Below, piece by piece: positions 1-64,000 of a DNA stretch of 64,000 nt. Source of the DNA: Candidatus Versatilivorator sp. GTDB taxonomy: Bacteria; Acidobacteriota; Terriglobia; Versatilivoradales; Versatilivoraceae. The stretch lies in the NCBI GenBank assembly GCA_965198125.1, contig CBDAOQ010000003.1, forward strand, positions 439,890-503,889, given 5' to 3'. The notes beneath the pieces are model-generated. The model was not told the DNA's origin. It made no database searches and saw only the letters and a program-made list of their open reading frames with translations. A program made the translations under genes and the position numbers. Numbering within the stretch: position 1 is the stretch's first letter; every line of letters starts with the position of its first letter.

Positions 1-1023
1 GTCTTCGGAGAGACCCGCAACCCCTACGATACCTCCAGGACCTGCGGCGGCAGCAGCGGCGGGGCCGCGGTGGCCCTGGCCTGCGGCATGCAACCCCTGG
101 CCGACGGGAGCGACACCGGCGGCTCGCTTCGCAACCCGGCCAACTTCTGCAACGTGGTGGGGTTCCGCCCCTCGCCGGGCCGGGTTCCGGTCTGGCCCAG
201 CCAAGCGGGCTGGTACACCATCGGTGTTCAAGGCCCCATGGCCCGAACCGTCCGGGACGCCGCCCTGATGCTCAGCGCCATCGCAGGCCCCGACCGGCGC
301 TCGCCCATCTCCATTACCGAACCGGGAAGCCGCTTCGCCGCACCCCTGGGGCGGGATTTCGAGGGAAGCCGCATTGCCTGGAGCCCCACCCTGGGCGGGC
401 TGCCGGTAGATCCCCGGGTCACCCGGGTCCTCGAAGGCCAGCGGCAGGTCTTTGAATCGCTGGGATGCCGGGTCGAGGAACGCACGCCCGACCTCAAGGA
501 AGCCGACGCCGTTTTCAGGGCCTGGCGGGCCTGGCGCTTCGAGCTGACGCTTTCGGCCCTGAACCCCGTCCAGCAATCCCAAATGAAGGAGACCCTGCGG
601 CAGGAAGTCGAGGCCGCCGAAAAGCTGAGCGGAATCGATCTCTCCAGAGCCGAACTCCAGAGAACCCTGCTCTACCATCGGGTCCGGGAATTCATGGAGA
701 CCTACGAGTTTCTTCTCTGCCCCGTCAACCAGGTCCCCCCTTTCGACCTCAAGCAGCGCTACGTGGAAGAGATCAACGGCGTCAGGATGAACAGCTATAT
801 CGACTGGATGCAGTCCTGCTGGACCATTTCGGTGCTGGGGCTGCCGGCCATCTCGGTGCCGGCCGGCTTCACTCCGGAGGGGCTCCCGGTGGGCATCCAG
901 ATCGTGGGCCGCCACCAGGACGACCTGGGGGTGCTGCAACTGGCCCACGCCTACGAGCAGGCCACCGGCTTCTGGAAACGCCGGCCGCCGGTCTGTTCAG
1001 GTGGCGGAGATGGAAAGACCTAG
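1..1023 (+). CDS. Amidase (amidase-signature family), 5'-truncated at window edge
   Basis: Frame-1 ORF is open from base 1 (VFGETRNPYD...). Classic AS-family motif GGSSGGAAVALA...GSDTGGSLRNPA. Stop at 1021-1023. Confidence 0.85.
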   Translation, partial: VFGETRNPYDTSRTCGGSSGGAAVALACGMQPLADGSDTGGSLRNPANFCNVVGFRPSPGRVPVWPSQAGWYTIGVQGPMARTVRDAALMLSAIAGPDRRSPISITEPGSRFAAPLGRDFEGSRIAWSPTLGGLPVDPRVTRVLEGQRQVFESLGCRVEERTPDLKEADAVFRAWRAWRFELTLSALNPVQQSQMKETLRQEVEAAEKLSGIDLSRAELQRTLLYHRVREFMETYEFLLCPVNQVPPFDLKQRYVEEINGVRMNSYIDWMQSCWTISVLGLPAISVPAGFTPEGLPVGIQIVGRHQDDLGVLQLAHAYEQATGFWKRRPPVCSGGGDGKT

Positions 1024-1923
1024 TTAGCGCCGTCTCCACTCGAAGAAGCCGATCTTTTCCAGGCCCAGCTTCAACTGGCGGGCGTCGTCGGGGGTGAGGG
1101 GAGGGTTGGGCGGCCGGGGATCTCCCGAATCCAGATCCAGCCACTTGAGAATCTGCTTGAGGGCGGCCAGGACGTTGAAGCCGGCCAGCACCCGGACCGT
1201 GCGGTTGATGCCCCTCTGCAGCTCCAGGCCCCGGTCCCAGTCCCGGTCCAGGAAGGCACGGTAGAGATCCACGAACACCTTCAGCATCACCGGATAGGTG
1301 GAACCGATCCCGCCCACGCAGCCGGCCATCAACCCGTACCAGAGCACCTGGTCCTCGCCGTTGAACACGATAATCCTGCCGTCGTCGATGGCGGCCGTCA
1401 GGGTGATCTGGGCCAGATTGCCGCTGGAATCCTTGAGGCCCACCACGCCCGGGATGCGAATGAGCCGCTCGAAGGTCCGGGTGTCCAGGTTGATGGGGAT
1501 GCGGCCGGGAATGTTGTAGGCCAGCACCGGCCGCTCGGCCGCCTCGGCCACCTGCCGGTAGAATTGAACCAGGCCGTCCAGGTCGGGCTGATAGAAATAG
1601 GCCGGGGGCATGCTGGCTACGGCGTCGGCTCCCGCCCGGCCGGCGTGACGGGCCAGGCTCACCGCGTCGGGAATCTGGAAGGCCCCGACGTGAGCAATTA
1701 CCGGGACCTTCCCCTTGACGGCATCCAGGACGACTTCAAGCACCTGCTGCCGCTCGGGCACCGTCAGCAGCAGGCCTTCGCCCCCTCCTCCGCAAACGTA
1801 GAAGCCGTTCACGCCAACCTCCAGGGCATGCTGCACCATTTTGCGCAGGCCGGCCTCGCTGACGCCGCCCTGGGCGTCGAACGGGGTCATGATGGCCGGA
1901 TAGATTCCCTTGAGCTCCTTCAT
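1024..1923 (-). CDS. Dihydrodipicolinate synthase / N-acetylneuraminate lyase family class I aldolase (likely 2-keto-3-deoxy-sugar-acid aldolase)
   Basis: 299 aa ORF with MKELKGIYPAIMTPF N-terminus and a GFYVCGGGGEG motif, DapA/NAL-family hallmarks. It abuts the amidase stop. Confidence 0.8.
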   Translation of the reverse strand: MKELKGIYPAIMTPFDAQGGVSEAGLRKMVQHALEVGVNGFYVCGGGGEGLLLTVPERQQVLEVVLDAVKGKVPVIAHVGAFQIPDAVSLARHAGRAGADAVASMPPAYFYQPDLDGLVQFYRQVAEAAERPVLAYNIPGRIPINLDTRTFERLIRIPGVVGLKDSSGNLAQITLTAAIDDGRIIVFNGEDQVLWYGLMAGCVGGIGSTYPVMLKVFVDLYRAFLDRDWDRGLELQRGINRTVRVLAGFNVLAALKQILKWLDLDSGDPRPPNPPLTPDDARQLKLGLEKIGFFEWRRR

Positions 1924-1960
1924 GGGTGAGTTACCTCCTTGTCCGCTGCTCCTCGGGGGA

Positions 1961-4816
1961 TCAGCGGTAATCGACGGACACGGAACGCAGCACCGGGGCG
2001 CCCGTCCCGTTGGGGCCCACCAGCGTCGCCTTGAACTGCAGGAATCGGGTCGGGGTGTCCAGTCCTTTCAGCGAAAAACGGCGGCCGGCGTAGACGCTTC
2101 CCTCCCCTTCCGGCCCCCTCCACCCCGCCTGGCGGAGGGCTTCGATACTGTCGGCCCCTCTCACCTGGAACTCGACGGCCGAGGCGAAGGGCGTTTCCCC
2201 TTCCCAGCCGAGGGTCTCGAAGCGCACCGGAGCGCCGGCGTCGAAAACCTCTGAAACGTAGTCGTAGCGATCTCCCCGATCGGAGACGTGCCCCACATCC
2301 ACCCCGGCCAGGAAATGGGGCCCGAGTCCGGGCAGAAGCTGGCGCCTCTCGGGCGTGAAGCCCTGGGGGCCCCCCTCATAGAGAAAGGACAGGTTGCGGT
2401 GGGCGCCTCCCACCTTGTGGCAGGCGAACAGCAGATCGGTGACGCCGTCGTTGTTGAAATCGGCGGCCATCACGCCCGATCCCGACTGGGTGGGGATGTG
2501 GGTGACGCGGGACTCATCGAACCTGCCGGCGGCATTCCAGTAAATGTAGGAGGGGTGGGAGCGGGTCTCGCCCGCATGATAGCTGGTGGCCACGATATCC
2601 AGCAGGCCGTCCCCGTTCAGATCGGCCACGGCCACCCCTTCCGGTCCCATGGCGGGCAGCCGGGTCACCCGCTCCGCCTCATATCCCTCGGCCGCCCCCC
2701 AGTAGACCAGAACGTCGCTCTCCCGCCCCCCTTCGGCCGACATCAGGTTGGTCGCTAGCAGCTCCAGCCAGCCGTCCCCGTTGAGGTCGGCGATCTCGGT
2801 GGCCACCGCCAGGCCGGCGGGCAGGGTTTTCCTGTTGGCGTTGTCAAAACCGTCGGGTCCGTTCCAGAAGATCACCAGCTGGCGGTTTACCGTGGGGAAC
2901 ACCACGTCCAGCCAGCCGTCGCCGTTGAGGTCGGCAATGCTCTGGCAGCGGACACCCTCGACCTGAAAGGTGAAGCGATGGTTGCCGGCAAACCCCATGG
3001 GGCCGCCCCAGTAGAGGTCGGTCCCATGCCTGGCGGCATACTCGCTGAGAACCAGGTCCAGGTAGCCGTCTCGATTGAAGTCGGCCGCCCGGGTCGAAAA
3101 AGCCATCTCGGAGGAGACCACGGTCTTGCGGGTCGAGCTGAAGCCTTGCGGCGAACCCCAGTAGACTGCCGATTCCGGACCTCCCATGTAGATGTCCACC
3201 CACCCGTCGTTGTCGAGATCGGCGGAGGAGTACCCCTCCCCCGGAGAGCCGAAGGGGTGGTAGAGATCCAGGCGCTGGTCCACGCTGTATTTCCCCTGCT
3301 CGTTGCCCCAGTAGACGTAGGCCGGTACCGGGTCCCCGGCGGACCCGTCGATGCGATTCACAAAGACCAGGTCGGTCTTGCCGTCCCGATCGAAATCGGC
3401 GCTGCCGGCGCCGGCGGCCCCCAGGGTGGTCAATTCCAGTCGGCGGGCCGTGTCGAATCCCGCCGGACCTCCCCAGTAAACGTAGGAGGGCGCCTGGTAG
3501 GTGCGGGCATTGTGCTCATTGCTGAAGACCAGGTCGGGATGATCGTCCCCGTTCAGGTCCTGGATGAGAGAGTCGGTGGGATTCAGGGTGGGCAGGACGG
3601 TTCGGCGGTGAGGCTCGAATCCCTCGGGGCTGTTCCAGAAAATGGGCGAGCCGCTCCCCGGTCCGGGGGCGGCATGGCCGGATTTCTGGGGGCCGTTGGC
3701 GAAGACCAGATCAGGCAACCCATCCTTGTTGAGATCTCCCGCCGCCACGCTGCTGGCCGCCACCGTGGGCAGCTCCAGGCGGCGGTCGGCACTGTAGCCC
3801 TGGCTCGATCCCCAGTAGACGAAGGAAGGGATGGATTCGCTGTCGACGTCGGTATCCCACTCGCTGCGGTCTTCCGGTTCACGCATGAGCGGACGGTAGC
3901 GGTTGGCCAGAACGATCTCGGGGACGCGGTCGCCGTTGAGGTCGGCCAGGGCCACGGCCGAACTGCGCTGGCCGGGCAGCACGGTGCGCCGGTCTGCCGA
4001 GTAGCTCCCTCCCGAACCGCCCCAATAGATCATGGCGCCGCCGAGATTTGCGCCGCTGCCCTCGTTGGCAAAGACGATCTCGGGTGAGCCGTCCCGGTCG
4101 AGATCCGCGATGGCCACGTCGGTGGCCGCGGCGGTGGGCAGGGACTGCCGCCGCTCGATGGAAAACCCCTCCTTCGAACCCCAATAGAGAAAGGAAGCGT
4201 TCTCCGAACCGGAAGGCCGGCCGCCGGCCCCAGCGCTGTTGGCGAAGACGATCTCCGGGTAGCCGTCCCCATTGAGGTCGGCGACGGCAGCCGCCATGCC
4301 TCCCAGAGTCGGCAGCTCGGCTCGACGCTCGACGGCAAACCCCTGGGCGCCGCCCCAGTAGATGAAGCTGTCCAGGTTGCTCTTGATCCCGTTGCGTCCA
4401 TTGACCACCACCAGATCGGTGAAGCCGTCCCGGTTGAGATCTCCCAGGGCCTGGGCAACCCCGCCGTTGCTGGGAAGACGGGTGCGGCGGCCGACGTGGT
4501 TCTCGTCCACGCCCCAGTAGATGAAGAGATCGATCTGCTCGTTGTTGTCATGGGTGTTGGGCAGGACGATGTCGATGAAACCGTCCTGGTTGAGGTCCCA
4601 GAGGTTGATGAGCTTGACCTCCCCGGCGGCGGTGACGTAAGTATTGGCGCCGGCGTCGCCCAGGGTTCCCCGGCTGAAGTCCAGGAAACTGGAGACGGTC
4701 CAGCGCTTGGCGGCCTCGGTCTGCTGGGACGGGTATTGAGACCCTCCCCACACCAACAGACCACAGAAAATCGCAAGAGCCGAAATCATCATTCTGTTTG
4801 GTGTTGAAGCCATGCG
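1961..4816 (-). CDS. Secreted FG-GAP/VCBS-repeat protein (ASPIC/UnbV-like, CRTAC1-type)
   Basis: About 950 aa with more than 15 repeats of the DLNGDGxxDxV / YWGxxxGF pattern. N-terminal signal peptide (MMISALAIFCGLLVWG). Start taken at MASTPNR; the ORF extends to 4894. Confidence 0.8.
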   Translation of the reverse strand, partial: RMASTPNRMMISALAIFCGLLVWGGSQYPSQQTEAAKRWTVSSFLDFSRGTLGDAGANTYVTAAGEVKLINLWDLNQDGFIDIVLPNTHDNNEQIDLFIYWGVDENHVGRRTRLPSNGGVAQALGDLNRDGFTDLVVVNGRNGIKSNLDSFIYWGGAQGFAVERRAELPTLGGMAAAVADLNGDGYPEIVFANSAGAGGRPSGSENASFLYWGSKEGFSIERRQSLPTAAATDVAIADLDRDGSPEIVFANEGSGANLGGAMIYWGGSGGSYSADRRTVLPGQRSSAVALADLNGDRVPEIVLANRYRPLMREPEDRSEWDTDVDSESIPSFVYWGSSQGYSADRRLELPTVAASSVAAGDLNKDGLPDLVFANGPQKSGHAAPGPGSGSPIFWNSPEGFEPHRRTVLPTLNPTDSLIQDLNGDDHPDLVFSNEHNARTYQAPSYVYWGGPAGFDTARRLELTTLGAAGAGSADFDRDGKTDLVFVNRIDGSAGDPVPAYVYWGNEQGKYSVDQRLDLYHPFGSPGEGYSSADLDNDGWVDIYMGGPESAVYWGSPQGFSSTRKTVVSSEMAFSTRAADFNRDGYLDLVLSEYAARHGTDLYWGGPMGFAGNHRFTFQVEGVRCQSIADLNGDGWLDVVFPTVNRQLVIFWNGPDGFDNANRKTLPAGLAVATEIADLNGDGWLELLATNLMSAEGGRESDVLVYWGAAEGYEAERVTRLPAMGPEGVAVADLNGDGLLDIVATSYHAGETRSHPSYIYWNAAGRFDESRVTHIPTQSGSGVMAADFNNDGVTDLLFACHKVGGAHRNLSFLYEGGPQGFTPERRQLLPGLGPHFLAGVDVGHVSDRGDRYDYVSEVFDAGAPVRFETLGWEGETPFASAVEFQVRGADSIEALRQAGWRGPEGEGSVYAGRRFSLKGLDTPTRFLQFKATLVGPNGTGAPVLRSVSVDYR

Positions 4817-5281
4817 CTCTCTCCCTCCCGCAAACCGGGCAGACCCTGCCAACCTTGGCCTTGATTGAATTCTCGCAGAACCGGTCCCCGTCATTCAGAA
4901 GCAAGCCCTCCCTTTTGTCAATAGAGTTTCTTCGGGCGCAAGGTCGATCTGGTCAGTCGGCGTGGGGTCGAGGCGAGTTCCAACTATCTGCGCAGGAACA
5001 GCATCCTGCAGTCCGCCCAGGTGATCTATGGATCGTGACGCCCCACATATCGTGGACATCGTCAAAAAATCCTGTATATCCTGTCCATCCATGTAAATTA
5101 TCCCTGTAAGTCACCAAGCGTAGGTTCGCCCCCCACCGGCTCGACCGCTGGCTTCGCCCTTGTCTCGCCGACTCCCCCTCAAGGGGGGAGTGATTCTTGA
5201 GGCCTGCAAATGGCTTCTTGCCCGATTCCTCAGCAAGGTGTAAACCCTGTTTCCGGTTTATTGTGTGGATGAAGGCTTCCT

Positions 5282-5483
5282 GGGAGCGCGGGCGTCCCGC
5301 CCGCACAAGGCCTGGCACAGCCTCGGCCATCTCCTCCACCTGGATCGACCGGCAACGGCGCCACGGCTCTCCTTCGACCTGGACGTTGCGGTTCCCGCCA
5401 ACGTGGCGGCTGCCTGCAGAGTCGCGCGGAAGCTCAGCGGAAACCAATGGAACAGGATGCGGGCGGGACGCCCGCGCTCCCAG
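5282..5483. repeat. MITE family A copy (~200 bp) with 24 bp TIR GGGAGCGCGGGCGTCCCGCCCGCA
   Basis: Perfect TIRs at 5282-5305 and 5458-5483. The TIR contains the palindrome GCGGGCG-TCC-CGCCCGC. Homologous copies at 28084-28290, 34734-34934 and 8378-8552 (truncated). Confidence 0.75.
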
Positions 5484-5496
5484 GCCCTGTGCAATC

Positions 5497-6895
5497 CATA
5501 CATGGTTTACACAATAAACCGCAAACATGGTTGACACGGTTAGTTTTCTTTAAGTGGAGCTAAGCATACCTCCAAGGGGGTCGATGGGCAATGAGCGGGC
5601 GTTGTCCGGAGGGAGGGCGGAGCCCGACCGAAGGACAACGCCCAGGTTCATTCTCGCTGATGCCACTGCTGAGCAGGGATGATTTTCTGGGTACGCTGGT
5701 CGAACACGCCCAGAGGATGAGAGCTGTAGCGAATCTCCCAACGGTCATTGTCACAGGGAACCAGAGCAATCGTCTCCTTGGCCAGCACGGTGGAGAGATA
5801 GATCAGGCGGCCCCGCCACTTGAACTCGCCGGTGCGACGGACCCGCCGCACGGTGACACCGCTCGGGTATTCCACCTCCGGCAAGCGGTCCGGATAGGGA
5901 CGCGGCGAGGGCTGGTGCACGCTTGCGGGTGTCAGACGCCCCAGGGCTTCATGGGAACGCTGCCAGTTGAACTCTTCCACGAAGGCATCGAAGCGCCGCT
6001 GCTGGGCTGAAAGCGTGCGGGCAGGCGGACGCATCACGGCCTCTTTCAACGAGCGATGCATGCGTTCATGGCGACCGTTTTCACTGGGCTTGGCAGGACG
6101 AATGCGCTCGGGGCGAATGCCCAGGCGAATCCACCACTTCGACAACTGGCTCAGGCCGCCGGCAGCCACCGAGGCAAAGGGCGGGCCGTTGTCGGTGCGC
6201 AGCGTCTCAGGCAGGCCGTATTCCCGAAACACCCACTCAAACCAAGGCTTGACGGCATCGGTGGTGGGGTGGCTCAGGGCCCGGCACTGCAGGATGAAGC
6301 GGCTGTGGTTGTCGGTGAGGGTCAGCGGGTAGCAGCGCTTCCCGTTGGCCAGGGGTACGTCGCCCTTGAAGTCGGCGCTCCAGCTCTGTGCCGGAGCGTT
6401 GCAGTGGACCAAGGCCCGCGGATCCGGGGGAACGCGCCGACGCTGGCGTCTTTCCCGCACCAGATGGTTTCGCTTGAGGATCTTCCCGGCCGTGCTATCA
6501 GCCGGCCAGACCTCGTCCGGTTCCAGGGCACGAAGTCGATCCATCACCTTCTTGGGTCCAAAGCTCTGGTGCGCCAGCTTCGTCTCGATGATCCGCTCAA
6601 CCATCTCCGGTGCCGTCGTGTCGGGATGGCAACCGGGTCTTCGCGAGAGATCATCGAGTCCCTCCGGTCCGTGGATCCGATAGCGGTCGATCCACTTGTC
6701 GCCGGTGGGCCGGCTGATTCCGTAGTGTCTGCACAGGCCTTTCTTGGTGTAGCGACCACTGAGATAGTCGACAATAAACAGCATGCGTTGGTCCATGGTA
6801 CACGTCTCTTTCCAGGGCATCGGCTTGTCCTCCTCGGCCCATACCCTATCAATGTGTAAACCATGTTTGCGGTTTATTATGTAAAGGATGTTTGC
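5497..6895 (-). mobile_element. IS481-family insertion sequence (~1.4 kb) with ~31 bp TIRs
   Basis: TIR core TTTACA[C/T]AATAAACCGCAAACATGGTT[G/T]ACA at 5506-5536 and inverted at 6855-6885. Single DDE-transposase ORF between them. Exact termini uncertain by a few bp. Confidence 0.7.
5648..6828 (-). CDS. IS481-family DDE transposase (N-terminal HTH + integrase core rve domain)
   Basis: HTH segment GLCRHYGISRPTGDKWIDRY followed by an integrase-core region (…TDNGPPF…, …FNWQRSHEALG…). Single ORF, no frameshift. Start could be 6828 (MPWKE) or 6796 (MDQRM). Confidence 0.8.
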
Positions 6896-7163
6896 GGTCT
6901 GTACCGCCCAATCACTCCCCCCTTGAGGGGGAGTCGCAGAAGCCGAGCCGTCAGGCGAAGGCTGATGCGGTGGGGGGGACGCCGGGCAACCGCTTCTTTC
7001 CACACATCAAACTCGATGCAAAACCCCGACAGCGTAGTACTCGCCTTCCTATAACATCCCCGGACTCCCCCTCCTTGACTGCCCTTTGAGCGGACGACTA
7101 GAATCTCCGGGCAAGAAGTGTCCATCTCTTGATAACGGCACCACTGCCGCCAGGAGTCTCCCC

Positions 7164-8342
7164 ATGGAAGAGGCCCGCGCTGTCCGGCGAAATGAACTGG
7201 ACCCGACCCTGGCCCTGGTGAACAGGGTCTTCAGGACCGGGGTCGATCAGGACATGTCCACCGACTACCCCCTGGTTTTCGACCCCGGCAACCTGGAAAA
7301 CCTTCGGGTGGTGGCCGAAGGCGGCCACATCCTCAGCCATGCGGCCATGGCGCGGCGGGAGCTGAGAGAACACGGCTGTGTGCTTCCCATCAGCATGATC
7401 TGCGCCGTGGCCACCGATCCGGAACATCGCCGGCGGGGGGCCGCCAGCAGGATCATGGAGGACGCCACCGAGGCCATGGCGGCCCGGGGCGACGCCTTCG
7501 GGCTGCTGTGGACCGGACCCGCCAGGGATTTTTACCGCCGCCTGGGCTGGGAGGTGGTGGGATCCAACGGCTGGACCTACCTGGTGGAACCCGAACTGGC
7601 TGGCCGGTTCGAGCAGCCTCTGCCCGTCCGCGCATATCGAGCCGAGACCGACCTGGAAAGGATCATTGAGATTCACGAGGCCCAACCCCGGCAGTTGATG
7701 CGAACACAGGCAGAATACCGGAGGCTGCTCGGCCTTCCCAAATCGGAAGTCTGGGTAGCGGAAGAGAAAGGGCAGGCGGAGGGTTATCTGGTAGTTGCCC
7801 GGGCCTACAACAAATCGGGGGTGGTGGAGTGGGGCGGGACCTCTGGGGCCCTGTCCTCGCTGCTGGCCCGGGTGCTGCCCGAGCCCGCGGGCCAACGCAT
7901 GCAAGTGTTCGTGCCCCTCCCCGACAATCCCATGACCGAATTGTTGACCGGCCGGGGTTGCCGAACCCGCATCCCCATGGAGGAAGCCGACGGCTGCGGC
8001 CTCAAGATGGTGAGGATTCTGTCCTTGGGGAATCTGCTGCGGCAGCTCTCACCCCATCTGGAGAAGTGCCTGGCCGGATGCTCCGGCCAAGCGGGCCTGT
8101 CGGTCCGCGAAACGGGAGAGCGCGTCGACCTGAGGTGGGATGGGGCCGACCTGGAGGTCGGTGGCGGACGGTCCTCCGGAGCGCAGGACGACGCATGGGA
8201 GCTATCTCTTCGCCAAGCCGCGCGGCTGGTCTTCGGACCCGAAAAACCGTCGCAGATCCTCGACCTTTCCCGGGAAGCCGCCCAGGGCCTGGACCGGGCC
8301 CTCCCCTTCGGCTTCCACATCCGGATGCTGGACTTCGTGTGA
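7164..8342 (+). CDS. GNAT-family N-acetyltransferase, Eis-like (GNAT + sterol-carrier-like C-terminal region)
   Basis: 392 aa from MEEARAV. Acetyl-CoA-binding segment HRRRGAASRIMEDA. The ~400 aa length and architecture resemble Eis-type acetyltransferases. The track ORF starts at a TTG at 7086. Confidence 0.65.
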   Translation: MEEARAVRRNELDPTLALVNRVFRTGVDQDMSTDYPLVFDPGNLENLRVVAEGGHILSHAAMARRELREHGCVLPISMICAVATDPEHRRRGAASRIMEDATEAMAARGDAFGLLWTGPARDFYRRLGWEVVGSNGWTYLVEPELAGRFEQPLPVRAYRAETDLERIIEIHEAQPRQLMRTQAEYRRLLGLPKSEVWVAEEKGQAEGYLVVARAYNKSGVVEWGGTSGALSSLLARVLPEPAGQRMQVFVPLPDNPMTELLTGRGCRTRIPMEEADGCGLKMVRILSLGNLLRQLSPHLEKCLAGCSGQAGLSVRETGERVDLRWDGADLEVGGGRSSGAQDDAWELSLRQAARLVFGPEKPSQILDLSREAAQGLDRALPFGFHIRMLDFV

Positions 8343-8377
8343 GCGCCGGTCCCGCCGCCGGGACGGGTACACCTGGG

Positions 8378-8552
8378 AGCGCGGGCGTCCCGCCCGCACA
8401 AATCCTGGTATAGCCTCACCCATCTCCTCGACCCGGATCGAACGGCAACAGCGCCATGGCTCTGCTTCGGCCGGGCCCATGCGATTTCCACCGGCAGGAG
8501 GGGCGGGCTGCCGCATCGCAGGGAAACTGAGCGGCAACCCAAGGGACAGGAT
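8378..8552. repeat. MITE family A copy, 3'-truncated (left TIR only)
   Basis: Starts GGGAGCGCGGGCGTCCCGCCCGCA. The internal sequence is homologous to the copy at 34734-34934 in opposite orientation. It lacks the second TIR and is followed by a fragment related to family-B internal sequence. Confidence 0.6.
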
Positions 8553-8654
8553 TAATAGGACCAGAGGCCGCTGCACGCGACGCTGACTGGGAATCGGGGC
8601 GTTGGGCACAGCCAAGGCCCGCCACGGGGAAGATCAATCGAGAAGGATTATAAA

Positions 8655-8813
8655 TTGAACATGGATGCACAGGATGCACAGGATAATTAGGACCAGAGGC
8701 TGCTGCACGAAACGCTGACTCCGGCGATGATCGCGTGCGGATTTGCGGATGTCCAGGAATACAAGCCAGCCGTCTCCGGAAAAAATCCTGTGCATCCTGT
8801 GCATCCATGTGAA
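8655..8813. repeat. MITE family B copy (~160 bp) with TIR TTGAACATGGATGCACAGGATGCACAGGAT
   Basis: Inverted ends at 8655-8684 and 8784-8813. Family members at 34418-34576, 50599-50814, 50988-51152 and a partial at 63770-63850. Confidence 0.7.
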
Positions 8814-8855
8814 TCTACCCGGGCCGGAATGCAGGCGGCCAGCCGGTACAGCCGG

Positions 8856-9611
8856 CTATTCCGGCCTGACCGAGGCCACCCTGTTCAGGTAGGCACGGGC
8901 GGCCTCCTGAAGCCAGGCGTTGTAGTTGGTCAGGAAGAACCGCGCTCCCAAGTCGTAGTAGTGCTGCAGTTTGTCCTCATACCCCAGTGCGCCCGCCGTT
9001 CTTCCTGAAGCGACGATCTGTCGAATCGCTCCCTCGACCACTGCTTCCACCTTGGGGTCCCGGTGCTTGCCGGCCATGCCCATGGTCTGGGCCAGATCCC
9101 CGGGTGCGACGAAAAAGACATCGATGTGGTCGACCGACAGGATTTCGGCCAGATTCTCCACCGCCTGGATTTCCTCGATCAGGACGATGACCAGGGTTTC
9201 CAGATTGGCTTCCCCAAAAAAGTCCGAGCCGCCGTAGGACCTCCGGCCTGAAAAGATGCCCCGCCTGCCCACCGGCGCAAAAAAGGCCGATTCCACCACC
9301 CGCTCCGCCTCGGCCCTGGTGCTGACGTGAGGGACCACGATGCCGTTGGCGCCCAGGTCCAGGGTGCGTGTGATCACCCCGGGATCGTTGAGGTGCAGGC
9401 GGGCCACCGAGGCCATCCCCCACAGGTCGCAGGCCCGGGAGAGGTCGCCGATTTGGCTCCAGGTCACCGAACCGTGCTCCCCCTCCAGCCAGATCCCGTC
9501 AAAGCCCAGAGGACCCATAAAGTCGATGGTGTCGCTGGTATTGCTGTGTCCTCCGACGGCAATGGCCACGTCACCCTTGTTGAGCTTCTCCTTGACTCGA
9601 TTCCCTCGCAT
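8856..9611 (-). CDS. HpcH/HpaI-family aldolase (2-keto-3-deoxy-sugar-acid / 4-hydroxy-2-oxoacid aldolase)
   Basis: 251 aa with the LDLGANGIVVPHVSTRAEAE and LIEEIQAVENLAEILSVDHIDVFFVAPGDL motifs typical of the HpcH/HpaI family. A paralog lies at 61709-62482. Confidence 0.8.
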   Translation of the reverse strand: MRGNRVKEKLNKGDVAIAVGGHSNTSDTIDFMGPLGFDGIWLEGEHGSVTWSQIGDLSRACDLWGMASVARLHLNDPGVITRTLDLGANGIVVPHVSTRAEAERVVESAFFAPVGRRGIFSGRRSYGGSDFFGEANLETLVIVLIEEIQAVENLAEILSVDHIDVFFVAPGDLAQTMGMAGKHRDPKVEAVVEGAIRQIVASGRTAGALGYEDKLQHYYDLGARFFLTNYNAWLQEAARAYLNRVASVRPE

Positions 9612-10291
9612 GCTGTTGTCGTCTCCTTTGCCGGTGGATTGGACCTCCCCGGATGGATCTCTCCGGGGACGTTGTCAGCGACGGGGGCCCGGCGGCGCCG
9701 GAGATACCCGCCCCTTTCGGTTCACCCGAATGAACTGGCCCATGACCCTGCCGTTGGGGGCGTTCCCGTGAGTGGAGTTCACCACCGGAATCCGCCCGTC
9801 CGCCATTTCCTGCAGATTGGCCGCAAGACCCGAGCCGCTGGACCCTCCGATATGGCTGGGGAGACTCCAGTGGCGGCCGCGGTCCACGCTGGCGAAGATA
9901 CCCCAAGACCGCACCGCCAGCAACCAAACGTTTTTCCCGGGTCCGAAACGGGGCCGGAGCGCTGGCGCCGGATGAGAGACTCCTGCCTGCAGGAACTGTC
10001 TTCTACCCATCCACTGTCCCCGCTGCGACCGCCAAGGGTGTCCAAGGAAACATTCGACCGGGGCGTATTCGTCCCCGTCAGTGCCGTCGAGGCATCGACC
10101 CGCGATCCGTGCCTGCGGATCGGAGTTTGCGCCTTGACCCTGCAGGAGCTTTGTCATAGGCTCGTTTCCCGGATATTCCGTGATCAGGCCGTATCTTCAT
10201 TCTGATTCGCGCTGGTGGAAGCGGCCTCCAAGCTTGGAGGCTGCTGGCCCCTCTTTCCCCCTGGATGGCCCAGGCAAGAGGAACTTGCAGC

Positions 10292-11497
10292 ATGAACATC
10301 GACCGCAGAAAGTTTCTGAGTCAGTCTCTGGCAGCTTCCGCCGGCTTGGCAGGACTGCCTTCCCTGGCCGGCGGCCGCCCCTCCAAAGAGAGATATCGTG
10401 TCGGCATCATCGGTTGCGGCCGCATGGGACAGTACTTCGCCGAGGTCTATCGGGCGCTGCCCGACACCGAATTGGTCGCCATTGCCGAGTGGAATCCGGA
10501 ACGGCGCAAGGTTGTGGGAGAACGCTTCGGAGTCAAGGCGCTCTTTAAGGATGTCAACGCCATGCTGAAGGAAGTCGTTCCCGACCTGGCGGCGATCATC
10601 ACGCCCAGCAAGTATATGAAGGAAGCCGTCATCGCCTGTGCCGAAGCCGGGGTCAAGGGTGTTTCCACCGACAAACCCGTGGCCGCCAGGCTGGCTGATG
10701 CCGACGCCATGGTCGAAGCCTGTCGGAAACGGGGAGTCGTTTTTGCAGGCGGCAATCTGCAGCGCGCCATGCCCGAGGTTCAGGAAGCCGGCCAACGCTT
10801 GAACGCGGGTCGATACGGCCAGCCCCTGGGAATGGCCGTGCACGGATTCGGCGGCGAGATCTCCGGCGGCGGTTGTCAGCACATTTCCGTGCTGCGCCTG
10901 TTTGCCGGCGCCGAGGTCGAAGAGGTCATGGCATGGGCCGGGCCTGCGGAGGCCCTCGAGCAGAAAGACGACAAGGGCCTCAACGTCAATGCCCTGTTCC
11001 GAATGAGCCGCGGGCCCGATGTTCAGGTTTTCGGCCTCACCCAACCCTACGGGACCCGGCAGCTCAGCGGGGTGGACGTGTGGAGTGAGGACACCCTGGT
11101 CCGCTGGAAGTGGTCGAAGCCCGAAATCTATCAGGGGACCGGCGGCGGCGGTTCCCGGCGTCTCGTTGACGCAGAGTATCGCCCCTTCTCCTGGCGCCGC
11201 ATCCTGGATGAGGTTCCCGGTCTGCGAAAGAATGACAACTACCTGGTGGCCTCCATCCGTTCCTTTGTGGATGCCGTCGGAAGCGGGAGCGAACTGTGGA
11301 TCTCGGGCCATGACCTCAGGCAGGCTCTCGAGGTGGCCATTGCCTGCAAGGTATCGGCTCTGCAAGGCAATCGTCCCGTCAAGCTCCCTCTGAAGGACCG
11401 ATCCCTGGCGTTGTATCCGAGGCCCTACCGCTGGCTGGGGGGAGACGCCACCGAAAACCCGCAATCGCTTGAAGACGCGGCAGGGGACCCCCTGTGA
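10292..11497 (+). CDS. Gfo/Idh/MocA-family NAD(P)-dependent oxidoreductase with twin-arginine signal peptide
   Basis: MNIDRRKFLSQSLAASAGLAG Tat motif, then the Rossmann segment YRVGIIGCGRMGQYFAEVY. First gene of a co-directional cluster. Confidence 0.8.
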   Translation: MNIDRRKFLSQSLAASAGLAGLPSLAGGRPSKERYRVGIIGCGRMGQYFAEVYRALPDTELVAIAEWNPERRKVVGERFGVKALFKDVNAMLKEVVPDLAAIITPSKYMKEAVIACAEAGVKGVSTDKPVAARLADADAMVEACRKRGVVFAGGNLQRAMPEVQEAGQRLNAGRYGQPLGMAVHGFGGEISGGGCQHISVLRLFAGAEVEEVMAWAGPAEALEQKDDKGLNVNALFRMSRGPDVQVFGLTQPYGTRQLSGVDVWSEDTLVRWKWSKPEIYQGTGGGGSRRLVDAEYRPFSWRRILDEVPGLRKNDNYLVASIRSFVDAVGSGSELWISGHDLRQALEVAIACKVSALQGNRPVKLPLKDRSLALYPRPYRWLGGDATENPQSLEDAAGDPL

Positions 11498-13068
11498 AAC
11501 CTTCTCTGAATCGCCGACAATTCCTGGGCGGAGCCGCCCTGGCGGCCCCCGGCCTGCTGGCCCCCAGCGGGACCGCGGCGGCGGCGCGGCCGCAATCCAC
11601 ACCAAAGCGGGCATCCAGGCCGCGCCGCACCATGTATTTCAATGACGCCCGCCACTACTACCTCTACGCCTTCGAGCCGCCCATGACCATGGAGGACGCC
11701 TGGCGCCCGGTGGACGAACTGGTGGAGACTTCGGTCGACACCCTGATCTACGGCGTGGAAACCGGGGGCGGACTGTTCAGCCACACCAAGGTGGGCGTGC
11801 GGGCCATGTCGCAGACGCGCCCCATCGACAGCGCCCATTACTGGCGGGCCTGGTACAACATGCAGAGCCTGATCGACCGGGGGCTGGACCCCTTGCAGGT
11901 GCTGATCGACCGGGCCCACCAGCGCCAATTGGACTTCATCATCAGCATGCGCATGGGCGGCGCACCCAGGGACCCTCGCTATGTCATCGGCACATCCGGA
12001 CCGGCCGCCGGAGGCGGAGGCCGCCTGGAGAACAATATGGACTTCGCCCATCCCTGGGTCCGGGACACTCAGTTCTCCTGGATGGAAGAACTGGCAAGCT
12101 ACCCGGCCGAAGGCATCGAATTCGATTTCGCCTTCACTCCCTACTATTTCAAGCCGAGCGAGGTCGAACGGCACACACCCCTGATGACTGCCTACGTGCG
12201 CCGGCTGTCGGAGATGATTCGAAGCAAGGGCCAGAACCGGATCGTGGGCGCCCGGGTCTTTCCGACCGAGGCCATGAATCGATCTCTGGGCCTGGACGTA
12301 AAGACCTGGGTTGAAGAGAAACTGGTCGACTACCTGGCGCCTCTCTACTACGGATACTTCCTGCTGGATCCCAATCTGCCTTTCGAGTCGCTGGTCGAAT
12401 TGGCCCGGCCGGCCGGAGCCGAGGTCTTCCCTGTCCTGCAGCCTTACTTCATGCAACACGAGAAGCATGCCAGCTCGGCCATGCTGCGGGCGGCCATCGC
12501 CAACTATTGGGCCAAGGGGGCGGACGGCCTGATTGTGGCTCCCTGGTTCACCTGGCCCTTCCGGGAGGAGGAACGGGCGCTGCTGACCGACATCGGCGAC
12601 CCCGAGGCCGTCAAGGAACGCACCAAGCACCACTTTGTCTCCCCACGGCAGGAGGATGCCGCCGCCCTGGGTTACGATCACCCGCTTCCCCTGCAGTTGG
12701 AGGGCAAGAGCCCCCTGAGTTCATCCGTTCCCTTTTATATCGCGGACGACTGCCGGTCGGACCGGGTGGCGCGAACGAGGCTGCTGTTGCGAGTGCGGAA
12801 CCTGGTGACCGCCGACAACCTGGAGTTGAGCCTCAACGGGAGTTCGCTGGCTGGGGAGCCCATGCGGCGCACCAGCCACCGCTACGACTTCCAATGGCTG
12901 GAGTACACCCTGAGCAAGGTGCTTCCCCGCCCCGGAGAGAACGTGCTGTCTGCCCGTCTGGCCTCGCGGCCGGAGGGACTGGGCGGAGGGGTCACCATTG
13001 ACCAGATGGAGGTGCTGGTCGAATACGCCGGCCCCCAGTCCATATCCGACCGACCCGATGTGTTGTAG
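11494..13068 (+). CDS. Tat-signal TIM-barrel glycoside-hydrolase-like protein, paralog 1 (family unassigned)
   Basis: RRQFLGGAALAAPG Tat motif. Conserved paralog motifs include DGIEFDFAFTPYYF (candidate catalytic Glu). The GTG start overlaps the upstream stop by 4 bp. Confidence 0.7.
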   Translation: MKPSLNRRQFLGGAALAAPGLLAPSGTAAAARPQSTPKRASRPRRTMYFNDARHYYLYAFEPPMTMEDAWRPVDELVETSVDTLIYGVETGGGLFSHTKVGVRAMSQTRPIDSAHYWRAWYNMQSLIDRGLDPLQVLIDRAHQRQLDFIISMRMGGAPRDPRYVIGTSGPAAGGGGRLENNMDFAHPWVRDTQFSWMEELASYPAEGIEFDFAFTPYYFKPSEVERHTPLMTAYVRRLSEMIRSKGQNRIVGARVFPTEAMNRSLGLDVKTWVEEKLVDYLAPLYYGYFLLDPNLPFESLVELARPAGAEVFPVLQPYFMQHEKHASSAMLRAAIANYWAKGADGLIVAPWFTWPFREEERALLTDIGDPEAVKERTKHHFVSPRQEDAAALGYDHPLPLQLEGKSPLSSSVPFYIADDCRSDRVARTRLLLRVRNLVTADNLELSLNGSSLAGEPMRRTSHRYDFQWLEYTLSKVLPRPGENVLSARLASRPEGLGGGVTIDQMEVLVEYAGPQSISDRPDVL

Positions 13069-13069
13069 A

Positions 13070-13105
13070 GGGACAGGATGCGGGCGGGACGCCCGCGCTC
13101 CCAGG
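13070..13105. repeat. Solo terminal repeat of MITE family A
   Basis: GGACAGGATGCGGGCGGGACGCCCGCGCTCCCAGG immediately after the stop of paralog 1. No second TIR nearby. Confidence 0.6.
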
Positions 13106-13204
13106 TGATCCCGTCCCGCCGGTTCCAGCGGATCCGCATGCAGTCGTTGGGACGTGAATAGCTGCACGACGAATCTTGCAAAAGGCTCAAAGGAGTGAAT
13201 CACA

Positions 13205-14905
13205 ATGCGACGACGAAACTTCCTCTCAAGAACCCTTGCCGGCGCCGCCTCCCTGGGGCTTTTGGGCGCCAATAAGGCGGCGGCCGGGCCGGCCCCCCAG
13301 CCGGCAACCGCCGGCTCATCCGGCCGAAAGCCCACCATGATGTTCTACCACGACGGGCGTCACCCCCTCATCTACATGTACGAACCTCCCATGCGGAAGG
13401 AAGAGTACGAGACGGCCGTCGACGAGCTGCTGGGAACCCCCATCGAAGCCATCATGTTCACCATGGGAGACGGACGGACGGTGCTGCACGACACCCGGGT
13501 GGGCGAGCTGTGGGGACACAACGTCAAGAAGTGGCCGCACCTGATCTTCCGGCGGGCCCACCAGAACGCCCGGGCGCTCATCGATGCCGGACACGATCCG
13601 CTGAGCGTCGTTTGCGAACGGGCCAGGGCAAAGGGAATGCTGATCTACCCGGTCCTGCTGGTTCAGCAAGGCAGCGGCAAGCGGGGAGAGGACACTCGAG
13701 GCTCGGATTTTCGATTCGATAACACTCATCTGGAGATAGGGGCCGGCGGCGGGGTCGATCCCGAGTTCCCGGGCATCCACGGCCTGGACTTCAAGCACGA
13801 AGACGTGCGCAACGAGCGGTTCGCCCTGGTGGAGGAAACCGTGAACCGCTATCCGGTGGACGGCTTCGAGCTTCAGCTCGACTACATGCCCTACTATTTC
13901 CGGCCGGACGAAGTGGACGCGGGGCGCCCCATCATGACCGAGTGGATCGCCCGGGTCCATCGCGCCGTCAAGCAGAGCGGCGCCCAGCGGGAGCTGGCCA
14001 TCCGCATTCCCACCAGCCTCGAGGGTTGCCATTCGGTGGGGCTCGACGTCCGCGAATGGATCCGTCAGGGCATCGTGGACGTGCTCATCGGCCAGAACTT
14101 CTCGGGTCCCGAGCTGGTGGACCAGAACGCCGACTTCCGGCCCCTGGTGGCAGCCGCCAAGGGGGCGCCGTGCCGGGTCCACGCGGCCATCCACAGCCAT
14201 ATCGACTCCGATCGGCTGGGCGAGGCCACCGTCAAGATGATTCGGGCCGCGGCCTGCAACTACTGGGACCAGGGCGTCGACGGGCTCTACCTGGCCCATT
14301 GGTTCAGCAACTGGCCCTACGAGGGAGATTTCTACGAGAAACTGCGCGAGCTCCCCTATCCCGAGGTGATGGCCCCCAAGGACAAGACCTACTTCGTGAC
14401 CACCATGACCGGCCGTTACCCCAGGCCTTCCACCGAGCCCGGGCTCGCCATGCAGTTGCCGGCCGACTTGAAGGTCAACCAGCCGGTCAAGGTGGAGATG
14501 TCGGTCAGCGACGATCTGCTCCGCTGGCACAAGGACGGCCGGGTCCATGAAGTCCTCTTGCGGGCCAGAATGATCAATTCGACCGAGCTGGACCGGTTCA
14601 GCGTCCGCCTGAACGGCAAGGCCCTTCCCGAATCCGGCTTGCGCAAGATCAATCAGCTCTACCGCATGGTGGCGCCGCGCTACCGGGTCAACAACTGCTA
14701 CTGGCACATCTACCGGCTGGACCGCAGCCATTGGCCGCGCAAGGGGAGCAACACCGTGGAAATCACCCTGACCCGGCGGGACCCCGACATCACTCCCCAG
14801 ATCTTCCTGAGAGACCTGGAGCTGGACATCAAGTACCTGATGGGCAAGAACTTTCACCGAGGACAGGACCCGGACCTGGGTGAAGTCCAGTCCCTGACCG
14901 ACTGA
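13205..14905 (+). CDS. Tat-signal TIM-barrel glycoside-hydrolase-like protein, paralog 2
   Basis: MRRRNFLSRTLAGAAS Tat motif. Motifs FYHDGRHPLIYMYEPPM, DGFELQLDYMPYYF and VDGLYLAHWFSNWPY are shared with paralog 3 (about 75% identical by eye). Confidence 0.75.
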   Translation: MRRRNFLSRTLAGAASLGLLGANKAAAGPAPQPATAGSSGRKPTMMFYHDGRHPLIYMYEPPMRKEEYETAVDELLGTPIEAIMFTMGDGRTVLHDTRVGELWGHNVKKWPHLIFRRAHQNARALIDAGHDPLSVVCERARAKGMLIYPVLLVQQGSGKRGEDTRGSDFRFDNTHLEIGAGGGVDPEFPGIHGLDFKHEDVRNERFALVEETVNRYPVDGFELQLDYMPYYFRPDEVDAGRPIMTEWIARVHRAVKQSGAQRELAIRIPTSLEGCHSVGLDVREWIRQGIVDVLIGQNFSGPELVDQNADFRPLVAAAKGAPCRVHAAIHSHIDSDRLGEATVKMIRAAACNYWDQGVDGLYLAHWFSNWPYEGDFYEKLRELPYPEVMAPKDKTYFVTTMTGRYPRPSTEPGLAMQLPADLKVNQPVKVEMSVSDDLLRWHKDGRVHEVLLRARMINSTELDRFSVRLNGKALPESGLRKINQLYRMVAPRYRVNNCYWHIYRLDRSHWPRKGSNTVEITLTRRDPDITPQIFLRDLELDIKYLMGKNFHRGQDPDLGEVQSLTD

Positions 14906-14954
14906 GGCCCCCAATTCCCTCGAGTCCTGATACCCCGGGGTGGTGAAGCAAACT

Positions 14955-16649
14955 ATGAAACGGCGCCGCTTCTTCCAGACTGCCGCGACGGCCGCCCTCG
15001 CCGGTGGGTTGCGCCCTGCTTCCTTGCAAGCGCGGCAGGCGGGAGCCTCCCCTTCGGCTGCCGGCGGGGCAGCCCGCAAGCCCCGCATCATGTTCTACCA
15101 CGACGGCCGTCATCCCCTGATCTACATGTACGAGCCCCCCATGCAAAAGGAGGAGTTTCATTCGGCCGTGGACGAGTTGCTGGGGACCCCGGTGGAAGCC
15201 CTGATGTTCACCATGGGCGACGGCCGCACGGTGTTGCACGACACCCGGGTGGGCGAGCTCTGGGGAGACCACCTCAGGAACAAGAAGTGGCCCCACCTCA
15301 TCTTCCGCCGCGCCTACCAGAACGCCAAGGGCCTGATCCAGGCCGGCCAGGACCCGCTCCGTGTCGTCTTTGACCGGGCCCACCGGCGGGGGATGCTGGT
15401 CTACCCGGTGCTGCTGGTTCAGCAGGGAACCGGAAAGCGCGGGGAGGACACCCGCGCCTCGGAGTTCCGCCTCAACCACCGCCACCTGGAAATCGGCGCC
15501 GGGGGCGGAGTGGATCCGGCCTTCCCCGGTTTCCACGGCCTGGACTTCAAGCACGAGGCGGTGCGCCGGGAGCGGTTCGCCCTGATCGAAGAAACGATCC
15601 GGCGCTACCCGGTGGACGGCTTCGAGCTGCAGCTCAACTACATGCCCTACTACTTCCGGCCCGACGAGGTCGAGCCCGGACGCCGGATCATGACCGAGTG
15701 GATCCGTCGGGTTTACCGGGCGGTGAAGCGAAGCGGGGATGGGCGGGAACTGGTTCTGCGAGTACCGGCCAGCCTGGAGCAGTGTGAATCGGTGGGGCTG
15801 GACATCCGGGAATGGCTGCGGCAAGGCATGGTGGACGTGCTTATCCCGCAGGGGCCCGGCCGCTTCGATCAGATGCTGGACCTGGGGCCGATGGTGTCGG
15901 CGGCGCGAGGGTCCGGCTGCCGCATTCACGGCTACCTTCCCAGCACCGTGGATTCCGACCGCCTGATGGAGTCCACCCTCCCCATCACCCGGGCAGGCGC
16001 CTGCAATCTGTGGGACCAGGGGGTGGACGGGCTCTACGTGGCCCAGTGGTTCAGCACCTGGCCTTACGGGAGCTCCTTCTACGAGAGGTTGCGGGAGCTG
16101 CCCCATCCCGAAGTCATGGCTCCCCGGGACAAGCACTATTTCCTGCAGACGACAACGGGACGCTACCCCGACCGGGCCGGGCGGCAGCTTCCGGCGGAAC
16201 TGGAAGTCAACACGCCGGTGAGCCTGGAATTCAAGATCAGCGACGAACTGCCGCGTTGGGCCAAAACGGGGAGAGTTCACCAGGTCCTCTTGCGGATCCG
16301 GCTGTCCAATACCACCGAGCTGGACCGCATCGCCTTCCGGCTGAACGGAAAGCCCCTCCCCGATTCGAGGTTGCGCAAGATCAACGAAATGTTTAAGCTC
16401 AAGATTCCGCGCTTCTTCCAGTTCGGTTACTGGTACGTTTACAAGCTGGACCCGGACCACTGGCCAATCAGGGGCCTTAACCGCCTGGAGGTGGAACTGA
16501 AGCACCGGGACCCGGAGGTCACGCCTCGGATCGCCGTCAGCAACCTGGAGTTGAAGATCGAATACCTGCTGGGAAAGCACATGCGGCGGGACTCGGAGAC
16601 GGACCTGGGGGCTCGGGAGAGCCGCAACGACAGACATGGAAACGCATGA
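14955..16649 (+). CDS. Tat-signal TIM-barrel glycoside-hydrolase-like protein, paralog 3
   Basis: MKRRRFFQTAATAALAGG Tat motif. Near-duplicate of paralog 2 (same motifs). Confidence 0.75.
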   Translation: MKRRRFFQTAATAALAGGLRPASLQARQAGASPSAAGGAARKPRIMFYHDGRHPLIYMYEPPMQKEEFHSAVDELLGTPVEALMFTMGDGRTVLHDTRVGELWGDHLRNKKWPHLIFRRAYQNAKGLIQAGQDPLRVVFDRAHRRGMLVYPVLLVQQGTGKRGEDTRASEFRLNHRHLEIGAGGGVDPAFPGFHGLDFKHEAVRRERFALIEETIRRYPVDGFELQLNYMPYYFRPDEVEPGRRIMTEWIRRVYRAVKRSGDGRELVLRVPASLEQCESVGLDIREWLRQGMVDVLIPQGPGRFDQMLDLGPMVSAARGSGCRIHGYLPSTVDSDRLMESTLPITRAGACNLWDQGVDGLYVAQWFSTWPYGSSFYERLRELPHPEVMAPRDKHYFLQTTTGRYPDRAGRQLPAELEVNTPVSLEFKISDELPRWAKTGRVHQVLLRIRLSNTTELDRIAFRLNGKPLPDSRLRKINEMFKLKIPRFFQFGYWYVYKLDPDHWPIRGLNRLEVELKHRDPEVTPRIAVSNLELKIEYLLGKHMRRDSETDLGARESRNDRHGNA

Positions 16650-17443
16650 ATCGACGTCACTTCTTACAGGGAGCAGGAATTCTCTTGACGGGCGGTAGCA
16701 GTCTCGACCGGGAAGCTCAGGCTTCCTCCCAAAACGAACGCAGAATCCTGATCACCAGCGGTGAGACGGAGTTGGCCCAGGTCATTGCCGACCACCTCAG
16801 CCGCGACCGCGATGTCCGGCTCACCGGTCTGACGGCTGTCCCGAGCCGTTTCCCCTTCACTGCTTGCCAACTGGATCACGACTCGGCCACCGACGAGCTG
16901 GTGCGGGGCGTGGAGGCCATCGTCCACGTGGCCGAGCCGCCTTCAGGCGCCGGCGAGCGGGAGCAGATCGACCACCTGACCCGCAGGACCTACAACCTGG
17001 CCAGAGCCGCCGTGGACGCCGGGGTCGACCGGCTGCTCTTTCTCAGCACGCTGGAGCTGATGACGGGCTACGACGAGGACTTCCTGGTCAGCGAACGCTG
17101 GCGGCCGCTTCCAACGACCCGGCCGTCCGTACTGGCCAAGCACCTGGGCGAGTACACCTGCCGGGAGTTCGCCCGGGAACAAAAGCTGCAGGTGATGGTT
17201 CTTCGACTCGGCAAGGTGGTCAAGGCCGCGGCCGTCAGGGGGCAGGCCGCCGATCCCCTGTGGGTGGAGGAACGGGAGGCGGCCCAGGCAGTCGCCGGCG
17301 CCCTGGATGCCAAGCTTTCCGACCACGCCCAGGGAGTGGGCCGCTGGAGAATCTTCAACGTGCAGTCGGAGTTCCCCGGGTCGCGCTTTCCGGTCGCGAA
17401 CGCCAAGGGGGCTCTGGGCTATCGGCCCTGGTTCAAGCCCTGA
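16646..17443 (+). CDS. NAD(P)-binding Rossmann-fold protein (atypical SDR / epimerase-like) with Tat signal
   Basis: MNRRHFLQGAGILLTGGSS Tat motif. The ATG overlaps the upstream stop (ATGA), suggesting translational coupling. ILITSGETELAQVIADHL is a nucleotide-binding-like segment. Confidence 0.6.
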   Translation: MNRRHFLQGAGILLTGGSSLDREAQASSQNERRILITSGETELAQVIADHLSRDRDVRLTGLTAVPSRFPFTACQLDHDSATDELVRGVEAIVHVAEPPSGAGEREQIDHLTRRTYNLARAAVDAGVDRLLFLSTLELMTGYDEDFLVSERWRPLPTTRPSVLAKHLGEYTCREFAREQKLQVMVLRLGKVVKAAAVRGQAADPLWVEEREAAQAVAGALDAKLSDHAQGVGRWRIFNVQSEFPGSRFPVANAKGALGYRPWFKP

Positions 17444-17608
17444 GGAGCAGACTTGGCCGGCGGAGCGGTTCCCACGGGGGCGCGCTGAAGTTGCGGGCGC
17501 ATCGAGGACGGAAATGGTTCCGTCCGGATCGTGGGACTCAACCGACGCGATAGCCAAATTGAAGGATCCCGATCCCAACGGACCCGGAGGCCAGTACAAG
17601 GTAAATCC

Positions 17609-18337
17609 ATGAAAGTGCTCATCATCGGCGCCACCGGCTATCTGGGGCCTCACGTGGTCAAGGCTCTGGAGGACCACCACCAACTCCTGCTCACCGACAT
17701 CAAGCCACCCAAGGAGGACACGCCCCATCCCTTCCAACGGGTGGACGTCAGCTCCATGGAGCAGGTCCAGCGGGCCGCCGAGGGCATGGACGCCATCCTC
17801 AACCTTTCGGTGCTGCGGGAGCACCGGCGGATCGCCTTCGACGTGAACTCCCTGGGCTGCTACAACATCATGCGGGCAGCCGTGGACCAGGGGATTCGCC
17901 GGGTCATCAACACCGGGCCCCACTTCACCATCACGGGTCCGCTCTACGAGGGTATCGACCACGGCATCACTCCGGACGTCCCGCCCCACCCCAGCACCAT
18001 CCTCTACGCCTTGACCAAGTCCCTGGGCCAGGAGATCTGCCGGGTGTTCAGCCAGCACCACGACGTCTACGTGCTGGACTACCTGTTCTACAACTTTCGC
18101 GATCCCAAGCAGGTGAAGCGGGGCTCGGGAGGAGTGCCCTTCATCGTCTCCTGGGAAGACGCCGGAGAAGCCTTCCGCCTCGGTCTTGAGATCGAACTGG
18201 ACCGGCTGCCCTCCCGCTGCGAAATCTTCTTCATCTCCGGGGACATGCCCCAAGGGAAGTTCCTCAACGAAAAGACCAGGCGCCTGCTGGGTTTCAAGCC
18301 CAAGGACGACCTGGCCTTCCTTTGGCGACGCCCCTGA
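17609..18337 (+). CDS. NAD-dependent epimerase/dehydratase-family protein
   Basis: MKVLIIGATGYLGPHVVKAL is a classic GxxGxxG Rossmann N-terminus. …ILYALTKSLGQEI contains the YxxxK-type catalytic region. Confidence 0.75.
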   Translation: MKVLIIGATGYLGPHVVKALEDHHQLLLTDIKPPKEDTPHPFQRVDVSSMEQVQRAAEGMDAILNLSVLREHRRIAFDVNSLGCYNIMRAAVDQGIRRVINTGPHFTITGPLYEGIDHGITPDVPPHPSTILYALTKSLGQEICRVFSQHHDVYVLDYLFYNFRDPKQVKRGSGGVPFIVSWEDAGEAFRLGLEIELDRLPSRCEIFFISGDMPQGKFLNEKTRRLLGFKPKDDLAFLWRRP

Positions 18338-18419
18338 CCGCGTTTCGATTGGAATCCATTGAAGCGCCCACGAGGTCGCGGCTCTTGCTCCGCCGGCCTG
18401 CGGGTTAACGGATAATGCC

Positions 18420-19799
18420 ATGATCCATCGCCGTCGTTTATTGAAGACCGCCGCCCTGGGAGCGGGGCTGGCTCCTTTTTCTCTTTCCCTGCTGGCCGAA
18501 GCTCGGGGAAGGATGAAAATCGTCGAGATCGAGGAGCACGAAGTGGTTGCTCCCTATCACGACTACAACGCCGAGGCGCTCTTTCGGTATCACGGACTCT
18601 CCTTGCAGAGACGTGTCATCTACGTGGTCAAGACCGACCTGGGACTGGAGGGTTACGGAGAGAGCGGCGGTCCGCTGCGGAAGGGACGGTACAAGGACTA
18701 CCTGGGCACCGATCCGTTCGACTGGATGGCCGACACCCGGAACCTGCCCATGAACATGGCCGTCTACGACCTCATGGGGAAATTTCTGGGTCTGCCCGCC
18801 TGGAAGCTGCTGGGACCCAAGGTGCGCTCCTGGATACCGGTGGCGGCCTGGACCGTCTCCCGGCCCCCGGAAGAAATGGCGGAGGAAGTGCTTGACGTAT
18901 CCCGGCGGGGCTACCACTGGCTCAAATACCACGTGGATGTGCTGCAGAACGCCATCGATCAGACCGAGGCCATGCAGAAGGTCGCTCCCGCCGGATTCAA
19001 GATTCACTATGACTTCAACGAGGACTCCAATTTCGAAGCGGTCTACCCGGTGTTGCGGGAACTGGAAAAATTTCCCGTCGCCGGACGGATCGAGGATCCC
19101 ATCCGTTCCGAAGATCGCGACGGCTATCGTCTGCTGCGGGAGAAGTGCTCCATCCCCATCCTCATTCACCACGGCCCCCACGACGTCTTCATGAGACACG
19201 GCCTCTGCGACGGGTTCATGGGTGGACATGCCCCGGTGGGCCACGCCATGAAGCTGTCGGCCATGGCGGAGTCGACCAATACGCCTTTCATGCTCCAGCA
19301 GACGGGCGGCATCATCAACCAGGCCTTCCTGGCCCATGAAGTGGCCGTGTTTCCCATGGCCGTCCTGGACCACGTCAACGGGTGCCATCTCTGGAAGGAG
19401 CAGGTGACGCGCGAGGACATGCCCGTAGTGGGGGGAAGCGTCGCGCTCCCGGAAGGACCCGGGCTGGGGATCAGCCTTGACCGGGAGAAACTGAAGCGCC
19501 TGGCGGAAGCCCCGCGGCCCAAACAAACCCGTTTCCTGGTGCGTGTCCGCTATGAAGACGGCCTCAGCATCTACTTCCGGTTCGATCCCGATCTTCCCGG
19601 CGCCAACGTGAGATTCCTCAATCCCCCCGGATTCGGGCAACGATACACGGGCTACGGACCGGATGTCCCTGGACCGGTTCCGGGTTATGCCAATCCGGTG
19701 GTCAGCGACTTCTGGGACGAAACCGGCTCCGCGGAATTCGAGGCCATGTGGGAACGCACGGCCGAAGGCCCGGTCTGGGAGCAATCGGGCAAGCCCTGA
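18420..19799 (+). CDS. Enolase-superfamily (mandelate racemase / muconate lactonizing enzyme-like) protein with Tat-type N-terminal extension, paralog 1
   Basis: MIHRRRLLKTAALGAGLAPF Tat-like leader. MR/MLE barrel motifs follow (KIHYDFNEDSNFEAV; AGRIEDPI; LIHHG). An internal Met (MKIVEIEEHE) offers an alternative cytoplasmic start. Confidence 0.75.
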   Translation: MIHRRRLLKTAALGAGLAPFSLSLLAEARGRMKIVEIEEHEVVAPYHDYNAEALFRYHGLSLQRRVIYVVKTDLGLEGYGESGGPLRKGRYKDYLGTDPFDWMADTRNLPMNMAVYDLMGKFLGLPAWKLLGPKVRSWIPVAAWTVSRPPEEMAEEVLDVSRRGYHWLKYHVDVLQNAIDQTEAMQKVAPAGFKIHYDFNEDSNFEAVYPVLRELEKFPVAGRIEDPIRSEDRDGYRLLREKCSIPILIHHGPHDVFMRHGLCDGFMGGHAPVGHAMKLSAMAESTNTPFMLQQTGGIINQAFLAHEVAVFPMAVLDHVNGCHLWKEQVTREDMPVVGGSVALPEGPGLGISLDREKLKRLAEAPRPKQTRFLVRVRYEDGLSIYFRFDPDLPGANVRFLNPPGFGQRYTGYGPDVPGPVPGYANPVVSDFWDETGSAEFEAMWERTAEGPVWEQSGKP

Positions 19800-19837
19800 C
19801 CGATGCGGCCAGAGGATTCAATTCAAGAGGAGATGCC

Positions 19838-21504
19838 ATGAGACGAAGACGGTTCCTCAAGACAGTCGGCGGCAGCCTGTTGGCCGCCCCCTGGATGGGA
19901 GGCTTGGCCTCGCCCTTTCCGAATCCAGGCTGGAGCCAACCCCTTCCTGCCGGCCATAAAGTCCGCCGCATGCTGTCCAACCACGACGGCGCCATCATGG
20001 GGAGCGACCCTCCGCTCACCGCCGAGCACTTCCGCCAGGTGGTCAGGAGCTACCAGGGAACCCCGGTAGACACCATCTGCTTTTGTCTGGGCGACCGCGA
20101 GGTCTACCACTACGAGACCGAAGTCGCCGAGGTTATCGGCCGCCGGCACGGAACCTTCAAGAGCGACTGGGACTGGCGCGTCTATGAGAATACCCGGCGG
20201 CTCATTGAATCGGGCAAGGGCCCCCTGGCCACCTTTGCCGAGGTGTGCCGGGAGGAAGGCATGGGCCTGTTCGGCTCCTTCCGAATGAACAGCCACTACG
20301 GCGTGGATCCCGCCTCCCCCCACCATAGCGAGTTCCGGCTCAAGCACCCCCAATGGCTGATCGGGCACCCCGCCGGCTATTCCAAGGAGAGCAAGGAATT
20401 TGGAATCCGAATGGGCTTGAACTACGCCATCCCGGAAGTTCGCGAGCACATGGCGGCCACCATCACGGAGGTCTTCACCCGATTCCGGGTGGACGGCGTG
20501 GAACTGGACTTCATGCGGCACCCGGCCTTTTTCAAGCTGCACGAAGCGGTGGAGAATCACCACCACATGACCGACATGCTGCGGCACATCAAACGGCGGA
20601 GGGACGAGGTCAGCCGGGAGACCGACCGGAAGATCGAACTGGCGATGCGGGTGCCGCCGACCTTCGCCGATGCCTGCGGGTGGGACTGGACGTGCGTACC
20701 TGGATGCGGGAGGGCCTGGTGGACCTTCTCATCGCGGGAGGCGGGTTCATTCCCTTCGACATGCCCTTCGAGTCGTTCGTGGAGGCGGCCCGCGGCACCG
20801 AATGCCGGGTCTTGGGCGGACTGGAGCTGCTCCGCTACATGAGCGGACCCACTGCCGACCTGGACATCACTCGAGCCATCGCCATGCGTTTCTGGCAGGG
20901 TGGGGCCGACGGACTTCAGTTGTTCAACTATTTCGCCCAACCGACGGATTGGAAGCGGCAATTGTTCCAGGAAATCGGCGACCCTGAGCGGCTGTCCTCT
21001 CTGGACAAACGCTACCAGATGGACAAGCGGCGCTGGTTCCCCGGCGGATGGAACAACCACGGCGCCGCCTTTTCATCGGCGGTGCCGGCGGTGCAGCTCC
21101 CGGTAGACCTCACCGAGACGCCGCCCGGAGGCGGCCCCCGCCTGCGATTCAGGATTTCCGATGACCTGGAATCGGCCACGCGCAAGGGCATCCTGGACAG
21201 CGTCATACTGCGGCTGCTGTTCGAGAACCGCACTCTCCAGGACCAGGTCGAGGTCCATCTCAACGGGGAACGCCTGCCCGACAAGCAGCCCGGCACCTTC
21301 GACCTGGTCTCCTACTGGAACAGGACTCGCGGTCCTTACCGGGGAGAGTATCTGACGGGGACCCTGGAATACGACGTCGCCTGCCCGCCCCTGAAACAGG
21401 GAATCAACGTCATCCAGGTTCGACTGGTGAAACGCACCCCCAACCTGACCGCGCCCCTGAGACTGGGCCTGGTGGAGGCGTCGGTCAACTACAAGTCCGG
21501 TTGA
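19838..21504 (+). pseudogene. Tat-signal TIM-barrel glycoside-hydrolase-like protein, paralog 4, interrupted by a single-base frameshift near 20665-20690
   Basis: The N-terminal part (19838-20842 frame, DGVELDFMRHPAFF) and the C-terminal part (20353-21504 frame, …GLDVRTWMREGLVDLLIAGG…, ADGLQLFNYF) align end-to-end with the other paralogs. The frame switches at the GGG run in gcctgcgggtgggactgg. Either a true pseudogene or an indel error. Confidence 0.65.
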
Positions 21505-21523
21505 TCGGGGAATAGGAGACGTC

Positions 21524-22903
21524 ATGGCTCTCACTCACCGGCGCGGTTTTCTTCTTCAGTCCGGGTTGGCCGCGGCCGGCCTGCCCTTCTGGTCGTCGCC
21601 GCTGTTTTCGCAGTTGGCCCGCAAGATCAGGATCACCGAGATCGAAGCCCACGAGATCCTTCCCCCCTACCACGACTACCATGCCGAGTGGCTGTTTCGC
21701 TACCAGGGGCTGCACAGCCGGTTGCGGACCATCTACATCGTCAAGACCGATGCGGGCATCGAGGGCTACGGGGAGAATTGGGGGTCTCCCTGGAGTGACT
21801 TCAAAGACTTTCTGGGCACCACTCCCTTCGACTGGATCAACGACCCTCGGAACCTGCCCATGAACATGGCGGTCTACGACCTGATGGGCAAGGCTCTGAG
21901 GCTGCCGGCCTGGAAACTGATCGGGCCTCGGGTGCGGTCCTGGGTCCCCATCGCCGCCTGGACGATGTCGCAACCTCCCCGGCAGATGGCGGAAGAAGTC
22001 AGGCAACTGTCGAAACGCGGTTATCGCTGGATGAAATACCACGTGGACGTCCTGCAGAACGTGGTCGATCAGACTGCCGCCATGCAGGAGGTGGCCCCCC
22101 GGGGATTTCGAGTCCACTACGACTTCAACGAGGATTCCAACTTCGAAGCCGTCTATCCGGTCTTGAAGGAGCTGGAACGATTTCCCATTGCGGGGCGGAT
22201 CGAAGACCCCATCCGATCCATCGACCAGGACGGCTATCGGCTGCTTCGCGAAAAGTGCGCCATTCCGATCATGATTCACCATGGCCCGGCCGACGTCTTC
22301 ATGCGCAAGGGGCTTTCCGACGGGTTCATGTCCAGCCACGCGGGGGTCGGCTCAGCCATGAAACTGGCGGCCATGGCGGAAAGCACCAACACTCCCTTCC
22401 TGCTGCAGATGGCCGGCGGCACCATCAACCAGGCCTTCCTGGCGCATCAAGCGTCCGTCTTTCCCATGGCTACCCTGGCTCATATAGACCTGTGCAACGT
22501 CTGGGCGGAAGACGTGACCGTAGAAGCCATGCCGGTGGTGGGCGGCAGCGTGGCGGTTCCGAGGGGGCCCGGTCTGGGGGTGCGTATAGACCGGAAGAAG
22601 CTGGAGCGGCTGGCCCAAGCGCCTCGACCCAAACAGACACGCTTCCTGGTCAGGGTGCGCTACCGTCCGGAGCCGCACCTCTATTTCCGTTACGACCCCG
22701 ATGCCGAGGGCGCCAACATCAAGTTCCTGAGTCCGCCGGGATTCGGGCGGCGGTACTCCGGACACGGTCCCCACGTGCCGGGACCGGTCCCTGGCTATGC
22801 CAATCCGGTGGAGACCGACTTCTGGGATGAAGTGGGCACGGCGGAGTTCGAACGGATGTGGAAACGGACCGAAGCCGGCCCCGTCTGGACGCAGGGGTCG
22901 TAG
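21524..22903 (+). CDS. Enolase-superfamily (MR/MLE-like) protein with Tat-type N-terminal extension, paralog 2
   Basis: MALTHRRGFLLQSGLAAAGLPFW Tat-like leader. There is no internal Met before the conserved KIRITEIEAHE core. About 70% identical to paralog 1. Confidence 0.75.
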   Translation: MALTHRRGFLLQSGLAAAGLPFWSSPLFSQLARKIRITEIEAHEILPPYHDYHAEWLFRYQGLHSRLRTIYIVKTDAGIEGYGENWGSPWSDFKDFLGTTPFDWINDPRNLPMNMAVYDLMGKALRLPAWKLIGPRVRSWVPIAAWTMSQPPRQMAEEVRQLSKRGYRWMKYHVDVLQNVVDQTAAMQEVAPRGFRVHYDFNEDSNFEAVYPVLKELERFPIAGRIEDPIRSIDQDGYRLLREKCAIPIMIHHGPADVFMRKGLSDGFMSSHAGVGSAMKLAAMAESTNTPFLLQMAGGTINQAFLAHQASVFPMATLAHIDLCNVWAEDVTVEAMPVVGGSVAVPRGPGLGVRIDRKKLERLAQAPRPKQTRFLVRVRYRPEPHLYFRYDPDAEGANIKFLSPPGFGRRYSGHGPHVPGPVPGYANPVETDFWDEVGTAEFERMWKRTEAGPVWTQGS

Positions 22904-22910
22904 CGGATAG

Positions 22911-23055
22911 TGGAGAGTGAAGAGTGGTCAGCCGAGGGCTTCGGGAACAGGCAAGCGCCTGATGACCTGACTTATTTGAAGGACTGCGCCGAGACCGACG
23001 AGATGCTTTGCGTGTCGATCAAATAGCTCTTCACTCTTCACTCTCCACTCTCCAC
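22911..23055. repeat. MITE family E copy (~145 bp) with TIR GTGGAGAGTGAAGAGTGG
   Basis: Ends at 22911-22928 and, inverted, at 23027-23055. A partial reverse copy lies at 51322-51447. Confidence 0.6.
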
Positions 23056-23139
23056 TATTCACTTTTCACCTAGGCGCGCCGCCGTCCCATACGACGGGGC
23101 GGCTCATACGGGCGAAACCGGGGTGCTCCAGGAAAGTGG

Positions 23140-24387
23140 TCAGAATCGTCCCAGGCTGAGCGGCTCCAAAGGCAGGGACAGCGGTTCCCGGCAGATCATC
23201 TCGGCCATCAGTTTGCCGCTGATGGGGCCGTGGGTGTACCCCAGCATGGCATGACCGGTGGAGAGGTACACGTGAGGATGGCGGGGTAGCCGGTCGATGA
23301 TGGGAAGCCCGTCCGGCGTACAGGGGCGCAAGCCGCACCAGTGTTCGACGTTGCCGGGGTTGGCGGCCCCCGCGATCACCTCCAGGGCTCCCCGCTGAAT
23401 GGCCTCGGTGCGGGTTGGGTTCAAGCTCAGATCGATTCCGGCAAACTCCATGGTCCCCGCAAACCGCAGGCGATTGCCGATGGGGGTCACCCCCACTTTT
23501 CTTTCCACGTGGATCAAGGGAATCTCCGGGCTCACCGCCGGCCGGTCCATGGTCAGGCTGTACCCCTTTCCAGCCTGGACCGGGACCCGGACTCCAAGCT
23601 GACGGGCCAGCAGAGGTGTCCAGGAACCCATGGCCAGGACGATTTCGCGGGCGCGGAAGTTTCCCTGGCTGGTTCGGACTCCGGCAGGTCGTCCTCCCTC
23701 CAGCAACCACCCCGTCACCTCGGTACCGGTCCTGACGGCCACCCCGAGCTTCCTGACGGCTTCTCCCAGGCCGGTGACGAATCGATAGGAGCTGCCATGG
23801 GCGTCCTCGGCGGAATAGAGAGCGCCCACCACCCTCCGATTGAGCGCGGGCTCCAGTTCCCGGGCCTGGTCTCCCGTCAGAACCTTGAGATCCAGGCCGT
23901 GCCTGGCCATGATCTCGGCCTCCTGCCTTCCTTCTTCCAGTCCGGCCGCCGTGGTGTAGACACTCATCAACCCCCGCTGCTTGAAGTCGAATCTCAGGCC
24001 TTCAGAGGCGGCCAGCTCTCGAAACAAGAGCAGGCTGGCGCGCCCCAGGTCCCGCAGAACGGGGATGGCTCGTTCCATGGGCCGCCGGCGGCAAGAGGCG
24101 GCGAACTGCAGCAGCCAGGAAAGGAGTTGCCAGTCCACCCGGGGTCGGATCAACAAGGGACTGTCTTCCTTGAGCATCCACTTCAGGGACTTGCCGATGA
24201 CTCCCGGCGCCGGGACAGGCATGGCGTGGCTGGACACGATCATGCAGGCGTTGCCATAGGAGCAGCCTGAGCAGATCTCCCCCTTCTCGATCAAAGTGAC
24301 CCGGCAGCCCCTTTTGGACAGGTAGTAGGCCGTGCAGACCCCCACCGATCCCCCACCAATCACCAGGACATCCGATTCTTCCGCCAT
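23140..24387 (-). CDS. FAD-dependent oxidoreductase, D-amino-acid dehydrogenase (DadA)-like
   Basis: VLVIGGGSVGVCTAYYLSKRG FAD-binding N-terminus. About 415 aa with DAO-family layout. Confidence 0.8.
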   Translation of the reverse strand: MAEESDVLVIGGGSVGVCTAYYLSKRGCRVTLIEKGEICSGCSYGNACMIVSSHAMPVPAPGVIGKSLKWMLKEDSPLLIRPRVDWQLLSWLLQFAASCRRRPMERAIPVLRDLGRASLLLFRELAASEGLRFDFKQRGLMSVYTTAAGLEEGRQEAEIMARHGLDLKVLTGDQARELEPALNRRVVGALYSAEDAHGSSYRFVTGLGEAVRKLGVAVRTGTEVTGWLLEGGRPAGVRTSQGNFRAREIVLAMGSWTPLLARQLGVRVPVQAGKGYSLTMDRPAVSPEIPLIHVERKVGVTPIGNRLRFAGTMEFAGIDLSLNPTRTEAIQRGALEVIAGAANPGNVEHWCGLRPCTPDGLPIIDRLPRHPHVYLSTGHAMLGYTHGPISGKLMAEMICREPLSLPLEPLSLGRF

Positions 24388-24547
24388 CGCCTCGACCTGA
24401 CCAAAATAGGCGGCCTTCTACACCTGACTGCCGGCATTCGGCATGATCATCTAACTTGCAAGTCCATCGACTCACAAAGTATTCATTATAGAGAGGCACC
24501 TAAATGGTGTACACTTCAGTGCTGGATAAGGAGGGCAGGACACGATT

Positions 24548-24835
24548 ATGGCTCACGCAAACGTAACCAAGACGGAGAGGATCAATCTACGGCTCAACGA
24601 AGTGACGAAGCGGAGGATCGAACGAGCCGCTTCATTTGAGGGAAAAACCGTTAGCGGATTTATTGTGTCCAGCGCGCTGAGCTACGCTGAGAAGACCATT
24701 CAAATACACGAAACGATGGCCCTCAACCGACGTGATGCCATGCGTTTCTTCGATGCCATCGTGAATCCGCCGGCTCTGAACGACAAACTCAGCACGGCCA
24801 TGGGGGAACACGGAAAGCGCGTTGTCTCGCGATGA
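24548..24835 (+). CDS. Type II antitoxin, DUF1778 / ribbon-helix-helix (TacA-like)
   Basis: 95 aa with RINLRLNEVTKRRIERAASFEGKTVSGFIVSSAL, the DUF1778 signature. It overlaps the downstream GNAT gene by 4 bp. Local GC is visibly lower than surroundings. Confidence 0.8.
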   Translation: MAHANVTKTERINLRLNEVTKRRIERAASFEGKTVSGFIVSSALSYAEKTIQIHETMALNRRDAMRFFDAIVNPPALNDKLSTAMGEHGKRVVSR

Positions 24836-25335
24836 CTGAGCCGGACACACTCGTGATCGAGCCGCTCGGGAAGCATCATGACCGAACGGTTTTTTCTTGC
24901 GGACTTCCAGAACTGGACCGGTACCTTGCACGTCAGGCTGGTCAGGATGTGCGGCGTCGTATCGCCAGGGTGTTTGTCTGCACCGCCAAGGATTCCGATA
25001 CTGTCCTTGGTTATTACACGCTGAGCGCCCTTGCGGTAGACCTGCGCACCCTACCCAAAGAATTGTCTCGAAAGCTCCCCCGGCATCCCGTGCCCTGCGC
25101 CCTCATCGGTCGACTCGCCGTCGATCGGTCGGTTCGAGGGCACGGCTTGGGTCGCATGCTTCTCGTCGATGCGATCAAGCGAACCAAGGGCGCCAGTGAC
25201 ATCATGGGTATCCACGCCGTCGTCGTGGACGCCAAAAACAATACGGCGAGACAATTCTACGAGGGATTCGGTTTCATCCCTTTGCAGCAATACCCCATGA
25301 GGCTGTTTCTGCCGCTCGGCCCCATCCACCTGTAG
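24832..25335 (+). CDS. Type II toxin, GNAT acetyltransferase (TacT/AtaT-like)
   Basis: 167 aa with GYYTLSALAVDL…LIGRLAVDRSVRGHGLGRMLL, the GNAT acetyl-CoA motif seen in TacT-type toxins. Paired with the DUF1778 gene. Confidence 0.8.
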   Translation: MTEPDTLVIEPLGKHHDRTVFSCGLPELDRYLARQAGQDVRRRIARVFVCTAKDSDTVLGYYTLSALAVDLRTLPKELSRKLPRHPVPCALIGRLAVDRSVRGHGLGRMLLVDAIKRTKGASDIMGIHAVVVDAKNNTARQFYEGFGFIPLQQYPMRLFLPLGPIHL

Positions 25336-25420
25336 GATTCCGCTTCAAATTGACATCCGAGTTCGGCTTACGAGCAAATGATCGAGGCTGCGTCTCGGAA
25401 CGTCAACCAAACCGGCCCGC

Positions 25421-27160
25421 TCAGGGACGAGAAAGTGCGGCGCGGCTGATGGTCCGGGTCTCGGACATTCTGGTGACCAGTTCCACCCGCCTGATCCTCA
25501 GGGGCTTGTCTGAACCGGCCCCCCGGTAGTTCAGTTGAATGGACACCTGGTTCCGGCCACTCTTGAGGGCCGCGATGGGGACCGGAAACCGCAAGGCCTT
25601 GAAATGCATGTCGAAGGGTTTGTCGGCAGGAAATCCGATCATGCCGTTACCCGGCAAGGGGTCGATGCGGTAACCCACGTTTTCCCAGCGGGAAGTCACA
25701 TCGACTCCCGCGGGCTCCAGCACCGTGGTATCCACCGAAACCGTCAAACGATCCCCCGGCATGGAATAATCCATCGCCATCCAGAGCTCGGCCGTCTTGG
25801 GCTTGCTGGTCTTGAAGTCGTCGGCCACCGGCATGTGAAGCGATTTGGCTCCATCGGCCACGTTCAAATTGAAGGGGACCGGAGCACCCTTGGAAACCGT
25901 GTTGTAGCGCACATAGTCGGCGCCGGGGGCCCGGGGGCTGGCTTCGAACCGCTGAACGGCCGTGTAGTGCTTGTCCTTCCTCCTCATCCGTTTGGGATCG
26001 GCGATCTCATTCAGCAGGTGCTTCCGCCAACTCCCGTAGAGAAACCAGTTGAAGGTGTAAAGACCATCGGCGCCGTCTCGCCACAGGTTGGCGGCGCTCC
26101 CTCGAATGACCTCATCCGGACTGACGCGGTAGCTGTTCCCGTAACTGTAGAGACTGGGATAGATGGGGAGCTGGCGCGACTTCATCAGGCCTCGAAACTC
26201 GCTGAGCGTCGGCAACTCGGTCAACCCCTGCCCCAGGATCAGCATGTCTGCCAGATCCTCGTCGATCCACTTTTCAATTTCAAAGCCGCCGAGCTGGCAC
26301 CATTCGATCTTCTCCGGGATGCGGACGGCAATCTCGATGGGCCGGCCCCGGCGGCTGGCCTTCTGATTGAGGCTCTTCCGGATGGCGCGCATGAACTCGG
26401 TCAGGTATTTTCCGTTCTCTCGCTCGGTGCCCCGTTGGAAGTAGAGCGAGTGCCGCAACCAGTCCAGCTCGATGCCGTCGAAATCCCAGCGATCGAAAAA
26501 CTCCTCGGCCACTTTGAGCTTCAGGGCCCGGACTCTGGGATGAGCGAAGTTCAGGGCCGTCCACCAGTCGAGATCGTCTACCAGCCAGTCGGGATTGATC
26601 CGCTTGAAGGTGGGCAGTTCCGGGTTGGGCAAGGTGCCTCTGGCGTGCTGACCGTCGTGGGTGTCATTCATCCTGAGGGAAACGAACGCGTCCAGACCTC
26701 GCTTGCGGCACTCCTCCACGATCACCGCGGGAGGATTGTGGCCGGCGTCCGCCAGGCTCTTGGGGTTGAGATACTGGTCCTTGGGGTCGACTTCGACCCC
26801 GCCGTGCCAGGTCTTGCTCTCCGGGAACTTGAACCGGTCCGCCTCACCCGGCCACTCCAGCACGTTGCTCTGGTATTCGGCCACGTTGCCGCTGCCGAAA
26901 CTGAACATCAGGGTGTCCACGCCGGTGTTGTCAATCGGAGTGAAGACCAGAGAGGTGAACTGCTCCCGTGTGAGGGGGCCATAGGAATGGGGCAGGGCGG
27001 TTCGGCCCCAGCAATGAATCGTGGACCCATCCCAATTGAACAGAAGCCGCCGTTTTTTGCCGGCGGCTCCAGCCCGCTTGGGCTTGGCCCCGGCATGCAA
27101 CAACTGAGCGAGTCCACCCGCTCCGACAATCATGAAGCTCCGTCTGGTGATCGATTGCAT
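25421..27160 (-). CDS. Tat-signal TIM-barrel glycoside-hydrolase-like protein, paralog 5 (most divergent)
   Basis: MQSITRRSFMIVGAGGLAQ Tat motif. Shares FVSLRMNDTHD, DGIELDWLRHSLYF and ADGLYTFNWFLYG with paralogs 1-4. Confidence 0.7.
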   Translation of the reverse strand: MQSITRRSFMIVGAGGLAQLLHAGAKPKRAGAAGKKRRLLFNWDGSTIHCWGRTALPHSYGPLTREQFTSLVFTPIDNTGVDTLMFSFGSGNVAEYQSNVLEWPGEADRFKFPESKTWHGGVEVDPKDQYLNPKSLADAGHNPPAVIVEECRKRGLDAFVSLRMNDTHDGQHARGTLPNPELPTFKRINPDWLVDDLDWWTALNFAHPRVRALKLKVAEEFFDRWDFDGIELDWLRHSLYFQRGTERENGKYLTEFMRAIRKSLNQKASRRGRPIEIAVRIPEKIEWCQLGGFEIEKWIDEDLADMLILGQGLTELPTLSEFRGLMKSRQLPIYPSLYSYGNSYRVSPDEVIRGSAANLWRDGADGLYTFNWFLYGSWRKHLLNEIADPKRMRRKDKHYTAVQRFEASPRAPGADYVRYNTVSKGAPVPFNLNVADGAKSLHMPVADDFKTSKPKTAELWMAMDYSMPGDRLTVSVDTTVLEPAGVDVTSRWENVGYRIDPLPGNGMIGFPADKPFDMHFKALRFPVPIAALKSGRNQVSIQLNYRGAGSDKPLRIRRVELVTRMSETRTISRAALSRP

Positions 27161-27947
27161 CCTGATTTCCCCCGGCTATTTTGCTTTTTACTGAATTTTT
27201 ACTGAATGGATCCCTGGAATGATAGCAAGTCATCGGCCGAAAAGATAGATCCCGCGCAAGGTTTCCTCTGCGCCGGGCCGGCAGCTCCCGAAAGGAGTTA
27301 TCCACGAAGGGGCACGAAGGACCGCGAAGGGACACGAAGAAAGACTAAAAGAAAACGAGCTTCTTCGCCGACAAGCGGCGGCGGCACGGGGTTTGCACGA
27401 CCCCGGGCGCCAGCTTCTCCGCGCAAGCGGGGGCGGACGACCCGTTTCAGATCGACCCCTGCCGTCCTTTGCGAATCAGGGAAAGAACCAGATCGAATCC
27501 GTACCAGGTGGCCAGGAAAGCCAGGCACTCGAGGCTGAAGCTCTGGAACTTGTAGAAAACCTCGGCCACGATCAGCGCTCCACCGGCCGCGGGAAGCTGC
27601 TCCAATGCGATTCGGGAAAGAGGAAGGGAGTGTAGCAGGGTATACATGGCGGATCTGACTCCTCGTCAGTCAAAGGCCCGGCAGTGGTGCCCCATGGAAG
27701 GGGACCATCCGGCTGCTATCTCTGATGCCCCGGGAAACGCCTTCAAGGCTCCGTAGGTTCCTCCGGTGCAGCAAAGTGAGTTCCTTCACAGGGGGATGCC
27801 GTCCCTGGAGTCTTGCCGGACCGGACCCCAAGGATCAAAATTAGCCTATCATACCATTGCCGCAAAAGCGGCAAGCCCCGCCGCCAACGCGCCGCTGCCC
27901 GTGCCTTTGATGGTCACTTACGGGGCGCCGCGTTTGCCCCCCTCCGG

Positions 27948-28378
27948 CTCGACTGCGGGCTCCGCCCTCTCGCCGACTCCCCCTCAAGGGGGGAGTGATT
28001 CTTGAGCACTGAACCAAGCTTCTTGCCCGATTCCTTGGCATGATGTAAACCATGTTCCCGGTCTTATGTGTGGTCGAACGCTTCCTGGGAGCGCGGGCGT
28101 CCCGCCCGCACAATGACTGGCACGGCCTCGGGAATCTCCTCCACCTGGATCGACCGGCAGCGGCGCCCTGGCTCTCCTTCGTCCTGGCCGTTGTGGTTAC
28201 TGCCGACGTAGTGGCTGCCTGCAAAGCCGCGCGGAAACTCAGCGACCACCATAAGCAACAGCATGCGGGCGGGACGCCCGCGCTCCCAGGAGATGCCCAT
28301 CACTCCCCCCTGGAGAGGGAGTCGCAGAAGCCGAGCCGCCAGGCGAAGGCTGATGCGGTGGGGGGTGGACGCCGGGCC
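27948..28378. repeat. Composite MITE-like element D copy 2 (the IS-free 'empty' form) containing a nested MITE-A copy (28084-28290)
   Basis: Same ~70 bp ends as 5135-6985. Internal solo IS-TIR-like TGTAAACCATGTTCCCGGTCTTATGTGTGG, then a complete family-A element. No transposase. Confidence 0.65.
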
Positions 28379-28427
28379 GCCAGGCTGCGCCGCACGGCCA
28401 CGTCAGGTCCCTTCAGCACCGTCCGGA

Positions 28428-29450
28428 TCAGCTGCCGGCGTTTTGCTCCAATTGGGCCAGCAGGCTGGCTGCGCGGGCGCGTTTGGCCGGATCGGCGTCC
28501 CGGGCGACGATGCGTTGCAGGACCGAGCGGGCCCGGGGATCCCCGGCGGCACCCATCTCCAGGCCCATCCGGTCCCGCTTCTCAAAATAGCTGGGATCGA
28601 AGGGCTGGACCTTCAGAGGATATTGCCGCCAATAGTATTTCAACCGGCTGCCGGGGGGCCAATCGGCATACACCTGCTCCCAGTTGCGAACTTCCCTGCC
28701 GTGGGGCTCCAGGCTTCCTGGGGCGATGGGTTGGTCGACCCTCTGGAACCGGGCGTCCATGGACAGGCGCAACCGATTGCTCCGGTTGGCGACCCCCTTG
28801 TGAACCATCAGGCTGTGAAAAAACAGCACGTCGCCCTGCTCCACCGGGTTGTGGACCCAGTCTCCTTCCAGTTTGTCGGTGACCTCCATACCCCCGGCCC
28901 CCAGCGCCGGGCGAAATTCGTAAACGCCACCCCGATGAGAACCGGTAGAGAGTTGCAAGCCCCCCATCTCGCCGGCGAGGTCGCTCACGGGGAACCAGGC
29001 CGTGTAGGTCTGCGCGGTTCCCTGAATGGGGACCCAGTCCTGATGGGGCGGGGTGGTGTACTCCACTTTTTGCGGAAAGATGGTTCGCCCGATCAAGCGT
29101 GGATGGGGCAGAACCCTCCCGCCCAGAAGCCGCTCCACCACCGCCAGCAGGTCCGCATGGTGCTGAATGGCCTGGAATTCCATTATCGACAACACCCGGG
29201 TCATGACCTCCATGTAGGGCCGCTCGGGTTCCACGCAGAAGGCCTTCAGGTCGGCGACGCCTTCCGCCCCTGCCCCTTCTTCCTTCACCCAACCGACTTC
29301 CTCAAGGACCCTGAGCCACTTCAGGCGCAACTCCTCCAGCAGCTCGCGCGGCAACAGGCCCCGGACGTACAGATAGCCATCCCGGTCCATACGCCGTCTC
29401 AGTTCCGATCCATCTCCAACGATGCCGCTGGAATCTACAAATGGCTTCAC
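28428..29450 (-). CDS. Phytanoyl-CoA dioxygenase (PhyH)-family Fe(II)/2-oxoglutarate oxygenase
   Basis: 340 aa. Motifs TPPHQDW (HxD) and FFHSLMVHKGVANRS (distal His) fit the PhyH double-stranded beta-helix fold. Confidence 0.7.
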   Translation of the reverse strand: MKPFVDSSGIVGDGSELRRRMDRDGYLYVRGLLPRELLEELRLKWLRVLEEVGWVKEEGAGAEGVADLKAFCVEPERPYMEVMTRVLSIMEFQAIQHHADLLAVVERLLGGRVLPHPRLIGRTIFPQKVEYTTPPHQDWVPIQGTAQTYTAWFPVSDLAGEMGGLQLSTGSHRGGVYEFRPALGAGGMEVTDKLEGDWVHNPVEQGDVLFFHSLMVHKGVANRSNRLRLSMDARFQRVDQPIAPGSLEPHGREVRNWEQVYADWPPGSRLKYYWRQYPLKVQPFDPSYFEKRDRMGLEMGAAGDPRARSVLQRIVARDADPAKRARAASLLAQLEQNAGS

Positions 29451-29470
29451 GAGAGCCTCCCTTTATCGCG

Positions 29471-31453
29471 TTAGTCAGAATCCCCTTGCGGCCGGGTCCC
29501 TGGTGTCAGCTCGAGCACGCCCATCGAGGTCCCGGCAAAGAGACGGACCGGACCGGAGCCGGCCATCGCCAAGGTGTGGAGCCGGCCTCCACGGGAGCCG
29601 GTTGCTCCCGGACCCGGCCGACCGGACCCCAGGGCCTGCCAGTTGGCGCCGCCGTCCAGACTTCTGAAGAGGCCGCGGCGCAGCGCCGCATAGAGAACGG
29701 ACGGTCCGGACGGATCGACCAGCAAGGCCCGGACCACCGGAAATGCCGGCAATCCCCGGTTGGCCGGCGACCAGGTCGCCCCTCCATCGGTGCTCTTGAA
29801 CACCCCGTCTCCGTAGGAACCCGCGTAGAGGATGCGGGAGGGGGGGGGACCGACCGCCAGCGCATCGATCATCAGGTCGGGCAAGCCGCCGGCATCGCCC
29901 TTCCAGGTCTCTCCACCGTCGACCGACTTGAACACGCCCGAGCCGTCCGTGGCCGCGTAAAGGGTGTTGGCCAGAACAGGGTCCATGGCCAGCGCCCGCA
30001 CGCTCTTGCTGGTGAGGCCCCCATTGACCGACTTCCAGGAAGCGGCGGCGTCCTCGGTCTTGAATACGCCCGCCCCGTCGGCCGCGGCATACAGGACCGA
30101 CGGATTGGAAGGATCCGCCAGCAGCGAGCGGATCAGACTTAGCGGCGGCAACCCCCCTCGCGCCGCGGCCCAGCTTGCTCCCCCATCGGTGGTCTTGAAG
30201 ACTCCGCCGCCGAAGGTGCCGGCGTACACTCTGCCGGGGTCGGAAGGATCGATCAACAGGGTCTCGACCCGGGGTTCGGTGAGGCCCTGGTTGATGGGTT
30301 CCCATTTGAGGCCGCCGTCCGAACTCTTGAAAATGCCGGAACCCGAGGTCCCGGCGTAGGCGAGATCGGGATTGGCGGGATCGAACGCCAGAGCCTGTAC
30401 TACGACATCGGTCAACCCCTGATTCGAATCCTTCCAATGGGCGCCCCCGTCGGTGCTCAGGAAAACGCCTGCGCCGGCCGTGCCCGCCAGCAGTGTGGAG
30501 TCGTCATCGGGATCGACGACCAGTGCCGTCACCGGGAACAGATCGGGCAGCCCTTCCTTGATCGCCTCCCACTGCTTGCCCCCGTCCGTCGTTTTCAGCA
30601 AACCTTCGTTCAGGGTACCGGCAAATGCCGAAGCCGGACTGGGCACGGTCAGGGTGAGGCTGAGGACCACGGCCCCTTTCTTGACCAGCTTCCAGCTTTC
30701 ACCGCCATCCGGACTTCTGTAGACCATGCCGCCCAGGTTGTCATCGGTGCTGACATACAAGGCCCCAGGTTCGGCTCGATCCACCGCCACCGCGGTAATC
30801 CAACGGTCGTTCAAGCCCTTTCTCTTCCAGGTCTTTCCTCCGTCCAGACTCTTGAACAGACCCTTGCGCTGGGTACCGGCGTAAAGAGTCTGGGGTGCCT
30901 GGGGATCCAGAGCCAGGACTTCGACCTGACTCCCCGTCAACCCCCGGTTGCTGGCCTTCCAGGCTCTCCCGCCGTTGCTTGTCCTGAACACCCCTCCGCC
31001 GAAAGTGCCCGCATAGGCGACGGACGCCTTGCGAGGATCGACCAGCAGGGCCTTGACAGCTTGACCGGGCAACCCGTGCAATCGGGCGGTCCAGGTGGCG
31101 CCCCGGTTGGAACTCCTGAAGACCGACCCACCGGCGGTGGCAAGGTAGAGAATGCGAGGATTCGAAGGAGCGACAGCCAGAGTCTCGACAGGACTCCCGA
31201 ACAACCCCCTGGCGCCGGGGTTCCAGCTCCGGCCTCCGTCACTGCTGGTAAACAGGCTTCCTCGAGTGGTTCCCAGGTAGAGCCGGCGGGAATCTTCCGG
31301 ATCGATTGCCAGACAGGAGACATCGGCGCCGAATGGACCCCGGGGCGTCGATGGCCCGGTCGCCGCCGAGAACTCCCGGAGTCCTGTCGTCAGGAAAACG
31401 AGCGCGGCAGCCAGAACGACCGACGGAAACATGTCCCGATTGGACGACTTCAT
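29471..31453 (-). CDS. Secreted BNR/Asp-box repeat beta-propeller protein (sortilin/Ycf48-like)
   Basis: About 14 repeats of S-x-D-G-G-x-[ST]-W. Signal peptide MKSSNRDMFPSVVLAAALVFLTTG. Confidence 0.75.
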   Translation of the reverse strand: MKSSNRDMFPSVVLAAALVFLTTGLREFSAATGPSTPRGPFGADVSCLAIDPEDSRRLYLGTTRGSLFTSSDGGRSWNPGARGLFGSPVETLAVAPSNPRILYLATAGGSVFRSSNRGATWTARLHGLPGQAVKALLVDPRKASVAYAGTFGGGVFRTSNGGRAWKASNRGLTGSQVEVLALDPQAPQTLYAGTQRKGLFKSLDGGKTWKRKGLNDRWITAVAVDRAEPGALYVSTDDNLGGMVYRSPDGGESWKLVKKGAVVLSLTLTVPSPASAFAGTLNEGLLKTTDGGKQWEAIKEGLPDLFPVTALVVDPDDDSTLLAGTAGAGVFLSTDGGAHWKDSNQGLTDVVVQALAFDPANPDLAYAGTSGSGIFKSSDGGLKWEPINQGLTEPRVETLLIDPSDPGRVYAGTFGGGVFKTTDGGASWAAARGGLPPLSLIRSLLADPSNPSVLYAAADGAGVFKTEDAAASWKSVNGGLTSKSVRALAMDPVLANTLYAATDGSGVFKSVDGGETWKGDAGGLPDLMIDALAVGPPPSRILYAGSYGDGVFKSTDGGATWSPANRGLPAFPVVRALLVDPSGPSVLYAALRRGLFRSLDGGANWQALGSGRPGPGATGSRGGRLHTLAMAGSGPVRLFAGTSMGVLELTPGTRPQGDSD

Positions 31454-31719
31454 TCTCAACCCGAATTGGCCCGGTGGTTCCCGGATTTCCCTGCAGTCCG
31501 TGGGGCGCATTGTACAACATCCCGATGGCTCGCCTGGGAGGGGTTTGCGTCTCCTCGGAGACGCCCTGATCGGAGACCAGCAAATTTCTGCAAATTCTTT
31601 ACAAAATCTCAGTGCAAGTGGTAAATTTCCTTAAATCAGCGGCAATCTGTCTCCACGCCACTCCGGGAGAACGACTCACCCTGGCTGCATTGCGACTCAG
31701 GGAAAAGAGGCAAAGGAAC

Positions 31720-33051
31720 ATGCTCACCATCCATGGAAGACAACAACGGCTTTGCGACGGGATCCACCGCCGCAACTTCATCAAGATCGGCGCCCTAGGC
31801 ATGGGTGGACTGTCGCTGCCTCAACTGTTGCGCGCGGAGCGCCAGGCCGGACTGGGCAAATCCAGCAAGGCCATCATCATGATTTATCTGCCCGGCGGTC
31901 CACCGCACCAGGACATGTATGAGCTCAAGATGGATGCCCCCTCGGAGATTCGCGGGGAGTTCAAGCCCATCCCCACCAACGTCTCCGGCATTCGGATCTG
32001 CGAGCATCTTCCCCGCCTGGCCAAGATCACCGACAAGCTGGTGCTCCTGCGAACCATCGTTGGCGCCAAGGACCGCCACTCCTCCCATCAGTGCATGACC
32101 GGACGCCTGATGGATGACCCGCCCGCCGGCGGGTGGCCCGAGATCGGTTCGGTCATTTCCAGGCTGGAGGGGTCCACCCATCCGGCTGTGCCCCCCTACG
32201 TAAACCTCACCCCCAAAATGAGGCACAAGCCCTACAACTTCGGACACCCCAGCTTCCTGGGCGTCGCCCATACTCCGTTCCGCCCCGACGGGGATACCCG
32301 GAAGGATATGACCCTTCAAGGCATCAGCCTGGAGCGGCTGTCGGACCGCCGGGCGCTGCTCCAAAGTTTCGACCGCTTCCGCCGGGATACCGACCAAAGC
32401 GGAAGAATGAAAGGGCTGGATGCCTTTAACCAGCAGGCCTTCGATGTTCTGACCTCCAGCCGCCTCCTGGAAGCCCTGGACCTGGAGAAGGAAGATCCAC
32501 GCATCCGCGAGCGCTATGGAGAGGGAACCCCCCAACATCAAGGGGATGCCGCCCCCAGACTGATGGGACAGTTCCTCCTGGCCCGCAGGCTGGTGGAGGC
32601 CGGGGTTCGCTGCGTTACCGTCAGCTTCAGCTTCTGGGATTGGCACGGCGGCAATTTCAAGAGGGGACGGGACAATCTGCCCCCCTTTGACCAGGGGGTC
32701 AGCGCCCTGGTGGAGGACCTGCATCAGCGGGGATTGGACAAGGATGTCACGGTGATCGCCTGGGGCGAGTTCGGCCGCACTCCCAAAATCAACAAGGACG
32801 GGGGGCGGGACCACTGGCCTCGAGTATCCTCTGCCCTGATGGCGGGCGGCGGCATGCGCACCGGACAGGCGATTGGCACTACCAATCGACTGGGAGAAGA
32901 GCCCAAGGAACGACCGATTCACTTCCAGGAAGTCTTCGCCACCCTCTACCACAACTTGGGCATTGACGCCGCCACCACTCAAATCACCGATCTGAACGAC
33001 CGGCCACACTATCTGGTGGACGGCTACCGCCCGTTGCCGGAAGTCATCTGA
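31720..33051 (+). CDS. DUF1501 domain protein (sulfatase / alkaline-phosphatase-like fold) with Tat motif
   Basis: [23 protein letters not shown] Tat motif. Hallmark DUF1501 segments ([19 protein letters not shown]; WDWHGGNF; [14 protein letters not shown]). 77% identical by eye to 35320-36660. Confidence 0.8.
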
Positions 33052-33060
33052 CCCCGGCAA

Positions 33061-33960
33061 TCAGCTGCCGGCATCCTTTTTCCTTCCATACATCGTGTCA
33101 ATCTCGTCCTTCATCTGGTCCGCCCCAGCCTGAATGGCCTCGTCGGGGCTCTCCTGCAAGCTGGCGAACGCCAGGTTGAGCAACTTGGCAGCCTCCTGCA
33201 GGAAGAGCGAATAGCTCCTGATCTCGCTCAATCCGTCCCGGCCGAAGAGCTTCTGGTTGTCCAGGAGACATTGAGCCACCGTCAGAAGCAACCGGCTCGG
33301 AACCAGATCGACCGATCCCTGGTCCAAGGTCGTTCGGGCCAAGTCCAGGTCCTCCTCCGAGCCCACAAACCGTGCCAACGTTCGGGCAACTCCCTTGGGG
33401 AGTTCGATGGCTTCGACCTGCTGTTGCTGTTCCGAATCAAGCGTCTTCCCACTCCTCAACTCTTCCATCTGGTCCGGCCCCGGGTCCGAATCGTCAACCG
33501 GCCAGGAGGATTCCAGGGCATAGGTGGATTGAGGCGAGTGTTGCTTCAGAAAGCCATCGCAGGCCTGGTACAGCGCCAGCGCCACACTCTTTCGCTTGCG
33601 GTGGTAATTGAAGGCCGTGGAGCGCAGTTCGCCATATTTATCGGGAGCTGCTTCCATGCCGGCCAGGTAGGCATCTGCAATGTTGCGGTACCCATCGCTT
33701 TGTCCTGCCAGCACGATGATCGACAGAAGCCGGGCTTTGCCGGCCTGTTCACTTTCTGGAAACAGCGATTGCACATCGCCGGCCCAACTGACGGCCTTTT
33801 CGTAACGCCCGTCCGCCACCGCTGCTTGCATCAGGGAAAAAAGATACTCCGGGCTGTTCCGATCGACCTGAGGCCCCTGGCTGCAGCCGGCGCCCGTCAG
33901 ACAGACGATTGCGACCAGGCCGGCGCTGAGACAGTCGTGGAACGACGTAGGAACTCTCAT
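33061..33960 (-). CDS. Hypothetical lipoprotein
   Basis: Signal peptide with lipobox (LVAIVCLTGAGCSQ). Acidic, helical-looking 299 aa. No family recognised. Confidence 0.5.
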   Translation of the reverse strand: MRVPTSFHDCLSAGLVAIVCLTGAGCSQGPQVDRNSPEYLFSLMQAAVADGRYEKAVSWAGDVQSLFPESEQAGKARLLSIIVLAGQSDGYRNIADAYLAGMEAAPDKYGELRSTAFNYHRKRKSVALALYQACDGFLKQHSPQSTYALESSWPVDDSDPGPDQMEELRSGKTLDSEQQQQVEAIELPKGVARTLARFVGSEEDLDLARTTLDQGSVDLVPSRLLLTVAQCLLDNQKLFGRDGLSEIRSYSLFLQEAAKLLNLAFASLQESPDEAIQAGADQMKDEIDTMYGRKKDAGS

Positions 33961-34321
33961 GGGTCAACTCCTTCCATAACGGTTGGGGATGAGCCTCTGC
34001 CGGTTCCATGAGGCGTCTCAGGTGAGACCGACGGGGCTGCAGGTTGTCTCCGCTGTCTTGGCATTCGAACCCCTACAGACACTGGGGGGAACCCCTAGTT
34101 CTGTCAAGATGCTGCAAATACTATATTTGTCATCAACCACCAGCCATCCGCCGAGAAACTGCGGGGCAAGTCCGAGAGCCGGCAGCCGCTCCGCGGGCGG
34201 GACGGCTTGCAATGAAACCTGAACGGGTGTTGAAATTGAATTCCGATTGGCGGAAAAGGGGTTGGAGAGCGAATATGACATCGTGACCTGAAACACTCCT
34301 GTTTCACGCCTCGGATGATCT

Positions 34322-34576
34322 GCGTAGGCGGCAGGGCAGGGGCCCCACTTGTCTGAAACAACCCTGTCGTCCGGTGGTGGGAGACCGGTTCATAGTCAAG
34401 CGTGAGTCGATTGTTTATTAACATCGATGCACAGATGAGGATTTTTTCCGGAGACGGCTGGCTTGTGTTCCCGGACATCCTCAAATCCGCACACGATCAT
34501 CGCCCGAGTCAGCGTCTCCTGCAGCAGCCTCCCGTCCTGATTATCCTGTGCATCCTGTGCATCGATGTTCAATTTA
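34322..34576. repeat. Composite repeat: C-unit (GC hairpin + TTGTCTGAAACAA palindrome) followed by a MITE family B copy
   Basis: The C-unit is homologous to 50520-50598 and 50911-50989. The B copy at 34418-34576 has TIRs ACATCGATGCACAG… / …CCTGTGCATCGATGTTCAA. Confidence 0.65.
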
Positions 34577-34733
34577 TAGTCCTTCTCGATGGATCTGCCC
34601 AGTCGCGGGGGGCGGGCGCCCGGCTCGCAGGCAAACGGGAGTTTATCCCCAAAGGGGACAGGCCGGCTTTCAGAGAAGTCGCCCGCCGGATACCCCCCAC
34701 CTCACCATCGGGACGACACCCCCGGGAGCGCGG

Positions 34734-34934
34734 GCGTCCCGCCCGCATGCTGTCCCTTCGGTTGCCGCTCAGTTTCCCTGCGATGTTGCAGCCGACCGCC
34801 CTGCCGGCGGGAACCGCATGGGCCCGGCCGAAGCAGAGGCAGGGCGCCGCTGCCGGTTGATTGCGGTGGAGGAGATGGCCGAAGCTGCGGGAGGATTTGT
34901 GCGGGCGGGACGCCCGCGCTCCCGGGTGGGCTTC
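34734..34934. repeat. MITE family A copy (opposite orientation subfamily)
   Basis: GGGAGCGCGGGCGTCCCGCCCGCA at 34734 and its inverse GCGGGCGGGACGCCCGCGCTCCC at about 34911-34934. The internal region is the reverse complement of the 8378-8552 copy. Confidence 0.7.
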
Positions 34935-35319
34935 CTCCCATGACAGGGTCACACCAACGGGACAAAAGTGCAGAAGCATTTTGGCGCCAGTTGTCGTTGA
35001 AGGAGGTCCATCTGTCTTCTGGTCTATTTGTGTTTATTCGTGTCCATTCGTGGTTCGTCTTCATTAACGATCAGCTGTTTTTCCTCGAATGATCCGCACG
35101 GCCGGGCGGGGGCCCGGCTATACAGGAACGCTGCGCTTCCGGCTTCCGTTGGACACCAACGACCAGCATGAACGCGAGCAAACTTTCATGGTCGCGGGAA
35201 TCTCGCCCCTGTTTGCAGCGATCACGTCTTTACACTTCCCAGTCTCGGAAGTGATACATTAACGTGGAATTGTATTCAATGGCTTGGATCAGGCAATCGT
35301 CTGGAGGAGGTTGAGAGAA

Positions 35320-36660
35320 ATGCTGACCATCTACGGGCAAGGCCACCGCATGTGCGACGGGATGTCGCGGCGAAACTTTATCCAGATCGGCGCGCTGGGA
35401 ATGGGTGGATTGACCCTGCCCCAATTGCTCCGGGCGGAAAAGCAGTCCGGCCTGGGCAAGTCCGGCAAGGCCATCATCATGGTTTACATGCCCGGCGGCC
35501 CTCCGCACCAGGACATGTACGAAATCAAGCCCGACGCCCCCTCTGAGATCCGAGGTGAGTTTCAGGCCATCAAGACCAACGTCCCGGGAATCCATGTCTG
35601 CGAGCACCTGCCTCAGTTGGCCAGGATCATGGACAAGCTGGTGCTGGTGCGGACCGTGGTTGGAGCAGAGAATTCGCACTCCTCCTACCAGTGCATGACC
35701 GGGCACATAAGCGGCCGCAGGGGAAATCCTCCCCCGGGAGGCTGGCCGGAACTGGGATCGGTTCTCTCCAAGCTGAAAGGGCCCGCCGATCCAGCCATTC
35801 CGCCCTACGTCAACCTGTCCCACAAGTCCCGCCATGGGGGATACAACTTCGGCCGCCCCAGTTTCCTGGGCGTGTCCCACACTCCCTTCAAGCCGCAGGG
35901 GGACATCAGAAACGACATGACCCTGAATGGGATCAGTCTGGAACGGCTTTCGGACCGCAGGCAGCTACTGCAGAGCTTCGACCGATTCCGCCGCGACGTC
36001 GACCGAACCGGTCTGATGGAAGGTTTGGACAGCTTCCACGAGCAGGCCTTCGATGTCCTGACCTCCAGCCGGCTGCTGAAGGCCCTGGACGTCGAGCAGG
36101 AAAGTCCCCGGCTCCGAGACCGCTACGGCAGAGGTTCCCCCAAGCCGGAACGGGACGCGGCCCCCATGCACATGGACCAATTCCTGGTGGCTCGCCGGCT
36201 GGTGGAGGCAGGTGTCCGCTGCGTGACGGTGAGCTTCGGCTACTGGGATTGGCACAGCACCAATTTCAAGAATGGGCGCTATTACCTCCCGGCCTTCGAC
36301 CAGGGGGTCAGCGCCCTGGTGGAAGACCTCCACCAACGTGGACTCGACAAGGATGTCTCGGTAGTCGCCTGGGGTGAGTTCGGCCGCACTCCCAAAATCA
36401 ACAAGGATGCAGGCCGCGACCACTGGCCACGCAACTCCTGCGCGCTGATGGCCGGCGGCGGGATGCGGGCCGGCCAGGCCATCGGCTCCACCAATCGACT
36501 GGGCGAGGAACCCAAGGAAAGACCGGTCCACGTTCAGGAGATCTTTGCCACGCTCTACCACAATCTGGGCATCGACGCCAATAAGGCTCAGCTTACCGAT
36601 CTTGCCGACCGCCCCCATTACCTGGTCGACGGTCACTTGCCCATGACGGAAGTGATTTGA
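35320..36660 (+). CDS. DUF1501 domain protein (sulfatase-like) with Tat motif, paralog 2
   Basis: [39 protein letters not shown]. Collinear with the 31720-33051 protein throughout. Confidence 0.8.
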   Translation: MLTIYGQGHRMCDGMSRRNFIQIGALGMGGLTLPQLLRAEKQSGLGKSGKAIIMVYMPGGPPHQDMYEIKPDAPSEIRGEFQAIKTNVPGIHVCEHLPQLARIMDKLVLVRTVVGAENSHSSYQCMTGHISGRRGNPPPGGWPELGSVLSKLKGPADPAIPPYVNLSHKSRHGGYNFGRPSFLGVSHTPFKPQGDIRNDMTLNGISLERLSDRRQLLQSFDRFRRDVDRTGLMEGLDSFHEQAFDVLTSSRLLKALDVEQESPRLRDRYGRGSPKPERDAAPMHMDQFLVARRLVEAGVRCVTVSFGYWDWHSTNFKNGRYYLPAFDQGVSALVEDLHQRGLDKDVSVVAWGEFGRTPKINKDAGRDHWPRNSCALMAGGGMRAGQAIGSTNRLGEEPKERPVHVQEIFATLYHNLGIDANKAQLTDLADRPHYLVDGHLPMTEVI

Positions 36661-36679
36661 TTGCAAAGGTGGGTTAGCG

Positions 36680-39232
36680 ATGGTGAGCGTCACTCGGTCC
36701 ACCCTCCCCGGGGTCACCAGCCTGGCTTTGATCCTGCTTCTCCCGGCCGGTCCCGCACGGGGCAAGTCCACTCAGTCCGTACCCTCCTCGGAGGCCAACC
36801 CGCTCGTCGCGCTGACCGTGGAGACCGGTCGGCCCGGTTCGCCCGATTTGGAAGCGGCGGCTTTGCTGCGGGGACCGGAAGCAAGACAGCAGCTCCTGGT
36901 GACGGGACGCTTGCGCGATGGACGTCTGGTGGATTACACCCGCCAAGTCCAATACCAATCCCGGCCGCCGGGAATCGTCTCCATCGACAAGGCCGGCTTT
37001 GTGATCCCGTTGGCCAATGGATCGGTTCAGGTCACGGCCGGGCTTCCTCAGGGGCTTACCGCCAGCACCCGCCTTTCCGTCCGAGAGATCGGCCAATCCC
37101 GACGTGTGAATTTCCCCAACGAGATTGTTCCCATCTTCACCAAGTCGGGGTGTAACAGCGGAGGCTGCCACGGCAAGGCCTCGGGTCAAAACGGCTTCAG
37201 GTTGTCGCTGCTGGGCTTCGAGCCCCAGGAAGATTTCGAATATCTGGTCGTCGAGGGACGGGGACGCCGCCTGTTTCCGGCTGCCCCCGACCGGAGCCTG
37301 CTCCTGCTCAAGGCCACGGCGGCGGTCCCTCACGGCGGCGGGCTTCGGGTTGACAGCAATTCCCCGGCCTTCGACCTGCTCTCTCGCTGGATCAGGCAGG
37401 GCATGCCCTACGGCCGACCCGATGACCCCAGGGTGGCGGGAATCCAGGTGCTCCCGGCCCAACGGTTGATGTCTCGCAACCAGGAACAGCAGCTCCTGGT
37501 GACGGCAACCTATTCCGACGGTTCCAGCAAAGATGTGACCCGCCTTTGCCAGTATGACTCCAACCAGAAAGACCTGGCGGAGGTAAGCCCTTCGGGTCTG
37601 GTGGGGGTTGGGGAACGGGCCGGTCAATCAGCGGTCATGGTCCGATTCCAGGACCAGGTGGCGGTGTTTCGCGTCACGGTCCCCTATGGCGGTCGGGTAC
37701 CAGACGGGCCGCCGGGAGAAAGCTTCATCGACCAATGGGTGCTCAGCAAGCTCCGAACCCTGGAGCTGCCACCGTCGGAACTCTGCGACGATGCCACCTT
37801 TCTGCGCCGAACGTCGATCGACATCACGGGGCGCTTGCCCACCCCCGGCCAGGCCAGGAAATTCCTGGCAGATCCGGATCCGGCCAAGCGCCAAAAATGG
37901 GTCGATCGGCTGCTGGCGAGTCCGGAGTACGCCGACTATTTCACCAACAAATGGAATGCCATCCTGCGCAATAAACGGCGGGACCAGCGGTCCACCCGGG
38001 GTAATTTTCTGTTCCACGCCTGGATCCGTCAAAGCCTCGTGGAAAACAAGCCCTACGACCAGTGGATGCGAGAGATTGTGGCGGCTTCCGGGGAATTGGG
38101 CCGCAATCCGGCCGTGACCTGGTTGCGAGAGGTCAAGAGCATCGAGGACCAGGTACAAGACGCAGCCCAGATCTTTCTGGGCGTTCGACTGCAGTGCGCC
38201 CGCTGCCATCACCATCCCTACGAACGATGGAGCCAGCAGGATTACTACGGGTTTGCCGCCTTCTTTACTCGCCTGGCACGCAAGCCGGGAACTCAAGCCG
38301 GGGAGGAGGTCATTTTCCATGATCGCGGAACGGCGGCGGCCATTAATCCCAAGACCAAGCTTCCGGTGATGCCCACCGGACTGGGGACGGAAGCCTTCGA
38401 CATCCCCCCCGAGCAGGACCCGCGGCAAGTCCTGGCGAATTGGATCGCCGACAAGGACAACCCCTTCTTTGCCCGGATGCTGGTGAACCGATACTGGAAG
38501 CATTTCATGGGACGCGGTCTGGTGGAACCGGAAGACGACATGAGAGGGACCAACCCGGCCACCAATCCTGATTTGCTGGAGGCCCTCGCCAGCCATTTCA
38601 TCCAGAGCGGATTCGACCTCAAGGAGCTGATCCGGACGATCTGTGAATCCAGGACCTATCAACTCAGTTCCCACCCCAACGGCCAGAATGCGGATGACAG
38701 TCAAAACTTTTCCAGGTACTACCCCAAACGGCTGACGGCCGAGGTCCTTCTGGACGCCATCGACCAGGTGACCGATGTCCAGACCGACTTCCCCGGGCAG
38801 CCCAGCGGAACCCGAGCCCTGCAGCTCCCCGACGACAGCTTCAACGCCCACTCCTACTTCCTGGCGTTGTTTGGCCGACCCAACAATGCCAGTGCTTCGG
38901 AATCCGAGCGAACCCATGACGCCAACCTGGCTCAGAGCCTCCACCTGTTGAATTCTGGCAAGATCCATGAAAAGGTCAGCAACCCGCAGGGGCGGGCCGT
39001 CCGTTTAGCCAATGATTCCAGCCTGACCGACGAAGAGAAAATCCGGGAGCTCTATTTGTGGACTCTGTCGCGGCCGCCTGAAGGGAAGGAAATGGAGATG
39101 GCATTGGGATATTTACGGAAAGGGCCTCAAAATTCGGACGACGCTACAGCCTCGCAAAGCCGGTTGGAAGAGGCCTATCAAGACACCCTCTGGGCTCTGC
39201 TCAACACCAAAGAATTCCTCTTCAACCATTGA
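36680..39232 (+). CDS. DUF1549/DUF1553 (PSCyt2/PSD1) domain protein with Ig-like (Big_2) region
   Basis: 850 aa with signal peptide. Contains KSGCNSGGCHG, …LQCARCHHHPYERWSQQDYYGFAAFF… and a C-terminal DUF1553-like region. It is the canonical partner of DUF1501 genes in Planctomycetes-type genomes. Confidence 0.75.
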   Translation: MVSVTRSTLPGVTSLALILLLPAGPARGKSTQSVPSSEANPLVALTVETGRPGSPDLEAAALLRGPEARQQLLVTGRLRDGRLVDYTRQVQYQSRPPGIVSIDKAGFVIPLANGSVQVTAGLPQGLTASTRLSVREIGQSRRVNFPNEIVPIFTKSGCNSGGCHGKASGQNGFRLSLLGFEPQEDFEYLVVEGRGRRLFPAAPDRSLLLLKATAAVPHGGGLRVDSNSPAFDLLSRWIRQGMPYGRPDDPRVAGIQVLPAQRLMSRNQEQQLLVTATYSDGSSKDVTRLCQYDSNQKDLAEVSPSGLVGVGERAGQSAVMVRFQDQVAVFRVTVPYGGRVPDGPPGESFIDQWVLSKLRTLELPPSELCDDATFLRRTSIDITGRLPTPGQARKFLADPDPAKRQKWVDRLLASPEYADYFTNKWNAILRNKRRDQRSTRGNFLFHAWIRQSLVENKPYDQWMREIVAASGELGRNPAVTWLREVKSIEDQVQDAAQIFLGVRLQCARCHHHPYERWSQQDYYGFAAFFTRLARKPGTQAGEEVIFHDRGTAAAINPKTKLPVMPTGLGTEAFDIPPEQDPRQVLANWIADKDNPFFARMLVNRYWKHFMGRGLVEPEDDMRGTNPATNPDLLEALASHFIQSGFDLKELIRTICESRTYQLSSHPNGQNADDSQNFSRYYPKRLTAEVLLDAIDQVTDVQTDFPGQPSGTRALQLPDDSFNAHSYFLALFGRPNNASASESERTHDANLAQSLHLLNSGKIHEKVSNPQGRAVRLANDSSLTDEEKIRELYLWTLSRPPEGKEMEMALGYLRKGPQNSDDATASQSRLEEAYQDTLWALLNTKEFLFNH

Positions 39233-39381
39233 GTCCTCTTGCCGAGTTCGGACCCGCGACTCTCGGGGTGTCACTGAACGGGTCAACGCCGGGCGCCGGT
39301 TTCCACTCCTCCGTTGTGTTCCCGGTCTGAGCCGGCCCGGTTGATGGGTGATCGACCCCTATCCGGAGTTGGAGAGTTCCC

Positions 39382-42180
39382 ATGTCACACAAAGTGTCAA
39401 ACACGGCGGCAAAGCTACGGTCGATGGCGTTGCTGTTGTTCGGAGCCGCAGGCCTCTGGCAGATGGCAGGCATTCCCGCCTGGGGCCAACTGCCCTTTCT
39501 ACGGCTGATGACGGCTTATCCACCCGGAGGAAAACAAGCCTCAGCCGTTGAGGTCACCGTCACCGGCAACAACATGGATGGTGTCGATCGCCTTTTCTTT
39601 TCCCATCCGGGCATCACCGGGTCCCCTTTGATGAGTGAGGGCTCACAGCTTCAGCCGACTCCAAAGCCGCTTCCGGGCAAGTTCAAGGTCACCATCGCCC
39701 CCGATGTGCCGCCGGGAATCTATGAGTTGCGGATGGTCGGCCACTTCGGGATTTCCAATGCTCGAGCCTTTATGGTGGGGGATCGGGAAGAGGTGCTCTC
39801 GGAGGACATCAATCACACGCTGCCCAAGGCCATGCGAATTCCTCTGGGAGTGACGGTCAACGGCCTCAGTGATGAAGGCACCGCCGACTTTTTCAAATTC
39901 GAAGCCCAGCAAGGACAGCGCGTCATCCTGAAAGTGCTGGCCCAACGGATCGACTCCAAGATGGATGCGACCCTGGTCCTCTGCGACGCCTCAGGGCGGG
40001 AACTCCAGACCGATCGGGACAGCTACCGCCTCGACCCGTTCCTGGACTTCCTGGTGCCGGCCACCGGACAATATATCGTCAAGATATACGACTACCTCTA
40101 TCGAGGCGGTCCCGAATACGCCTACCGCCTGTCGCTGGGAACCCAGCCGCACATCTCATACATCTTTCCACCGGCGGGTCTGCCCGGAAGTCGGCAAACC
40201 TACGTGGTTTACGGGCAAAATCTCCCGGGCGGCAAGGTCTCCTCGGTGCTCAACGCCCAAGGGGTGCCCCTGGAGGAGAAAGTCGTCGAAATCACCCTCC
40301 CGCAAGATGCTCACCTCCTGCCGGCCAACTCCTTTCTGGAACCGAGACAGATTGTGGCGGGAGGGATCGATTATCGATTGAGCTCGCCCGAAGGAATCTC
40401 GAATTCCGCCAGCCTTGGTTTTGCCACGGCTCCCGTGGTCCGGGAACTGGAACCCAACAACCAGCCGCGGTCGGCCCAGAAGGTCTCCCTTCCCTGTGAG
40501 ATCCAGGGGCAGTTTTTCCCCCAGGCGGACCAGGATTGGATTGTCTTCGAAGCCAAAAAAGGCGCCAGCTACTGGATTGAGGTGTTCTCACATCGGCTGG
40601 GTCTGCCCACCGACCCCGTAGTGGTCCTGCAAAGATTGTCCATGGACGCCGAGGGTCAAGAGCAGCCGCAGTTGGTGGCGGCATCGGACGATGACGGTTC
40701 CTTTCTGGGCGACGAGCGCTATAACACCGGAAGCCGCGACCCCTTCTTTCAATTCAAAGCCGAGCAGGACGGCATCTACCGGCTCAAGATTCACGATCTG
40801 GCCGCCACCCGGGAAAGTCGCCCCTCCCATCTCTACCGACTGTCGATTCGGCAGTCCGACCCCGACTTCCACCTGCTGGTGGCTACCGATGATCCCGGGG
40901 GCTCCAACGACGACGGCAATATCTGGGAACCCCTGTTGCGACTGGGTGGAAAAACCCGCATGAACGTCATGGCCATCCGGCGCGACGGATTCGCGGGCAA
41001 GATCGATATCGAGGTCAAGGGACTGCCATCCGGGATCAGCTTCCCGGGAGCAACCATCCCGGAAAAGAGCAATGGGACCTACCTGTTCTTTGAGGCGTCT
41101 CGAGAGGCGGCGGGCTGGACGGGAGCCGTGCAGGTGATCGGCAGGGCAAGGATCGATGGCAGGGTGGTTGAGCGGCAGGCCCGCTACGCCACTCTGGTCT
41201 GGAACTCGGGCTCGCTGAGGCGGGCGGGCGCCCAATCCCGGGTCGTGCGCAATCGGACGCTGGCCGTGAGCCGAAGCGAGCTGGCGCCCCAGCTTCCGGA
41301 GTTCCGGATCGAGAAGCAGGATTGGAACGTCCCCCTGGAAGGCAACCTGGAGATCCCCTTTCAGCTCGCCCGTCGTTCCCTTTTGCCGGGCGATTTGAGG
41401 CTGCGTTTAGGAACGTTTGACGGACTGAGGGAGGCCACCACCAAACTGGTTGTCGACGACAAGAGCAGCGAGGGAACGCTCATCTACAAGGTCACAAAGC
41501 GGGGAAACGAGTTCAAGCCCGGGAAGTACACCTTTTCCGCGGTGGCCTTGAGCCAGATCACCTATCGCAACCAACCGGAAGCGGTGGCGCAAGCCCTTCA
41601 GGAAAGGGTGCGGCTGCAGAAACGGGCCGAACAGAAAACGGCCATGGCCGGGAGAGTCACCCGGAAAGCATCGTCCCAATCCAGGGCGGAACTGGCCGCG
41701 CAAGCCAGGGAGGCCGAGAGGGAGCGCAGGGCGGCCGAGAGACGCCTGCGGGAGGCGATCGCCAAGGCATCTCCGCGAAAAATCAGGATGGCAGCTCATT
41801 CCAGAGCCCTGGATGTGACCATCCATCCGGCGCCCATTGTCCTGACCGGTCAGGAGAAGCTGCGGCACTCCCGGGCCGGGGCCAACCTGGAATTGCCCCT
41901 GTCGATCGACCGGTTGTTCGACTACGCCGAGCCGGTTGAGATCGGTCTCAAGATTCCCACCCACATCGTTGGAATCCAGGCCGAGTCGGTGACGATTCCG
42001 AAAAGTGAGACGACTGCCGCCCTGCTTATTCGGCTTTCCTCGGACCTCGATCCCGGTGATTACCCGCTAATGCTGAAGGCAACGCTTCAATTGAACGAGC
42101 AGGAGATTCAAGTGGAAGAGCCGCTGACGATCCGAGTGCATCCTCTCCAGGACCAGACCTCGCTGAAACGCCGTCCATGA
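39382..42180 (+). CDS. Large secreted protein with pre-peptidase C-terminal (PPC)-like beta-sandwich domains and a C-terminal charged coiled-coil
   Basis: 932 aa with signal peptide. Repeated PPC-like signatures (FFKFEAQQGQRVILKV…DATLVLCDASGRELQTDRD…YAYRLSL, and again FFQFKAEQDGIYRLKIHDL…YRLSI). ER/AQ-rich coiled segment near 760-790 aa. Confidence 0.6.
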   Translation: MSHKVSNTAAKLRSMALLLFGAAGLWQMAGIPAWGQLPFLRLMTAYPPGGKQASAVEVTVTGNNMDGVDRLFFSHPGITGSPLMSEGSQLQPTPKPLPGKFKVTIAPDVPPGIYELRMVGHFGISNARAFMVGDREEVLSEDINHTLPKAMRIPLGVTVNGLSDEGTADFFKFEAQQGQRVILKVLAQRIDSKMDATLVLCDASGRELQTDRDSYRLDPFLDFLVPATGQYIVKIYDYLYRGGPEYAYRLSLGTQPHISYIFPPAGLPGSRQTYVVYGQNLPGGKVSSVLNAQGVPLEEKVVEITLPQDAHLLPANSFLEPRQIVAGGIDYRLSSPEGISNSASLGFATAPVVRELEPNNQPRSAQKVSLPCEIQGQFFPQADQDWIVFEAKKGASYWIEVFSHRLGLPTDPVVVLQRLSMDAEGQEQPQLVAASDDDGSFLGDERYNTGSRDPFFQFKAEQDGIYRLKIHDLAATRESRPSHLYRLSIRQSDPDFHLLVATDDPGGSNDDGNIWEPLLRLGGKTRMNVMAIRRDGFAGKIDIEVKGLPSGISFPGATIPEKSNGTYLFFEASREAAGWTGAVQVIGRARIDGRVVERQARYATLVWNSGSLRRAGAQSRVVRNRTLAVSRSELAPQLPEFRIEKQDWNVPLEGNLEIPFQLARRSLLPGDLRLRLGTFDGLREATTKLVVDDKSSEGTLIYKVTKRGNEFKPGKYTFSAVALSQITYRNQPEAVAQALQERVRLQKRAEQKTAMAGRVTRKASSQSRAELAAQAREAERERRAAERRLREAIAKASPRKIRMAAHSRALDVTIHPAPIVLTGQEKLRHSRAGANLELPLSIDRLFDYAEPVEIGLKIPTHIVGIQAESVTIPKSETTAALLIRLSSDLDPGDYPLMLKATLQLNEQEIQVEEPLTIRVHPLQDQTSLKRRP

Positions 42181-43748
42181 AGTGGTTAGTCAAGACACTA
42201 CACTCAGGCCGCCGGCGCAGACTCCGGCCAAACCTGTCTGCTCCAGGACAACCGGCGATACCTTGGCTGATTCTGCTCTGGACCGCTACAGCCCCCTCAA
42301 TCCAGGCTGAACTCAACAAGGAAAAGGATTCGGAGCGGGACGGACCGATTCCCATCGTGGTCCCGCAAAGACCGGAACCTGTAACCTTCAACCAAGATCT
42401 CCTTCCGATTTTTCAGTCCAAATGCCTGGCCTGCCACAGCAAGAGCCTGGCTCTCGGGAACGTGGTTCTGGAAGACAGGCAACTGATTCTCTCCGGTGAT
42501 CGGGAAGAACCACTGGTCATTCCAGGCAACAGCGCAGACAGTCTGCTGCTCCAGGTGGCTGCCCATCGCCGCCAACCCTTCATGCCGCCCGCAGGAAATG
42601 CCGCCGAGGCCGTGCCTCTGACCCCTGTAGAGCTTGGTCTCCTGAAACTGTGGATCGACCAGGGTGCACGCCAGACCAACACGATCAGCCTCTTGCCCAG
42701 GCTGAAGTGGCAGGCCATCCCTGCGGCTTTGAATCCAGTCTACAGCGCTGCCATCAGTCCCGATGGTCAGTACGCCGCCTGTGGTCGCTCCAACCGGATT
42801 CATGTCTACCGGTTGGCCTCGGGCCAATTGGCGGCGCAGCTCGTCGACCCCTCATTGAACCAAAGTGGCCTCTACGGGAAACCGGGGGTCAGTCATCGGG
42901 ATATGGTTCACTCGCTGGCCTTCAGCCCCAAAGGCGGACTCCTGGTTTCGGGAGGCTACAGGACCCTAAAATTCTGGCGCCTGCAAACGTCGGGCCTGGC
43001 TGCAAGCTCGTCTCATCCATCCCAAGGCGAGGAGGGATTGTCCTGGGCTCTGGAGCGGGTGGTGGGGGCGGCGGACGATCCATCGGGGCTCCTGGACCGG
43101 GTAACGGCATTGGCGTTCAGTCCCGATGGCACATTGCTGGCCACCGGGAGCGGAGACCCATCCCGAAGTGGAGAACTCAAGATCTGGTTTGCAGAGAGCG
43201 GAGATCTGGTGGGAGCTATTCCTGATGCGCACAGCGACACCATCCTCGGTATCGAGTTTTCGCCTGACGGCCGGTATCTGGCCACTGCCTCCACCGACCG
43301 CTTTGCCAAAGTTTTTGAGGTGAAAACCCGTCAATTGGCCAAGACCTTGGAGGGACACACCCACCACGTCCTGGATGTGGCCTGGAAAGCAGACGGCAAG
43401 ATATTGGCCAGTTGCGGCGCCGACGGCGCCATCAAGCTATGGGACTTCGAAACAGGCGAACAGAAACAGACGATCAGCGGTTACGAGAAAGAGATCACCT
43501 CGCTGAATTTCATCTCCGACAGCGACCGATTGCTGATCAGTTCAGGAGACCCCATCGTTCGCTTCGGGGAACGACGGCTTGGCGGCGTGTCCTCCTTCGT
43601 CCACGTTTCAGCGGTGAGCAGCGATGGCCAGACGGTGGTGGCTGGAGATCAAGCCGGCCGCCTGCTCGTTTGGCGTTCTCCCGATGTCCAGCCGCTTTTC
43701 GTGTTTGAGCCGGACGCGGAGCCACTTGGCGGTCCTTCCGGGAAGTAG
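42177..43748 (+). CDS. c-type cytochrome-like (PSCyt1, CxxCH) domain fused to WD40 beta-propeller
   Basis: CLACHS heme-binding motif near the N-terminus. Multiple WD40 units follow (SPDGTLLATGSGD…LKIW; SPDGRYLATASTD…VFEV; DGKILASCGADGAIKLWDF). The ATG overlaps the upstream stop (ATGA). Confidence 0.7.
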   Translation: MKWLVKTLHSGRRRRLRPNLSAPGQPAIPWLILLWTATAPSIQAELNKEKDSERDGPIPIVVPQRPEPVTFNQDLLPIFQSKCLACHSKSLALGNVVLEDRQLILSGDREEPLVIPGNSADSLLLQVAAHRRQPFMPPAGNAAEAVPLTPVELGLLKLWIDQGARQTNTISLLPRLKWQAIPAALNPVYSAAISPDGQYAACGRSNRIHVYRLASGQLAAQLVDPSLNQSGLYGKPGVSHRDMVHSLAFSPKGGLLVSGGYRTLKFWRLQTSGLAASSSHPSQGEEGLSWALERVVGAADDPSGLLDRVTALAFSPDGTLLATGSGDPSRSGELKIWFAESGDLVGAIPDAHSDTILGIEFSPDGRYLATASTDRFAKVFEVKTRQLAKTLEGHTHHVLDVAWKADGKILASCGADGAIKLWDFETGEQKQTISGYEKEITSLNFISDSDRLLISSGDPIVRFGERRLGGVSSFVHVSAVSSDGQTVVAGDQAGRLLVWRSPDVQPLFVFEPDAEPLGGPSGK

Positions 43749-43931
43749 TCGGCAGTCGGGCATTTCGTTCCGTTCAATCTCGCTCTGAAAATCCGATTTG
43801 GAATGATTTCAGGCACATGAGACTCCGAGTCCTTCGGCTTCGCTTGTCCTCGGGTTGAGTAGCGCACGAGCCCCGAACGAATGGCTTTAAGGCATGAATT
43901 GTGAATCCCGGGGGATGCACGCACTGACTCC

Positions 43932-44858
43932 ATGATCACCTCGTTTCTGCTTGCGGTGGCTCGTGCCTTTCTGGATGCCCTGCTGCCCCCCATTTTCTTT
44001 GCCGGACTGGGAGCTCTCACCGATCGGCTGTTGCACTTCGAGCTGCGCAGTCTGAGTCGTTTGTGTCTCTATATCCTGTCGCCTGCTCTGCTCTTCTCCT
44101 CTCTCATGAAGGTGGAGGTCACACTTGCGCAGGCGGGGCAAGTGGTTGCTTTCGTTTTTCTGGTTCTGGCAGGCATGGCACTGCTGGGCTGGATCTATGC
44201 CAGGCTCCGCCGCATGGATGGACCCACCACCGGCGCTGCCGTCATGGCGGCAACCTTTTTCAACGCCGTCACCCTGGGATTCCCTTTCGTGCTTTTTGCA
44301 TTCGGCGAGGAGGGGTTGAGCCTGGCCGCTGTCCTGGTGGCAACCAACTCTCTGCCGCACAACGCTTGTGGACTGTTTCTGGCTGCGCGGGGCGTGCACC
44401 GGACTCGGCAATCGCTTTTGAAGCTGGCTCGGATGCCGGTTCCCTACGCCATTCTGGCCGCCCTTATGTTACGAGCCTTCGAAATCCCCCTTCCGCCCTC
44501 CGTCTTTGGGCCCATTGATATCCTTGGCAGGGCGGGGATACCGGTACTCTTGATCACCATCGGAATGGAAGTGGGCCGCATCCCGCTGCGGATGAACCAT
44601 TCCGATGTCTGGGGCGTGGTTGCGCTCAGGCTCCTGGTCGGTCCCTTGTGGGCTTGGTGGGTTGCCTCCCTGGTTGGCTTAGGGGGCTTGTTGGGTCAGG
44701 TGGTGGTGCTGCAGGCAAGCATGCCGACTGCGATCATGCCGATCGTTTTCGCTCGAGAATTTGGCAGCGACGTCGCTTTCGTCTCACGGGCGGTGCTCTT
44801 CTCTACGCTATCCAGCATCCTGACCCTTTCCCTGGTGCTGGTGCTGGTCCGTCCCTAG
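43932..44858 (+). CDS. AEC-family (auxin efflux carrier-type) membrane transporter
   Basis: 308 aa, about 10 predicted TM helices. N-terminus MITSFLLAVARAFLDALLPPIFFAGLGAL resembles the membrane-transport/PIN-like family. Confidence 0.6.
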   Translation: MITSFLLAVARAFLDALLPPIFFAGLGALTDRLLHFELRSLSRLCLYILSPALLFSSLMKVEVTLAQAGQVVAFVFLVLAGMALLGWIYARLRRMDGPTTGAAVMAATFFNAVTLGFPFVLFAFGEEGLSLAAVLVATNSLPHNACGLFLAARGVHRTRQSLLKLARMPVPYAILAALMLRAFEIPLPPSVFGPIDILGRAGIPVLLITIGMEVGRIPLRMNHSDVWGVVALRLLVGPLWAWWVASLVGLGGLLGQVVVLQASMPTAIMPIVFAREFGSDVAFVSRAVLFSTLSSILTLSLVLVLVRP

Positions 44859-45011
44859 CCTTCCGCCTCGGCACAGCTTGCGATGTGCACGATCCGTTGA
44901 GAAATGCGGGTTGGAGAAGCGGCAGAAGGCGTATGATAGCGGTCATCCTGGGAAAACAATCCAACTGCCCGGTTTCCCCTTCCTACAACATCATCCGCCA
45001 GGAGAAATATC

Positions 45012-45789
45012 ATGCATGTTCGCGAGCTGTTTGATCTTTCCGGTTGCACAGCCATCGTCACCGGGGGCACCGGACTCTATGGAACTCCCATTTCGGAAGC
45101 TCTGGCCGAAGCCGGGGCTCATGTGGTCATCGCTTCCCGCAACAAGTCCCGCTGCCAGGAATGGGCCGCCAGATTGGTGGACCGGGGACTGAAGGCCAGT
45201 GGTGAAAGTTACGATCAAGGGAAGCGAGGAATCGATCCTGGCCTTTAGTGAGCGGGTGCTGAAACAACAGGGCCCGGTGGATATACTGGTCAACAACTCG
45301 GTGGGACGGTCCATGCGGAGCTATGCGGCCCCTCTGGAGGACTGGCGGCAGTCGATGGAGGTCAATGCCACGGGACTCTTTGCCATCTCCCGAGCCTTTC
45401 TGGATCCGATGATTAAGAGAAAGAAGGGGACCATGATCAACATCGGCTCCGTCCAGGGTGTGGTGGCCCCGGACTTCAGCAACTATGCCGGCACCGACAT
45501 GACCACGCCGCCCGACTACCAGTTTCACAAACACGGCCTGGTGGGTCTTACCAAGTACCTGGCAGCTTGGGCCGGACCCCATGGCGTTCGAGTAAATGCC
45601 ATTTCACCCGGTGGTTACAACCCGGAGGTGGCTCACGAGCCCTTTCTGTCACAGTACAACCGACGCGTCTTTCTGGAGAGAATGGCGGAATACGACGATA
45701 TCAAAGGCGTGGTGCTCTTCCTGGCATCCGAGGCTTCCCGTTACATCACCGGGCAAAACATTGCGCTGGATGGAGGATATTGCGCCTGA
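45012..45789 (+). pseudogene. Short-chain dehydrogenase/reductase (SDR) gene with a single-base frameshift near 45198-45208
   Basis: The first frame gives TAIVTGGTGLYG…HVVIASRN (Rossmann part) and stops at 45248. The +1 frame from 45199 continues with VDILVNNS…, N.GSVQG and ISPGGY SDR motifs. The shift lies in gccagtggtgaaagtt. Confidence 0.65.
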
Positions 45790-45829
45790 CGACTCCAGCC
45801 CGCACCCAATCGAATCCTGCTTGGAAAAT

Positions 45830-47377
45830 TTAGTGACTTGGGTCCCCGGAGATCCTGATCTGAAGCGGGCGATCCAATCGGAGGATCATGAGCGTTCCGG
45901 CAGGAATCTGAAGCGGTCTGCCTTGTCGCCGCATGGCATCCACCAGGCCAATCAGTCCCCCGATTCCCGCTCCCAAGGCAGCACCCCTGCCACCCCCATA
46001 AACCACTCCAATTCCGGCGCCGGCGGCGGCGCCAATTCCGATCCCGGCAGCATCCTGCTTGCGAGAGGACTCTCCCTTGATGGTCCCTTCGCTGCGATCA
46101 ATCCGGTCCCCGTGGTCCAGGTCGGCCTGAGACCCTACGATGGTCTCGGCAATGCCGCTGGGGAAAACCACACGATCATAGGACAGATTCATCTCCGCCC
46201 TGCCCTTCACCCGGCCGGCCATCTTGACTCGGGAAACACGGCCCTCCACTATGGACCCGGACTCTTTGCAACGCCGGGCAACCAGTACTTCCTCGCCCGG
46301 CTCCAGCATCCATGAGCTCAACTCCAAGCGGGGACCCTCGGTGGGAACAGGGGAGACCTCAATTCGCGGCTCACCCTGACGGAGCGCTTCCAGGAAATGT
46401 TCCCGGCTGAACTTGAGAATCCGGTCATCCCACTCGATGGCCAAATGGGGAACCTGGCTGGATATGACCGGCACAAAGTGTCTGGTAGTGATTCCCGGAA
46501 TTCCACGCAAGGCCTCGGCAATCACCTGAAGCTGCTCTTCCCAATGGTTCCAATCGGCCTGATGATCTCTTTGCAGATACAACTCCAGGGCCTTCCAAAG
46601 GCCGACGATCTCCTCTTTGCCAACCTTGGACACACGGCCGACGCGGTCGGGATTGGGGGGCGCATTCAGAAAAGCCGCCTGAACCAAGTCCTTGCGCCCC
46701 AACAACAGACCGGAGGATTGTGGACCCCTGATTCCCTTGCCACCGCTGAAGGCCGCCAGATCGAACCCCAATGCGATCAAGTCCCTGAGGTTTTCCACCG
46801 GCGGAATATCTGCTGCGGCATCAATCAGGCAGGGCACGCCGGCAGTCCTGGCAATTTCAACAAACTGCTTTCGTTGGATCTGCCCTCGGTGTTCAGCCAT
46901 ATTCAGGAAAAAAAGCATGGCTGTCCTGGAGCTGATCGCGGCCTCCAGTTCGTGCCGGCTGCCGACCTCAATCAACCTGACCCCAACGTTGCGAATGGCA
47001 TGGTCATACTCGACCCGGTGAGATCTTTGCAGCACGACTTCGTTTTTCATTCCTCCTGTATCGGGAAGATGTTTCATCTTTTCCTGGTCACCCCTAGTCA
47101 CACAGGCTGCCGTCGCCAGCGTCAGGGCTGCAGCACAGCCGCAAGTCACCAATGCCGCCTCAGCACCCAGCCAGGCGGCGATCCGTTGCCCGACAGCTTC
47201 CTGCAGTTCCGGGATGGAAACGTATCCTCCGGAGGCCTCCTCCATGGTCTGGATCACCTGTGGAGCCATGAGGGAGCCGCCATACCGGGTGTAACTGCCG
47301 CCTGCATTGATGAAGGGACGGAGCCCCAGTCGTTCGTAAATACCGGCTTGCCTGGATGAAAGGTTGGATTGAACCAT
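45830..47377 (-). CDS. SelA-like PLP-dependent enzyme (L-seryl-tRNA selenium transferase / DgaE-like family) with an unusual ~120 aa C-terminal glycine-zipper tail
   Basis: MVQSNLSSRQAGIYERLGLRPFINAGGSYTRYGGSL N-terminus. FSGGKGIRGPQSSGLLLGRKDLV carries the PLP-lysine motif of the SelA-like family. Tail: AAGIGIGAAAGAGIGVVYGGGRGAALGAGIGGLIGLV. The ORF is open upstream to 47632. Confidence 0.65.
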   Translation of the reverse strand: MVQSNLSSRQAGIYERLGLRPFINAGGSYTRYGGSLMAPQVIQTMEEASGGYVSIPELQEAVGQRIAAWLGAEAALVTCGCAAALTLATAACVTRGDQEKMKHLPDTGGMKNEVVLQRSHRVEYDHAIRNVGVRLIEVGSRHELEAAISSRTAMLFFLNMAEHRGQIQRKQFVEIARTAGVPCLIDAAADIPPVENLRDLIALGFDLAAFSGGKGIRGPQSSGLLLGRKDLVQAAFLNAPPNPDRVGRVSKVGKEEIVGLWKALELYLQRDHQADWNHWEEQLQVIAEALRGIPGITTRHFVPVISSQVPHLAIEWDDRILKFSREHFLEALRQGEPRIEVSPVPTEGPRLELSSWMLEPGEEVLVARRCKESGSIVEGRVSRVKMAGRVKGRAEMNLSYDRVVFPSGIAETIVGSQADLDHGDRIDRSEGTIKGESSRKQDAAGIGIGAAAGAGIGVVYGGGRGAALGAGIGGLIGLVDAMRRQGRPLQIPAGTLMILRLDRPLQIRISGDPSH

Positions 47378-47657
47378 GATTCTCCCGAGCCATTGTGCCG
47401 GGAATCTCTTTGCCGCTGGGACTCGACTTGAAAGTAGCACAGTTCCCGCTGGGCCTCCAAGCTGCCCGGCCGGAAGTTCAAACCATCGAGCAATGGACTG
47501 ATTCCCGTTGCAGGAATGTGAGAGTGAATTGGACTGTCGGGGGATCCGGCTAGTGCGGAAGTTGCGGAGAAATCGGCCTCTCGGCGAAGGGATAAAATCG
47601 AAGGTGGGACACAGGAGATCAGGATGCCCCACCTTCGGTCTGAGCCGAATGACCCGT

Positions 47658-48236
47658 TCAGGCCTTCCGGACGACCAGGTTATTGGTCACCGAGAACACC
47701 CCCGGGACCGCTGAAGCCTTCAGAAAGGCGAAAATCTTGTCCGACTCACTGTTGACCCTGCCGACCAGGGTCACGTCACCCTTTTTCACAATGATACCAA
47801 TGGCATCGTAATCCCCCAGGCTGTAGGGAAACAGGCGACTGCCTCGATTGTAAAGGGCTCGATAGACCGCCAGTCGAATCTGATCGTCATTGGGAGAGTT
47901 CGGCAACACCTCGATATGGTTGATGACGGTGGAAATTCCCTCGATGCCTTGCACGATTCTTCCCGCCGCATTCTTCAAGCTTGGGCTGGTGACCTGGCCG
48001 ATCAACTGAAGTTCATCGCCATCGAGCTGAAAGGCGAGGTGGTCAAAGACGCTGAAGTAGGGAAGCATTACCAATTCGTGCCGAATTTTGCTCTCCAGCC
48101 GCTTCTGGTCCTGAACCAAAGAATTCTCAGCTACGGTTGCTGCTGCGTCCGCGTTGCCGGCCCAAGACACCAACGGCACGGTCAACAGCACCGCCGCCAA
48201 AAAAGAACACATCGTGACCTTATGTTTCGTTTTCAT
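47658..48236 (-). CDS. Periplasmic BON-domain protein (OsmY-like, two BON domains)
   Basis: Signal peptide MCSFLAAVLLTVPLVSWA. Two BON-like segments (…LQLIGQVTSPSLKNAAGRIVQGIEGISTVINHIEV… and …VTLVGRVNSESDKIFAFLKASAVPGVFSVTNNLVV). Confidence 0.75.
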   Translation of the reverse strand: MKTKHKVTMCSFLAAVLLTVPLVSWAGNADAAATVAENSLVQDQKRLESKIRHELVMLPYFSVFDHLAFQLDGDELQLIGQVTSPSLKNAAGRIVQGIEGISTVINHIEVLPNSPNDDQIRLAVYRALYNRGSRLFPYSLGDYDAIGIIVKKGDVTLVGRVNSESDKIFAFLKASAVPGVFSVTNNLVVRKA

Positions 48237-48383
48237 CGTTTTTCGTCCTCCCGGTTGAACTCGCGCCTGGATTCTGAACGTGGGTTGAATCTCTTGCGGC
48301 CCGTTTGCTTGGGCACTCAGGCAGCCTGATGGCCACCCGATGCGACTGACATTCCTTTAGACGCAGGTGGGCCAGCACGCGAT

Positions 48384-48419
48384 GTAAAGAGTTGGTCAAC
48401 CTCATGTAAAGTTTTGTGA
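48384..48419 (+). promoter_or_regulatory. Candidate response-regulator operator: direct-repeat motif GTAAAGAGTTGGTCAACCTCATGTAAAGTTTTGTGA
   Basis: About 28/36 positions match 52517-52553 and about 26/36 match 53453-53489. Lies 148-183 bp upstream of the BON gene start and about 190 bp upstream of the divergent PQQ-propeller gene. Confidence 0.5.
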
Positions 48420-48605
48420 TTGAGGCAGTGGAACCGATGCGGTTTCGGCATGCCACAAGGATCGGGGTCCCTTTGGCAAATTCAACGAAACCGGCAAAGG
48501 AGACAAGTCGTTCTACCGTCAGAAGCCGGAGAATCACTCCACCGGCCGAAGGACTTGTCTTTCAGGCGAAGGAGATTCGCAGTGTCCCGAAAACCATTCG
48601 TTCAG

Positions 48606-50321
48606 ATGATGGTGTCCGTTTCCTTAATCCTATGGTCGTCATCCATGCACGCCGATTGGACTCGCTTTCGAGGGCCGAACGGCGCCGGGGTCAGCACCGA
48701 CCAGGATCCGCTCCCCACCAACTGGAGCGGGACCCGTAACCTTCAATGGAAGGTCCCGTTACCCGGACCGGGGTCCTCCAGCCCCATCGTGGTCGGCGAT
48801 AAAATCTTTGTTACCTACTGGTCGGGATATGGAATGGATCGCAGAAATCCGGGTGACCTGAAGCAACTGCGCCGCCACCTGATCTGTATCGATCGCCATA
48901 CCGGCAAGACCCTCTGGTCCAAAGCCATCGAGGCCCGGCTGCCGGAAATCGATTACAGCGGGAGGATCACTCAACACGGTTATGCCACGCACACCCCGGT
49001 TTCCGATGGTGAGCACGTCTATGCCTACTTCGGCAAAAGCGGGGCCTTTTGCTTCGACATGGAAGGAAAGCAGGTCTGGCAAAGACACATCGGTATGGAA
49101 TCGGATCCTGAAGGCCGCGGGTCTGCTTCCAGCCCCATCCTCTATAAGCATCTGCTCATTGTCACGGCTACCTCCGAAAGTGAAGCCCTGGTAGGCCTGA
49201 ACAGGAAGACGGGGGAAGTAGTCTGGAGACAGGAGGCTGCAGGCTTGAACGCCACCTGGGGAACTCCCGCACTGGCTCAGGCCGGCCCAAACCGGACCGA
49301 CCTGGTGATCACCGTCCCCAGAGAGATCTGGGGCCTCAATCCGAACACCGGCAGGCTGCGATGGTATTCCTCGGGTCTGCAGTCTGGAAACTCCAATTCC
49401 AGCGCGATTTCCCACGACGGCATCGTCTATGCCGTCGAGTCCGGCGCGGGGGGCGGCGGCGGAGTAGCCGTCCGGGCGGGGGGGAAAGGTGACGTCACCC
49501 AGTCTCGTGTCCTCTGGTCTGCCCGCCATGCCAACCGCACCGCGACACCCATCCTCTACCAGGGGCGCCTCTACACCTTCTCGAACCAGATCGTAACCTG
49601 TATCGATGCCGGAACCGGCACGGAGATTTTCAAGGCCCGCCTAAGAACCGGCAACGCCGTCCCTGCAGCTCAGGGCAGCTTTAGAAGAGGCGGCGGCTTT
49701 GGAAGCAACTATGCATCTCCTGTCATTGGCGACGGCAAGATTTACTTCGTGACGCGCTCCGGGCACGTTTTCGTGCTCAAGGCCAGTGAGCGATTTGAAC
49801 TGTTGGCCGTCAATCGCATGGCGGAAGACGGCGAAGATTTCAGCGCCACACCGGCCATCAGCAAGGGTCTCCTTTTCCTGCGTTCCAACCGAAATCTTTA
49901 CTGTCTCGCACTCAGGGAGGAAGACAGCGGCTCAACCACGCAACAGGCTGAAGCCGTCCCTGATCCAATGGTTCAGGAAGATCCTTCACCTGCGGCCACA
50001 CCGCGCGGGCCGGGCCGATTCGGGGGTCGGCGCCGGGGCCGTGGCGGCTTCGATCCTTCGGTATTCTTCCGGCGTCGCGATGCCAACAACGACGGTAAGC
50101 TCAGCGGCGAAGAGATTCCGGAACGAATGCGCGGCAATCTGGGAAGGATGGATACCGACGGGGACGGCGCGATAACGCTGGCCGAGTTCCGGGAGGCGAT
50201 GAATCAGATGTTCAGGAGAAACCGCTCCCGTTCTCCCGGCCGGGAAGGTGGGGGCTTCGGCGGCCGGAATCGACGCCAGGGCCGTCCCGAGCGACCCCAG
50301 CGTCCCGAATTGGAAAGTTGA
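48606..50321 (+). CDS. Secreted PQQ-like beta-propeller repeat protein with C-terminal EF-hand pair
   Basis: Signal peptide MMVSVSLILWSSSMHA. Repeated PQQ/BamB-like blades (…HVYAYFGKSGAFCFDMEGKQVW…; …LYTFSNQIVTCIDAGTGTEIF…). C-terminal DANNDGKLSGEEI and DTDGDGAITLAEF are canonical EF-hand loops. Gly/Arg-rich tail. Confidence 0.7.
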   Translation: MMVSVSLILWSSSMHADWTRFRGPNGAGVSTDQDPLPTNWSGTRNLQWKVPLPGPGSSSPIVVGDKIFVTYWSGYGMDRRNPGDLKQLRRHLICIDRHTGKTLWSKAIEARLPEIDYSGRITQHGYATHTPVSDGEHVYAYFGKSGAFCFDMEGKQVWQRHIGMESDPEGRGSASSPILYKHLLIVTATSESEALVGLNRKTGEVVWRQEAAGLNATWGTPALAQAGPNRTDLVITVPREIWGLNPNTGRLRWYSSGLQSGNSNSSAISHDGIVYAVESGAGGGGGVAVRAGGKGDVTQSRVLWSARHANRTATPILYQGRLYTFSNQIVTCIDAGTGTEIFKARLRTGNAVPAAQGSFRRGGGFGSNYASPVIGDGKIYFVTRSGHVFVLKASERFELLAVNRMAEDGEDFSATPAISKGLLFLRSNRNLYCLALREEDSGSTTQQAEAVPDPMVQEDPSPAATPRGPGRFGGRRRGRGGFDPSVFFRRRDANNDGKLSGEEIPERMRGNLGRMDTDGDGAITLAEFREAMNQMFRRNRSRSPGREGGGFGGRNRRQGRPERPQRPELES

Positions 50322-50394
50322 TGGCGATGCAGGCTCGGCCAGGGCCGCCAGGCCGGCGGCACTGCTTGCCTGAAACAAACGAAAAAAGACAAAA

Positions 50395-51260
50395 GAAAAA
50401 AGAGTTATCCACGAAGGGCCACGAAGGCGTTGAGGTTAACCGCGACGGGATGCCAAGGTCGCGAAGGGATTATCGATTTCCGATTGTTTCCCTCTGGTTT
50501 GATCCGCACGGCACGGCGGGGGCCGAACTTGTCTGAAACAACGCCTTGTGCCGCGTGGCGGGAAACCCGTTCAATGTCAAGCATAGTTAGACGGCTAATT
50601 TACATGGATGCACAGGATGCACAGGATTATTTGGCGAGAGTTTCCACCGTCATGAGTTCAACCATCGCCTCTGTTCCAACACGGATTTCCCAAAACCCGC
50701 TCCCGGGCTCTTGGATCACTTCCAACACCCACCCGATCATCGAGCGGGTCTGCTTCCTGTGGCGCAGCCTCTCCTGCTGTTTATCCTGTCTATCCTGTGT
50801 ATCCATGTTCAATAAGTAGAAACCCGTTTAGCACGACTTGGCCCTTGTTCCCGACAGGCCATGAAGATTCGTTGTTTCACTCTCGTATGATCCGCCCCGT
50901 CGTGGGGGCGGGGGCCGGACTTGTTTGAAACAACGCCCTGAGCTTGGTGGCTGGAGACCGGTTCAAAGTCAAGCATGAGTAGTTTTTTGATTCACATCGA
51001 TGCACAGGATGCACAGGATTTTTTCTGAAGACTGCTGGCTTGCAGTCCTGGACATCCGCAAATCCGCACTCGATCATTGAGCAAGTCTGCTTCCCGTGCG
51101 GCGGCCTCTCGTGCTGTTTATCCTGTGCATCCTGTGCATCCATGTTCAATAATCCGGAATTCTGAATTAACCTGACAGAGTCTTTGTTCCCGATAGGCCA
51201 GGACGATTTGTTGTTTCACCCTCGTTTGATCGGCCCCGGGGTAGGGTAGCTGGGCCAGGC
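50395..51260. repeat. Tandem composite repeat: C-unit / MITE-B (50599-50814) / C-unit / MITE-B (50988-51152) / partial C-unit
   Basis: Unit period about 390 bp. C-units contain a GC-rich hairpin (CCGCCCCGTCGTGGGGGCGG) followed by the palindrome TTGTTTGAAACAA. The region begins with short CACGAAGGG decamers. Confidence 0.65.
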
Positions 51261-51321
51261 CCGCGGGCAAACGGGAGTTTCCCAAGTGGATAGTAATTGG
51301 ATCCACACGTGAAGCATCTTT

Positions 51322-51447
51322 AGTCGGTCTCGGCGCCATCGTCCAATAAGTGCAACCAAGTCATCAGGCACTTGCCTGTTCCCGAAACCCTCCGCTGACC
51401 ACTCTCCACTCTTCACTCTCCACTCTCCACTCTCCACTCTTCACTAT
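51322..51447. repeat. Partial reverse copy of MITE family E, ending at the M48 gene stop codon
   Basis: The reverse complement of 22911-23000 is recognisable, including CACTCTCCACTCTTCACTCTCCAC repeats. The element terminus coincides with the TGA of the 51447-52439 ORF. Confidence 0.55.
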
Positions 51448-52439
51448 CAGGAGCGACGCTTCAAACGGGGACGGTCGTCATCTTCCGGTTGTGGTTCGTC
51501 CTCTACCCCGACCTCCCCGGGAGTACGGCGCTTCAAGCGGGGCCGCTTTCCTGTCTCTTCCGGTGAGGGTCTCCTGGCATTATCCATGGCGATGAGCCTG
51601 GCCTTGATTCTGTCAAACTCCGTGGTGCTGATGACGTACTGGTCGCGTTCCGGGAGAATCTTTTCAATGTGTGCCTGAGTCTTCTTGATGCGCTTGTGAG
51701 TGGGAGGATGGGTCGAGAAGGCTGTGGCCAACTTGCCGCGCTTTTTCTTCTTCTGGGACTGCAGTTTCTCAAAAAAGGAAACAAATCCATTGGGATCGTA
51801 GCCGGTCTTGTACATGTACTGGAGACCCAGGTAGTCCGCCTCGGTTTCCGCCTTGCGGCTGAACCGCAGGAATTGCATGGGAATCAGGAAGCTGGATGCA
51901 TTGTAGATCGCCGATGCAATCCCTCCGCTGAGAAAGATCAGGGGGACCATGGCATAGTTGGCGATGGTGGCTTTGGTTTGCTGCTCGGTGGCGTGGCGGG
52001 CGGTCACGTGCGCAATCTCATGGGCCATCACGCCCGCAATTTCAGATTCATCGTCGGCTGCGGTGATCAGTCCGCTGTTGACGTAAAGGAAGCCTCCGGG
52101 CAGAGCCATGGCATTGATCTTTTCCGAATCGATCACCTTAATGGTAAAGGGCACCTTGGCGTCGGAATTGCGCACCAGGTTCTGGGCGACCCGGTTCACA
52201 TACTCCGTGACTTCAGGATCTTCAATCAGCTTGACTTGACGTTCGATCTGCTGGGAAAGCTGCCGGCCAAGGGCAATCTCCTTCTGGATCGAAATGAGAT
52301 TCCAGTTCCCCTTGTTGACGTTTCGATTCCCGATCTCGTCCAGGTCGGAGTTCTTGGGGGCCTTGGCAAACGACGGCACACCGCTGACCAGGCTCAATGT
52401 CAAACAGGGTGCGAGCACGTATCTTTGGAGAAACTGCAT
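51447..52439 (-). CDS. M48-family zinc metallopeptidase (HtpX/BepA/LoiP-like), secreted
   Basis: HEIAHV (HExxH) motif plus downstream AETEADYLG glutamate. Signal peptide MQFLQRYVLAPCLTLSLVSG. The track ORF extends to 52463. Confidence 0.8.
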   Translation of the reverse strand: MQFLQRYVLAPCLTLSLVSGVPSFAKAPKNSDLDEIGNRNVNKGNWNLISIQKEIALGRQLSQQIERQVKLIEDPEVTEYVNRVAQNLVRNSDAKVPFTIKVIDSEKINAMALPGGFLYVNSGLITAADDESEIAGVMAHEIAHVTARHATEQQTKATIANYAMVPLIFLSGGIASAIYNASSFLIPMQFLRFSRKAETEADYLGLQYMYKTGYDPNGFVSFFEKLQSQKKKKRGKLATAFSTHPPTHKRIKKTQAHIEKILPERDQYVISTTEFDRIKARLIAMDNARRPSPEETGKRPRLKRRTPGEVGVEDEPQPEDDDRPRLKRRS

Positions 52440-52516
52440 GACGCCCTCCTTCTCAGGTTTCACGTCCCGTAGATTTTTTCCTCACAGGAACAGATGCCGA
52501 CCGAGGCGCAAACGAA

Positions 52517-52553
52517 GTAAGGAATTGGTCAACGTTTCGTAAAGATTCGTCAA
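52517..52553 (+). promoter_or_regulatory. Candidate response-regulator operator: GTAAGGAATTGGTCAACGTTTCGTAAAGATTCGTCAA
   Basis: 78-114 bp upstream of the M48 peptidase start on the antisense strand, the same relative orientation as the other two copies. Confidence 0.5.
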
Positions 52554-52806
52554 GCCTGGAGGCACACTACCAGAGATAGCCCCATAGACAAGATCACCGA
52601 GATCGTCATTGCTCTATTGGTTCCCATCTCTTCCTCCCTTTGTCAATTCCACTCAAAGTTGTTGCCGAATGTTCGCGGTCGACCTTCTCCAGCCCGAGTT
52701 CGGCCTGTCTGTTGCCTCAGCGGCAATAAGGGTGGGTCCGGCCTGAGAACCGAACCCACCCCATCGCTACCAGTACGACCGACCCCACTGTGGAGATGTC
52801 CAGGGA

Positions 52807-53352
52807 TTAGTCTCCGCCGGGACCGTCGCCGGAACGCTCGCGTCTCCGTTGCCCGCGCTTTTCCCAGCCGGCTTTCCGCTTTTCTTGAAACGAACTCCAT
52901 TTCTGCTGCTGCTCGGGTGTCAGGACATTTCTAAGATCCAACCGCGACTTGGCACCGATGGCCACCAACTGGCCCTGGAGCTTCCCATGCTCGCCGGCCA
53001 GAGCGTCGATCTTGGCCGTCTCCCCTGCCTTGACGGCTGTACCCAGAGCCTTGCGGTTGGCCCGCAGTTGCTTGCGGATAGGCTGGGATTGATCCCGGGC
53101 AGCCTTGCGGATCTTTTTGATGTCGGCCTGTTGGGATTCGGTCAATTCCAGGAACTCGGCCACCATGGCACCCCGCATCCCTATCATACCCTTGCCTCCG
53201 GGACCTCGCCCCCGGCCGCCTCCACCTCTGAAGCCTGCGAACTGGCCGAAAGCGGATTCCACCAGGAGAATCGATGCCAGAGCAAAGACCGAGACCGCCA
53301 CGCCTTTCACCAGAATCCTTCCCGTTTGCGTTTTGTTTGAAACTTGGAACAT
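52807..53352 (-). CDS. Spy/CpxP-family periplasmic LTxxQ chaperone
   Basis: 181 aa from MFQVSNK, with a GGAGG Shine-Dalgarno 7 nt upstream. Signal peptide. LTESQQADIKKIRK and LTPEQQQKW are LTxxQ motifs. The track ORF is artificially extended upstream in-frame. Confidence 0.8.
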   Translation of the reverse strand: MFQVSNKTQTGRILVKGVAVSVFALASILLVESAFGQFAGFRGGGGRGRGPGGKGMIGMRGAMVAEFLELTESQQADIKKIRKAARDQSQPIRKQLRANRKALGTAVKAGETAKIDALAGEHGKLQGQLVAIGAKSRLDLRNVLTPEQQQKWSSFQEKRKAGWEKRGQRRRERSGDGPGGD

Positions 53353-53452
53353 TTGAGTTTCCTCCTTTTCTGGAATTTTCAAGAGCCTCCACAACAACCT
53401 TGCTGCTCGCCTGACTCTTACCCCTATATACGTCGCTCCCGGTGAAGGGGGT

Positions 53453-53489
53453 GTAAAGAGTGCGTCAGAGTTCTGTAGAGTTTTGTCAA
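53453..53489 (+). promoter_or_regulatory. Candidate response-regulator operator: GTAAAGAGTGCGTCAGAGTTCTGTAGAGTTTTGTCAA
   Basis: 101-137 bp upstream of the Spy/CpxP-like gene start. It lies between that gene and the ISAs1-type transposase gene. Confidence 0.5.
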
Positions 53490-53601
53490 TGGGTCCGGCC
53501 CCGTCGGCCAGGGCCATTTCATGCTGAGTTCTAAGTGACGCAGGTACAAGGTTAGAAAAAAGGGCTGGCTTTTTCGAGGAGAGTTCTGTATATGTAGAGG
53601 C

Positions 53602-55368
53602 ATGGCGAAAGAGTGTGGAGAGTTCCGACCGGTGGTGAAAGAAGTAAAGGTACGGTTGGCGTGGCCGAAGGAGCGGCGGCGCTGGGACGCACTGATGGAG
53701 GAGCATCATTATCTGGGGTTCAAGCAATTCGCAGGGCGGGGACTGCGCTACGTAGCGGAGTGGGACGGCCGGTGGGTGGCGCTGGTGGGCTGGCAGGGGG
53801 GAGCCTTCAAGTGCGGTCCGCGGGACCGGTGGCTGGGTTGGCACAAGGGGGTGCAGTTTCGCCGGCTGCACTTAATCGGAAACAACACGCGTTTTCTGAT
53901 TCTGCCGGAGGGGCAGGGAGTCAAGAACCTGGGCTCGCACGTATTGGGCCGCAATCTACGGCGGCTGAGCGAGGACTGGGAGCAGACCTGGGGGCACCGG
54001 TTGGAGCTGGCCGAGACCTTCGTGGATCCGAAGCGGTACCAAGGGACGGTGTACCTGGCCTCGAACTGGAAGCGGGTGGGACGGACGCGGGGGTATGGGC
54101 GCTCGAACGGGAGCTGGACCGAGCGGCACGGGGAGCGGAAGGAAATGCTGCTGTATCCGTTGCGGGAGGATGCGCGAGAGCGGTTGCGGGATCCGGAGGA
54201 CCGGCGGGAGTGGAGCTGCCGGGGGGTGGCAGTGGACTACGGGAAGGGGGAGTTGCAGTCGTTGCGGAGGCAGTTGGAAGGGGTAGAGGACTTCCGGCGG
54301 GCGCAGGGGCGCAAGCACCGGATGGCGGCGGTGGTGTCGATCTGCGTGCTGGCGCGGCTGGCCGGGAAGGTGGGACCGACGGAGACGGCACGGTTTGCGA
54401 AGTCATTGACGCAAGAAGAGTTGCGGGTACTGGGCACTTGGTTCGACCCCAAGGCGAACTGCTGGGTTCCGCCATCGCTGGCGACCATCCACCGGGTCCT
54501 GGCACACACGGGCCCGGATTCTCTGGCGCGGCAGGTGCAGCGCTGGACGGCTCCACGCTGCCGGGAGGGGACGGCCTTTGCCGGGGACGGCAAGCGGATT
54601 TGCGGGGCGAACCGTCACGCGAAGGGGAAGCGGCGCTGGGAGACGGTGACGCTGGTGGAACACGGTTCGGGGCTTCCGGTAGCGAGCCACAGTTTCGGCG
54701 AGGAGGGCGGGGAGGTTGCCGCGGTGCGGGCGCTGCTGGAGGAGGTCGACCTGCGCGGGCGCACGGTCACCCTCGACGCCCTGCACACCTGCCGCGACAC
54801 CGAGCGGGCCCTGGTCGAGCAGCATGGAGCCCACTACCTGCTGACGGTGAAGAACAACTGCCCGGAGACCTGCCGGATGCTGGAGACGGTGGACTGGGAG
54901 AGTCGCTCACGGCCTCAGGCGACCCAAGGCCCGGAGAAGGGGCACGGACGAATCGAGACGCGCAGGATCGACACCTTCTGTCCGCCGCCGGGCCTGTTGC
55001 CCTTCTCCCATGCGAAACAAGTCTTCCGAGTGACCCGGAAACGCTACCTCATCAAGGAGGGCGTCGAGACCGTCAGCTTCGCCTACGGCATCACCTCGGC
55101 AGGCCCGCAGCAGGCCGACGCCGCCCAGTTGCTGGAGTGGAACCGCGGCCACTGGAGCATCGAGAACCGCAACCACTACCGCCGCGACACGGTTTACGGA
55201 GAAGACCAGAGCCGGATTCATACCCATCATGGGCCGGCCAACAACGCCACCATCTCCAACGCCGCGCTGGCGATCGTCCTCCACGCCGGATTCGCCAACG
55301 TGCCGGAATCGATCGACCACTATCAGCAGCACCGGGAGGCCGCGCTGGCGACGATCCTCGCCGACTGA
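53602..55368 (+). CDS. ISAs1-family transposase with N-terminal DUF4338-like domain
   Basis: The C-terminal …WNRGHWSIENRNHYRRDTVYGEDQSRIHTHHGPANNATISNAALAIV is the characteristic ISAs1 (DDE_Tnp_1 + associated domain) ending. The N-terminal …WDALMEEHHYLGF…WVALVGWQGGAFKCGPRDRWLGW… resembles DUF4338. IS ends were not resolved. Confidence 0.7.
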   Translation: MAKECGEFRPVVKEVKVRLAWPKERRRWDALMEEHHYLGFKQFAGRGLRYVAEWDGRWVALVGWQGGAFKCGPRDRWLGWHKGVQFRRLHLIGNNTRFLILPEGQGVKNLGSHVLGRNLRRLSEDWEQTWGHRLELAETFVDPKRYQGTVYLASNWKRVGRTRGYGRSNGSWTERHGERKEMLLYPLREDARERLRDPEDRREWSCRGVAVDYGKGELQSLRRQLEGVEDFRRAQGRKHRMAAVVSICVLARLAGKVGPTETARFAKSLTQEELRVLGTWFDPKANCWVPPSLATIHRVLAHTGPDSLARQVQRWTAPRCREGTAFAGDGKRICGANRHAKGKRRWETVTLVEHGSGLPVASHSFGEEGGEVAAVRALLEEVDLRGRTVTLDALHTCRDTERALVEQHGAHYLLTVKNNCPETCRMLETVDWESRSRPQATQGPEKGHGRIETRRIDTFCPPPGLLPFSHAKQVFRVTRKRYLIKEGVETVSFAYGITSAGPQQADAAQLLEWNRGHWSIENRNHYRRDTVYGEDQSRIHTHHGPANNATISNAALAIVLHAGFANVPESIDHYQQHREAALATILAD

Positions 55369-55899
55369 GCCCGGCGAGAGGGACCGAGCCGGGCCGGCAG
55401 GCCCGATGCCCGCGCTCCACTGGGCCTGCAAGGCCCGGACTTGGGTCCAGGCACCTCCAAACCACTCCAATCAGCCTGTCATCCCCCCGAAACTCTACCA
55501 GTCTCACCCATTCTTGGCCCAATACGGTCTCATAAGGGAGTCGACGTTAGAAGAACAGCATGAAAGGACCCTGCCCCGTCGGACGCTTCTTTACGAATCG
55601 TGAGGAGACCCATTCTCCGGAGTGTTGCGAGCCCGGCAACTCACCAGCACGTTCCGGCCATGGCCGGATTTCTTCCCCGGTCTTGACTTCAAAAGGATCC
55701 TCTATTGGAAAGTTGGCTTCTCCATGGGAATCACCGCCATCCGGCAGACGGAAACCCATGTCTGAAACCCTGCCCTTGAGGTGAACGTTGTTATTTAAGT
55801 GATCCTTATTCTTGAGAGTTGAACTCCACCAATCCAAAACAATACCCTTAACTGTTCCGGGACAACCCGGACGGCACCGCTTCACACATCGAGGTTCCT

Positions 55900-56658
55900 A
55901 TGGATCGTTTGCTGGTCGTCGATGACGACACCGAGCTGTGTTCGCTGGTCACCAGGTATCTGGAGCTGGAGGGTTTCCAGGTGGACACCGTCAATAACGG
56001 GCAAGAAGGGATTGAACGCGCCCTTTCGGGCGAGTATTCCTTGGTGGTGCTGGACGTGATGTTGCCGGGGGTCAACGGTTTTGACGCATTGCGACGAATC
56101 CGAACTGAATCGCGAGTTCCCGTGTTAATGCTGTCGGCGAGAGCCGAGGACGTGGAGAGAATCGTGGGACTTGAGATCGGCGCCGACGACTACCTGGCCA
56201 AACCCTTTAATCCGCACGAATTGGTTGCGCGGATACGGGCCATTCTCCGTCGGTCCCAGCCGAACAGAGAGCTTGACGCCGAAAACGTTCATCATCCGCC
56301 CCTGAAGGTGGGAGATATCGAGCTGGACAGGAATGCCTGGAAAGTCATGCGGGCCGGCCAGCCTGTGGAGCTGACCACACTGGAGTTCAACCTCTTGGAA
56401 ATGCTGCTGCGGTCAGCCGGCCAGGTGTTGCCTCGCGAGGTACTCGTTAAAACTTTGCTGGGACGTGAATTCGACCCCTTTGACCGCAGCATCGACATGC
56501 ACGTGAGCAACCTGCGTAAGAAACTGGGCCGCCAGGTGAGTGGCGTCGAACGGATCAGGTCGGTGCGGGGAGTGGGCTATGCTTATCCCAATTCGGACAG
56601 TCCCGTGGAAGAAGGGCTGTCTTCCGTTTCCCGGACTCAAGAGAAGCCTGCCCGATGA
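55900..56658 (+). CDS. OmpR-family response regulator, CpxR-like
   Basis: MDRLLVVDDDTELCSLV receiver N-terminus. LGADDYLAKPFNPHELVARIRAILRRS is nearly identical to the E. coli CpxR segment LGADDYLPKPFNDRELVARIRAILRRS. Winged-helix C-terminus ending RSVRGVGYAY, plus a ~25 aa tail. Confidence 0.85.
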   Translation: MDRLLVVDDDTELCSLVTRYLELEGFQVDTVNNGQEGIERALSGEYSLVVLDVMLPGVNGFDALRRIRTESRVPVLMLSARAEDVERIVGLEIGADDYLAKPFNPHELVARIRAILRRSQPNRELDAENVHHPPLKVGDIELDRNAWKVMRAGQPVELTTLEFNLLEMLLRSAGQVLPREVLVKTLLGREFDPFDRSIDMHVSNLRKKLGRQVSGVERIRSVRGVGYAYPNSDSPVEEGLSSVSRTQEKPAR

Positions 56659-56876
56659 GGAGGTCGGGAATCGGTTGTGGGCACTGATTCAGGAGCGAGG
56701 GCAGTCCACCCTGCCATGGTCTGTCAAGAACCTCAACTGTCCCTTTGCTTCCATTGAGAACACTAAAGGAAACCCGACCCTTTATCTTCCGGACGCCCGG
56801 AACGGATTGAAACCAGTGGGTTACACTACTTGGGTGACGCCAGCAGCACCTGCAGTCCTGACCGATAGCTGAAACC

Positions 56877-58331
56877 ATGCACAGTCTTGTATTGAAAATT
56901 TTCATCTGGTTCTGGGCAGCGATGGCTCTGGTCGGCCTGGCCCTTTATTTTACGACCCAGGCGACCATGTCTGAGCGGGCCGACCGCCGCATGCGCCAGT
57001 GGATTGAGATGGGCATGTCCCTGACTGCACAAAACCTGGCCTACCTTCACGAGAAAGAGGGGCCCACGGCCCTGGCCCGATCCGTCAATCGACTCAATCG
57101 GCGACGTCCACTCAAATTATCCTTCCTCAATGAGCAGGGCGATATTCTGGCCGGCCCCGAGCTTCCGCCCGAGGCGAAGACCCTGGCGATGCGTGCGATC
57201 CGGAGTGGCGAGCGCCAGATGGAATCCTCCGATGAAGGTCGGCGTTTGGTGGCGCAGGCGGTGATCTCAACCCAGGGACGACCGTACGTCCTGGTGGGTG
57301 AAGCCATGAGCGCTTCGCCAAGATTTCCTCGCGGACGGCGCCCAACGCCGCCTTTCCTGTTCAGGACCCTGGGCATTCGGGATGCCGATCCCTGGACCCA
57401 GGTGTTTGGCCTGCTGGCAATGTTCCTCACGGCCGGGATCGTCTGCTATGGCCTGGCACGTTATCTCACCGCCCCGCTGGTGAAGCTTCGCGCCGCGACG
57501 CAGAAGTTGACGGAAGGAGACTTGACGGCTCGGGTCGGACAACCCAGAGGAGGCCGCCGCGACGAAATCACTGACCTCGGCCACGATTTCGACCAAATGG
57601 CCGAACGCATCCAAAGCATGATCGCCGCTCAGCGCCGACTGCTGAGTGACATTTCCCATGAACTGCGCACCCCGCTGTCCCGCCTCAATGTGGCTCTGGC
57701 ACTGATTCGCCGACGGGCAGGCGGCGGAAGCAGCGACGAACTGGACCGCATCGAGCTGGAATCGGAGCGCATCAACAAACTGATCAGCCATTTGCTGACG
57801 TTCACGCGCATGGAAAGTGGTACTGTGGAGATTACCCGAGAGGAGGTCGATCTGGCCCGAATGCTCTCGGAGGTGGCTGCCGATGCCCGTTTCGAGTCCG
57901 GCGACTCGAATAGGACGGTCCACATCATCTCGAGCGAACCCTGCGTCACCGTCGGAAACCCGGAACTGCTGCGAAGCGCCATCGAGAATGTCGTCCGCAA
58001 CGCCGTTTACTACACGGCGGATGACACAAGAGTCGAAATCGAGCTGAAGCTGGCAGGGAAAAACCGGGACTGCGCCATTATCAGAGTTCGTGACCATGGG
58101 GAAGGGGTCCGTGAATCGGAGCTCACCGATATCTTTCGACCTTTCTACAGGGTGGCTGCGGCCCGAGAACGACAGAGCGGTGGAACCGGACTGGGACTAC
58201 CCATTACACAGCGGGCGGTGCAGCTGCACAACGGTTCGGTAGCTGCTTCCAACGCCCCCGGAGGAGGGCTGTGCATGGAGATACGACTGCCTGTCCACCC
58301 GGGAAGCACAGACCCAACCGAGTCACTGTAA
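56877..58331 (+). CDS. Sensor histidine kinase, CpxA/BaeS-like (2 TM + periplasmic loop + HAMP + HisKA + HATPase_c)
   Basis: TM1 LKIFIWFWAAMALVGLALYF. TM2 then HAMP (LTAPLVKLRAATQKLTEGDL). H-box LSDISHELRTPL. G-boxes (RDHGEGV…; GGTGLGLPI). Confidence 0.85.
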   Translation: MHSLVLKIFIWFWAAMALVGLALYFTTQATMSERADRRMRQWIEMGMSLTAQNLAYLHEKEGPTALARSVNRLNRRRPLKLSFLNEQGDILAGPELPPEAKTLAMRAIRSGERQMESSDEGRRLVAQAVISTQGRPYVLVGEAMSASPRFPRGRRPTPPFLFRTLGIRDADPWTQVFGLLAMFLTAGIVCYGLARYLTAPLVKLRAATQKLTEGDLTARVGQPRGGRRDEITDLGHDFDQMAERIQSMIAAQRRLLSDISHELRTPLSRLNVALALIRRRAGGGSSDELDRIELESERINKLISHLLTFTRMESGTVEITREEVDLARMLSEVAADARFESGDSNRTVHIISSEPCVTVGNPELLRSAIENVVRNAVYYTADDTRVEIELKLAGKNRDCAIIRVRDHGEGVRESELTDIFRPFYRVAAARERQSGGTGLGLPITQRAVQLHNGSVAASNAPGGGLCMEIRLPVHPGSTDPTESL

Positions 58332-58648
58332 CTGTGAAAGATGTTTCACTGAGCGGACTCGCCGGCAGTTGTACCTCCTTGACAGATCGATTGCTGAAAG
58401 GATATCTGTGAGGGCCTCAGGCAGCTCCACGGCCACCGAAAATGACTGCAGGTTGATTGGCCGACCAACCGGGAATCGCATCCGGGTTCCCTTCGGGAAT
58501 AGTGGGGAACCTCCCATCGCCAACCGGGATCGAAGGGGCAACCCGGTAATCCCTTTAAGCAGAGTTGCCTTGAGATTGCGCCGTCTGATTCAAAACCGAA
58601 TCGACATTGGCGTCCCCCTCCACCGCTTTGCAGACTGATTCGAATCCG

Positions 58649-59428
58649 ATGGACGACATTCTCCTGATCCAGCGGGAAAAGGACATCGCAACGGTTATTC
58701 TCAACCGTCCGGAAAAGCTGAACGCACTCAGCCGGGCTTTGTGGCTGCGAGTGGGACAGGTAATGCGGGATCTTTCCTCGGATGAGACCCTACGCTGCAT
58801 TGTGGTGCGCGGGGCCGGTCAGAAGGCCTTCTCGCCGGGCGCCGATATCTCCGAATTTTCGGCACACCGCTCCGATCGCCAGCAGGCGCGGGCCTATGGA
58901 GCCCTGATCCAGGAGGCGATGCAAGCCATCAGGGACTGTCAACACCCGGTCATCGCCATGATCCTGGGCGTCTGCGTTGGCGGCGGTTTGGAGCTGGCGT
59001 CCATGTGCGACCTCAGGATCTGTGGAGAATCCAGCCGCTTTGGAGTTCCTATCAATCGAATCGCCATCACCATGGCCTACCCCGAGATTCGGGCGCTGAT
59101 CGATCTGGTGGGGCGGGCAACGGCGCTGGAAATTCTTCTGGAGGGACGGGTCTTCGGAGCCCTGGAGGCAAAGGTCAAGGGCCTGGTCACCCGCGTCGTT
59201 CCCGACAGCGAGGTTGAAAAGGAAACCTACGCCGCCGCCCGCCGCATCGCGGATGGGGCCCCCTTGGCCAACCGCCTGCACAAGAAGTTTGCCTACCGCC
59301 TATTGGATCCCGAGCCCCTGACCCAGGCTGAAGTGGACCAGGGTTTCGAAATTGTCGGCACCGAGGACCACCGGGAGGGATACCGGGCTTTCCTCACCAA
59401 GACCAAGCCGCGATTCAAGGCCCGCTGA
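58649..59428 (+). CDS. Enoyl-CoA hydratase/isomerase (crotonase) family protein
   Basis: ILNRPEKLNAL…VVRGAGQKAFSPGADI…PVIAMILGVCVGGGLELA crotonase-fold oxyanion-hole motifs. Confidence 0.8.
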   Translation: MDDILLIQREKDIATVILNRPEKLNALSRALWLRVGQVMRDLSSDETLRCIVVRGAGQKAFSPGADISEFSAHRSDRQQARAYGALIQEAMQAIRDCQHPVIAMILGVCVGGGLELASMCDLRICGESSRFGVPINRIAITMAYPEIRALIDLVGRATALEILLEGRVFGALEAKVKGLVTRVVPDSEVEKETYAAARRIADGAPLANRLHKKFAYRLLDPEPLTQAEVDQGFEIVGTEDHREGYRAFLTKTKPRFKAR

Positions 59429-59430
59429 CC

Positions 59431-60678
59431 ATGAACCCACAGCCAACCTCCGATCGTACCGGTCCGCTGCTCGGCATGAAAGTCCTGGAAGCCAGCCACG
59501 TCATGGCCGGGCCCACTTGTGGGCTGATGCTGGCTGATCTGGGAGCAGACGTCGTCAAAGTGGAACGCCTCCCTGGAGGCGACGACACCCGGCGAGCCGT
59601 TCCACCCGAGATCCAGGGAGAATCGGCTGCTTTCATGATGATGAACCGCAACAAGCGCGGCATTGGACTCAATTTGAAATCCGAGAAAGGACGGGAGGTC
59701 TTCCTGCGCCTGGCCGGGAACAGCGACGTCGTCATTGAAAATTTCCGCAAGGGCGCCATGGATGCGCTGGGTCTGGGCTACGACCGGTTGAAATCGGACC
59801 ACCCCGGACTCATCTACTGCTCCCTGTCGGGCTTCGGACAGACGGGTCCCTATGCCGACCGGGGGGGATTTGATCTGATTGCCCAGGGAATGAGCGGATT
59901 GATGAGCATTACCGGCGAAGGACCCGGCAGGGCGCCGGTTAAGGTGGGCGCCCCCATGACGGATATCACCGCAGGCATTCTGGCGGCTCTGGGAATCGTT
60001 GCGGCCTATGCTCACCGGCAGCGTACCGGAGAGGGACAACTGGTGGACACCTCTCTGCTGGAAGCCGGCATCGTTCACACCTACTGGCAGTCGGCAATTT
60101 ATCTGGCAACGGGCGTCTCCCCAATGGCAATGGGGTCGGCCCACCCCCTGATGGCTCCCTACCAATCCTTTGAAACCCGGGATGGCTGGGTCAATATCGG
60201 CGCCGCCAACCAGGCCAATTGGGAACGGTTGCTTGAGGTTCTCGGAGCTTCCGAACTGGGACGCGATCGGCGATTCGCCGACAACGCGGGACGCATGAAA
60301 AATCTGGCCGAGCTAGTCGAGCAGTTGACGCCCTACTTTCGAGCTCAAACCACCGCCTTCTGGCTGGAAAAACTCCAAGCGGCAGGGATTCCGGCCGGAC
60401 CGGTGCTCTCTATCGCGGCCATGCATGCCGATCCTCAAGTGAAAGCACGTCAAATGGTGATCGAGGTACCGCACAGCCGCCTGGGCAGGGTAAAAACCTT
60501 GGGGGCGCCGGTCAAATTTTCCGCGACGCCAACCTCCTTGACCCGAGGAGCACCCCTCCTGGGGGAGCACACGCGGGAGGTGCTGCGCGAACATGGTTAC
60601 AGCGACAGGGAAGCCGAAAACCTCGAAGCCGAAGGCGCCATTTTGAGCGCCCGGACCCAACCAGGCCGAACCCAATGA
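59431..60678 (+). CDS. Family III CoA-transferase (CaiB/BaiF family)
   Basis: MKVLEASHVMAGPTCGLMLADLGADVVKVE…SDVVIENFRKGAMDALGL…GFDLIAQGMSGLMSITG. The catalytic Asp lies in the GFD context. Starts 2 bp after the crotonase stop. Confidence 0.85.
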   Translation: MNPQPTSDRTGPLLGMKVLEASHVMAGPTCGLMLADLGADVVKVERLPGGDDTRRAVPPEIQGESAAFMMMNRNKRGIGLNLKSEKGREVFLRLAGNSDVVIENFRKGAMDALGLGYDRLKSDHPGLIYCSLSGFGQTGPYADRGGFDLIAQGMSGLMSITGEGPGRAPVKVGAPMTDITAGILAALGIVAAYAHRQRTGEGQLVDTSLLEAGIVHTYWQSAIYLATGVSPMAMGSAHPLMAPYQSFETRDGWVNIGAANQANWERLLEVLGASELGRDRRFADNAGRMKNLAELVEQLTPYFRAQTTAFWLEKLQAAGIPAGPVLSIAAMHADPQVKARQMVIEVPHSRLGRVKTLGAPVKFSATPTSLTRGAPLLGEHTREVLREHGYSDREAENLEAEGAILSARTQPGRTQ

Positions 60679-60828
60679 GTCACCCCATCGCGGTCATGTT
60701 GCATGCCCGGTGTGCGACACAGCGGTGACCCCTCCCAGCCGGGAAAACAGCTCTTCGTCCTTCCTCGCATACCGACTTCAGCCATTGGACGTATGCGAGC
60801 CAATTGGAAAGTGAGGCCAATCACGCCC

Positions 60829-61680
60829 ATGGTCAAACGCAAATTCGGCTGGACCAACGTTGAGGTTCCGATTGTCGGTCAGGGAACCTGGATGATCGAA
60901 GGCAGTCAAGCTCAGGAGCAGCGGGCGGTATCGGCTCTGAGACTGGGGCTTGACCTGGGACTGACTCATATCGATACCGCCGAGATGTATGGCAACGGCC
61001 GGGCCGAAGAGTTGACAGCAGAAGCAATCGGCCACAGGAGGAGCGATGTCTTCCTGGTAAGCAAGGTGCTCCCCTCCAATGCTTCCTACGATGGAACCCT
61101 GCGGGCTTGCGAGCGTAGTCTGAAGCGACTTCGAACGGACATTCTGGATCTTTATCTGCTGCACTGGAGCGGCCACCACCCGATCCGGGAGACAATGCGA
61201 GCCATGGAAACCCTGGTCCAGAGGCGTTTCATCCGATTCATCGGGGTCAGCAACCTGGATTTGGATGAATTGAAAGAGGCCCAGCGAGCGCTTCGCCATG
61301 AACGGCTGGCCTGCAATCAGGTTCTCTACCACCTCGGGGACCGGGGCATCGAGTACCGTCTTCTCCCCTATTGCGCCGAGCAGCAAATCGCCCTGGTGGC
61401 TTACAGTCCCTTCGGTCACTCACGCTTTCCCTCGCCGGCCAGCAGAGGCGGAGGCGTTTTGGCCACCCTTGCCCGGAACCACGGACGAACGGTCAGGCAG
61501 GTGGTCTTGAATTTTCTCACCCGCCACGCGGGAGTGTTCACCATTCCGAAAGCAAGCCAGAAGGAGCATGTGCGGGAAAACAGCCAGTCCTTGGGGTGGG
61601 CACTCTCCAGCGTGGACCTGGAAGCCATCGACGAAGCCTTTCCCTCGCCGGACCATGAGGTGCCGCTCGGCATGCTCTGA
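60829..61680 (+). CDS. Aldo/keto reductase family oxidoreductase
   Basis: VGQGTWMIE…HIDTAEMYGNG…LVSKV…LDLYLLHW AKR catalytic-tetrad context (D, Y, K, H). The track ORF extends upstream to 60703. Confidence 0.8.
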   Translation: MVKRKFGWTNVEVPIVGQGTWMIEGSQAQEQRAVSALRLGLDLGLTHIDTAEMYGNGRAEELTAEAIGHRRSDVFLVSKVLPSNASYDGTLRACERSLKRLRTDILDLYLLHWSGHHPIRETMRAMETLVQRRFIRFIGVSNLDLDELKEAQRALRHERLACNQVLYHLGDRGIEYRLLPYCAEQQIALVAYSPFGHSRFPSPASRGGGVLATLARNHGRTVRQVVLNFLTRHAGVFTIPKASQKEHVRENSQSLGWALSSVDLEAIDEAFPSPDHEVPLGML

Positions 61681-61708
61681 CCCGCCTGAATGGCAGAACC
61701 GCCCCATC

Positions 61709-62482
61709 TCAGCCGAGCACTTCCCTGAAAGCGGACATCGATTCGGACAACATCTTGCGCTTCAGATTGACATCCACACCCACAAAGAAGAGGCGCACCC
61801 CCAGCGCTCGATAATGCAAAGCCTGTTGGGGATGTCCCCCACCCATCGCCAGAATTTTGCCGCTCCGGCGGCCTGCCGCCAGCACCCGTTCGATTTTGGG
61901 AGCCAGGGCCCGTTTGGCCTCCGGACCGAAAAGACCCAGGCTGACCGACCAATCCATTTCTCCTACAGTCAGCATGTCAATCCCTTCAACCTGGAGAATG
62001 TCATCCAGGGCCTGGTAGCCTTCATCGCTCTCGATCATCACCATCAGGGATGTCCCCTGGTTGGCCTCACTGAGCGCGCGCCGGGGATCGGCTCCAAGAG
62101 TGAAACCCGTCCCGGCCGAGGAGGTCGATACGCCCCGCTCCCCCAGAGGGGGAAACTTGCCCAACTTCACCAGCCGGGCGGCCTGGGCGGCGCTCCGGAC
62201 ATCGGGCAAGGTCAGGATTTCCATGCCCCCGTCCAGAAGACGCTGCACCTGCGTCCGTGTCAACTCGGGAATGCGGGCCATTGGAACCATTCCCAGGTGA
62301 GCAATGGTCCGGCCCAGCCTGAGCACCTCCGCCGTCGATTGCGGACCGTGCTCCAGGTCGAGGAAGACCACCGAGTAGCCAATCTGGGCCATCAGTTCCA
62401 GGTCGATCATTGTGGTATCCCGGCAGATGACCCCGTATAGAACTTCCTCTGTTTTCAACAACTCCCGCAAGCGGCCGCTCAT
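61709..62482 (-). CDS. HpcH/HpaI-family aldolase, paralog 2
   Basis: 257 aa, collinear with 8856-9611 (…LDGGMEILTLPDVRSAAQA…, …MIESDEGYQALDDILQVEGIDMLTVG). Confidence 0.75.
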   Translation of the reverse strand: MSGRLRELLKTEEVLYGVICRDTTMIDLELMAQIGYSVVFLDLEHGPQSTAEVLRLGRTIAHLGMVPMARIPELTRTQVQRLLDGGMEILTLPDVRSAAQAARLVKLGKFPPLGERGVSTSSAGTGFTLGADPRRALSEANQGTSLMVMIESDEGYQALDDILQVEGIDMLTVGEMDWSVSLGLFGPEAKRALAPKIERVLAAGRRSGKILAMGGGHPQQALHYRALGVRLFFVGVDVNLKRKMLSESMSAFREVLG

Positions 62483-62715
62483 CGTTTCCTTCCTTTCATA
62501 TAGATTGCCCCTTCAAGGGACTGCCTCCGGAGATGCGGGCTGGACACAACAGCCCGAAGTGATCCTTGCAATCCCACCGGGGGGTAGCGTAAAGTCCAAC
62601 CCGCCGCGGTTCTCATGAAGGAATCCGACCGCGCAGATCGACTGGACCCAAAAACCGGAGAAATAGCACGCGAGGAGCGGGTCGACCGCTCAGGTCAGCA
62701 CCGAAAGGAGCCAGC

Positions 62716-63501
62716 ATGTTTCAACTCTCCGTCTGCGAAGGCACTGTCTTTCCGAATCTTCCCTTCCAGCAGCGGGTCCGTGAAATCGCGGCTGCGGGCT
62801 TCTCGATAGAACTCTGGGGCTGGGAAGATCAGGCGCTGGATGCCATCGCGGCCGATCCAAAGATTCAAATCGCTTCCATGCCCGGCTGGGGGCCAGGCAG
62901 CATGGTTCACCCCGATGGGGTGGACACCTTTCTGGAGGGCGCCAAGAAAAACCTGTCCGTAGCTCATAGAATCGGATGCAAGAACCTGGCTGTCGCTTCC
63001 GGCGAGATCAACCGAAAGGGTCAGGTGGTGCATGCCATTGCCGAGCATCCCGCAGACCGTTGGATTACTGCCTACCGATGCCTGTGCGAGCTGGCGGAAA
63101 TAGCCGAAAAGGAGGATGTTTTCTATAACTTCGAAGTGCTCAATACCAAGGTCGACCACGCCGGCTACCCATTCCCCCATTTGGAAGACGGGGCTCGACT
63201 GATCCGGCAGGTCGACAGCCCGCGTATGCGACTTCTCGTCGATGTTTACCACGTTCAGGTGGAGGAAGGCAACGTCATCCAGGCGATTCGAGACTATCGG
63301 AAACTCATCGGACACGTGCATGTGGCGGATGTCCCCGGGCGCCACGAGCCGGGTACGGGTGAGATTCATTATCCCCGGGTGGTTGCCGCCCTTCGAGAGA
63401 TCGCCTATAGCGGCACGGTGGGACTGGAAGCCTTTCCGGAGGGCGACAGCCATAAGGCTCTGGAGCGCTTTCGCCAAATATTTTCAGAGTCCGCCTCCTG
63501 A
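62716..63501 (+). CDS. Sugar-phosphate isomerase/epimerase, xylose-isomerase-like TIM barrel (hydroxypyruvate isomerase Hyi-like)
   Basis: MFQLSVCEGTVFP…GFSIELWGW…KNLAVASGE…FNFEVLNTKVDHAGYPF…VDVYHVQVEEGN. Metal-ligand E/D/H/E pattern of the AP-endonuclease-2 / Hyi TIM-barrel family. Confidence 0.7.
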   Translation: MFQLSVCEGTVFPNLPFQQRVREIAAAGFSIELWGWEDQALDAIAADPKIQIASMPGWGPGSMVHPDGVDTFLEGAKKNLSVAHRIGCKNLAVASGEINRKGQVVHAIAEHPADRWITAYRCLCELAEIAEKEDVFYNFEVLNTKVDHAGYPFPHLEDGARLIRQVDSPRMRLLVDVYHVQVEEGNVIQAIRDYRKLIGHVHVADVPGRHEPGTGEIHYPRVVAALREIAYSGTVGLEAFPEGDSHKALERFRQIFSESAS

Positions 63502-63544
63502 AACCCCTGCCCGACTCCGACCGCAATTCCGAATAGAAAAAAGA

Positions 63545-63750
63545 AATCCACGAAGGGCCACTAAGGACGACGAAGGGCCACTAAGGGGTTGGAGAAAGCT
63601 CAAGAGGGACCCGCCAAAGGTCGGGAAGGGAGAAGAGATTTCCACCAAGGGCGCTAAAGGATCTGTTAAGGGGGCAAGAGATGAATCCGGGAAGGGATTC
63701 CAAGGGATTGGAAAAGACTCGAAAGGGGTCCGTGAAGGGCCACGAAGGAC
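63545..63750. repeat. Degenerate ~10-11 bp tandem satellite (about 20 units, core NNNGAAGGGNN / CACGAAGGGC)
   Basis: atccacgaagggcc actaaggacg acgaagggcc actaaggggtt … tccgtgaagggc cacgaaggac. Shorter versions at 27298-27345 and 50402-50440. Followed at 63770-63970 by a partial MITE-B / C-unit. Confidence 0.6.
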
Positions 63751-64000
63751 AATGAGGTTTTCCACAAACACGCACCCGATCATCGAGCGAGTCCGCTTCC
63801 TGGCCGCAGCCTCTCGTCCTGTCTATCCTGTGTATCCATGTTCAATAGGAAGAAAACCGGTTTAACGGGACATGGCCCCTGCTCCCGATAGGTCGTAAGG
63901 ATTCGTTGTTTCACTCTCGAATGGTCCGCCCCGTCGTGGTCTCCAGATCTCAACTTGCCCGATAGCCTGAAGGCTCCAGCACTACCAGGGTTGGCCTGCG

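Follow-up and report, generated by a model that had tools for sequence, protein, structure and literature searches.

Nested mobile elements on a palindromic repeat and the position of an IS481-like insertion sequence beside its hairpin

The window, i.e., the whole 64-kb stretch of DNA analyzed here, contains two copies of a palindromic repeat, called D, only one of which holds an intact insertion sequence (IS), and both of which carry a solitary sequence resembling an end of this IS. This arrangement raises the question of how repeat and IS are related. The sequence-only reading of the locus had offered two answers, namely that D arose from the IS by deletion or that it is a preferred landing pad for it.

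Anatomy of the nested locus

The two D copies (5124-6986 and 27932-28376) are palindromic and collinear, as had been expected from the sequence-only reading: in a pairwise alignment, 5124-5484 and 6908-6986 of copy 1 match 27932-28290 and 28296-28376 of copy 2 at 86-95% identity per block, and a segment of ~1.42 kb is found in copy 1 only. The 2.2 kb region around copy 1 is intergenic. Devoid of inserts, D measures ~255 bp, and a short form of the family ~165-190 bp. The arms, for which a lack of complementarity had been named beforehand as an argument against this description, are true inverted repeats, with 27 of 27 positions complementary between 5169-5195 and 6910-6936 and imperfect complementarity that continues outward for ~70 nt, as far as CCCCCCACCG (5129) and CGGTGGGGGG (6977). 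Each arm ends in the hairpin GACTCCCCCTCAAGGGGGGAGTGAT, which has an 8-bp stem and a folding energy of -9 kcal/mol. In copy 1, the left arm (5124-5194, plus strand) leads from its outer part to the hairpin core at 5170-5194, and the right arm (6911-6986, minus strand) from the core at 6911-6935 to an outer arm reaching CGGTGGGGGG at 6968-6977. Following the left arm on the plus strand are the center of the palindrome (5195-5213, starting with TCTTGAGGCCTGCAAAT), which is common to the short form of the family, and the remnant of an IS end (5214-5278), whose tip is cut off by a nested element, MITE-A. Copy 2 (plus strand) consists of arms at 27937-27999 and 28299-28365, an IS-end remnant at ~28044-28083, MITE-A at 28084-28290 and a single GCCC at 28295-28298. 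The solo IS-end-like sequence described earlier for both copies was confirmed at 5239-5257, where its motif is TGTAAACCCTGTTTCCGGT, and at 28044-28062.

MITE-A occupies the identical position in both D copies (5279-5484 in copy 1, plus strand). It is 206 bp long and bounded by perfect 27-bp terminal inverted repeats (TIRs; 5279-5305 and 5458-5484), each of which contains a hairpin with a 7-bp stem. The TIR had already been recognized as nested in both D copies; its length of 24 bp had to be extended to 27 bp. Eight exact matches to the TIR are present in the window (zero expected), where MITE-A has four copies, including one at 34721-34926 and a split one at 8372-8552/13070-13105. Further copies are found in related genomes, and the composite of D and MITE-A in other genomes. 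No target duplication was evident at the four sites. A scan of the whole window with Rfam (gathering thresholds) and for tRNA/tmRNA yielded no match, so that neither D nor MITE-A is a known RNA family.

The IS481-like IS of copy 1 covers 1418 bp (5488-6905, minus strand), with its distal tip TGTGCAATCC at 5488 and its proximal tip at 6905 (GGTACAGACC on the minus strand, GGTCTGTACC in plus-strand letters). These ends were set by means of further copies (L001, L198-L202, and L217-L220) and of the family-wide tips GGTACA...TGCACA/TGTACC. One tip of the window IS reads TGTGCA and the other ...TGTACC, relatives having GGTACA...TGTACC or TGCACA. Both ends contain two direct subterminal repeats of ~19 nt resembling AACCGCAAACATGGTTTACA, and they share an inverted repeat of 41 nt at 88% identity (5497-5537/6854-6894), the outermost tips being less alike; the "TIR core" noticed previously is real but subterminal, 9-17 nt inside the true tips. 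The target-site duplication GCCC (5484-5487 and 6906-6909) borders the IS on both sides, and its left copy begins with the base that ends the TIR of MITE-A. Copy 2, with its single GCCC, could be used as the IS-free form to place the junction and the duplication, and the nesting order D, then MITE-A, then IS was borne out as well. The duplication comprises 4 bp for the window IS and 3-5 bp in relatives. The proximal tip lies 8 nt from the stem base of the right hairpin of copy 1.

The only open reading frame of the IS (5648-6820, minus strand), preceded by the Shine-Dalgarno sequence GAGGAGG, encodes a transposase of 390 aa with the Pfam domains HTH_28, HTH_32, LZ_Tnp_IS481 (33.3 bits, cut-off 22.2), rve, and rve_3. 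Its catalytic triad D150, D210, E252 is intact and invariant among 12 homologs, and a conserved region of ~90 aa forms the C-terminus. The best NCBIfam model is IS481 (NF033577) at 206.6 bits, which is below the curated cut-off of 224, followed by the IS3 family at 102.5 bits. A single HTH/leucine-zipper/rve reading frame without programmed frameshift and a length within the ~1-1.5 kb of the IS481 family, with terminal inverted repeats, are in line with this assignment. The earlier view of an intact, IS481-like element is upheld. The cluster of proteins at 90% identity contains 231 member sequences, and a PDB sequence search gave weak matches only, to retroviral integrase cores.

Since a copy in different surroundings (L001) matches the IS at 99.6% identity over 1418-1419 nt, the transposition of the IS is likely to be recent. 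Together with the invariant triad and the 231 members of the protein cluster, this comparison speaks for an intact, active lineage, and the presence of the IS in copy 1 would represent a recent insertion that duplicated GCCC. Copy 2 is, judged by its sequence, a diverged paralog (5-14% different) and not an allelic empty site, and it shows the place of IS entry, not its time. The earlier use of the filled and empty forms as evidence of recency consequently holds for the entry site but not for the timing.

The IS-end remnant and the D family

The remnant inside D shares homology with the final ~77 nt of the IS at its transposase-proximal end, and it adjoins the right hairpin, i.e., the same hairpin-adjacent spot that the full IS occupies. 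The long form of D is composed of the short palindrome and this ~77-nt remnant. Related genomes contain at least 12 copies of the long form in addition to the two of the window, and long forms lacking both MITE-A and IS occur in L100, L054 (four copies), L111, L109, L051, L013, and others. At L100 the remnant is intact, 52 of 52 positions being identical to the tip of the window IS. The short forms are without IS sequence. They are inverted doublets of a GC-rich palindrome, extragenic, multi-copy and foldable into a long hairpin, and adjacent plus/minus core pairs are spaced 25-150 nt in 25 of 30 cases.

Exact hairpin cores of D numbered at least 174 in at least 116 loci. The 25-nt core is identical, with 52-72 of 77 arm positions identical, across MAGs labeled as at least seven phyla, the labels being Acidobacteriota, Nitrospirota, Nitrospinota, Gemmatimonadota, Latescibacterota, Binatia, Gamma- and Alphaproteobacteria, and Opitutia. 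Many of these MAGs, which are chromosome-level, seemingly derive from sponge symbionts. Like a MITE, D is short, non-coding, and multi-copy with terminal inverted repeats, the arms being ~70 nt long and imperfect; like a REP/REPIN it shows a GC-rich palindrome in inverted doublets, although its core is not confined to one lineage but occurs in MAGs labeled as many phyla. In Acidobacteriota copies, a further conserved extension of ~25 nt is seen on the left side of D. When 27 copies were aligned together with their flanks, neither a target duplication nor sharp ends came to light. A search for an autonomous partner, considering arms in D configuration 0.4-5 kb apart in 8-kb samples of each genome, gave three candidates with arms 1.5-2.4 kb apart (L039, L010, and L099), and the open reading frames between these arms, judged by eye, included no evident transposase. 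Since neither a target duplication nor an autonomous partner was found, the mobility of D is deduced from copy number and distribution only.

The ~77 nt homologous to the transposase-proximal end might be taken to mean that D is a non-autonomous deletion derivative (MITE) of the IS and moved by the IS transposase. However, D has a single IS end, which is internal, its own termini, the ~70-nt hairpin arms, do not resemble the IS tips, and short palindromes without any IS sequence exist in genomes labeled as many phyla. It is therefore very unlikely that D is such a derivative, and this part of the earlier proposal fails. The same IS-end homology would also provide a possible substrate for homologous recombination or gene conversion, by which the IS could have entered copy 1 via the solo end. 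This route is extremely improbable, as the IS lies between two perfect copies of the 4-bp duplication GCCC, homology is limited to one end, the solo end has kept its place at a distance of 215 bp, separated from the IS by MITE-A, and other IS copies residing in D have target duplications, too.

Insertion beside hairpins

Near-identical copies of the IS (at least 97.7% nucleotide identity) were located at ten distinct sites, of which eight lie 6-9 nt from a D-type hairpin. These are the window, L199, L200, L201, L202, L217, L219, and L198/L218, with the target duplications GCCC, CAGA, ACCC, GAA, AGA, TAA, AGA, and AGA, respectively, and the GGTACA (proximal) end faces the hairpin in all eight. 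As only four such hairpins are present in the 64-kb window, the chance expectation would be far below 1%. The exceptions are L001 and L220, the latter inside a sulfatase gene; three copies of a lineage with 89.7% identity, two of them on a plasmid, are also away from hairpins. L198 and L218 may represent one ancestral insertion in two strains.

Related lineages show the same geometry. In a group with 71% aa identity (P0049), all four contexts place the IS 7-8 nt after CCCTCTCCC-NNN-GGGAGAGGG, and in another with 76% aa identity (P0042) four of five insertions follow CCCCCC..GGGGGG hairpins. A metagenome scan with the transposase returned relatives of at most 68% aa identity only; these gave no help with the insertion sites of the window's own IS lineage, but their loci served in a family-wide comparison. 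The latter covered 59 independent insertions of relatives (43-100% aa identity). In 39 of them, the proximal tip is preceded at 4-12 nt by the end of a perfect stem with 6 bp or more. The gap between stem and tip is 7-9 nt in 30 of these 39 (mode 8), and it is always the transposase-proximal tip that faces the stem. With shuffled flanks, such a stem was found in 0.93 of 61 cases, and with distal flanks in two of 18, the distal control being small because distal ends are poorly located automatically: a search by the reverse-complemented proximal tip often matched the inner subterminal repeat instead, and a search by tip plus target duplication found 19 distal ends (2.5 expected by chance). Of the 33-nt flank windows, 76% fold at -10 kcal/mol or below, compared with 24% at 60 nt further out and 20% of shuffles. 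The stem sequences differ between IS lineages. The remaining 20 of the 59 insertions have no perfect stem, several of them having imperfect ones, and the targeting is a preference, not a rule. One lineage (P0008/P0011, L203-L207) was left uncounted since its proximal tip has been replaced and its copies are decayed.

The bias in position and orientation, which is seen across many independent insertions, probably arises from target choice by the transposase. One could alternatively assume that insertion is random and that copies survive only in harmless intergenic repeats, so that the association with D reflects selection. Assemblies do show fixed or surviving insertions only, and as selection acts against genic insertions, the intergenic share is inflated; moreover, the near-identical copy L220 inside a gene indicates that other sites are used. 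Nevertheless, selection leaves unexplained both the fixed distance of 6-9 nt from the stem and the constant orientation with the proximal end toward the hairpin, nor does it account for the same geometry, with other hairpins, in lineages as distant as 43% aa identity, which makes this explanation unlikely. That most copies have a hairpin at one constant distance from one particular IS end might also mean that the hairpin is part of the mobile unit and that the true IS end lies beyond it. This is barely credible, given that the target duplication sits between hairpin and IS tip, that spacer and loop sequences vary among copies with an identical IS, and that the repeat resumes in register past the distal tip (e.g., ...TTAGG[GTG]-IS-[GTG]AGGG). 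Being outside the target duplication, and with spacers that differ among identical IS copies, the hairpin is to be regarded as target, not as cargo. Likewise, since relatives of the IS usually insert ~8 bases from such hairpins, D is better described as a landing pad than as an IS remnant, and this second part of the earlier proposal is strongly supported by the independent insertions elsewhere.

A stack of four events and its relation to known systems

Taken together, the locus is probably a stack of four events on a palindromic repeat, produced with the participation of a hairpin-targeting IS481-like transposase. A MITE-/REPIN-like palindrome, with two ~70-nt inverted arms and an 8-bp-stem hairpin in each, would have been present at two intergenic sites. 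In the ancestor of the long lineage, an IS481-like element would have inserted beside the right hairpin and would later have been deleted save for its terminal ~77 nt, a piece comprising the inverted repeat next to the transposase gene and the 5′ leader as far as the ribosome-binding site. MITE-A would then have entered this remnant, after which the composite multiplied, and the last, recent step would have been the entry of another, live IS of this kind at the hairpin-adjacent spot of copy 1, with duplication of GCCC. Both the origin of the remnant by insertion followed by deletion and this order of events are inferences. As for the mechanism, the transposase of this IS481-like subgroup probably picks its targets by a GC-rich hairpin or palindrome. 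The proximal end would be joined, always in the same orientation, at ~8 nt (6-9 nt) past the 3′ base of the stem, and a 3-4 bp duplication would result; either side of the stem would be usable, as the stem is palindromic. Insertion-site data would fit a transposase reading the structure as well as one reading the sequence.

A wider interpretation, which we put forward only tentatively and which may well prove too broad, is that a large, previously unremarked IS481-like subgroup reads hairpins instead of a sequence word, with an offset of ~8 nt and any stem sequence, that its lineages use REP-like repeats of their hosts as safe harbors, and that the harbor in sponge communities is a palindrome spread across at least seven phyla. 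For annotation, the locus suggests that intergenic DNA of symbionts can be built from a palindromic landing pad which is hit, scarred, and hit again, and calling such stacks "IS-derived MITEs" would be wrong. With regard to ecology, the identical 25-nt core and the related 70-nt arms in MAGs labeled as many phyla mark an exchange of DNA inside a single habitat, for which a circular MobA/MobL plasmid carrying related IS copies suggests a vehicle.

Transposition targeted to hairpins or REPs is known for the IS3, IS110, IS4, IS5, and IS256 families. Literature searches, with ISfinder and TnPedia left outside the comparison, found no report of hairpin targeting by IS481-like elements and no relevant paper on sponge-symbiont MITEs/REPINs or the D hairpin sequence. 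If an rve/DDE family other than IS3 targets sites at an offset from a hairpin and in a specific orientation, this would be a further natural and compact example of integration guided by a structure or a palindrome. IS1397 and ISKpn1 of the IS3 family have two frameshifted reading frames and insert into the loop of a palindrome. The window IS resembles them in its DDE (rve) transposase, which is related to IS3, and in its 3-4 bp duplication; unlike them, it has a single IS481-type reading frame and inserts ~8 nt outside the stem in a fixed orientation. IS1397 and ISKpn1 insert into the palindromic units (REP) of enterobacterial BIMEs, with most copies in extragenic palindromes, and their specificity has been attributed to the transposase itself (PMC1525189). 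Similarly, most copies of the IS studied here lie in or beside extragenic palindromes, at a fixed position and orientation relative to them. In the IS110 family, all or nearly all copies of IS621, ISPpu9, ISPpu10, and ISPa11 are found at a defined REP position (PMC1525189; PMC12288879), the enzymes being DEDD recombinases that use a bridge RNA as their guide (PMC11208160). IS110 elements lack typical inverted repeats and target duplications, whereas the window IS has both and a DDE rve core.

With IS481 of Bordetella pertussis and its family, the window IS shares the best-scoring model, the leucine-zipper Pfam domain, the single reading frame, and the length of ~1.4 kb. Members of this family usually have the tips 5′-TGT...ACA-3′ and target duplications of 4-15 bp according to the ISfinder description, and IS481 proper targets the short palindrome NCTAGN. 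The window IS differs from the family in scoring below the curated cut-off and in having a hairpin neighborhood as target, and possibly also in its tips GGTACA...TGCACA/TGTACC and its duplication of 3-4 bp. The short form of D, finally, is similar to REPINs or REP doublets, which RAYT transposases mobilize, and to classical bacterial MITEs such as Correia elements in being an inverted GC-rich doublet that is extragenic and multi-copy. As a rule, a REPIN population is restricted to one lineage and associated with a resident RAYT (PMC3116915; PMC5581495); unlike these, D has a 25-nt core that is identical in genomes labeled as at least seven phyla.

Nested elements between two divergent genes

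The nested elements occupy 2.2 kb of intergenic DNA, flanked on the left by an FG-GAP repeat protein gene (1961-4894, minus strand) and on the right by a divergently oriented GNAT acetyltransferase gene (from 7086, plus strand). A gapped global alignment showed that the two copies of the palindromic repeat D are collinear, with 5124-5484 and 6908-6986 corresponding to 27932-28290 and 28296-28376 at 86-95% identity per block, and that a GCCC-flanked segment of ~1.42 kb, the insertion sequence (IS), is present in D copy 1 only and missing from copy 2. Together with an inverted-repeat search, this confirmed almost to the base, with refined coordinates, the sequence-only reading of two D copies, each with a nested MITE-A, and an extra IS in copy 1. 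The proposed nesting order is likewise retained. The interpretation of 27948-28378 as an 'empty site' had to be abandoned, the IS-free copy being a paralogue.

The two D arms, which make up the outer ~70 nt on either side of a copy, form an imperfect inverted repeat. Complementarity is complete over their inner 27 nt (CGACTCCCCCTCAAGGGGGGAGTGATT and AATCACTCCCCCCTTGAGGGGGAGTCG), a stretch that contains an 8-bp-stem hairpin (-9 kcal/mol folded as DNA). MITE-A comprises 206 bp with perfect 27-bp terminal inverted repeats (TIRs) and is placed identically in D copy 1 (5279-5484) and D copy 2 (28084-28290). A third copy is located at 34721-34926 and a fourth, split one at 8372-8552 and 13070-13105. 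The ~4.5 kb between the halves of the latter (8553-13069) have GGGACAGGAT as a direct repeat of 10 bp at their borders (8543-8552 and 13070-13079) and contain a further repeat family and long ORFs resembling ordinary genes in size, one of which stops exactly at the junction; the split may be due to either insertion or rearrangement. MITE-A itself is located within the loop of a palindrome with a 13-bp stem (CCGCCGGGACGGG / CCCGTCCCGCCGG).

Additionally, the window contains a repeat family of ~170-200 bp with the motif TCCTGTGCATCCTGTGCATCCATGT (5064-5098, 8618-8815, 34438-34609, 50598-50639, 50678-50813, 50989-51150 and 63811-63845). D copy 1 has a copy of this family immediately on its left, and in another genome (L111) a D copy is likewise adjoined by the motif. 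Heptamer tandem arrays of CACTCT[TC] are found at 23027-23069 and 51374-51458, and three sets of tandemly duplicated stretches (12098-15688, 18692-22893 and 31707-36141) have repeats that are 1750, 3110 and 3600 bp apart and 70-82% identical.

The insertion sequence and its ends

The sole protein encoded in the extra segment is a transposase of 390 aa (5648-6820, minus strand), preceded by a Shine-Dalgarno sequence. It contains the Pfam domains HTH_28, HTH_32, LZ_Tnp_IS481, rve and rve_3, and its best NCBIfam model is IS481 with 206.6 bits, which is below the curated cut-off of 224, yet far above IS3 (102.5). The earlier assignment to the IS481 type holds. Across 12 homologues (61-86% identity), D150, D210 and E252 are invariant, as is much of the ~90-aa C-terminal region; no solved structure of a close relative was found. 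Exactly the same protein is encoded on L001, a metagenome contig with unrelated context, and the corresponding 90%-identity protein cluster has 231 member sequences.

The IS ends were set by comparing the window with L001 and nine other copies (L198-L202, L217-L220) of at least 97.7% nucleotide identity. Accordingly, the IS measures 1418 bp, from TGTGCAATCC (5488) to GGTCTGTACC (6905), and is flanked by the target-site duplication GCCC (5484-5487 and 6906-6909), which is present once in the IS-free paralogue (28295-28298). Each end carries two ~19-nt direct subterminal repeats. The previously described 'TIR core' is a real repeat, but it is the inner one of these, the true tips being located 9-17 nt further out and less similar to each other. 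In more distant relatives the tips are symmetric (GGTACA(A/G)ACCGG ... TGCACA or TGTACC) and the duplications measure 3-5 bp. A non-coding segment of 110 nt (5538-5647) separates the stop codon of the transposase gene from the distal inverted repeat; it contains an 11-bp-stem hairpin (GGGCGTTGTCC ... GGACAACGCCC) and a short stretch, CCTCCAAGGGGG, that is similar to the target hairpin and missing from a 71%-identical lineage.

Insertion next to hairpins

In the window, 8 nt separate the transposase-proximal tip of the IS from the stem base of the right hairpin (...GGGGGGAGT GATT GGGC | GGTACAG...). Near-identical copies were found 6-9 nt from a D-type hairpin at eight of ten distinct sites, with L198 and L218, which look orthologous, counted as one; the suggestion that D serves as a landing pad is thereby borne out. 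At these eight sites (duplications GCCC, ACCC, CAGA, GAA, AGA, AGA, TAA and AGA) either side of the hairpin is used, and the proximal tip faces the stem every time. The exceptions are L001 and L220, the latter within a sulfatase gene, and an 89.7%-identical lineage is represented by three copies, two of them on a plasmid (L221, L222), all lacking an adjacent hairpin. The hairpin preference is not absolute. L001 contains a different long palindrome (GTGGAGGGAGCGACCCCCCC...GGGGGGGTCGCTCCCTCCAC, 1990-2330) ~85 nt from the IS tip. The contig of L221 and L222 (ENA ERZ25067264 ctg822584, 50.8 kb, labelled circular, 226x) encodes a MobA/MobL relaxase and is a possible plasmid vehicle for IS spread.

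In the 71%-identical lineage, all four copies lie 7-8 nt past CCCTCTCCC-NNN-GGGAGAGGG, and in a 76%-identical lineage four of five follow CCCCCC..GGGGGG hairpins. For most of the distant relatives (L213-L216, many of L118-L197) the target is CCCTCTCCC-NNN-GGGAGAGGG(TTAGGGTGAGGG or TGGCCGAAGGCCGGGTGAGGG), a repeat found again in unrelated metagenomes and cut by the IS at ...GG|GTG|AGGG or ...CC|GAA|GG. Family-wide, 80 metagenome loci kept from the scan for relatives and the copies of closer lineages gave 59 independent proximal flanks. In 39 of them a perfect stem of 6 bp or more ends at a distance of 4-12 nt from the proximal tip, and 30 of these 39 have a gap of 7-9 nt (mode 8). Among shuffled flanks 0.93 of 61 had such a stem (maximum 4), and past the distal tip 2 of 18. 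Folding at or below -10 kcal/mol was reached by 76% of the flanks; windows placed 60 nt further out reached it in 24% of cases and shuffled ones in 20%. Stem sequences vary by lineage (for example GGCAGGCG..CGCCTGCC, CCCACAGC..GCTGTGGG, GAACAGCC..GGCTGTTC). Since the hairpin lies outside the target-site duplication, its spacer varies between identical IS copies and the interrupted repeat resumes in register past the distal tip, the hairpin is the target of the IS and not its cargo.

The D palindrome and palindrome-targeting elements

The 25-nt hairpin core (23 specified bases), searched for as an exact match in one genome per species, gave at least 174 matches at no fewer than 116 loci (L002-L117). 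The MAGs concerned are labelled as at least seven phyla (Acidobacteriota, Nitrospirota, Nitrospinota, Gemmatimonadota, Latescibacterota, Binatia, Gamma- and Alphaproteobacteria, Opitutia), and their names suggest that most originate from sponge microbiomes. The closest relative of the window among the matches listed is a Ca. Versatilivorator (Acidobacteriota) with 88% identical coding DNA; a lake Rickettsiales MAG carries one match. Bin contamination does not account for this spread, because many of the MAGs are chromosome-level with several matches each, several having many copies per chromosome.

Anchored on the core, 160 of the 174 listed matches (those with sufficient flank) are conserved for ~42 nt one way, to CCCCCC(A/T)CCG, and on the other side conservation ends at once. 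Two arm types correspond to the left and right arms of D, with 52-72 of 77 positions across the listed taxa identical to the window arm. The commonest form among the matches listed is a palindrome of 165-190 bp consisting of arm, hairpin, ~27-nt centre, hairpin and arm (L006, L024, L029, L077); solo and tail-to-tail arms were seen too. D itself is the longer variant, with a length of ~255 bp. Most of its occurrences are in Acidobacteriota genomes, one weaker match being in a Binatia MAG (L103), and it is present without MITE-A and IS in L100, L054 (four copies), L111, L109, L051, L013, L083, L086 and L115. The ~77 nt that D has in addition show homology to the final 77 nt of the IS, which extend from the tip GGTACC... 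as far inward as the ribosome-binding site; this added segment stops 3-5 nt short of the right hairpin. Over its terminal 52 nt, the L100 version of the segment is identical to the window IS, which is inserted at the very point where the L100 scar ends. As the additional sequence matches one IS end only, D is a palindrome with a one-ended IS scar and no IS-derived MITE; the proposal of a deletion derivative of the IS fails on this ground and on the existence of short forms devoid of IS sequence. MITE-A was inserted into the scar in both window copies. The composite of D and MITE-A is also present in L078, L066, L117 and L218 and therefore already existed before the two window copies diverged. 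Truncated solo IS tips adjoining hairpins in L090 show that insertion followed by loss of the IS recurs. For the palindrome, neither a target-site duplication nor an autonomous partner was found.

IS1397 and ISKpn1 (IS3) as well as IS621 (IS110) are established cases of insertion into REP sequences, and genome surveys have inferred such insertion for members of IS3, IS110, IS4, IS5 and IS256 (PMC1525189). IS481, the type that the window IS resembles, is absent from these families, and a search confined to the literature, the hairpin sequence included, found no report of palindrome targeting by IS481-like elements or of a D-type palindrome. We class the window IS among the palindrome-targeting IS elements. 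Particular to it in comparison with the known examples are the fixed offset of ~8 nt outside the stem and the fixed orientation, and the landing pad that it uses has an unusually wide distribution. The nesting of repeats in itself makes the region no more than an ordinary curiosity; what makes it interesting is the targeting rule, together with the cross-phylum repeat.

Follow-up and report, generated by a model that had tools for sequence, protein, structure and literature searches.

The window, by which we mean the whole 64,000-nt stretch of DNA analysed here, comes from an acidobacterium (Terriglobia) and not from a planctomycete, a host that the earlier note had kept as an option. Its central part holds five paralogs of one family, P1 to P5, interleaved with oxidoreductase and enolase-superfamily genes. 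P1 (11494-13068, +), P2 (13205-14905, +), P3 (14955-16649, +; a P2 paralog, with a further open start, GTG, at 14940) and P5 (25421-27160, -) are present as open reading frames where that note had placed them, whereas P4 (19838-21504, +), described there as a single reading frame, spans 1667 nt and shifts frame near 20673. As also described, Pfam searches identified among them G1, a Gfo/Idh/MocA oxidoreductase (10292-11497, +; GFO_IDH_MocA, 1.7e-22; ATG at 10265 also open), the SDR-fold protein E1 (16646-17443, +; Epimerase, 1.1e-11), the extended-SDR-like protein E2 of about 245 aa (17609-18337, +; alternative start at 17531), and two enolase-superfamily proteins, M1 (18420-19799, +; MR_MLE_C, 6.4e-22) and its paralog M2 (21524-22903, +; MR_MLE), which align with 69% identity. 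The overlapping stop and start codons are real, amounting to 4 nt at G1/P1 and at P3/E1.

Upstream lie a DHDPS-family lyase (1024-1923, -; Pfam DHDPS, 8.8e-62), a 977-aa protein of FG-GAP repeats whose N-terminus bears a Sec-like hydrophobic segment (1961-4894, -; FG-GAP_3, 5e-71), a GNAT-domain protein (7086-8342, +; Acetyltransf_9) and an HpcH/HpaI-family class II aldolase (8856-9611, -; Pfam, 6e-22); the lyase and the aldolase are the flanking DapA/NAL-type and HpcH genes named earlier. Synteny in relatives includes the lyase and the GNAT gene, and the FG-GAP gene neighbours the cluster in close relatives too (loci L005-L008, L034 and L049). The remaining genes are a DAO-type FAD-dependent oxidoreductase (23140-24387, -; DAO, 9.7e-74), a small GNAT acetyltransferase (24832-25335, +; Pfam) and a PhyH-type Fe(II)/2-oxoglutarate dioxygenase (28428-29450, -; PhyH, 3.7e-18). 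The genes scanned from position 70 to 31,510 include no transporter. A more distant group at 60-63 kb contains the expected HpcH gene (61709-62482, -) and aldo/keto reductase (60703-61680), but not the expected sugar-phosphate isomerase: no such domain was detected among the genes scanned there, and an ORF at 62695-63477 (-) has no Pfam match. Between this group and the cluster lie unrelated genes, such as those for a transposase, a two-component system and CoA enzymes.

All five paralogs are GH156 homologs by sequence and fold. The GH156 family is defined by EnvSia156, an inverting exo-alpha-sialidase with PDB structures 6RZD, 6S00 and 6S04 (Chuzel 2018, PMC6254351; Bule 2019, PMC6811678). 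The paralogs match one another in BLASTP with E-values from 1e-21 to 0 and identities of 22-30%, except for P2 and P3 (63%), and share the motifs quoted in the earlier note. Searched against the PDB, profile A1 retrieved 6RZD with E=3.7e-48, the runner-up being Cwp19 (1.9e-8); as single sequences, P5 (9.1e-25), P2 (4e-14) and P1 (1.7e-7) all matched 6RZD best, and for P2 and P1 it was the sole significant match. The AF2 models (pLDDT 84.9 for P2 and 83.9 for P5) bear out the proposed TIM barrel with a C-terminal beta-sandwich, and Foldseek aligned both domains with 6S04/6S00/6RZD, at E 4e-38 for P2 (TM 0.72/0.82) and E=7.8e-34 for P5 (TM 0.69/0.80), the TM values of the two models against GH156 structures ranging from 0.69 to 0.83. 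P5-group homologs are ~32-36% identical to EnvSia156 across roughly 275 residues. This placement in a characterized family with a known substrate counts partly against the earlier note's proposal, but only as regards P4 and P5. The P2/P3 pair had been regarded as a recent duplication; it is not, since both copies already occur in relatives (L009 and L049) whose P2 is merely 74% identical to that of the window.

In the mechanism published for GH156, Asp14 is the base and His134 the acid, and the C1 carboxylate is clamped by Arg129, Arg202 and Asn346 (PMC6811678). P5 has the complete set of catalytic and carboxylate-binding residues: His134, Arg246, Asn346 and Arg129 are retained in P5 and in 31 of 31 P5-group homologs, and Arg202 throughout the same set, with a single exception (Lys). 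P4 retains the clamp and carries a His in RMNSH, one residue off the His134 position. On these residues, P5 and P4 are probably exo-sialidases or related ulosonic-acid glycosidases. The Glu of the DGxE motif, previously put forward as the catalytic candidate, is invariant, yet it is not catalytic in the published Asp14/His134 mechanism (PMC6811678). The frameshift in P4 results from a 1-nt deletion (CCC to CC); the site reads GATGCC-TG in the window and GATGCCCTG in five relatives, in all of which P4 is intact; the window's own copy may be a pseudogene.

P1 and P2/P3 form two strongly conserved subfamilies in which the fold and the Asp are kept and the acid and clamp are replaced. P1 has the equivalents of Asp14 and Arg129 and lacks those of His134, Arg202 and Asn346; in its group, Arg129 alone is retained among the acid and clamp positions. 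In P2, Asp50 corresponds to Asp14 by ungapped offset in the profile alignment (Env L27 = P2 M63), is placed by the AF2 model where beta-1 ends and is nearly invariant, and the positions of Arg129, His134, Arg202 and Asn346 are occupied by Leu, a gap, Tyr and His. P3 has the same altered active site, and P2, P3 and all 25 P2-group homologs considered (those with E-values no worse than that of P0119) show Leu, a gap, Tyr and then His, Gln, Tyr or Ser. A new motif, D-x-R-H...Y-x-[YF]-E-P-P, is common to P1 and P2/P3. Calling P1-P3 hydrolases would extrapolate from the fold and one retained Asp.

Orthologous gene sets, all of them in MAGs, span at least nine phyla, and the P2 subfamily retains 57-72% identity across nine phyla. 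Within 10 kb of P2 orthologs at 74 non-syntenic loci, at least two GH156-like genes were present at 46, a sialidase-type paralog at 34, a P1-type gene at 21 and a Gfo gene at 19, and G1 orthologs (52-78% identity) adjoin P1/P2 orthologs in several phyla. The co-occurrence with dehydratase or aldolase genes, on which the earlier note had let its proposal depend, is seen in part: enolase-like MR_MLE genes accompany P2 orthologs at 15 of the 74 loci, but aldolases rarely do (3/74; HpcH 1/74, DHDPS 2/74). Examples include a leaderless SDR, MR_MLE, Gfo, P2 and GH156-like set in Poribacteria, locus L087 (BNR_2, SSF, Gfo, P2, TRAP and DHDPS) and locus L088 (amidase, GNAT, HpcH, SGL lactonase, sulfatase, P1 and P2).

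The alternative that fares best for P1-P3, although we consider it unlikely, is that they have left glycoside hydrolysis and use the GH156 barrel for a different reaction, with a small sugar or a sugar acid as substrate, such as metal-dependent isomerization, epimerization or elimination; together with G1 and M1 they would form a soluble-metabolite pathway, located in the cytoplasm in most phyla. Orthologs lacking a leader in seven phyla, conservation so high that clustering at 50% identity leaves whole orthogroups as one or two clusters, invariant His/Asp/Arg-rich segments (HDGRH, DSDR) that stand in for the sialidase residues, and an oxidoreductase, G1, as the tightest cross-phylum partner are consistent with it; however, among relatives only glycosidases (GH156) and a lytic transglycosylase (Cwp19) have been characterized, the general-base Asp is kept and the metal site is purely putative. 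Slightly less probable still is that P1-P3 are catalytically dead paralogs whose role is that of a binding or partner subunit, as in heterodimers with sialidase-type paralogs. The loss of the His acid and the clamp would fit such a role, as would the EnvSia156 homodimer, in which one continuous cleft joins both active sites (PMC6811678), the sialidase-type paralog within 10 kb of the P2 ortholog at 34 of 74 loci, and the frequent adjacency of P1 and P2 orthologs. Against it stand the cross-phylum conservation of the P2 subfamily, its many invariant polar residues (among them H49, D50, R52, H53, D89, R91, Q154, Q155, Q224, Y227, D334 and D336), several of which are predicted to lie at barrel strand ends or in the following loops, a pattern that fits a catalytic site more readily than a binding surface, and the 28 of 74 loci without a second GH156-like gene inside 10 kb.

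E1 has a degenerate Gly-rich motif (ITSGETELA) and lacks the catalytic Tyr (SVLAK) in the ortholog alignment, and E2 has intact motifs (GATGYLG, YALTK) and matches UDP-glucose 4-epimerase (1.6e-8) and, weakly, uronate dehydrogenase 3RFT (1.6e-6) in the PDB. The catalytic positions of M1 are non-canonical (K169-x-H171, H250-H251), with a C-terminal extension of ~100 aa, and both M1 and M2 scored far under the cut-offs of the NCBIfam dehydratase models. In the 2QDE and family alignments, neither protein has three features of the MLE subgroup, namely the second KxK Lys, the Lys of beta-6 and the third acidic ligand to the metal, so the name dehydratase is unproven for them. The best NCBIfam model for the DHDPS protein is PRK04147 NanA, N-acetylneuraminate lyase (208 bits, cut-off 281), with KdgD models lower; the HpcH protein falls far under the cut-offs of the HpaI, GarL and rhamnonate aldolase models, and the DAO-type protein is closest to D-amino-acid dehydrogenase models (PRK00711, 303 bits, cut-off 383). 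The PhyH dioxygenase is a possible accessory of the cluster because its homologs recur beside P2 orthologs of other phyla, within 10 kb at 14 of 74 loci (54-56% identity in Latescibacterota, 36-38% in Poribacteria). A setting of dehydratase-like and aldolase genes, as suggested earlier, is present in this genome, but the aldolase linkage is not conserved beyond close relatives, and the sugar-acid route is putative.

That note had taken the paralogs for a new glycoside-hydrolase-like family without a CAZy home, set in a nearly wholly Tat-exported dehydratase-to-aldolase sugar-acid route, which we now judge improbable. Pfam returned only borderline GHL10 or GH18 matches, NCBIfam gave no match for the paralogs, and their database homologs are all annotated as hypothetical (one JGI homolog is named a YddW-type lipoprotein); enolase-like and aldolase genes do lie in the window, along with nine leaders. 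The strong and specific match to EnvSia156 in profile, single-sequence and AlphaFold/Foldseek searches largely refutes the claim that no CAZy family can be assigned. In addition, E2, the DAO-type oxidase and the aldolases are leaderless, and aldolases seldom co-occur with the family elsewhere.

Nine proteins (G1, P1-P5, E1, M1 and M2) begin with an RR-x-F-L type leader followed by a hydrophobic stretch, as in MNIDRRKFLSQ... of G1, so that the Tat-type leaders reported for both MR/MLE paralogs are indeed there. The claim that almost every step is exported goes too far: inspection of the N-termini revealed no leader on E2, on the lyase and aldolase of the DHDPS and HpcH families, on the DAO-type oxidase, or on PhyH and the two GNATs. 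Among relatives, substitutions in the leader codons number 148/78/249 at codon positions 1/2/3; the nine twin-arginine leaders evolve as coding sequence, and this third-position bias makes them look like genuine, translated Tat signals. It also makes it very improbable that they are artefacts of upstream start choice, with true starts downstream and cytoplasmic proteins here too, even though P2 has in-frame Met45/Met46 exactly at the start of its leaderless orthologs and Pfam TAT_signal is sub-threshold (14-16 bits against 22.7, in three of the nine leaders) or absent; the leader pattern recurs in Acidobacteriota orthologs down to 58-66% identity and in Pirellulaceae, the 4-nt overlaps suit the upstream starts, and the M1 family has two distinct length classes, of ~420 and ~460 aa. 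P2/P3-type genes carry a Tat-like leader in 24 of 27 cases in Acidobacteriota, one of three in Planctomycetota and none of 57 in seven other phyla, and G1, M1, P1 and the sialidase-type paralogs are split by phylum in the same way. The leader of G1 orthologs is confined to Acidobacteriota and Pirellulaceae; P2, P1, G1 and M1 orthologs are leaderless in Poribacteria, Latescibacterota, Gemmatimonadota, Chloroflexota and other phyla, as is, in most other phyla, a further sialidase-type GH156 subfamily (IIYNWDGAPHGY) that is absent from the window. Export is predicted to be lineage-specific, the enzyme set being cytoplasmic in most other phyla examined. A text search for Tat-targeted enolase-superfamily proteins found no paper on the subject, only three incidental co-mentions.

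That the paralogs are GHL10-type enzymes of peptidoglycan glycan strands (E. coli DigH/YddW, C. difficile Cwp19), exported for cell-wall remodelling, is barely credible: PF02638 (GHL10) is the one Pfam family match it can point to (24-34 bits, cut-off 27.9; 34 bits for the N-terminal part of P4), with Cwp19 as second-best structural match and the YddW-type name of one homolog, but the GH156 match is stronger by tens of orders of magnitude and spans both domains (TM 0.72 vs 0.47), most orthologs are cytoplasmic, and the gene context is catabolic rather than cell-wall related.

We therefore favor, with moderate confidence, a conserved catabolic cluster of an uncultured Terriglobia bacterium, built around five GH156 paralogs with Tat-exported partners. 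In such a cluster, P5, and P4 if intact, would act as periplasmic exo-glycosidases freeing sialic acid or another 2-keto-3-deoxy (ulosonic) acid, and P1, P2 and P3 as glycosidases of other specificity, for a sugar that is neutral or has its carboxylate placed elsewhere. The released sugars would be oxidized by G1 and the SDR E2, and the resulting acids or lactones dehydrated or cycloisomerized by the atypical M1/M2, these steps being periplasmic in this lineage after folded, cofactor-loaded Tat export. Imported 2-keto-3-deoxy acids may then be cleaved by the cytoplasmic NanA-like lyase and the HpcH aldolase.

Among known systems, EnvSia156 is the closest: it shares the (beta/alpha)8 barrel and C-terminal beta-sandwich with the paralogs, all of which show significant sequence homology to it, and has the Asp base, His acid, Arg129/Arg202/Asn346 clamp, Arg246 and Trp164 in common with P5 and P4. 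It differs from P1-P3, which lack the acid and clamp and have their own conserved motif set instead, and from all five paralogs in their Tat leaders and in their setting among oxidoreductase and enolase-like genes, a context that the available portions of the EnvSia156 reports do not mention. P1-P3 fit the 19 of 51 CAZy GH156 entries without dyad or triad that "may target neutral sugars", which Mann et al. set aside unanalysed (Mann et al., 2022, bioRxiv 10.1101/2022.06.28.497753); beyond that work, two such subfamilies are delineated here, and the substituted residues, the conservation across phyla and the partner genes are described for them. GHL10/PF02638 (DUF187), the Cwp19 lytic transglycosylase (PDB 5OQ2) and E. 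coli DigH (YddW) are remote TIM-barrel kin, of much weaker similarity and different gene context and localization; the Foldseek alignment with Cwp19 spans the barrel alone, with no matching C-terminal domain.

The known non-phosphorylative or oxidative sugar-acid pathways are cytoplasmic and run from uronate dehydrogenase (Udh) through an enolase-superfamily cycloisomerase or dehydratase to KdgD (DHDPS) or GarL (HpcH), or alternatively combine rhamnonate or fuconate dehydratase with an HpcH aldolase. The window holds the same four protein superfamilies together, including an E2 of Udh size, but every match is far under the curated cut-offs and M1/M2 lack the canonical catalytic Lys. Export of cofactor enzymes through Tat is familiar from the periplasmic glucose-fructose oxidoreductase of Zymomonas, like G1 a Gfo/Idh/MocA protein with a Tat leader, and from the "hitchhiker" subunit pairs of hydrogenase and DMSO reductase, which E1 (degenerate, with a leader) and E2 (intact, leaderless) resemble in what may be a carrier and passenger arrangement.

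The five paralogous proteins encoded in the cluster (P1–P5) do not constitute a new family, two of them, P4 and P5, being unremarkable additions to glycoside hydrolase family GH156. The earlier note had left the family without a place in CAZy and had proposed HMM searches and structure prediction, which, once performed (profile search of the PDB, AlphaFold2, and Foldseek), led to this characterized family. A profile built from P2, P3, P1, P5, and 57 homologs (A1) matched, among PDB entries, best with 6RZD, a structure of the inverting exosialidase EnvSia156, the founding GH156 enzyme (E=3.7e-48; runner-up Cwp19, 1.9e-8), and single sequences also showed significant similarity to it (P5, 9.1e-25; P2, 4e-14; P1, 1.7e-7). 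Models of P2 and P5 (pLDDT 84.9 and 83.9, respectively) both comprise a TIM barrel and a C-terminal β-sandwich, and Foldseek searches with them returned the EnvSia156 entries 6S04, 6S00, and 6RZD as top matches across both domains (~550 aligned columns; TM 0.69–0.83; E-values of 4e-38 for P2 and 8e-34 for P5), Cwp19 being a distant second. The GH156 architecture, a (β/α)8 catalytic barrel followed by an eight-stranded β-sandwich, is present in the P2 and P5 models and, by homology, in P1, P3, and P4. Profile, single-sequence, and structural matches therefore assign the family to GH156 or a close offshoot of it. Pfam and NCBIfam scans of the paralogs did not identify it, yielding only borderline GHL10 or GH18 matches in the former and none in the latter. 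GHL10 (PF02638) was rejected, since P1 (27.2 bits), P2 (23.9), and P3 (26.3) fall below the gathering threshold of 27.9 bits, which is reached only by the N-terminal fragment of P4 (34.0 bits), and P5 gave no hit. GH18 chitinases carry a DxxDxDxE motif with a catalytic Glu; the P5 match to them was also rejected (23.2 bits vs. a cut-off of 29.6; motif FDGIELDWLRH, with Leu at the catalytic Glu site). GH156 has very few characterized members: at the time of writing of Mann et al., only two in CAZy had demonstrated sialidase activity, and 19 of the 51 GH156 sequences, in which the dyad or triad is missing and which may act on neutral sugars, were left out of that analysis (Mann et al., bioRxiv 10.1101/2022.06.28.497753).

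The paralogs differ in their active sites. In EnvSia156, Bule et al. (PMC6811678) describe Asp14 as the general base, His134 as the general acid, Arg129, Arg202, and Asn346 as a clamp for the C1-carboxylate, Arg246 as a buried residue, and Trp164, Phe203, Phe278, and Trp279 as an aromatic +1 platform. Since EnvSia156 was absent from the 510 proteins retrieved, its residues 27–383 were rebuilt from the HMMER alignment of A1 to 6RZD and aligned with the paralogs and their homologs. P5 and its 31 homologs retain Arg129, His134 (RMNDTH in P5), Arg202 (Lys in one homolog), Asn346, and Arg246, and Trp164 is kept in P5 and 30 of these 31 homologs. P4 has the same clamp and Arg246, with the His one residue off (RMNSH). 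The P1 subfamily retains Arg129 and Arg246 (the latter Lys in three Chloroflexota homologs), lacks His134, and carries Phe, Tyr, Ala, or Ser in place of Arg202 and Pro or a gap in place of Asn346; in P1 itself these are Phe and Pro, leaving Arg129 alone of the clamp. In the P2/P3 subfamily (27 sequences), Arg246 alone of these five residues is kept, Arg129 being replaced by Leu, His134 by a gap, Arg202 by Tyr, and Asn346 by His, Gln, Tyr, or Ser, which gives Leu/Tyr/His at the clamp positions of P2 and Leu/Tyr/Gln in P3. These substitutions deprive P1–P3 of the carboxylate clamp, whereas P4 and P5 possess it; the general-acid site of P1–P3 is likewise a gap or Gly/Ala/Ser. The general-base Asp occurs in all five paralogs (HDG, NWDG, or NDA). 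When the first 141 residues of mature P5 were compared with the PDB in order to align Asp14, the alignment spanned residues 114–134 only, so that the equivalence of P2 Asp50 with position 14 rests on an ungapped offset (EnvSia156 L27 = P2 M63), on its location at the end of strand β-1 (residues 45–50) in the model, and on its near invariance in A1. The motif D-[GA]-R-H-x(3)-Y-x-[YF]-E-P-P is common to P1 and P2 and absent from the sialidase types, and the P2 group has many further invariant polar residues, several of them at modeled barrel strand ends or in the ensuing loops. The Glu of the DGxE motif, put forward in the earlier note as catalytic, is indeed invariant but has no catalytic role in the published GH156 mechanism. 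A further GH156 subfamily, starting with IIYNWDGAPHGY, carries the full P5-like sialidase residue set and adjoins P1/P2 orthologs in Latescibacterota and Gemmatimonadota (among the loci around P2 homologs in other genomes, L001, L030, L036, L037, L050, L054, L055, L079, and others); the window encodes no member of it.

GC3-guided gene calling combined with an ORF list reproduced the gene order described previously. Beyond a DHDPS lyase gene (1024–1923, minus strand) lie an HpcH aldolase gene (8856–9611, minus) and then, on the plus strand, genes encoding the Gfo/Idh/MocA oxidoreductase G1 (10265 or 10292–11497), P1 (11494–13068), P2 (13205–14905), P3 (14940 or 14955–16649), the SDR-fold proteins E1 (16646–17443) and E2 (17531 or 17609–18337), the enolase-superfamily (MR_MLE) protein M1 (18420–19799), P4 (19838–21504), and the second MR_MLE protein M2 (21524–22903), two starts being possible for G1, P3, and E2. 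A DAO-type oxidase gene (23140–24387, minus), a GNAT gene (24832–25335, plus), and the P5 gene (25421–27160, minus) follow. Paralogy of the five P proteins was confirmed by BLASTP (E-values of 1e-21 to 0); P2 and P3 are 63% identical, the remaining pairs 22–30%, and M1 and M2 69%. An IS481-type transposase gene (5648–7003, minus; rve, HTH_28, LZ_Tnp_IS481) lies between an FG-GAP gene and a GNAT gene and appears to be a genome-specific insertion, since the latter two are only ~200–700 bp apart in related MAGs. Between the HpcH gene and G1, a putative coding gene of 160 codons without a family hit (9675–10157, minus) is partly conserved in relatives, its counterpart in locus L004 bearing only a faint BNR_2 mark. 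P4 cannot be read as one ORF, as had been assumed, because the frame shifts near 20673: where the window reads GATGCC-TG, five related MAGs carry GATGCCCTG, and P4 is intact in 5/5. The lesion is thus a 1-nt deletion (CCC to CC) splitting the gene into two frames, and represents either an assembly error or a strain-specific, fresh pseudogene. Indel errors in such assemblies are plausible, since the most divergent syntenic relative (L004/L008, OZ244053.1) has four genes (G1, M1, FG-GAP, and GNAT) each broken into two or three pieces, which suggests many indels in that assembly.

Further along the window, just past the cluster, a 679-aa BNR/Asp-box, Sortilin-Vps10-type β-propeller protein is encoded (29471–31510, minus), in which no sialidase domain was detected; BNR repeats are also found in classical sialidases. 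A gene block characteristic of Planctomycetes-like genomes (31612–43748) encodes two DUF1501 proteins, a PSCyt2/PSD1 (DUF1549/DUF1553) protein, a 932-aa PPC-domain protein, and a PSCyt1 and WD40 protein. A 633-aa TTG-start ORF (48420–50321, plus) lies within 48.2–51.4 kb, a stretch without a gene by the GC3 filter, and a single ORF (53602–55368, plus) joins a DruA-like (Druantia) N-terminal region to DDE_Tnp_1-associated and DDE transposase domains. No Rfam or tRNA hit was obtained in the window, and nothing was retrieved by a literature search for "Versatilivorator."

Conservation is high within both the P2 and the P5 orthogroup, all homologs being annotated as hypothetical. P2 as query matched 2490 clusters (50% identity) with E≤1e-3, 170 of them with E≤1e-30, and a scan of one genome per species gave 80 loci, carried throughout by MAGs. 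The nearest relatives are Terriglobia/Ca. Versatilivorator MAGs (93–95% amino-acid identity), so that the window can be assigned to Acidobacteriota; the remaining carriers belong to Latescibacterota, Poribacteria, Gemmatimonadota, Dehalococcoidia/SAR202, Planctomycetota, Spirochaetia, and Handelsmanbacteria, with one verrucomicrobium. These uncultured carriers include MAGs sampled at station ALOHA and in Lake Tanganyika; for some, the isolate name points to sponges as the source, and expressed GH156 genes have been reported in a sponge study. In the close relatives, synteny extends over the complete cluster (DHDPS gene to M2) and, if the retrieved flank is long enough, includes P5 and the DAO-type gene. 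The 74 non-syntenic loci were scored for genes no further than 10 kb from the P2 ortholog: at least one more GH156-like gene occurs in 46, a sialidase-type paralog in 34, a P1-type gene in 21, and a Gfo/Idh/MocA gene in 19 (8 of them G1 orthologs at ≥50% identity), so that the stable core consists of several GH156 subfamilies and an oxidoreductase, often with an enolase-like gene (MR_MLE, 15/74). Of the co-occurrence with dehydratase and aldolase genes expected in the earlier note, the enolase-like part holds in a minority of loci, and aldolases accompany P2 in few lineages only (DHDPS 2/74; HpcH 1/74); SDR genes were found in 2/74. Individual arrangements include SDR, MR_MLE, Gfo, P2, and GH156-like genes in Poribacteria; three paralogs with an AP_endonuc_2 protein, an FG-GAP protein, DHDPS, and heparinase II/III on a 3.8-Mb metagenome contig; BNR_2, sodium-solute symporter, Gfo, P2, TRAP transporter, and DHDPS genes (L087); and amidase, GNAT, HpcH, SGL lactonase, sulfatase, P1, and P2 genes (L088). 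The PhyH-type Fe(II)/2-oxoglutarate dioxygenase encoded beside the cluster at 28428–29450 (minus) may belong to the functional set, since homologs (54–56% identity in Latescibacterota, 36–38% in Poribacteria) lie at most 10 kb from P2 orthologs in 14/74 loci (L022, L024–L026, L029, L031, L033, L065–L067, L072, L073, L075, L076).

A Tat signal comprises S/T-R-R-x-F-L-K, a moderately hydrophobic h-region, and an A-x-A-type cleavage site. An N-terminal RR-x-F-L-type motif followed by an Ala/Gly/Leu-rich stretch is present in nine proteins, G1, P1–P5, E1, M1, and M2. The nearly complete Tat targeting proposed previously holds for these, but E2, the DHDPS lyase, the HpcH aldolase, the DAO-type oxidase, both GNATs, and PhyH bear no such leader; the N-terminus of the FG-GAP protein is Sec-like. 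The Pfam TAT_signal model was sub-threshold on three of the nine isolated leaders and silent on the others. Among relatives, the leader motif and h-region are kept in orthologs, and substitutions in leader codons number 148/78/249 at codon positions 1/2/3. A Tat-like leader is carried by 24/27 P2/P3-type copies in Acidobacteriota, 1/3 in Planctomycetota, and 0/57 in Poribacteria, Latescibacterota, Gemmatimonadota, Chloroflexota, Spirochaetota, Handelsmanbacteria, and Verrucomicrobiota, the leaderless P2 orthologs starting with M-[PSA]-K-P-R-x-M-F-Y-H-D-G. G1, M1, P1, and the sialidase-type paralogs follow the same taxonomic split, M1-family proteins being ~460 aa with the leader and ~420 aa without it. 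This codon-position bias, together with the tracking of taxonomy by leader presence, supports the leaders as probably real, judged from sequence, and the split by phylum leads us to predict a periplasmic location of the enzymes in this lineage and a cytoplasmic one in most of the phyla examined. A text search of the literature for Tat-targeted enolase-superfamily proteins returned incidental co-mentions only.

Enzymes of the MLE/MR subgroups use three acidic metal ligands and either KxK (β-2) with Lys (β-6) or a His-Asp acid/base. M1 and M2 contain the MR_MLE_C barrel domain (78.8 bits) and retain Asp198 and Glu225; relative to MLE-type structures, however, His250-His251 occupies the third ligand position, K169-Y-H171 stands in for KxK, and the β-6 Lys is a Gly beside invariant His270. 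These substitutions are invariant in 15 aligned family members, a C-terminal extension of ~100 aa is conserved, and no curated dehydratase model comes near its cut-off; M1 and M2 form a distinct subfamily. Extended SDRs have a Gly-rich TGxxGxxG dinucleotide motif and a catalytic YxxxK. E2 (~245 aa) carries both (GATGYLG, YALTK), shows weak similarity to UDP-glucose 4-epimerase as well as to uronate dehydrogenase, and is intact and leaderless in all orthologs examined. E1 and all its orthologs bear a Tat-type leader and have neither motif (ITSGE[TS][EN]LA, [SA][VL]L[AG]K). The pairing of a degenerate protein with a leader and an intact one without it suggests that E1 may be a pseudo-enzyme escorting E2 through Tat (hitchhiking). 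The DHDPS protein scores best with N-acetylneuraminate lyase NanA (208 bits vs. a cut-off of 281), and the HpcH protein shows equally weak likeness to HpaI, GarL, and rhamnonate aldolases. NCBIfam offers no equivalog-level name for G1, E1, E2, M1, M2, the lyase, the aldolase, or the DAO-type oxidase, which leaves these proteins uninformative as to substrate; PDB searches with E2, M1, and G1 returned generic superfamily relatives only, and the genes scanned between 70 and 31,510 include no transporter. A hydroxyproline-type route was considered in view of the DAO-type, DHDPS, and enolase-like genes, as was a KDN-to-mannonate route, and neither is claimed here.

From the family assignments, residue patterns, leaders, and co-occurrence figures observed, we infer reactions and a substrate as follows. 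Periplasmic GH156 enzymes would trim a glycan, P5 (and P4) removing terminal sialic or other ulosonic acid and P1–P3 removing other residues by a modified mechanism; the products would be oxidized by G1 and E2, the resulting acids or lactones converted by M1/M2, and keto-deoxy acids presumably cleaved in the cytoplasm by the DHDPS lyase and HpcH aldolase. Taken together, it is conceivable, though rather unlikely in every part at once, that a soluble catabolic set (GH156-derived enzymes, Gfo/Idh/MocA, SDR, and an atypical enolase-superfamily enzyme) shifted as a unit from the cytoplasm to the periplasm in Acidobacteriota and one Pirellulaceae MAG, each component gaining a Tat leader; that it includes the first Tat-exported enolase-superfamily enzymes; that degenerate E1 is purely a Tat escort of leaderless, intact E2; and that the P1 and P2 subfamilies are GH156 barrels with a new catalytic apparatus (the D-x-R-H motif) for a non-sialic-acid substrate.

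New variants are P1–P3, the E1/E2 pair, the atypical enolase-like proteins with their putative Tat leaders, and the predicted change of compartment across the lineage. With its relatives, the locus delineates two GH156 subfamilies that are abundant, conserved to a very high degree, and remodeled in the active site; their named gene partners offer concrete targets in the search for new glycosidase specificities. The phylum-level split between leader-bearing and leaderless forms of the same enzymes provides a natural experiment in a pathway changing compartment via Tat, the cargo list of which would gain the enolase superfamily; if the sugar-acid steps are really periplasmic, carbon-processing models for these lineages need adjusting. 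Compared with a sialic-acid (Nan) catabolic cluster, which features NanA at equivalog level, NanK/NanE or NagA/NagB, and a sialic-acid transporter, the cluster described here encodes a NanA-like lyase that scores below the cut-off.

Follow-up and report, generated by a model that had tools for sequence, protein, structure and literature searches.

In E. coli, cpxP and spy are activated by the Cpx system, and the M48 protease under Cpx control is HtpX; bepA is part of the sigma-E regulon, and osmY is controlled by RpoS. In class II activation by the OmpR-PhoB family, the pho boxes of PhoB and the tandem sites of OmpR are direct repeats at intervals of one helical turn, which abut or replace the -35 element and carry several dimers in tandem. 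CpxR is on record with spacings of N5 as well as N6 and with GTCAA half-sites: in Pseudomonas the spacing is N6 at cpxP (GTAAAGCTTGGGTAAA), GTCAA half-sites were obtained by HT-SELEX and tandem sites lie 11 bp apart (PMC12802237). The P. aeruginosa CpxR targets include efflux membrane-fusion and TonB-dependent receptor genes (PMC12802237; PMC5063474). A literature search found no paper on a Cpx system in Acidobacteriota.

The stretch of DNA analysed here (the window, 64 kb) contains a locus that we read, with a probability of about 0.8, as an acidobacterial envelope-stress module of the Cpx two-component type (Terriglobia, Candidatus Versatilivoraceae). It is a well-supported new example of the known Cpx system and not a new kind of system. 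As in the cpxP-cpxRA region of E. coli, a gene for an LTXXQ protein diverges from a regulator-kinase operon, the kinase resembles CpxA and the recognition helix of the regulator is nearly identical; the differences are that more members of the predicted regulon are clustered beside the system and that the host belongs to the Acidobacteriota.

Regulator, kinase and neighbouring envelope genes

The regulator gene (55900..56658, + strand) encodes an OmpR/PhoB-family response regulator according to Pfam, NCBIfam and alignment. Its recognition helix reads FDRSIDMHVSNLRKKL, almost the same as FDRAIDMHISNLRRKL in E. coli CpxR, and the similarity to CpxR in the alpha4/beta5 region proposed by the sequence-only reading was also seen in the alignment. 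Profiles failed to separate the regulator from its paralogues, either over the whole protein (CpxR 216.8 vs OmpR 215.4 bits; CpxR cutoff 341) or over the DNA-binding domain (CpxR 69.8 vs RstA 67.2 bits), and the protein is 46.8% identical to an enterobacterial relative (L027, a candidate CpxR) and 44-46% identical to Vibrionaceae CpxR. The sensor histidine kinase (56877..58331, + strand; HAMP-HisKA-HATPase) is clearly CpxA-like, judging by its sequence matches: the best two NCBIfam matches were both CpxA models, with 327 bits (cutoff 800) and 288 bits (cutoff 486), the next one being RstB (171 bits). The first of these aligned kinase residues 1-473 with profile positions 1-451 of 451, including the sensor part, and among solved structures CpxA scored 183 bits and the next match 89 bits. 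Every Cpx match (CpxA, CpxR, CpxP) was below the NCBIfam equivalog cutoff, and by this measure the Cpx proteins of the locus are distant relatives and not equivalogs.

Three genes for secreted envelope proteins, all on the minus strand, lie on the other side. The LTXXQ gene (52807..53352) encodes a Spy/CpxP-family periplasmic protein with a signal peptide and two LTXXQ motifs (LTESQ and LTPEQ in the alignment with Spy), matching Pfam LTXXQ with 50.3 bits (cutoff 24.3) and Metal_resist with 45.9 bits; the NCBIfam scores for the CpxP family (34.3 bits, cutoff 148) and Spy (34.4 bits) were both under cutoff, and Spy was the top match among solved structures. The BON gene (47658..48236) encodes an OsmY-like protein with two matched BON stretches (Pfam BON, 71.1 bits) and a weak NCBIfam match to OsmY. 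The third gene (51447..52439), whose start codon is the ATG at 52439 just after GAAGGAGG, encodes a periplasmic M48 metallopeptidase (Pfam Peptidase_M48, 118.8 bits) with a signal peptide and a HEIAH motif. Previously described as HtpX/BepA-like, this peptidase kept only the second part of its name: it matched the BepA model with 174.7 bits (cutoff 570; profile positions 9-286 of 483), whereas the HtpX models gave 19-32 bits against cutoffs of 245-422, and an HtpX identity was rejected. The likeness to BepA is confined to the protease domain, since the protein has 330-338 aa and lacks the TPR domain of E. coli BepA. The three protein families thus match Spy (a BaeSR target), BepA and OsmY of E. 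coli, but here their genes have one operator type in common.

Between the LTXXQ gene and operator 2, related genomes have a gene for a 200-aa secreted protein, of which a 25-codon remnant (52550..52627, minus strand) is left in the window; a 618-bp deletion with its junction near 52564/52565 took the rest. Gene spacing suggests that the co-occurring strains L165 and L166 carry the same deletion.

A four-half-site operator and its promoters

A degenerate 36-nt pattern matched the window exactly three times within a span of 5.1 kb, always on the + strand, and did not match any of 100 dinucleotide-preserving shuffles. A PWM scan, with the matrix built from metagenome sites, returned the same three full sites plus a weak single box at 27187. 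The sites, annotated on the minus strand as operators, precede the BON gene (operator 1, 48384..48419; GTAAAGAGTTGGTCAACCTCATGTAAAGTTTTGTGA on the + strand), the M48 gene (operator 2, 52517..52552; GTAAGGAATTGGTCAACGTTTCGTAAAGATTCGTCA) and the LTXXQ gene (operator 3, 53453..53488; GTAAAGAGTGCGTCAGAGTTCTGTAGAGTTTTGTCA), the last one being ancestrally shared with the regulator operon. A common motif ahead of three clustered minus-strand envelope genes, as the sequence-only reading had it, was therefore recovered; its description of the motif as a two-turn-spaced variant of the CpxR box had to be replaced. One helical turn after each GTAAAG (11 and 10 bp on) there is a GTCA(A), so that the operator has four phased half-sites instead of two and consists of two tandem one-turn boxes (GTAAA-N6-GTCAA, 6 bases, GTAAA-N5-GTCAA). 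Read toward its gene, operator 1 is TCAC-N4-CTTTAC-N6-TTGAC-N5-CTTTAC, and the consensus of direct half-sites is GTAAA-N6-GTCA(A/G)-N6-GTA(A/G)A-N5-GT(C/G)A.

GTAAA-type half-sites thus repeat directly, at intervals of one helical turn, both in the divergent spacer and at the target promoters. The E. coli cpxP-cpxR spacer contains GCAAA-N5-GTCAG-N5-GTAAA-N5-GTAAA, likewise pointing toward the regulator gene and, as we read it, likewise with four phased half-sites including a GTCAG; Vibrionaceae spacers have a similar layout. The phasing differs, being 11/11/10 bp in the window and 10/10/10 in E. coli, and alternate half-sites are GTCA here and not GTAAA as in the E. coli box GTAAA-N5-GTAAA. 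The P. aeruginosa regulon shares the N6 spacing at cpxP, the GTCAA half-sites, the 11-bp tandem sites and the target classes (PMC12802237; PMC5063474), but its listed targets are scattered over the genome and full operators of four half-sites are not presented as the rule in it. The 36-bp layout of the window-type operator is nearly invariant.

At the three local promoters the operator reads away from the gene and stops 22 nt short of a -10-like hexamer. It has the turn-wise phasing of direct repeats in common with PhoB and OmpR sites and differs from them in its orientation and in the half-site sequence. The proposed -10 elements are TCTAAA for BON (48356..48361), TCTGTT for M48 (52489..52494) and TATATA for LTXXQ (53425..53430), all on the minus strand. 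The first two do not have the usual A at position 2; the BON element reads TCTATA or TCTAAA in relatives, the M48 element is TCTGAT in most relatives as against TCTGTT in the window, and TATATA is unchanged in all 12 aligned loci (the window and 11 relatives). Among 57 de-replicated sites, the offset of 22 nt to a -10-like hexamer was the top positional signal, with a -10-likeness score of 2.20 over a background of about 1.0, and a second class of sites had an offset of 12, one helical turn nearer. We found no sigma-70 consensus promoter in 52400-56000 and no -35 consensus at the three local promoters. The offset of 22 would put the proximal dimer at about -42.5 and the distal one at about -64.5, a geometry pointing to activator-dependent promoters of class II plus class I.

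Up to 12 related Terriglobia genomes, in which the kinase is 64-75% identical, have retained the three sites: operators were found at the orthologous BON promoter in 9, the M48 promoter in 10 and the LTXXQ promoter in 11 of them, and every related locus with one of these promoters retains the motif there, beside the two-component system, as had been anticipated for orthologous regions. With the IS taken out, the window has the divergent arrangement of the LTXXQ gene and the regulator-kinase operon that had also been proposed earlier; 11 relatives share it, and so do loci of Blastocatellia and Pyrinomonadaceae, in which the motif again lies between the two units.

A scan of soil metagenomes with the motif yielded at least 120 contigs; it demanded all four half-sites, so that regulon members with a single box were invisible to it. 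The positions left free in the pattern were conserved at these sites too. An OmpR-family regulator gene directly adjoined 53 of 123 sites, with the side and orientation that it has in the window, and 36 of the 44 full-length regulators contained [FY]DRS[IL]DMH[VI]S[NKH]LR[KR]KL. The genes near the sites were mostly envelope genes, encoding LTXXQ proteins (22), TonB-receptor-like outer membrane proteins (26) and HlyD-type membrane-fusion proteins (8).

The insertion in the divergent spacer

An IS of 2066 bp (53508..55573, + strand) lies in the divergent spacer. Its transposase (53602-55368, + strand; 588 aa) scored 155.7 bits with the NCBIfam ISAs1-family model (cutoff 70), its termini are inverted repeats, imperfect and about 27 bp long, and it is flanked by a 9-bp direct duplication of the target, CCCCGTCGG, at 53499-53507 and 55574-55582. 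The empty site was found in L012 and in three strain variants of the same sample (L165-L167). The transposase score, the inverted repeats, the target duplication and the empty sites all agree with the ISAs1 family, and the insertion recognised by the sequence-only reading is genuine. Typical members of the family measure 1.2-1.5 kb; the element here is longer, and its transposase has a DruA/DUF4338-like domain at the N-terminus.

The IS landed recently between the operator and the regulator genes, 19 bp past operator 3, and displaced the regulator operon by 2 kb. It had been supposed that the regulator lost a motif of its own in this event; the IS-free alleles of L012 and L165-L167 have exactly one operator in the spacer, and hence no operator was lost. 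In IS-free relatives this third operator is common to the LTXXQ gene and the regulator operon. The putative core promoter of the operon, TTGAAC-N18-TACCCT (55819..55848, + strand), placed by conservation alone, belongs to a block that is whole to the right of the IS and is kept in 10 of the 11 related genomes aligned over the spacer, L001 being too diverged to be read. In the IS-free L012 the operator is 335 bp from the ATG and about 290 bp from this block, so autoregulation may already have been weak in this sub-lineage before the IS arrived. In the IS strain, the insertion has probably weakened whatever feedback passes through the shared operator, and since the promoter block is intact the system is probably still expressed. 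The insertion as such is a polymorphism between strains and has limited general interest.

Proposed regulation and its meaning

According to the mechanism that we propose, the CpxA-like kinase would phosphorylate the CpxR-like regulator, which would then bind the 36-bp operator, whose four direct half-sites are suited to a pair of dimers bound in tandem on one helix face. The regulator most likely turns on the Spy/CpxP-like LTXXQ protein, the BepA-like M48 protease and the BON protein, whose role is most likely envelope maintenance; envelope stress is the presumed inducing stimulus.

That the motif is merely a dispersed repeat or the remnant of a mobile element, with no regulatory role, is very improbable and already contradicted. 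The genome does have a dispersed 26-nt repeat family, unrelated to the motif, with 8 copies in the window, but the motif has only three, each at a promoter and in a fixed orientation. These are kept at orthologous positions; in 33 aligned sites the columns of the half-sites show little or no variation whereas the spacers drift, and no further copy occurs in the 64 kb or in the twelve related loci of up to 21 kb. An operator that is real but bound by another OmpR-family regulator encoded elsewhere, the adjacent two-component system being a mere neighbour, is a less remote proposition, although still quite unlikely: the profiles cannot tell the regulator from OmpR, RstA or MtrA, and in the metagenomes roughly every second site lacks a CpxR-like regulator gene within 400 bp. 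Such sites are, however, the expected look of dispersed regulon members, the regulators directly beside 53 of the 123 sites have the same recognition helix in lineages only 59-66% identical, this helix is almost that of E. coli CpxR, and the motif fits known CpxR half-sites and spacings.

Slightly more credible, but unlikely as well, is that the adjacent regulator binds the operators and represses the three genes. E. coli CpxR is named a dual regulator in its RefSeq product name and, in the outer-membrane-protein class of metagenome sites, the operator ends 12 nt from a near-consensus TACAAT and could occlude RNA polymerase. The window operators, in contrast, end at about -35 of promoters with no -35 consensus and a weak -10 element, a hallmark of activator dependence, and the homologous cpxP and spy are Cpx-activated. 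Activation by the adjacent regulator, suggested by this activator-type geometry, is therefore the reading that we retain.

The operator layout is conserved unusually deeply between phyla. Somewhat short of even odds, we consider that the cpxP-cpxRA divergon, with its four-half-site layout and orientation, is ancient, being present in Gammaproteobacteria and Acidobacteriota and seemingly in Desulfobacterota and Myxococcota, and is no proteobacterial speciality. If so, soil Acidobacteriota would have a compact, partly cis-linked regulon of chaperone, protease, BON, outer-membrane-protein and efflux genes, and strains with and without the IS in one population would be a natural test of autoregulation through the shared operator. 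Acidobacteriota are a dominant and poorly studied soil phylum in which envelope-stress signalling is essentially uncharacterised. The locus yields a predicted regulator-operator pair of high confidence, together with a regulon predicted in concrete terms, and its 36-bp motif is a probe that has already pulled more than 100 promoters from soil metagenomes; DAP-seq or metatranscriptomics could thus test the system directly.

The shared operator and its promoters

The 64-kb window contained exactly three matches to the 36-nt pattern, always on the plus strand (48384-48419, 52517-52552 and 53453-53488), and 100 dinucleotide-preserving shuffles gave none. The copies flanked the same three minus-strand envelope genes as in the sequence-only reading, namely those for a secreted BON protein (47658-48236), an M48 peptidase (51447-52439) and an LTXXQ protein of the Spy/CpxP family (52807-53352). 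The M48 protein matched only the protease domain of BepA, was without the TPR domain and was not HtpX, so the link to HtpX drawn earlier had to be abandoned. A position weight matrix built from independent metagenome sites recovered the same three full sites in the window, plus one weak single box at 27187. This CpxR-type box (GTAAAAATTCAGTAAA, 27187-27202, minus strand, 14.1 bits) lies 27 nt 5' of the ATG start of a minus-strand ORF encoding 579 aa, in the orientation opposite to that of the three operators, and may be a chance match.

The motif had been described as two half-sites 22 bp apart, which proved to be an incomplete parse. One helical turn after each GTAAAG we found GTCA(A/G), indicating that the operator unit is made up of four direct half-sites, GTAAA-N6-GTCA(A/G)-N6-GTA(A/G)A-N5-GT(C/G)A, and its sequence is best read as two tandem one-turn boxes. 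Searched against Rfam at gathering thresholds, the whole window gave no match, leaving the motif and the spacers without explanation by a known RNA element.

Read toward the regulated gene, the operator is TGAC-N4-CTTTAC-N6-TTGAC-N5-CTTTAC, and exactly 22 nt separated its end from a -10-like hexamer at all three window promoters (TATATA for LTXXQ, TCTAAA for BON and TCTGTT for M48). Over 57 de-replicated sites, -10-likeness reached its maximum at offset 22 (2.20 versus a background of about 1.0), and a second -10 class at offset 12, one turn nearer, corresponded to outer-membrane-protein targets; the -35 position was not conserved. No consensus sigma-70 promoter was detected between 52400 and 56000, suggesting that these are not self-sufficient consensus promoters. 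That the motif might itself be a promoter, with TTGACA as the -35 element, was ruled out by the 21-22 nt found to any -10. Recognition by an ECF sigma factor was considered because several of the -10-like hexamers begin with TC, and a conserved -35 element was sought 16-17 nt upstream of them and not found. With box centres near -42.5 (proximal) and -64.5 (distal), the arrangement would correspond to the classic geometry of activator-dependent promoters, and we infer that the regulator activates them.

The divergent gene on the other side of the BON spacer (48582-50321, plus strand) encodes a secreted PQQ/BamB-like beta-propeller that has an EF-hand at its C terminus. The propeller gene was missing from two related loci (L001 and L009) that kept the operator, suggesting that it is probably not the primary target.

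Conservation in relatives and metagenomes

With the kinase as query, 42 loci were retrieved, 12 of them from genomes of the Terriglobia / Candidatus Versatilivoraceae (histidine kinase identity 64-75%). These 12, compared where contigs were long enough, had a common gene order: SelA-like, BON, (PQQ propeller), M48, (200-aa secreted protein) and LTXXQ, divergent from regulator, kinase, enoyl-CoA hydratase and CoA transferase. The insertion sequence (IS) of the window was absent from all 12, and the motif was present at every one of the three promoters that a locus covered and nowhere else in these loci (up to 21 kb each), in agreement with the shared operator originally proposed. Across 33 orthologous sites the half-site columns showed little or no variation, whereas the spacers had drifted. 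The unit in which the motif lies between the LTXXQ gene and the divergent regulator-kinase pair was also found in Blastocatellia and Pyrinomonadaceae loci, and two or three operators were clustered beside the system in L014 and L091, loci of other lineages, suggesting that clustering in cis is a recurring theme.

An exact-pattern scan of metagenome contigs (at least 120 contigs) gave matches in which positions left unspecified in the pattern were also conserved, namely AGT after the first GTAAAG and TTT before the last half-site, indicating that these matches are relatives rather than chance occurrences. Among the matches listed, the gene on the regulated side encoded a CarboxypepD_reg plus beta-barrel, TonB-receptor-like outer membrane protein (26 sites), an LTXXQ protein (22), a single-domain receiver (about 13), an HlyD-type membrane-fusion protein (8), a DUF4397 lipoprotein (4) or an unannotated secreted protein (3; in L014 also beside an ECF sigma gene), and a gene for a cNMP-binding protein lay on the opposite, regulator side at 14 more sites. 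This set of neighbours is predominantly envelope-related. In 53 of the 123 sites among the matches listed, an OmpR-family regulator gene directly adjoined the site with the side and orientation that it has in the window, and 36 of the 44 full-length regulators among them carried [FY]DRS[IL]DMH[VI]S[NKH]LR[KR]KL, with an overall identity to the window regulator of only 59-66%.

The regulator-kinase pair and known Cpx systems

Profile searches identified an OmpR-family regulator (55900-56658) and a HAMP-HisKA-HATPase kinase (56877-58331), both on the plus strand. By its sequence, the kinase is unambiguously placed closest to CpxA: it scored 327 (full length) and 288 bits with the NCBIfam CpxA models versus 171 with RstB, and 183 bits with the solved structure of CpxA versus 89 with the next chain. 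The regulator gave near-tied scores with whole-protein profiles (CpxR 216.8, OmpR 215.4) and with DNA-binding-domain profiles (CpxR 69.8, RstA 67.2), so judged by profiles it cannot be separated as a whole from its paralogues. Its recognition helix reads FDRSIDMHVSNLRKKL, compared with FDRAIDMHISNLRRKL in E. coli CpxR. Every Cpx score fell below the equivalog cutoff, indicating distant relatives and not orthologues by the NCBI standard. Compared with its counterparts in the related loci L012 and L007, the window regulator is extended by 18 aa at the C terminus.

The cpxP-cpxR spacer of E. coli K-12, written toward cpxR (GCAAAcatgcGTCAGggggtGTAAAacaacGTAAAg), contains four phased half-sites directed at cpxR, with cpxP on the opposite side, the layout and orientation seen at the LTXXQ operator of the window; the two upstream half-sites would, in our own reading, be functional. 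Vibrionaceae cpxP-cpxR spacers follow the same pattern. In Pseudomonas, CpxR has N6 spacing at cpxP, yields GTCAA half-sites in HT-SELEX, has sites in tandem 11 bp apart, and counts efflux and TonB-receptor genes among its targets (PMC12802237).

In two loci from Blastocatellia and Pyrinomonadaceae, the regulator gene has an inverted single box of its own, TTGAC-N4-CTTTAC (L013, 9209-9250; L014, 7820-7865), placed exactly 22 nt 5' of TACAAT/TAGAAT and additional to the shared four-half-site operator. The autoregulatory arrangement thus appears clearer there than in the lineage of the window.

The insertion sequence and variation at the locus

The ISAs1-family IS spans 53508-55573 (2066 bp), ends in imperfect inverted repeats of ~27 bp and is flanked by a 9-bp target duplication (CCCCGTCGG). 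The window has one copy of its transposase (53602-55368, plus strand, 588 aa), and an exact-sequence look-up found no record of the protein. A DruA/DUF4338-like N-terminal domain (76.7 bits) makes the element and its protein larger than is typical of the family. An empty site was found in L012, and four contigs of one ENA sample (ERZ25067264) encoded the identical regulator, one with the IS and three without it. The latter had an uninterrupted GTCAATGGGTCCGGCCCCGTCGGACGC and were identical at 1008 of 1018 positions over the LTXXQ gene and spacer, indicating a recent polymorphism within the population.

A loss of the regulator's own motif through the insertion, as suggested earlier, was not borne out: the IS-free alleles hold one operator only, so no regulator-specific copy was lost. 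A promoter-like block 5' of the regulator gene (TTGAAC-N18-TACCCT, 55819-55848) is intact in the window and kept in 10 of 11 aligned relatives, L001 being too diverged to read. In eight relatives it begins 16-17 nt past the operator, at class-I-like positions. An additional segment of ~240-290 bp, older than the IS, separates the two in L012, L002, L001 and the window, where the IS has added a further 2 kb. Feedback on the regulator operon through the operator has likely been lost or weakened, with expression kept. The segment, confined to this sub-lineage (55583-55818 in the window; 8440-8700 in L012), contains a conserved terminator-like hairpin (55653-55668) with a T-run. A possible inverted half-box on the right of the IS (GGACGCTTCTTTAC, 55581-55594) was rejected as a functional site of the regulator here, because L012 has CTATAC and the IS-free strains have CTTTGC at this position, and a -10 element at 22 nt is missing.

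Other parts of the locus also varied. Relative to L012, the window carries a 618-bp deletion (junction near 52564/52565) that took most of the gene for a 200-aa secreted protein with no Pfam match, which in L012 (6976-7578) separates the LTXXQ gene from the M48 operator; the last half-site of that operator makes the stop codon of the 25-codon remnant (52550-52627). The M48-LTXXQ gap is equally short in the co-occurring strains L165 and L166, implying that the deletion is common to them. The regulator-kinase spacer (56659-56876) measured 155, 218 or 643 bp among co-occurring strains (variation listed for L166, and for L167 at 3760-4402), and L167 has a ~425-bp insert with flanking inverted repeats (GGAGTCTGCGCCGCAGAA...), pointing to several small insertion polymorphisms at the locus. 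An unrelated dispersed 26-nt repeat (ATCCTGTGCATCCTGTGCATCCATGT), which looks like a MITE/REP-like family, has eight window copies, often as inverted pairs (5069, 8659, 8785, 34543, 50602, 50783, 50994 and 51120); in the 1.1-kb propeller-M48 spacer (50340-51440) it forms the core of about three 340-390-bp units in tandem. Directly 3' of the M48 stop codon, the 7-nt unit CCACTCT is repeated 6.7 times in tandem (51399-51445).

Our literature searches found no earlier description of such a system in Acidobacteria and nothing on the host genus. The analysis supported the central reading of a Cpx-like module that has a shared operator and is split by an IS, and the locus is a phylum-distant addition to the known Cpx-type system. 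What makes it valuable is a clearly defined and widely conserved pair of operator and regulator from a phylum little studied so far, together with the depth of the operator's conservation.
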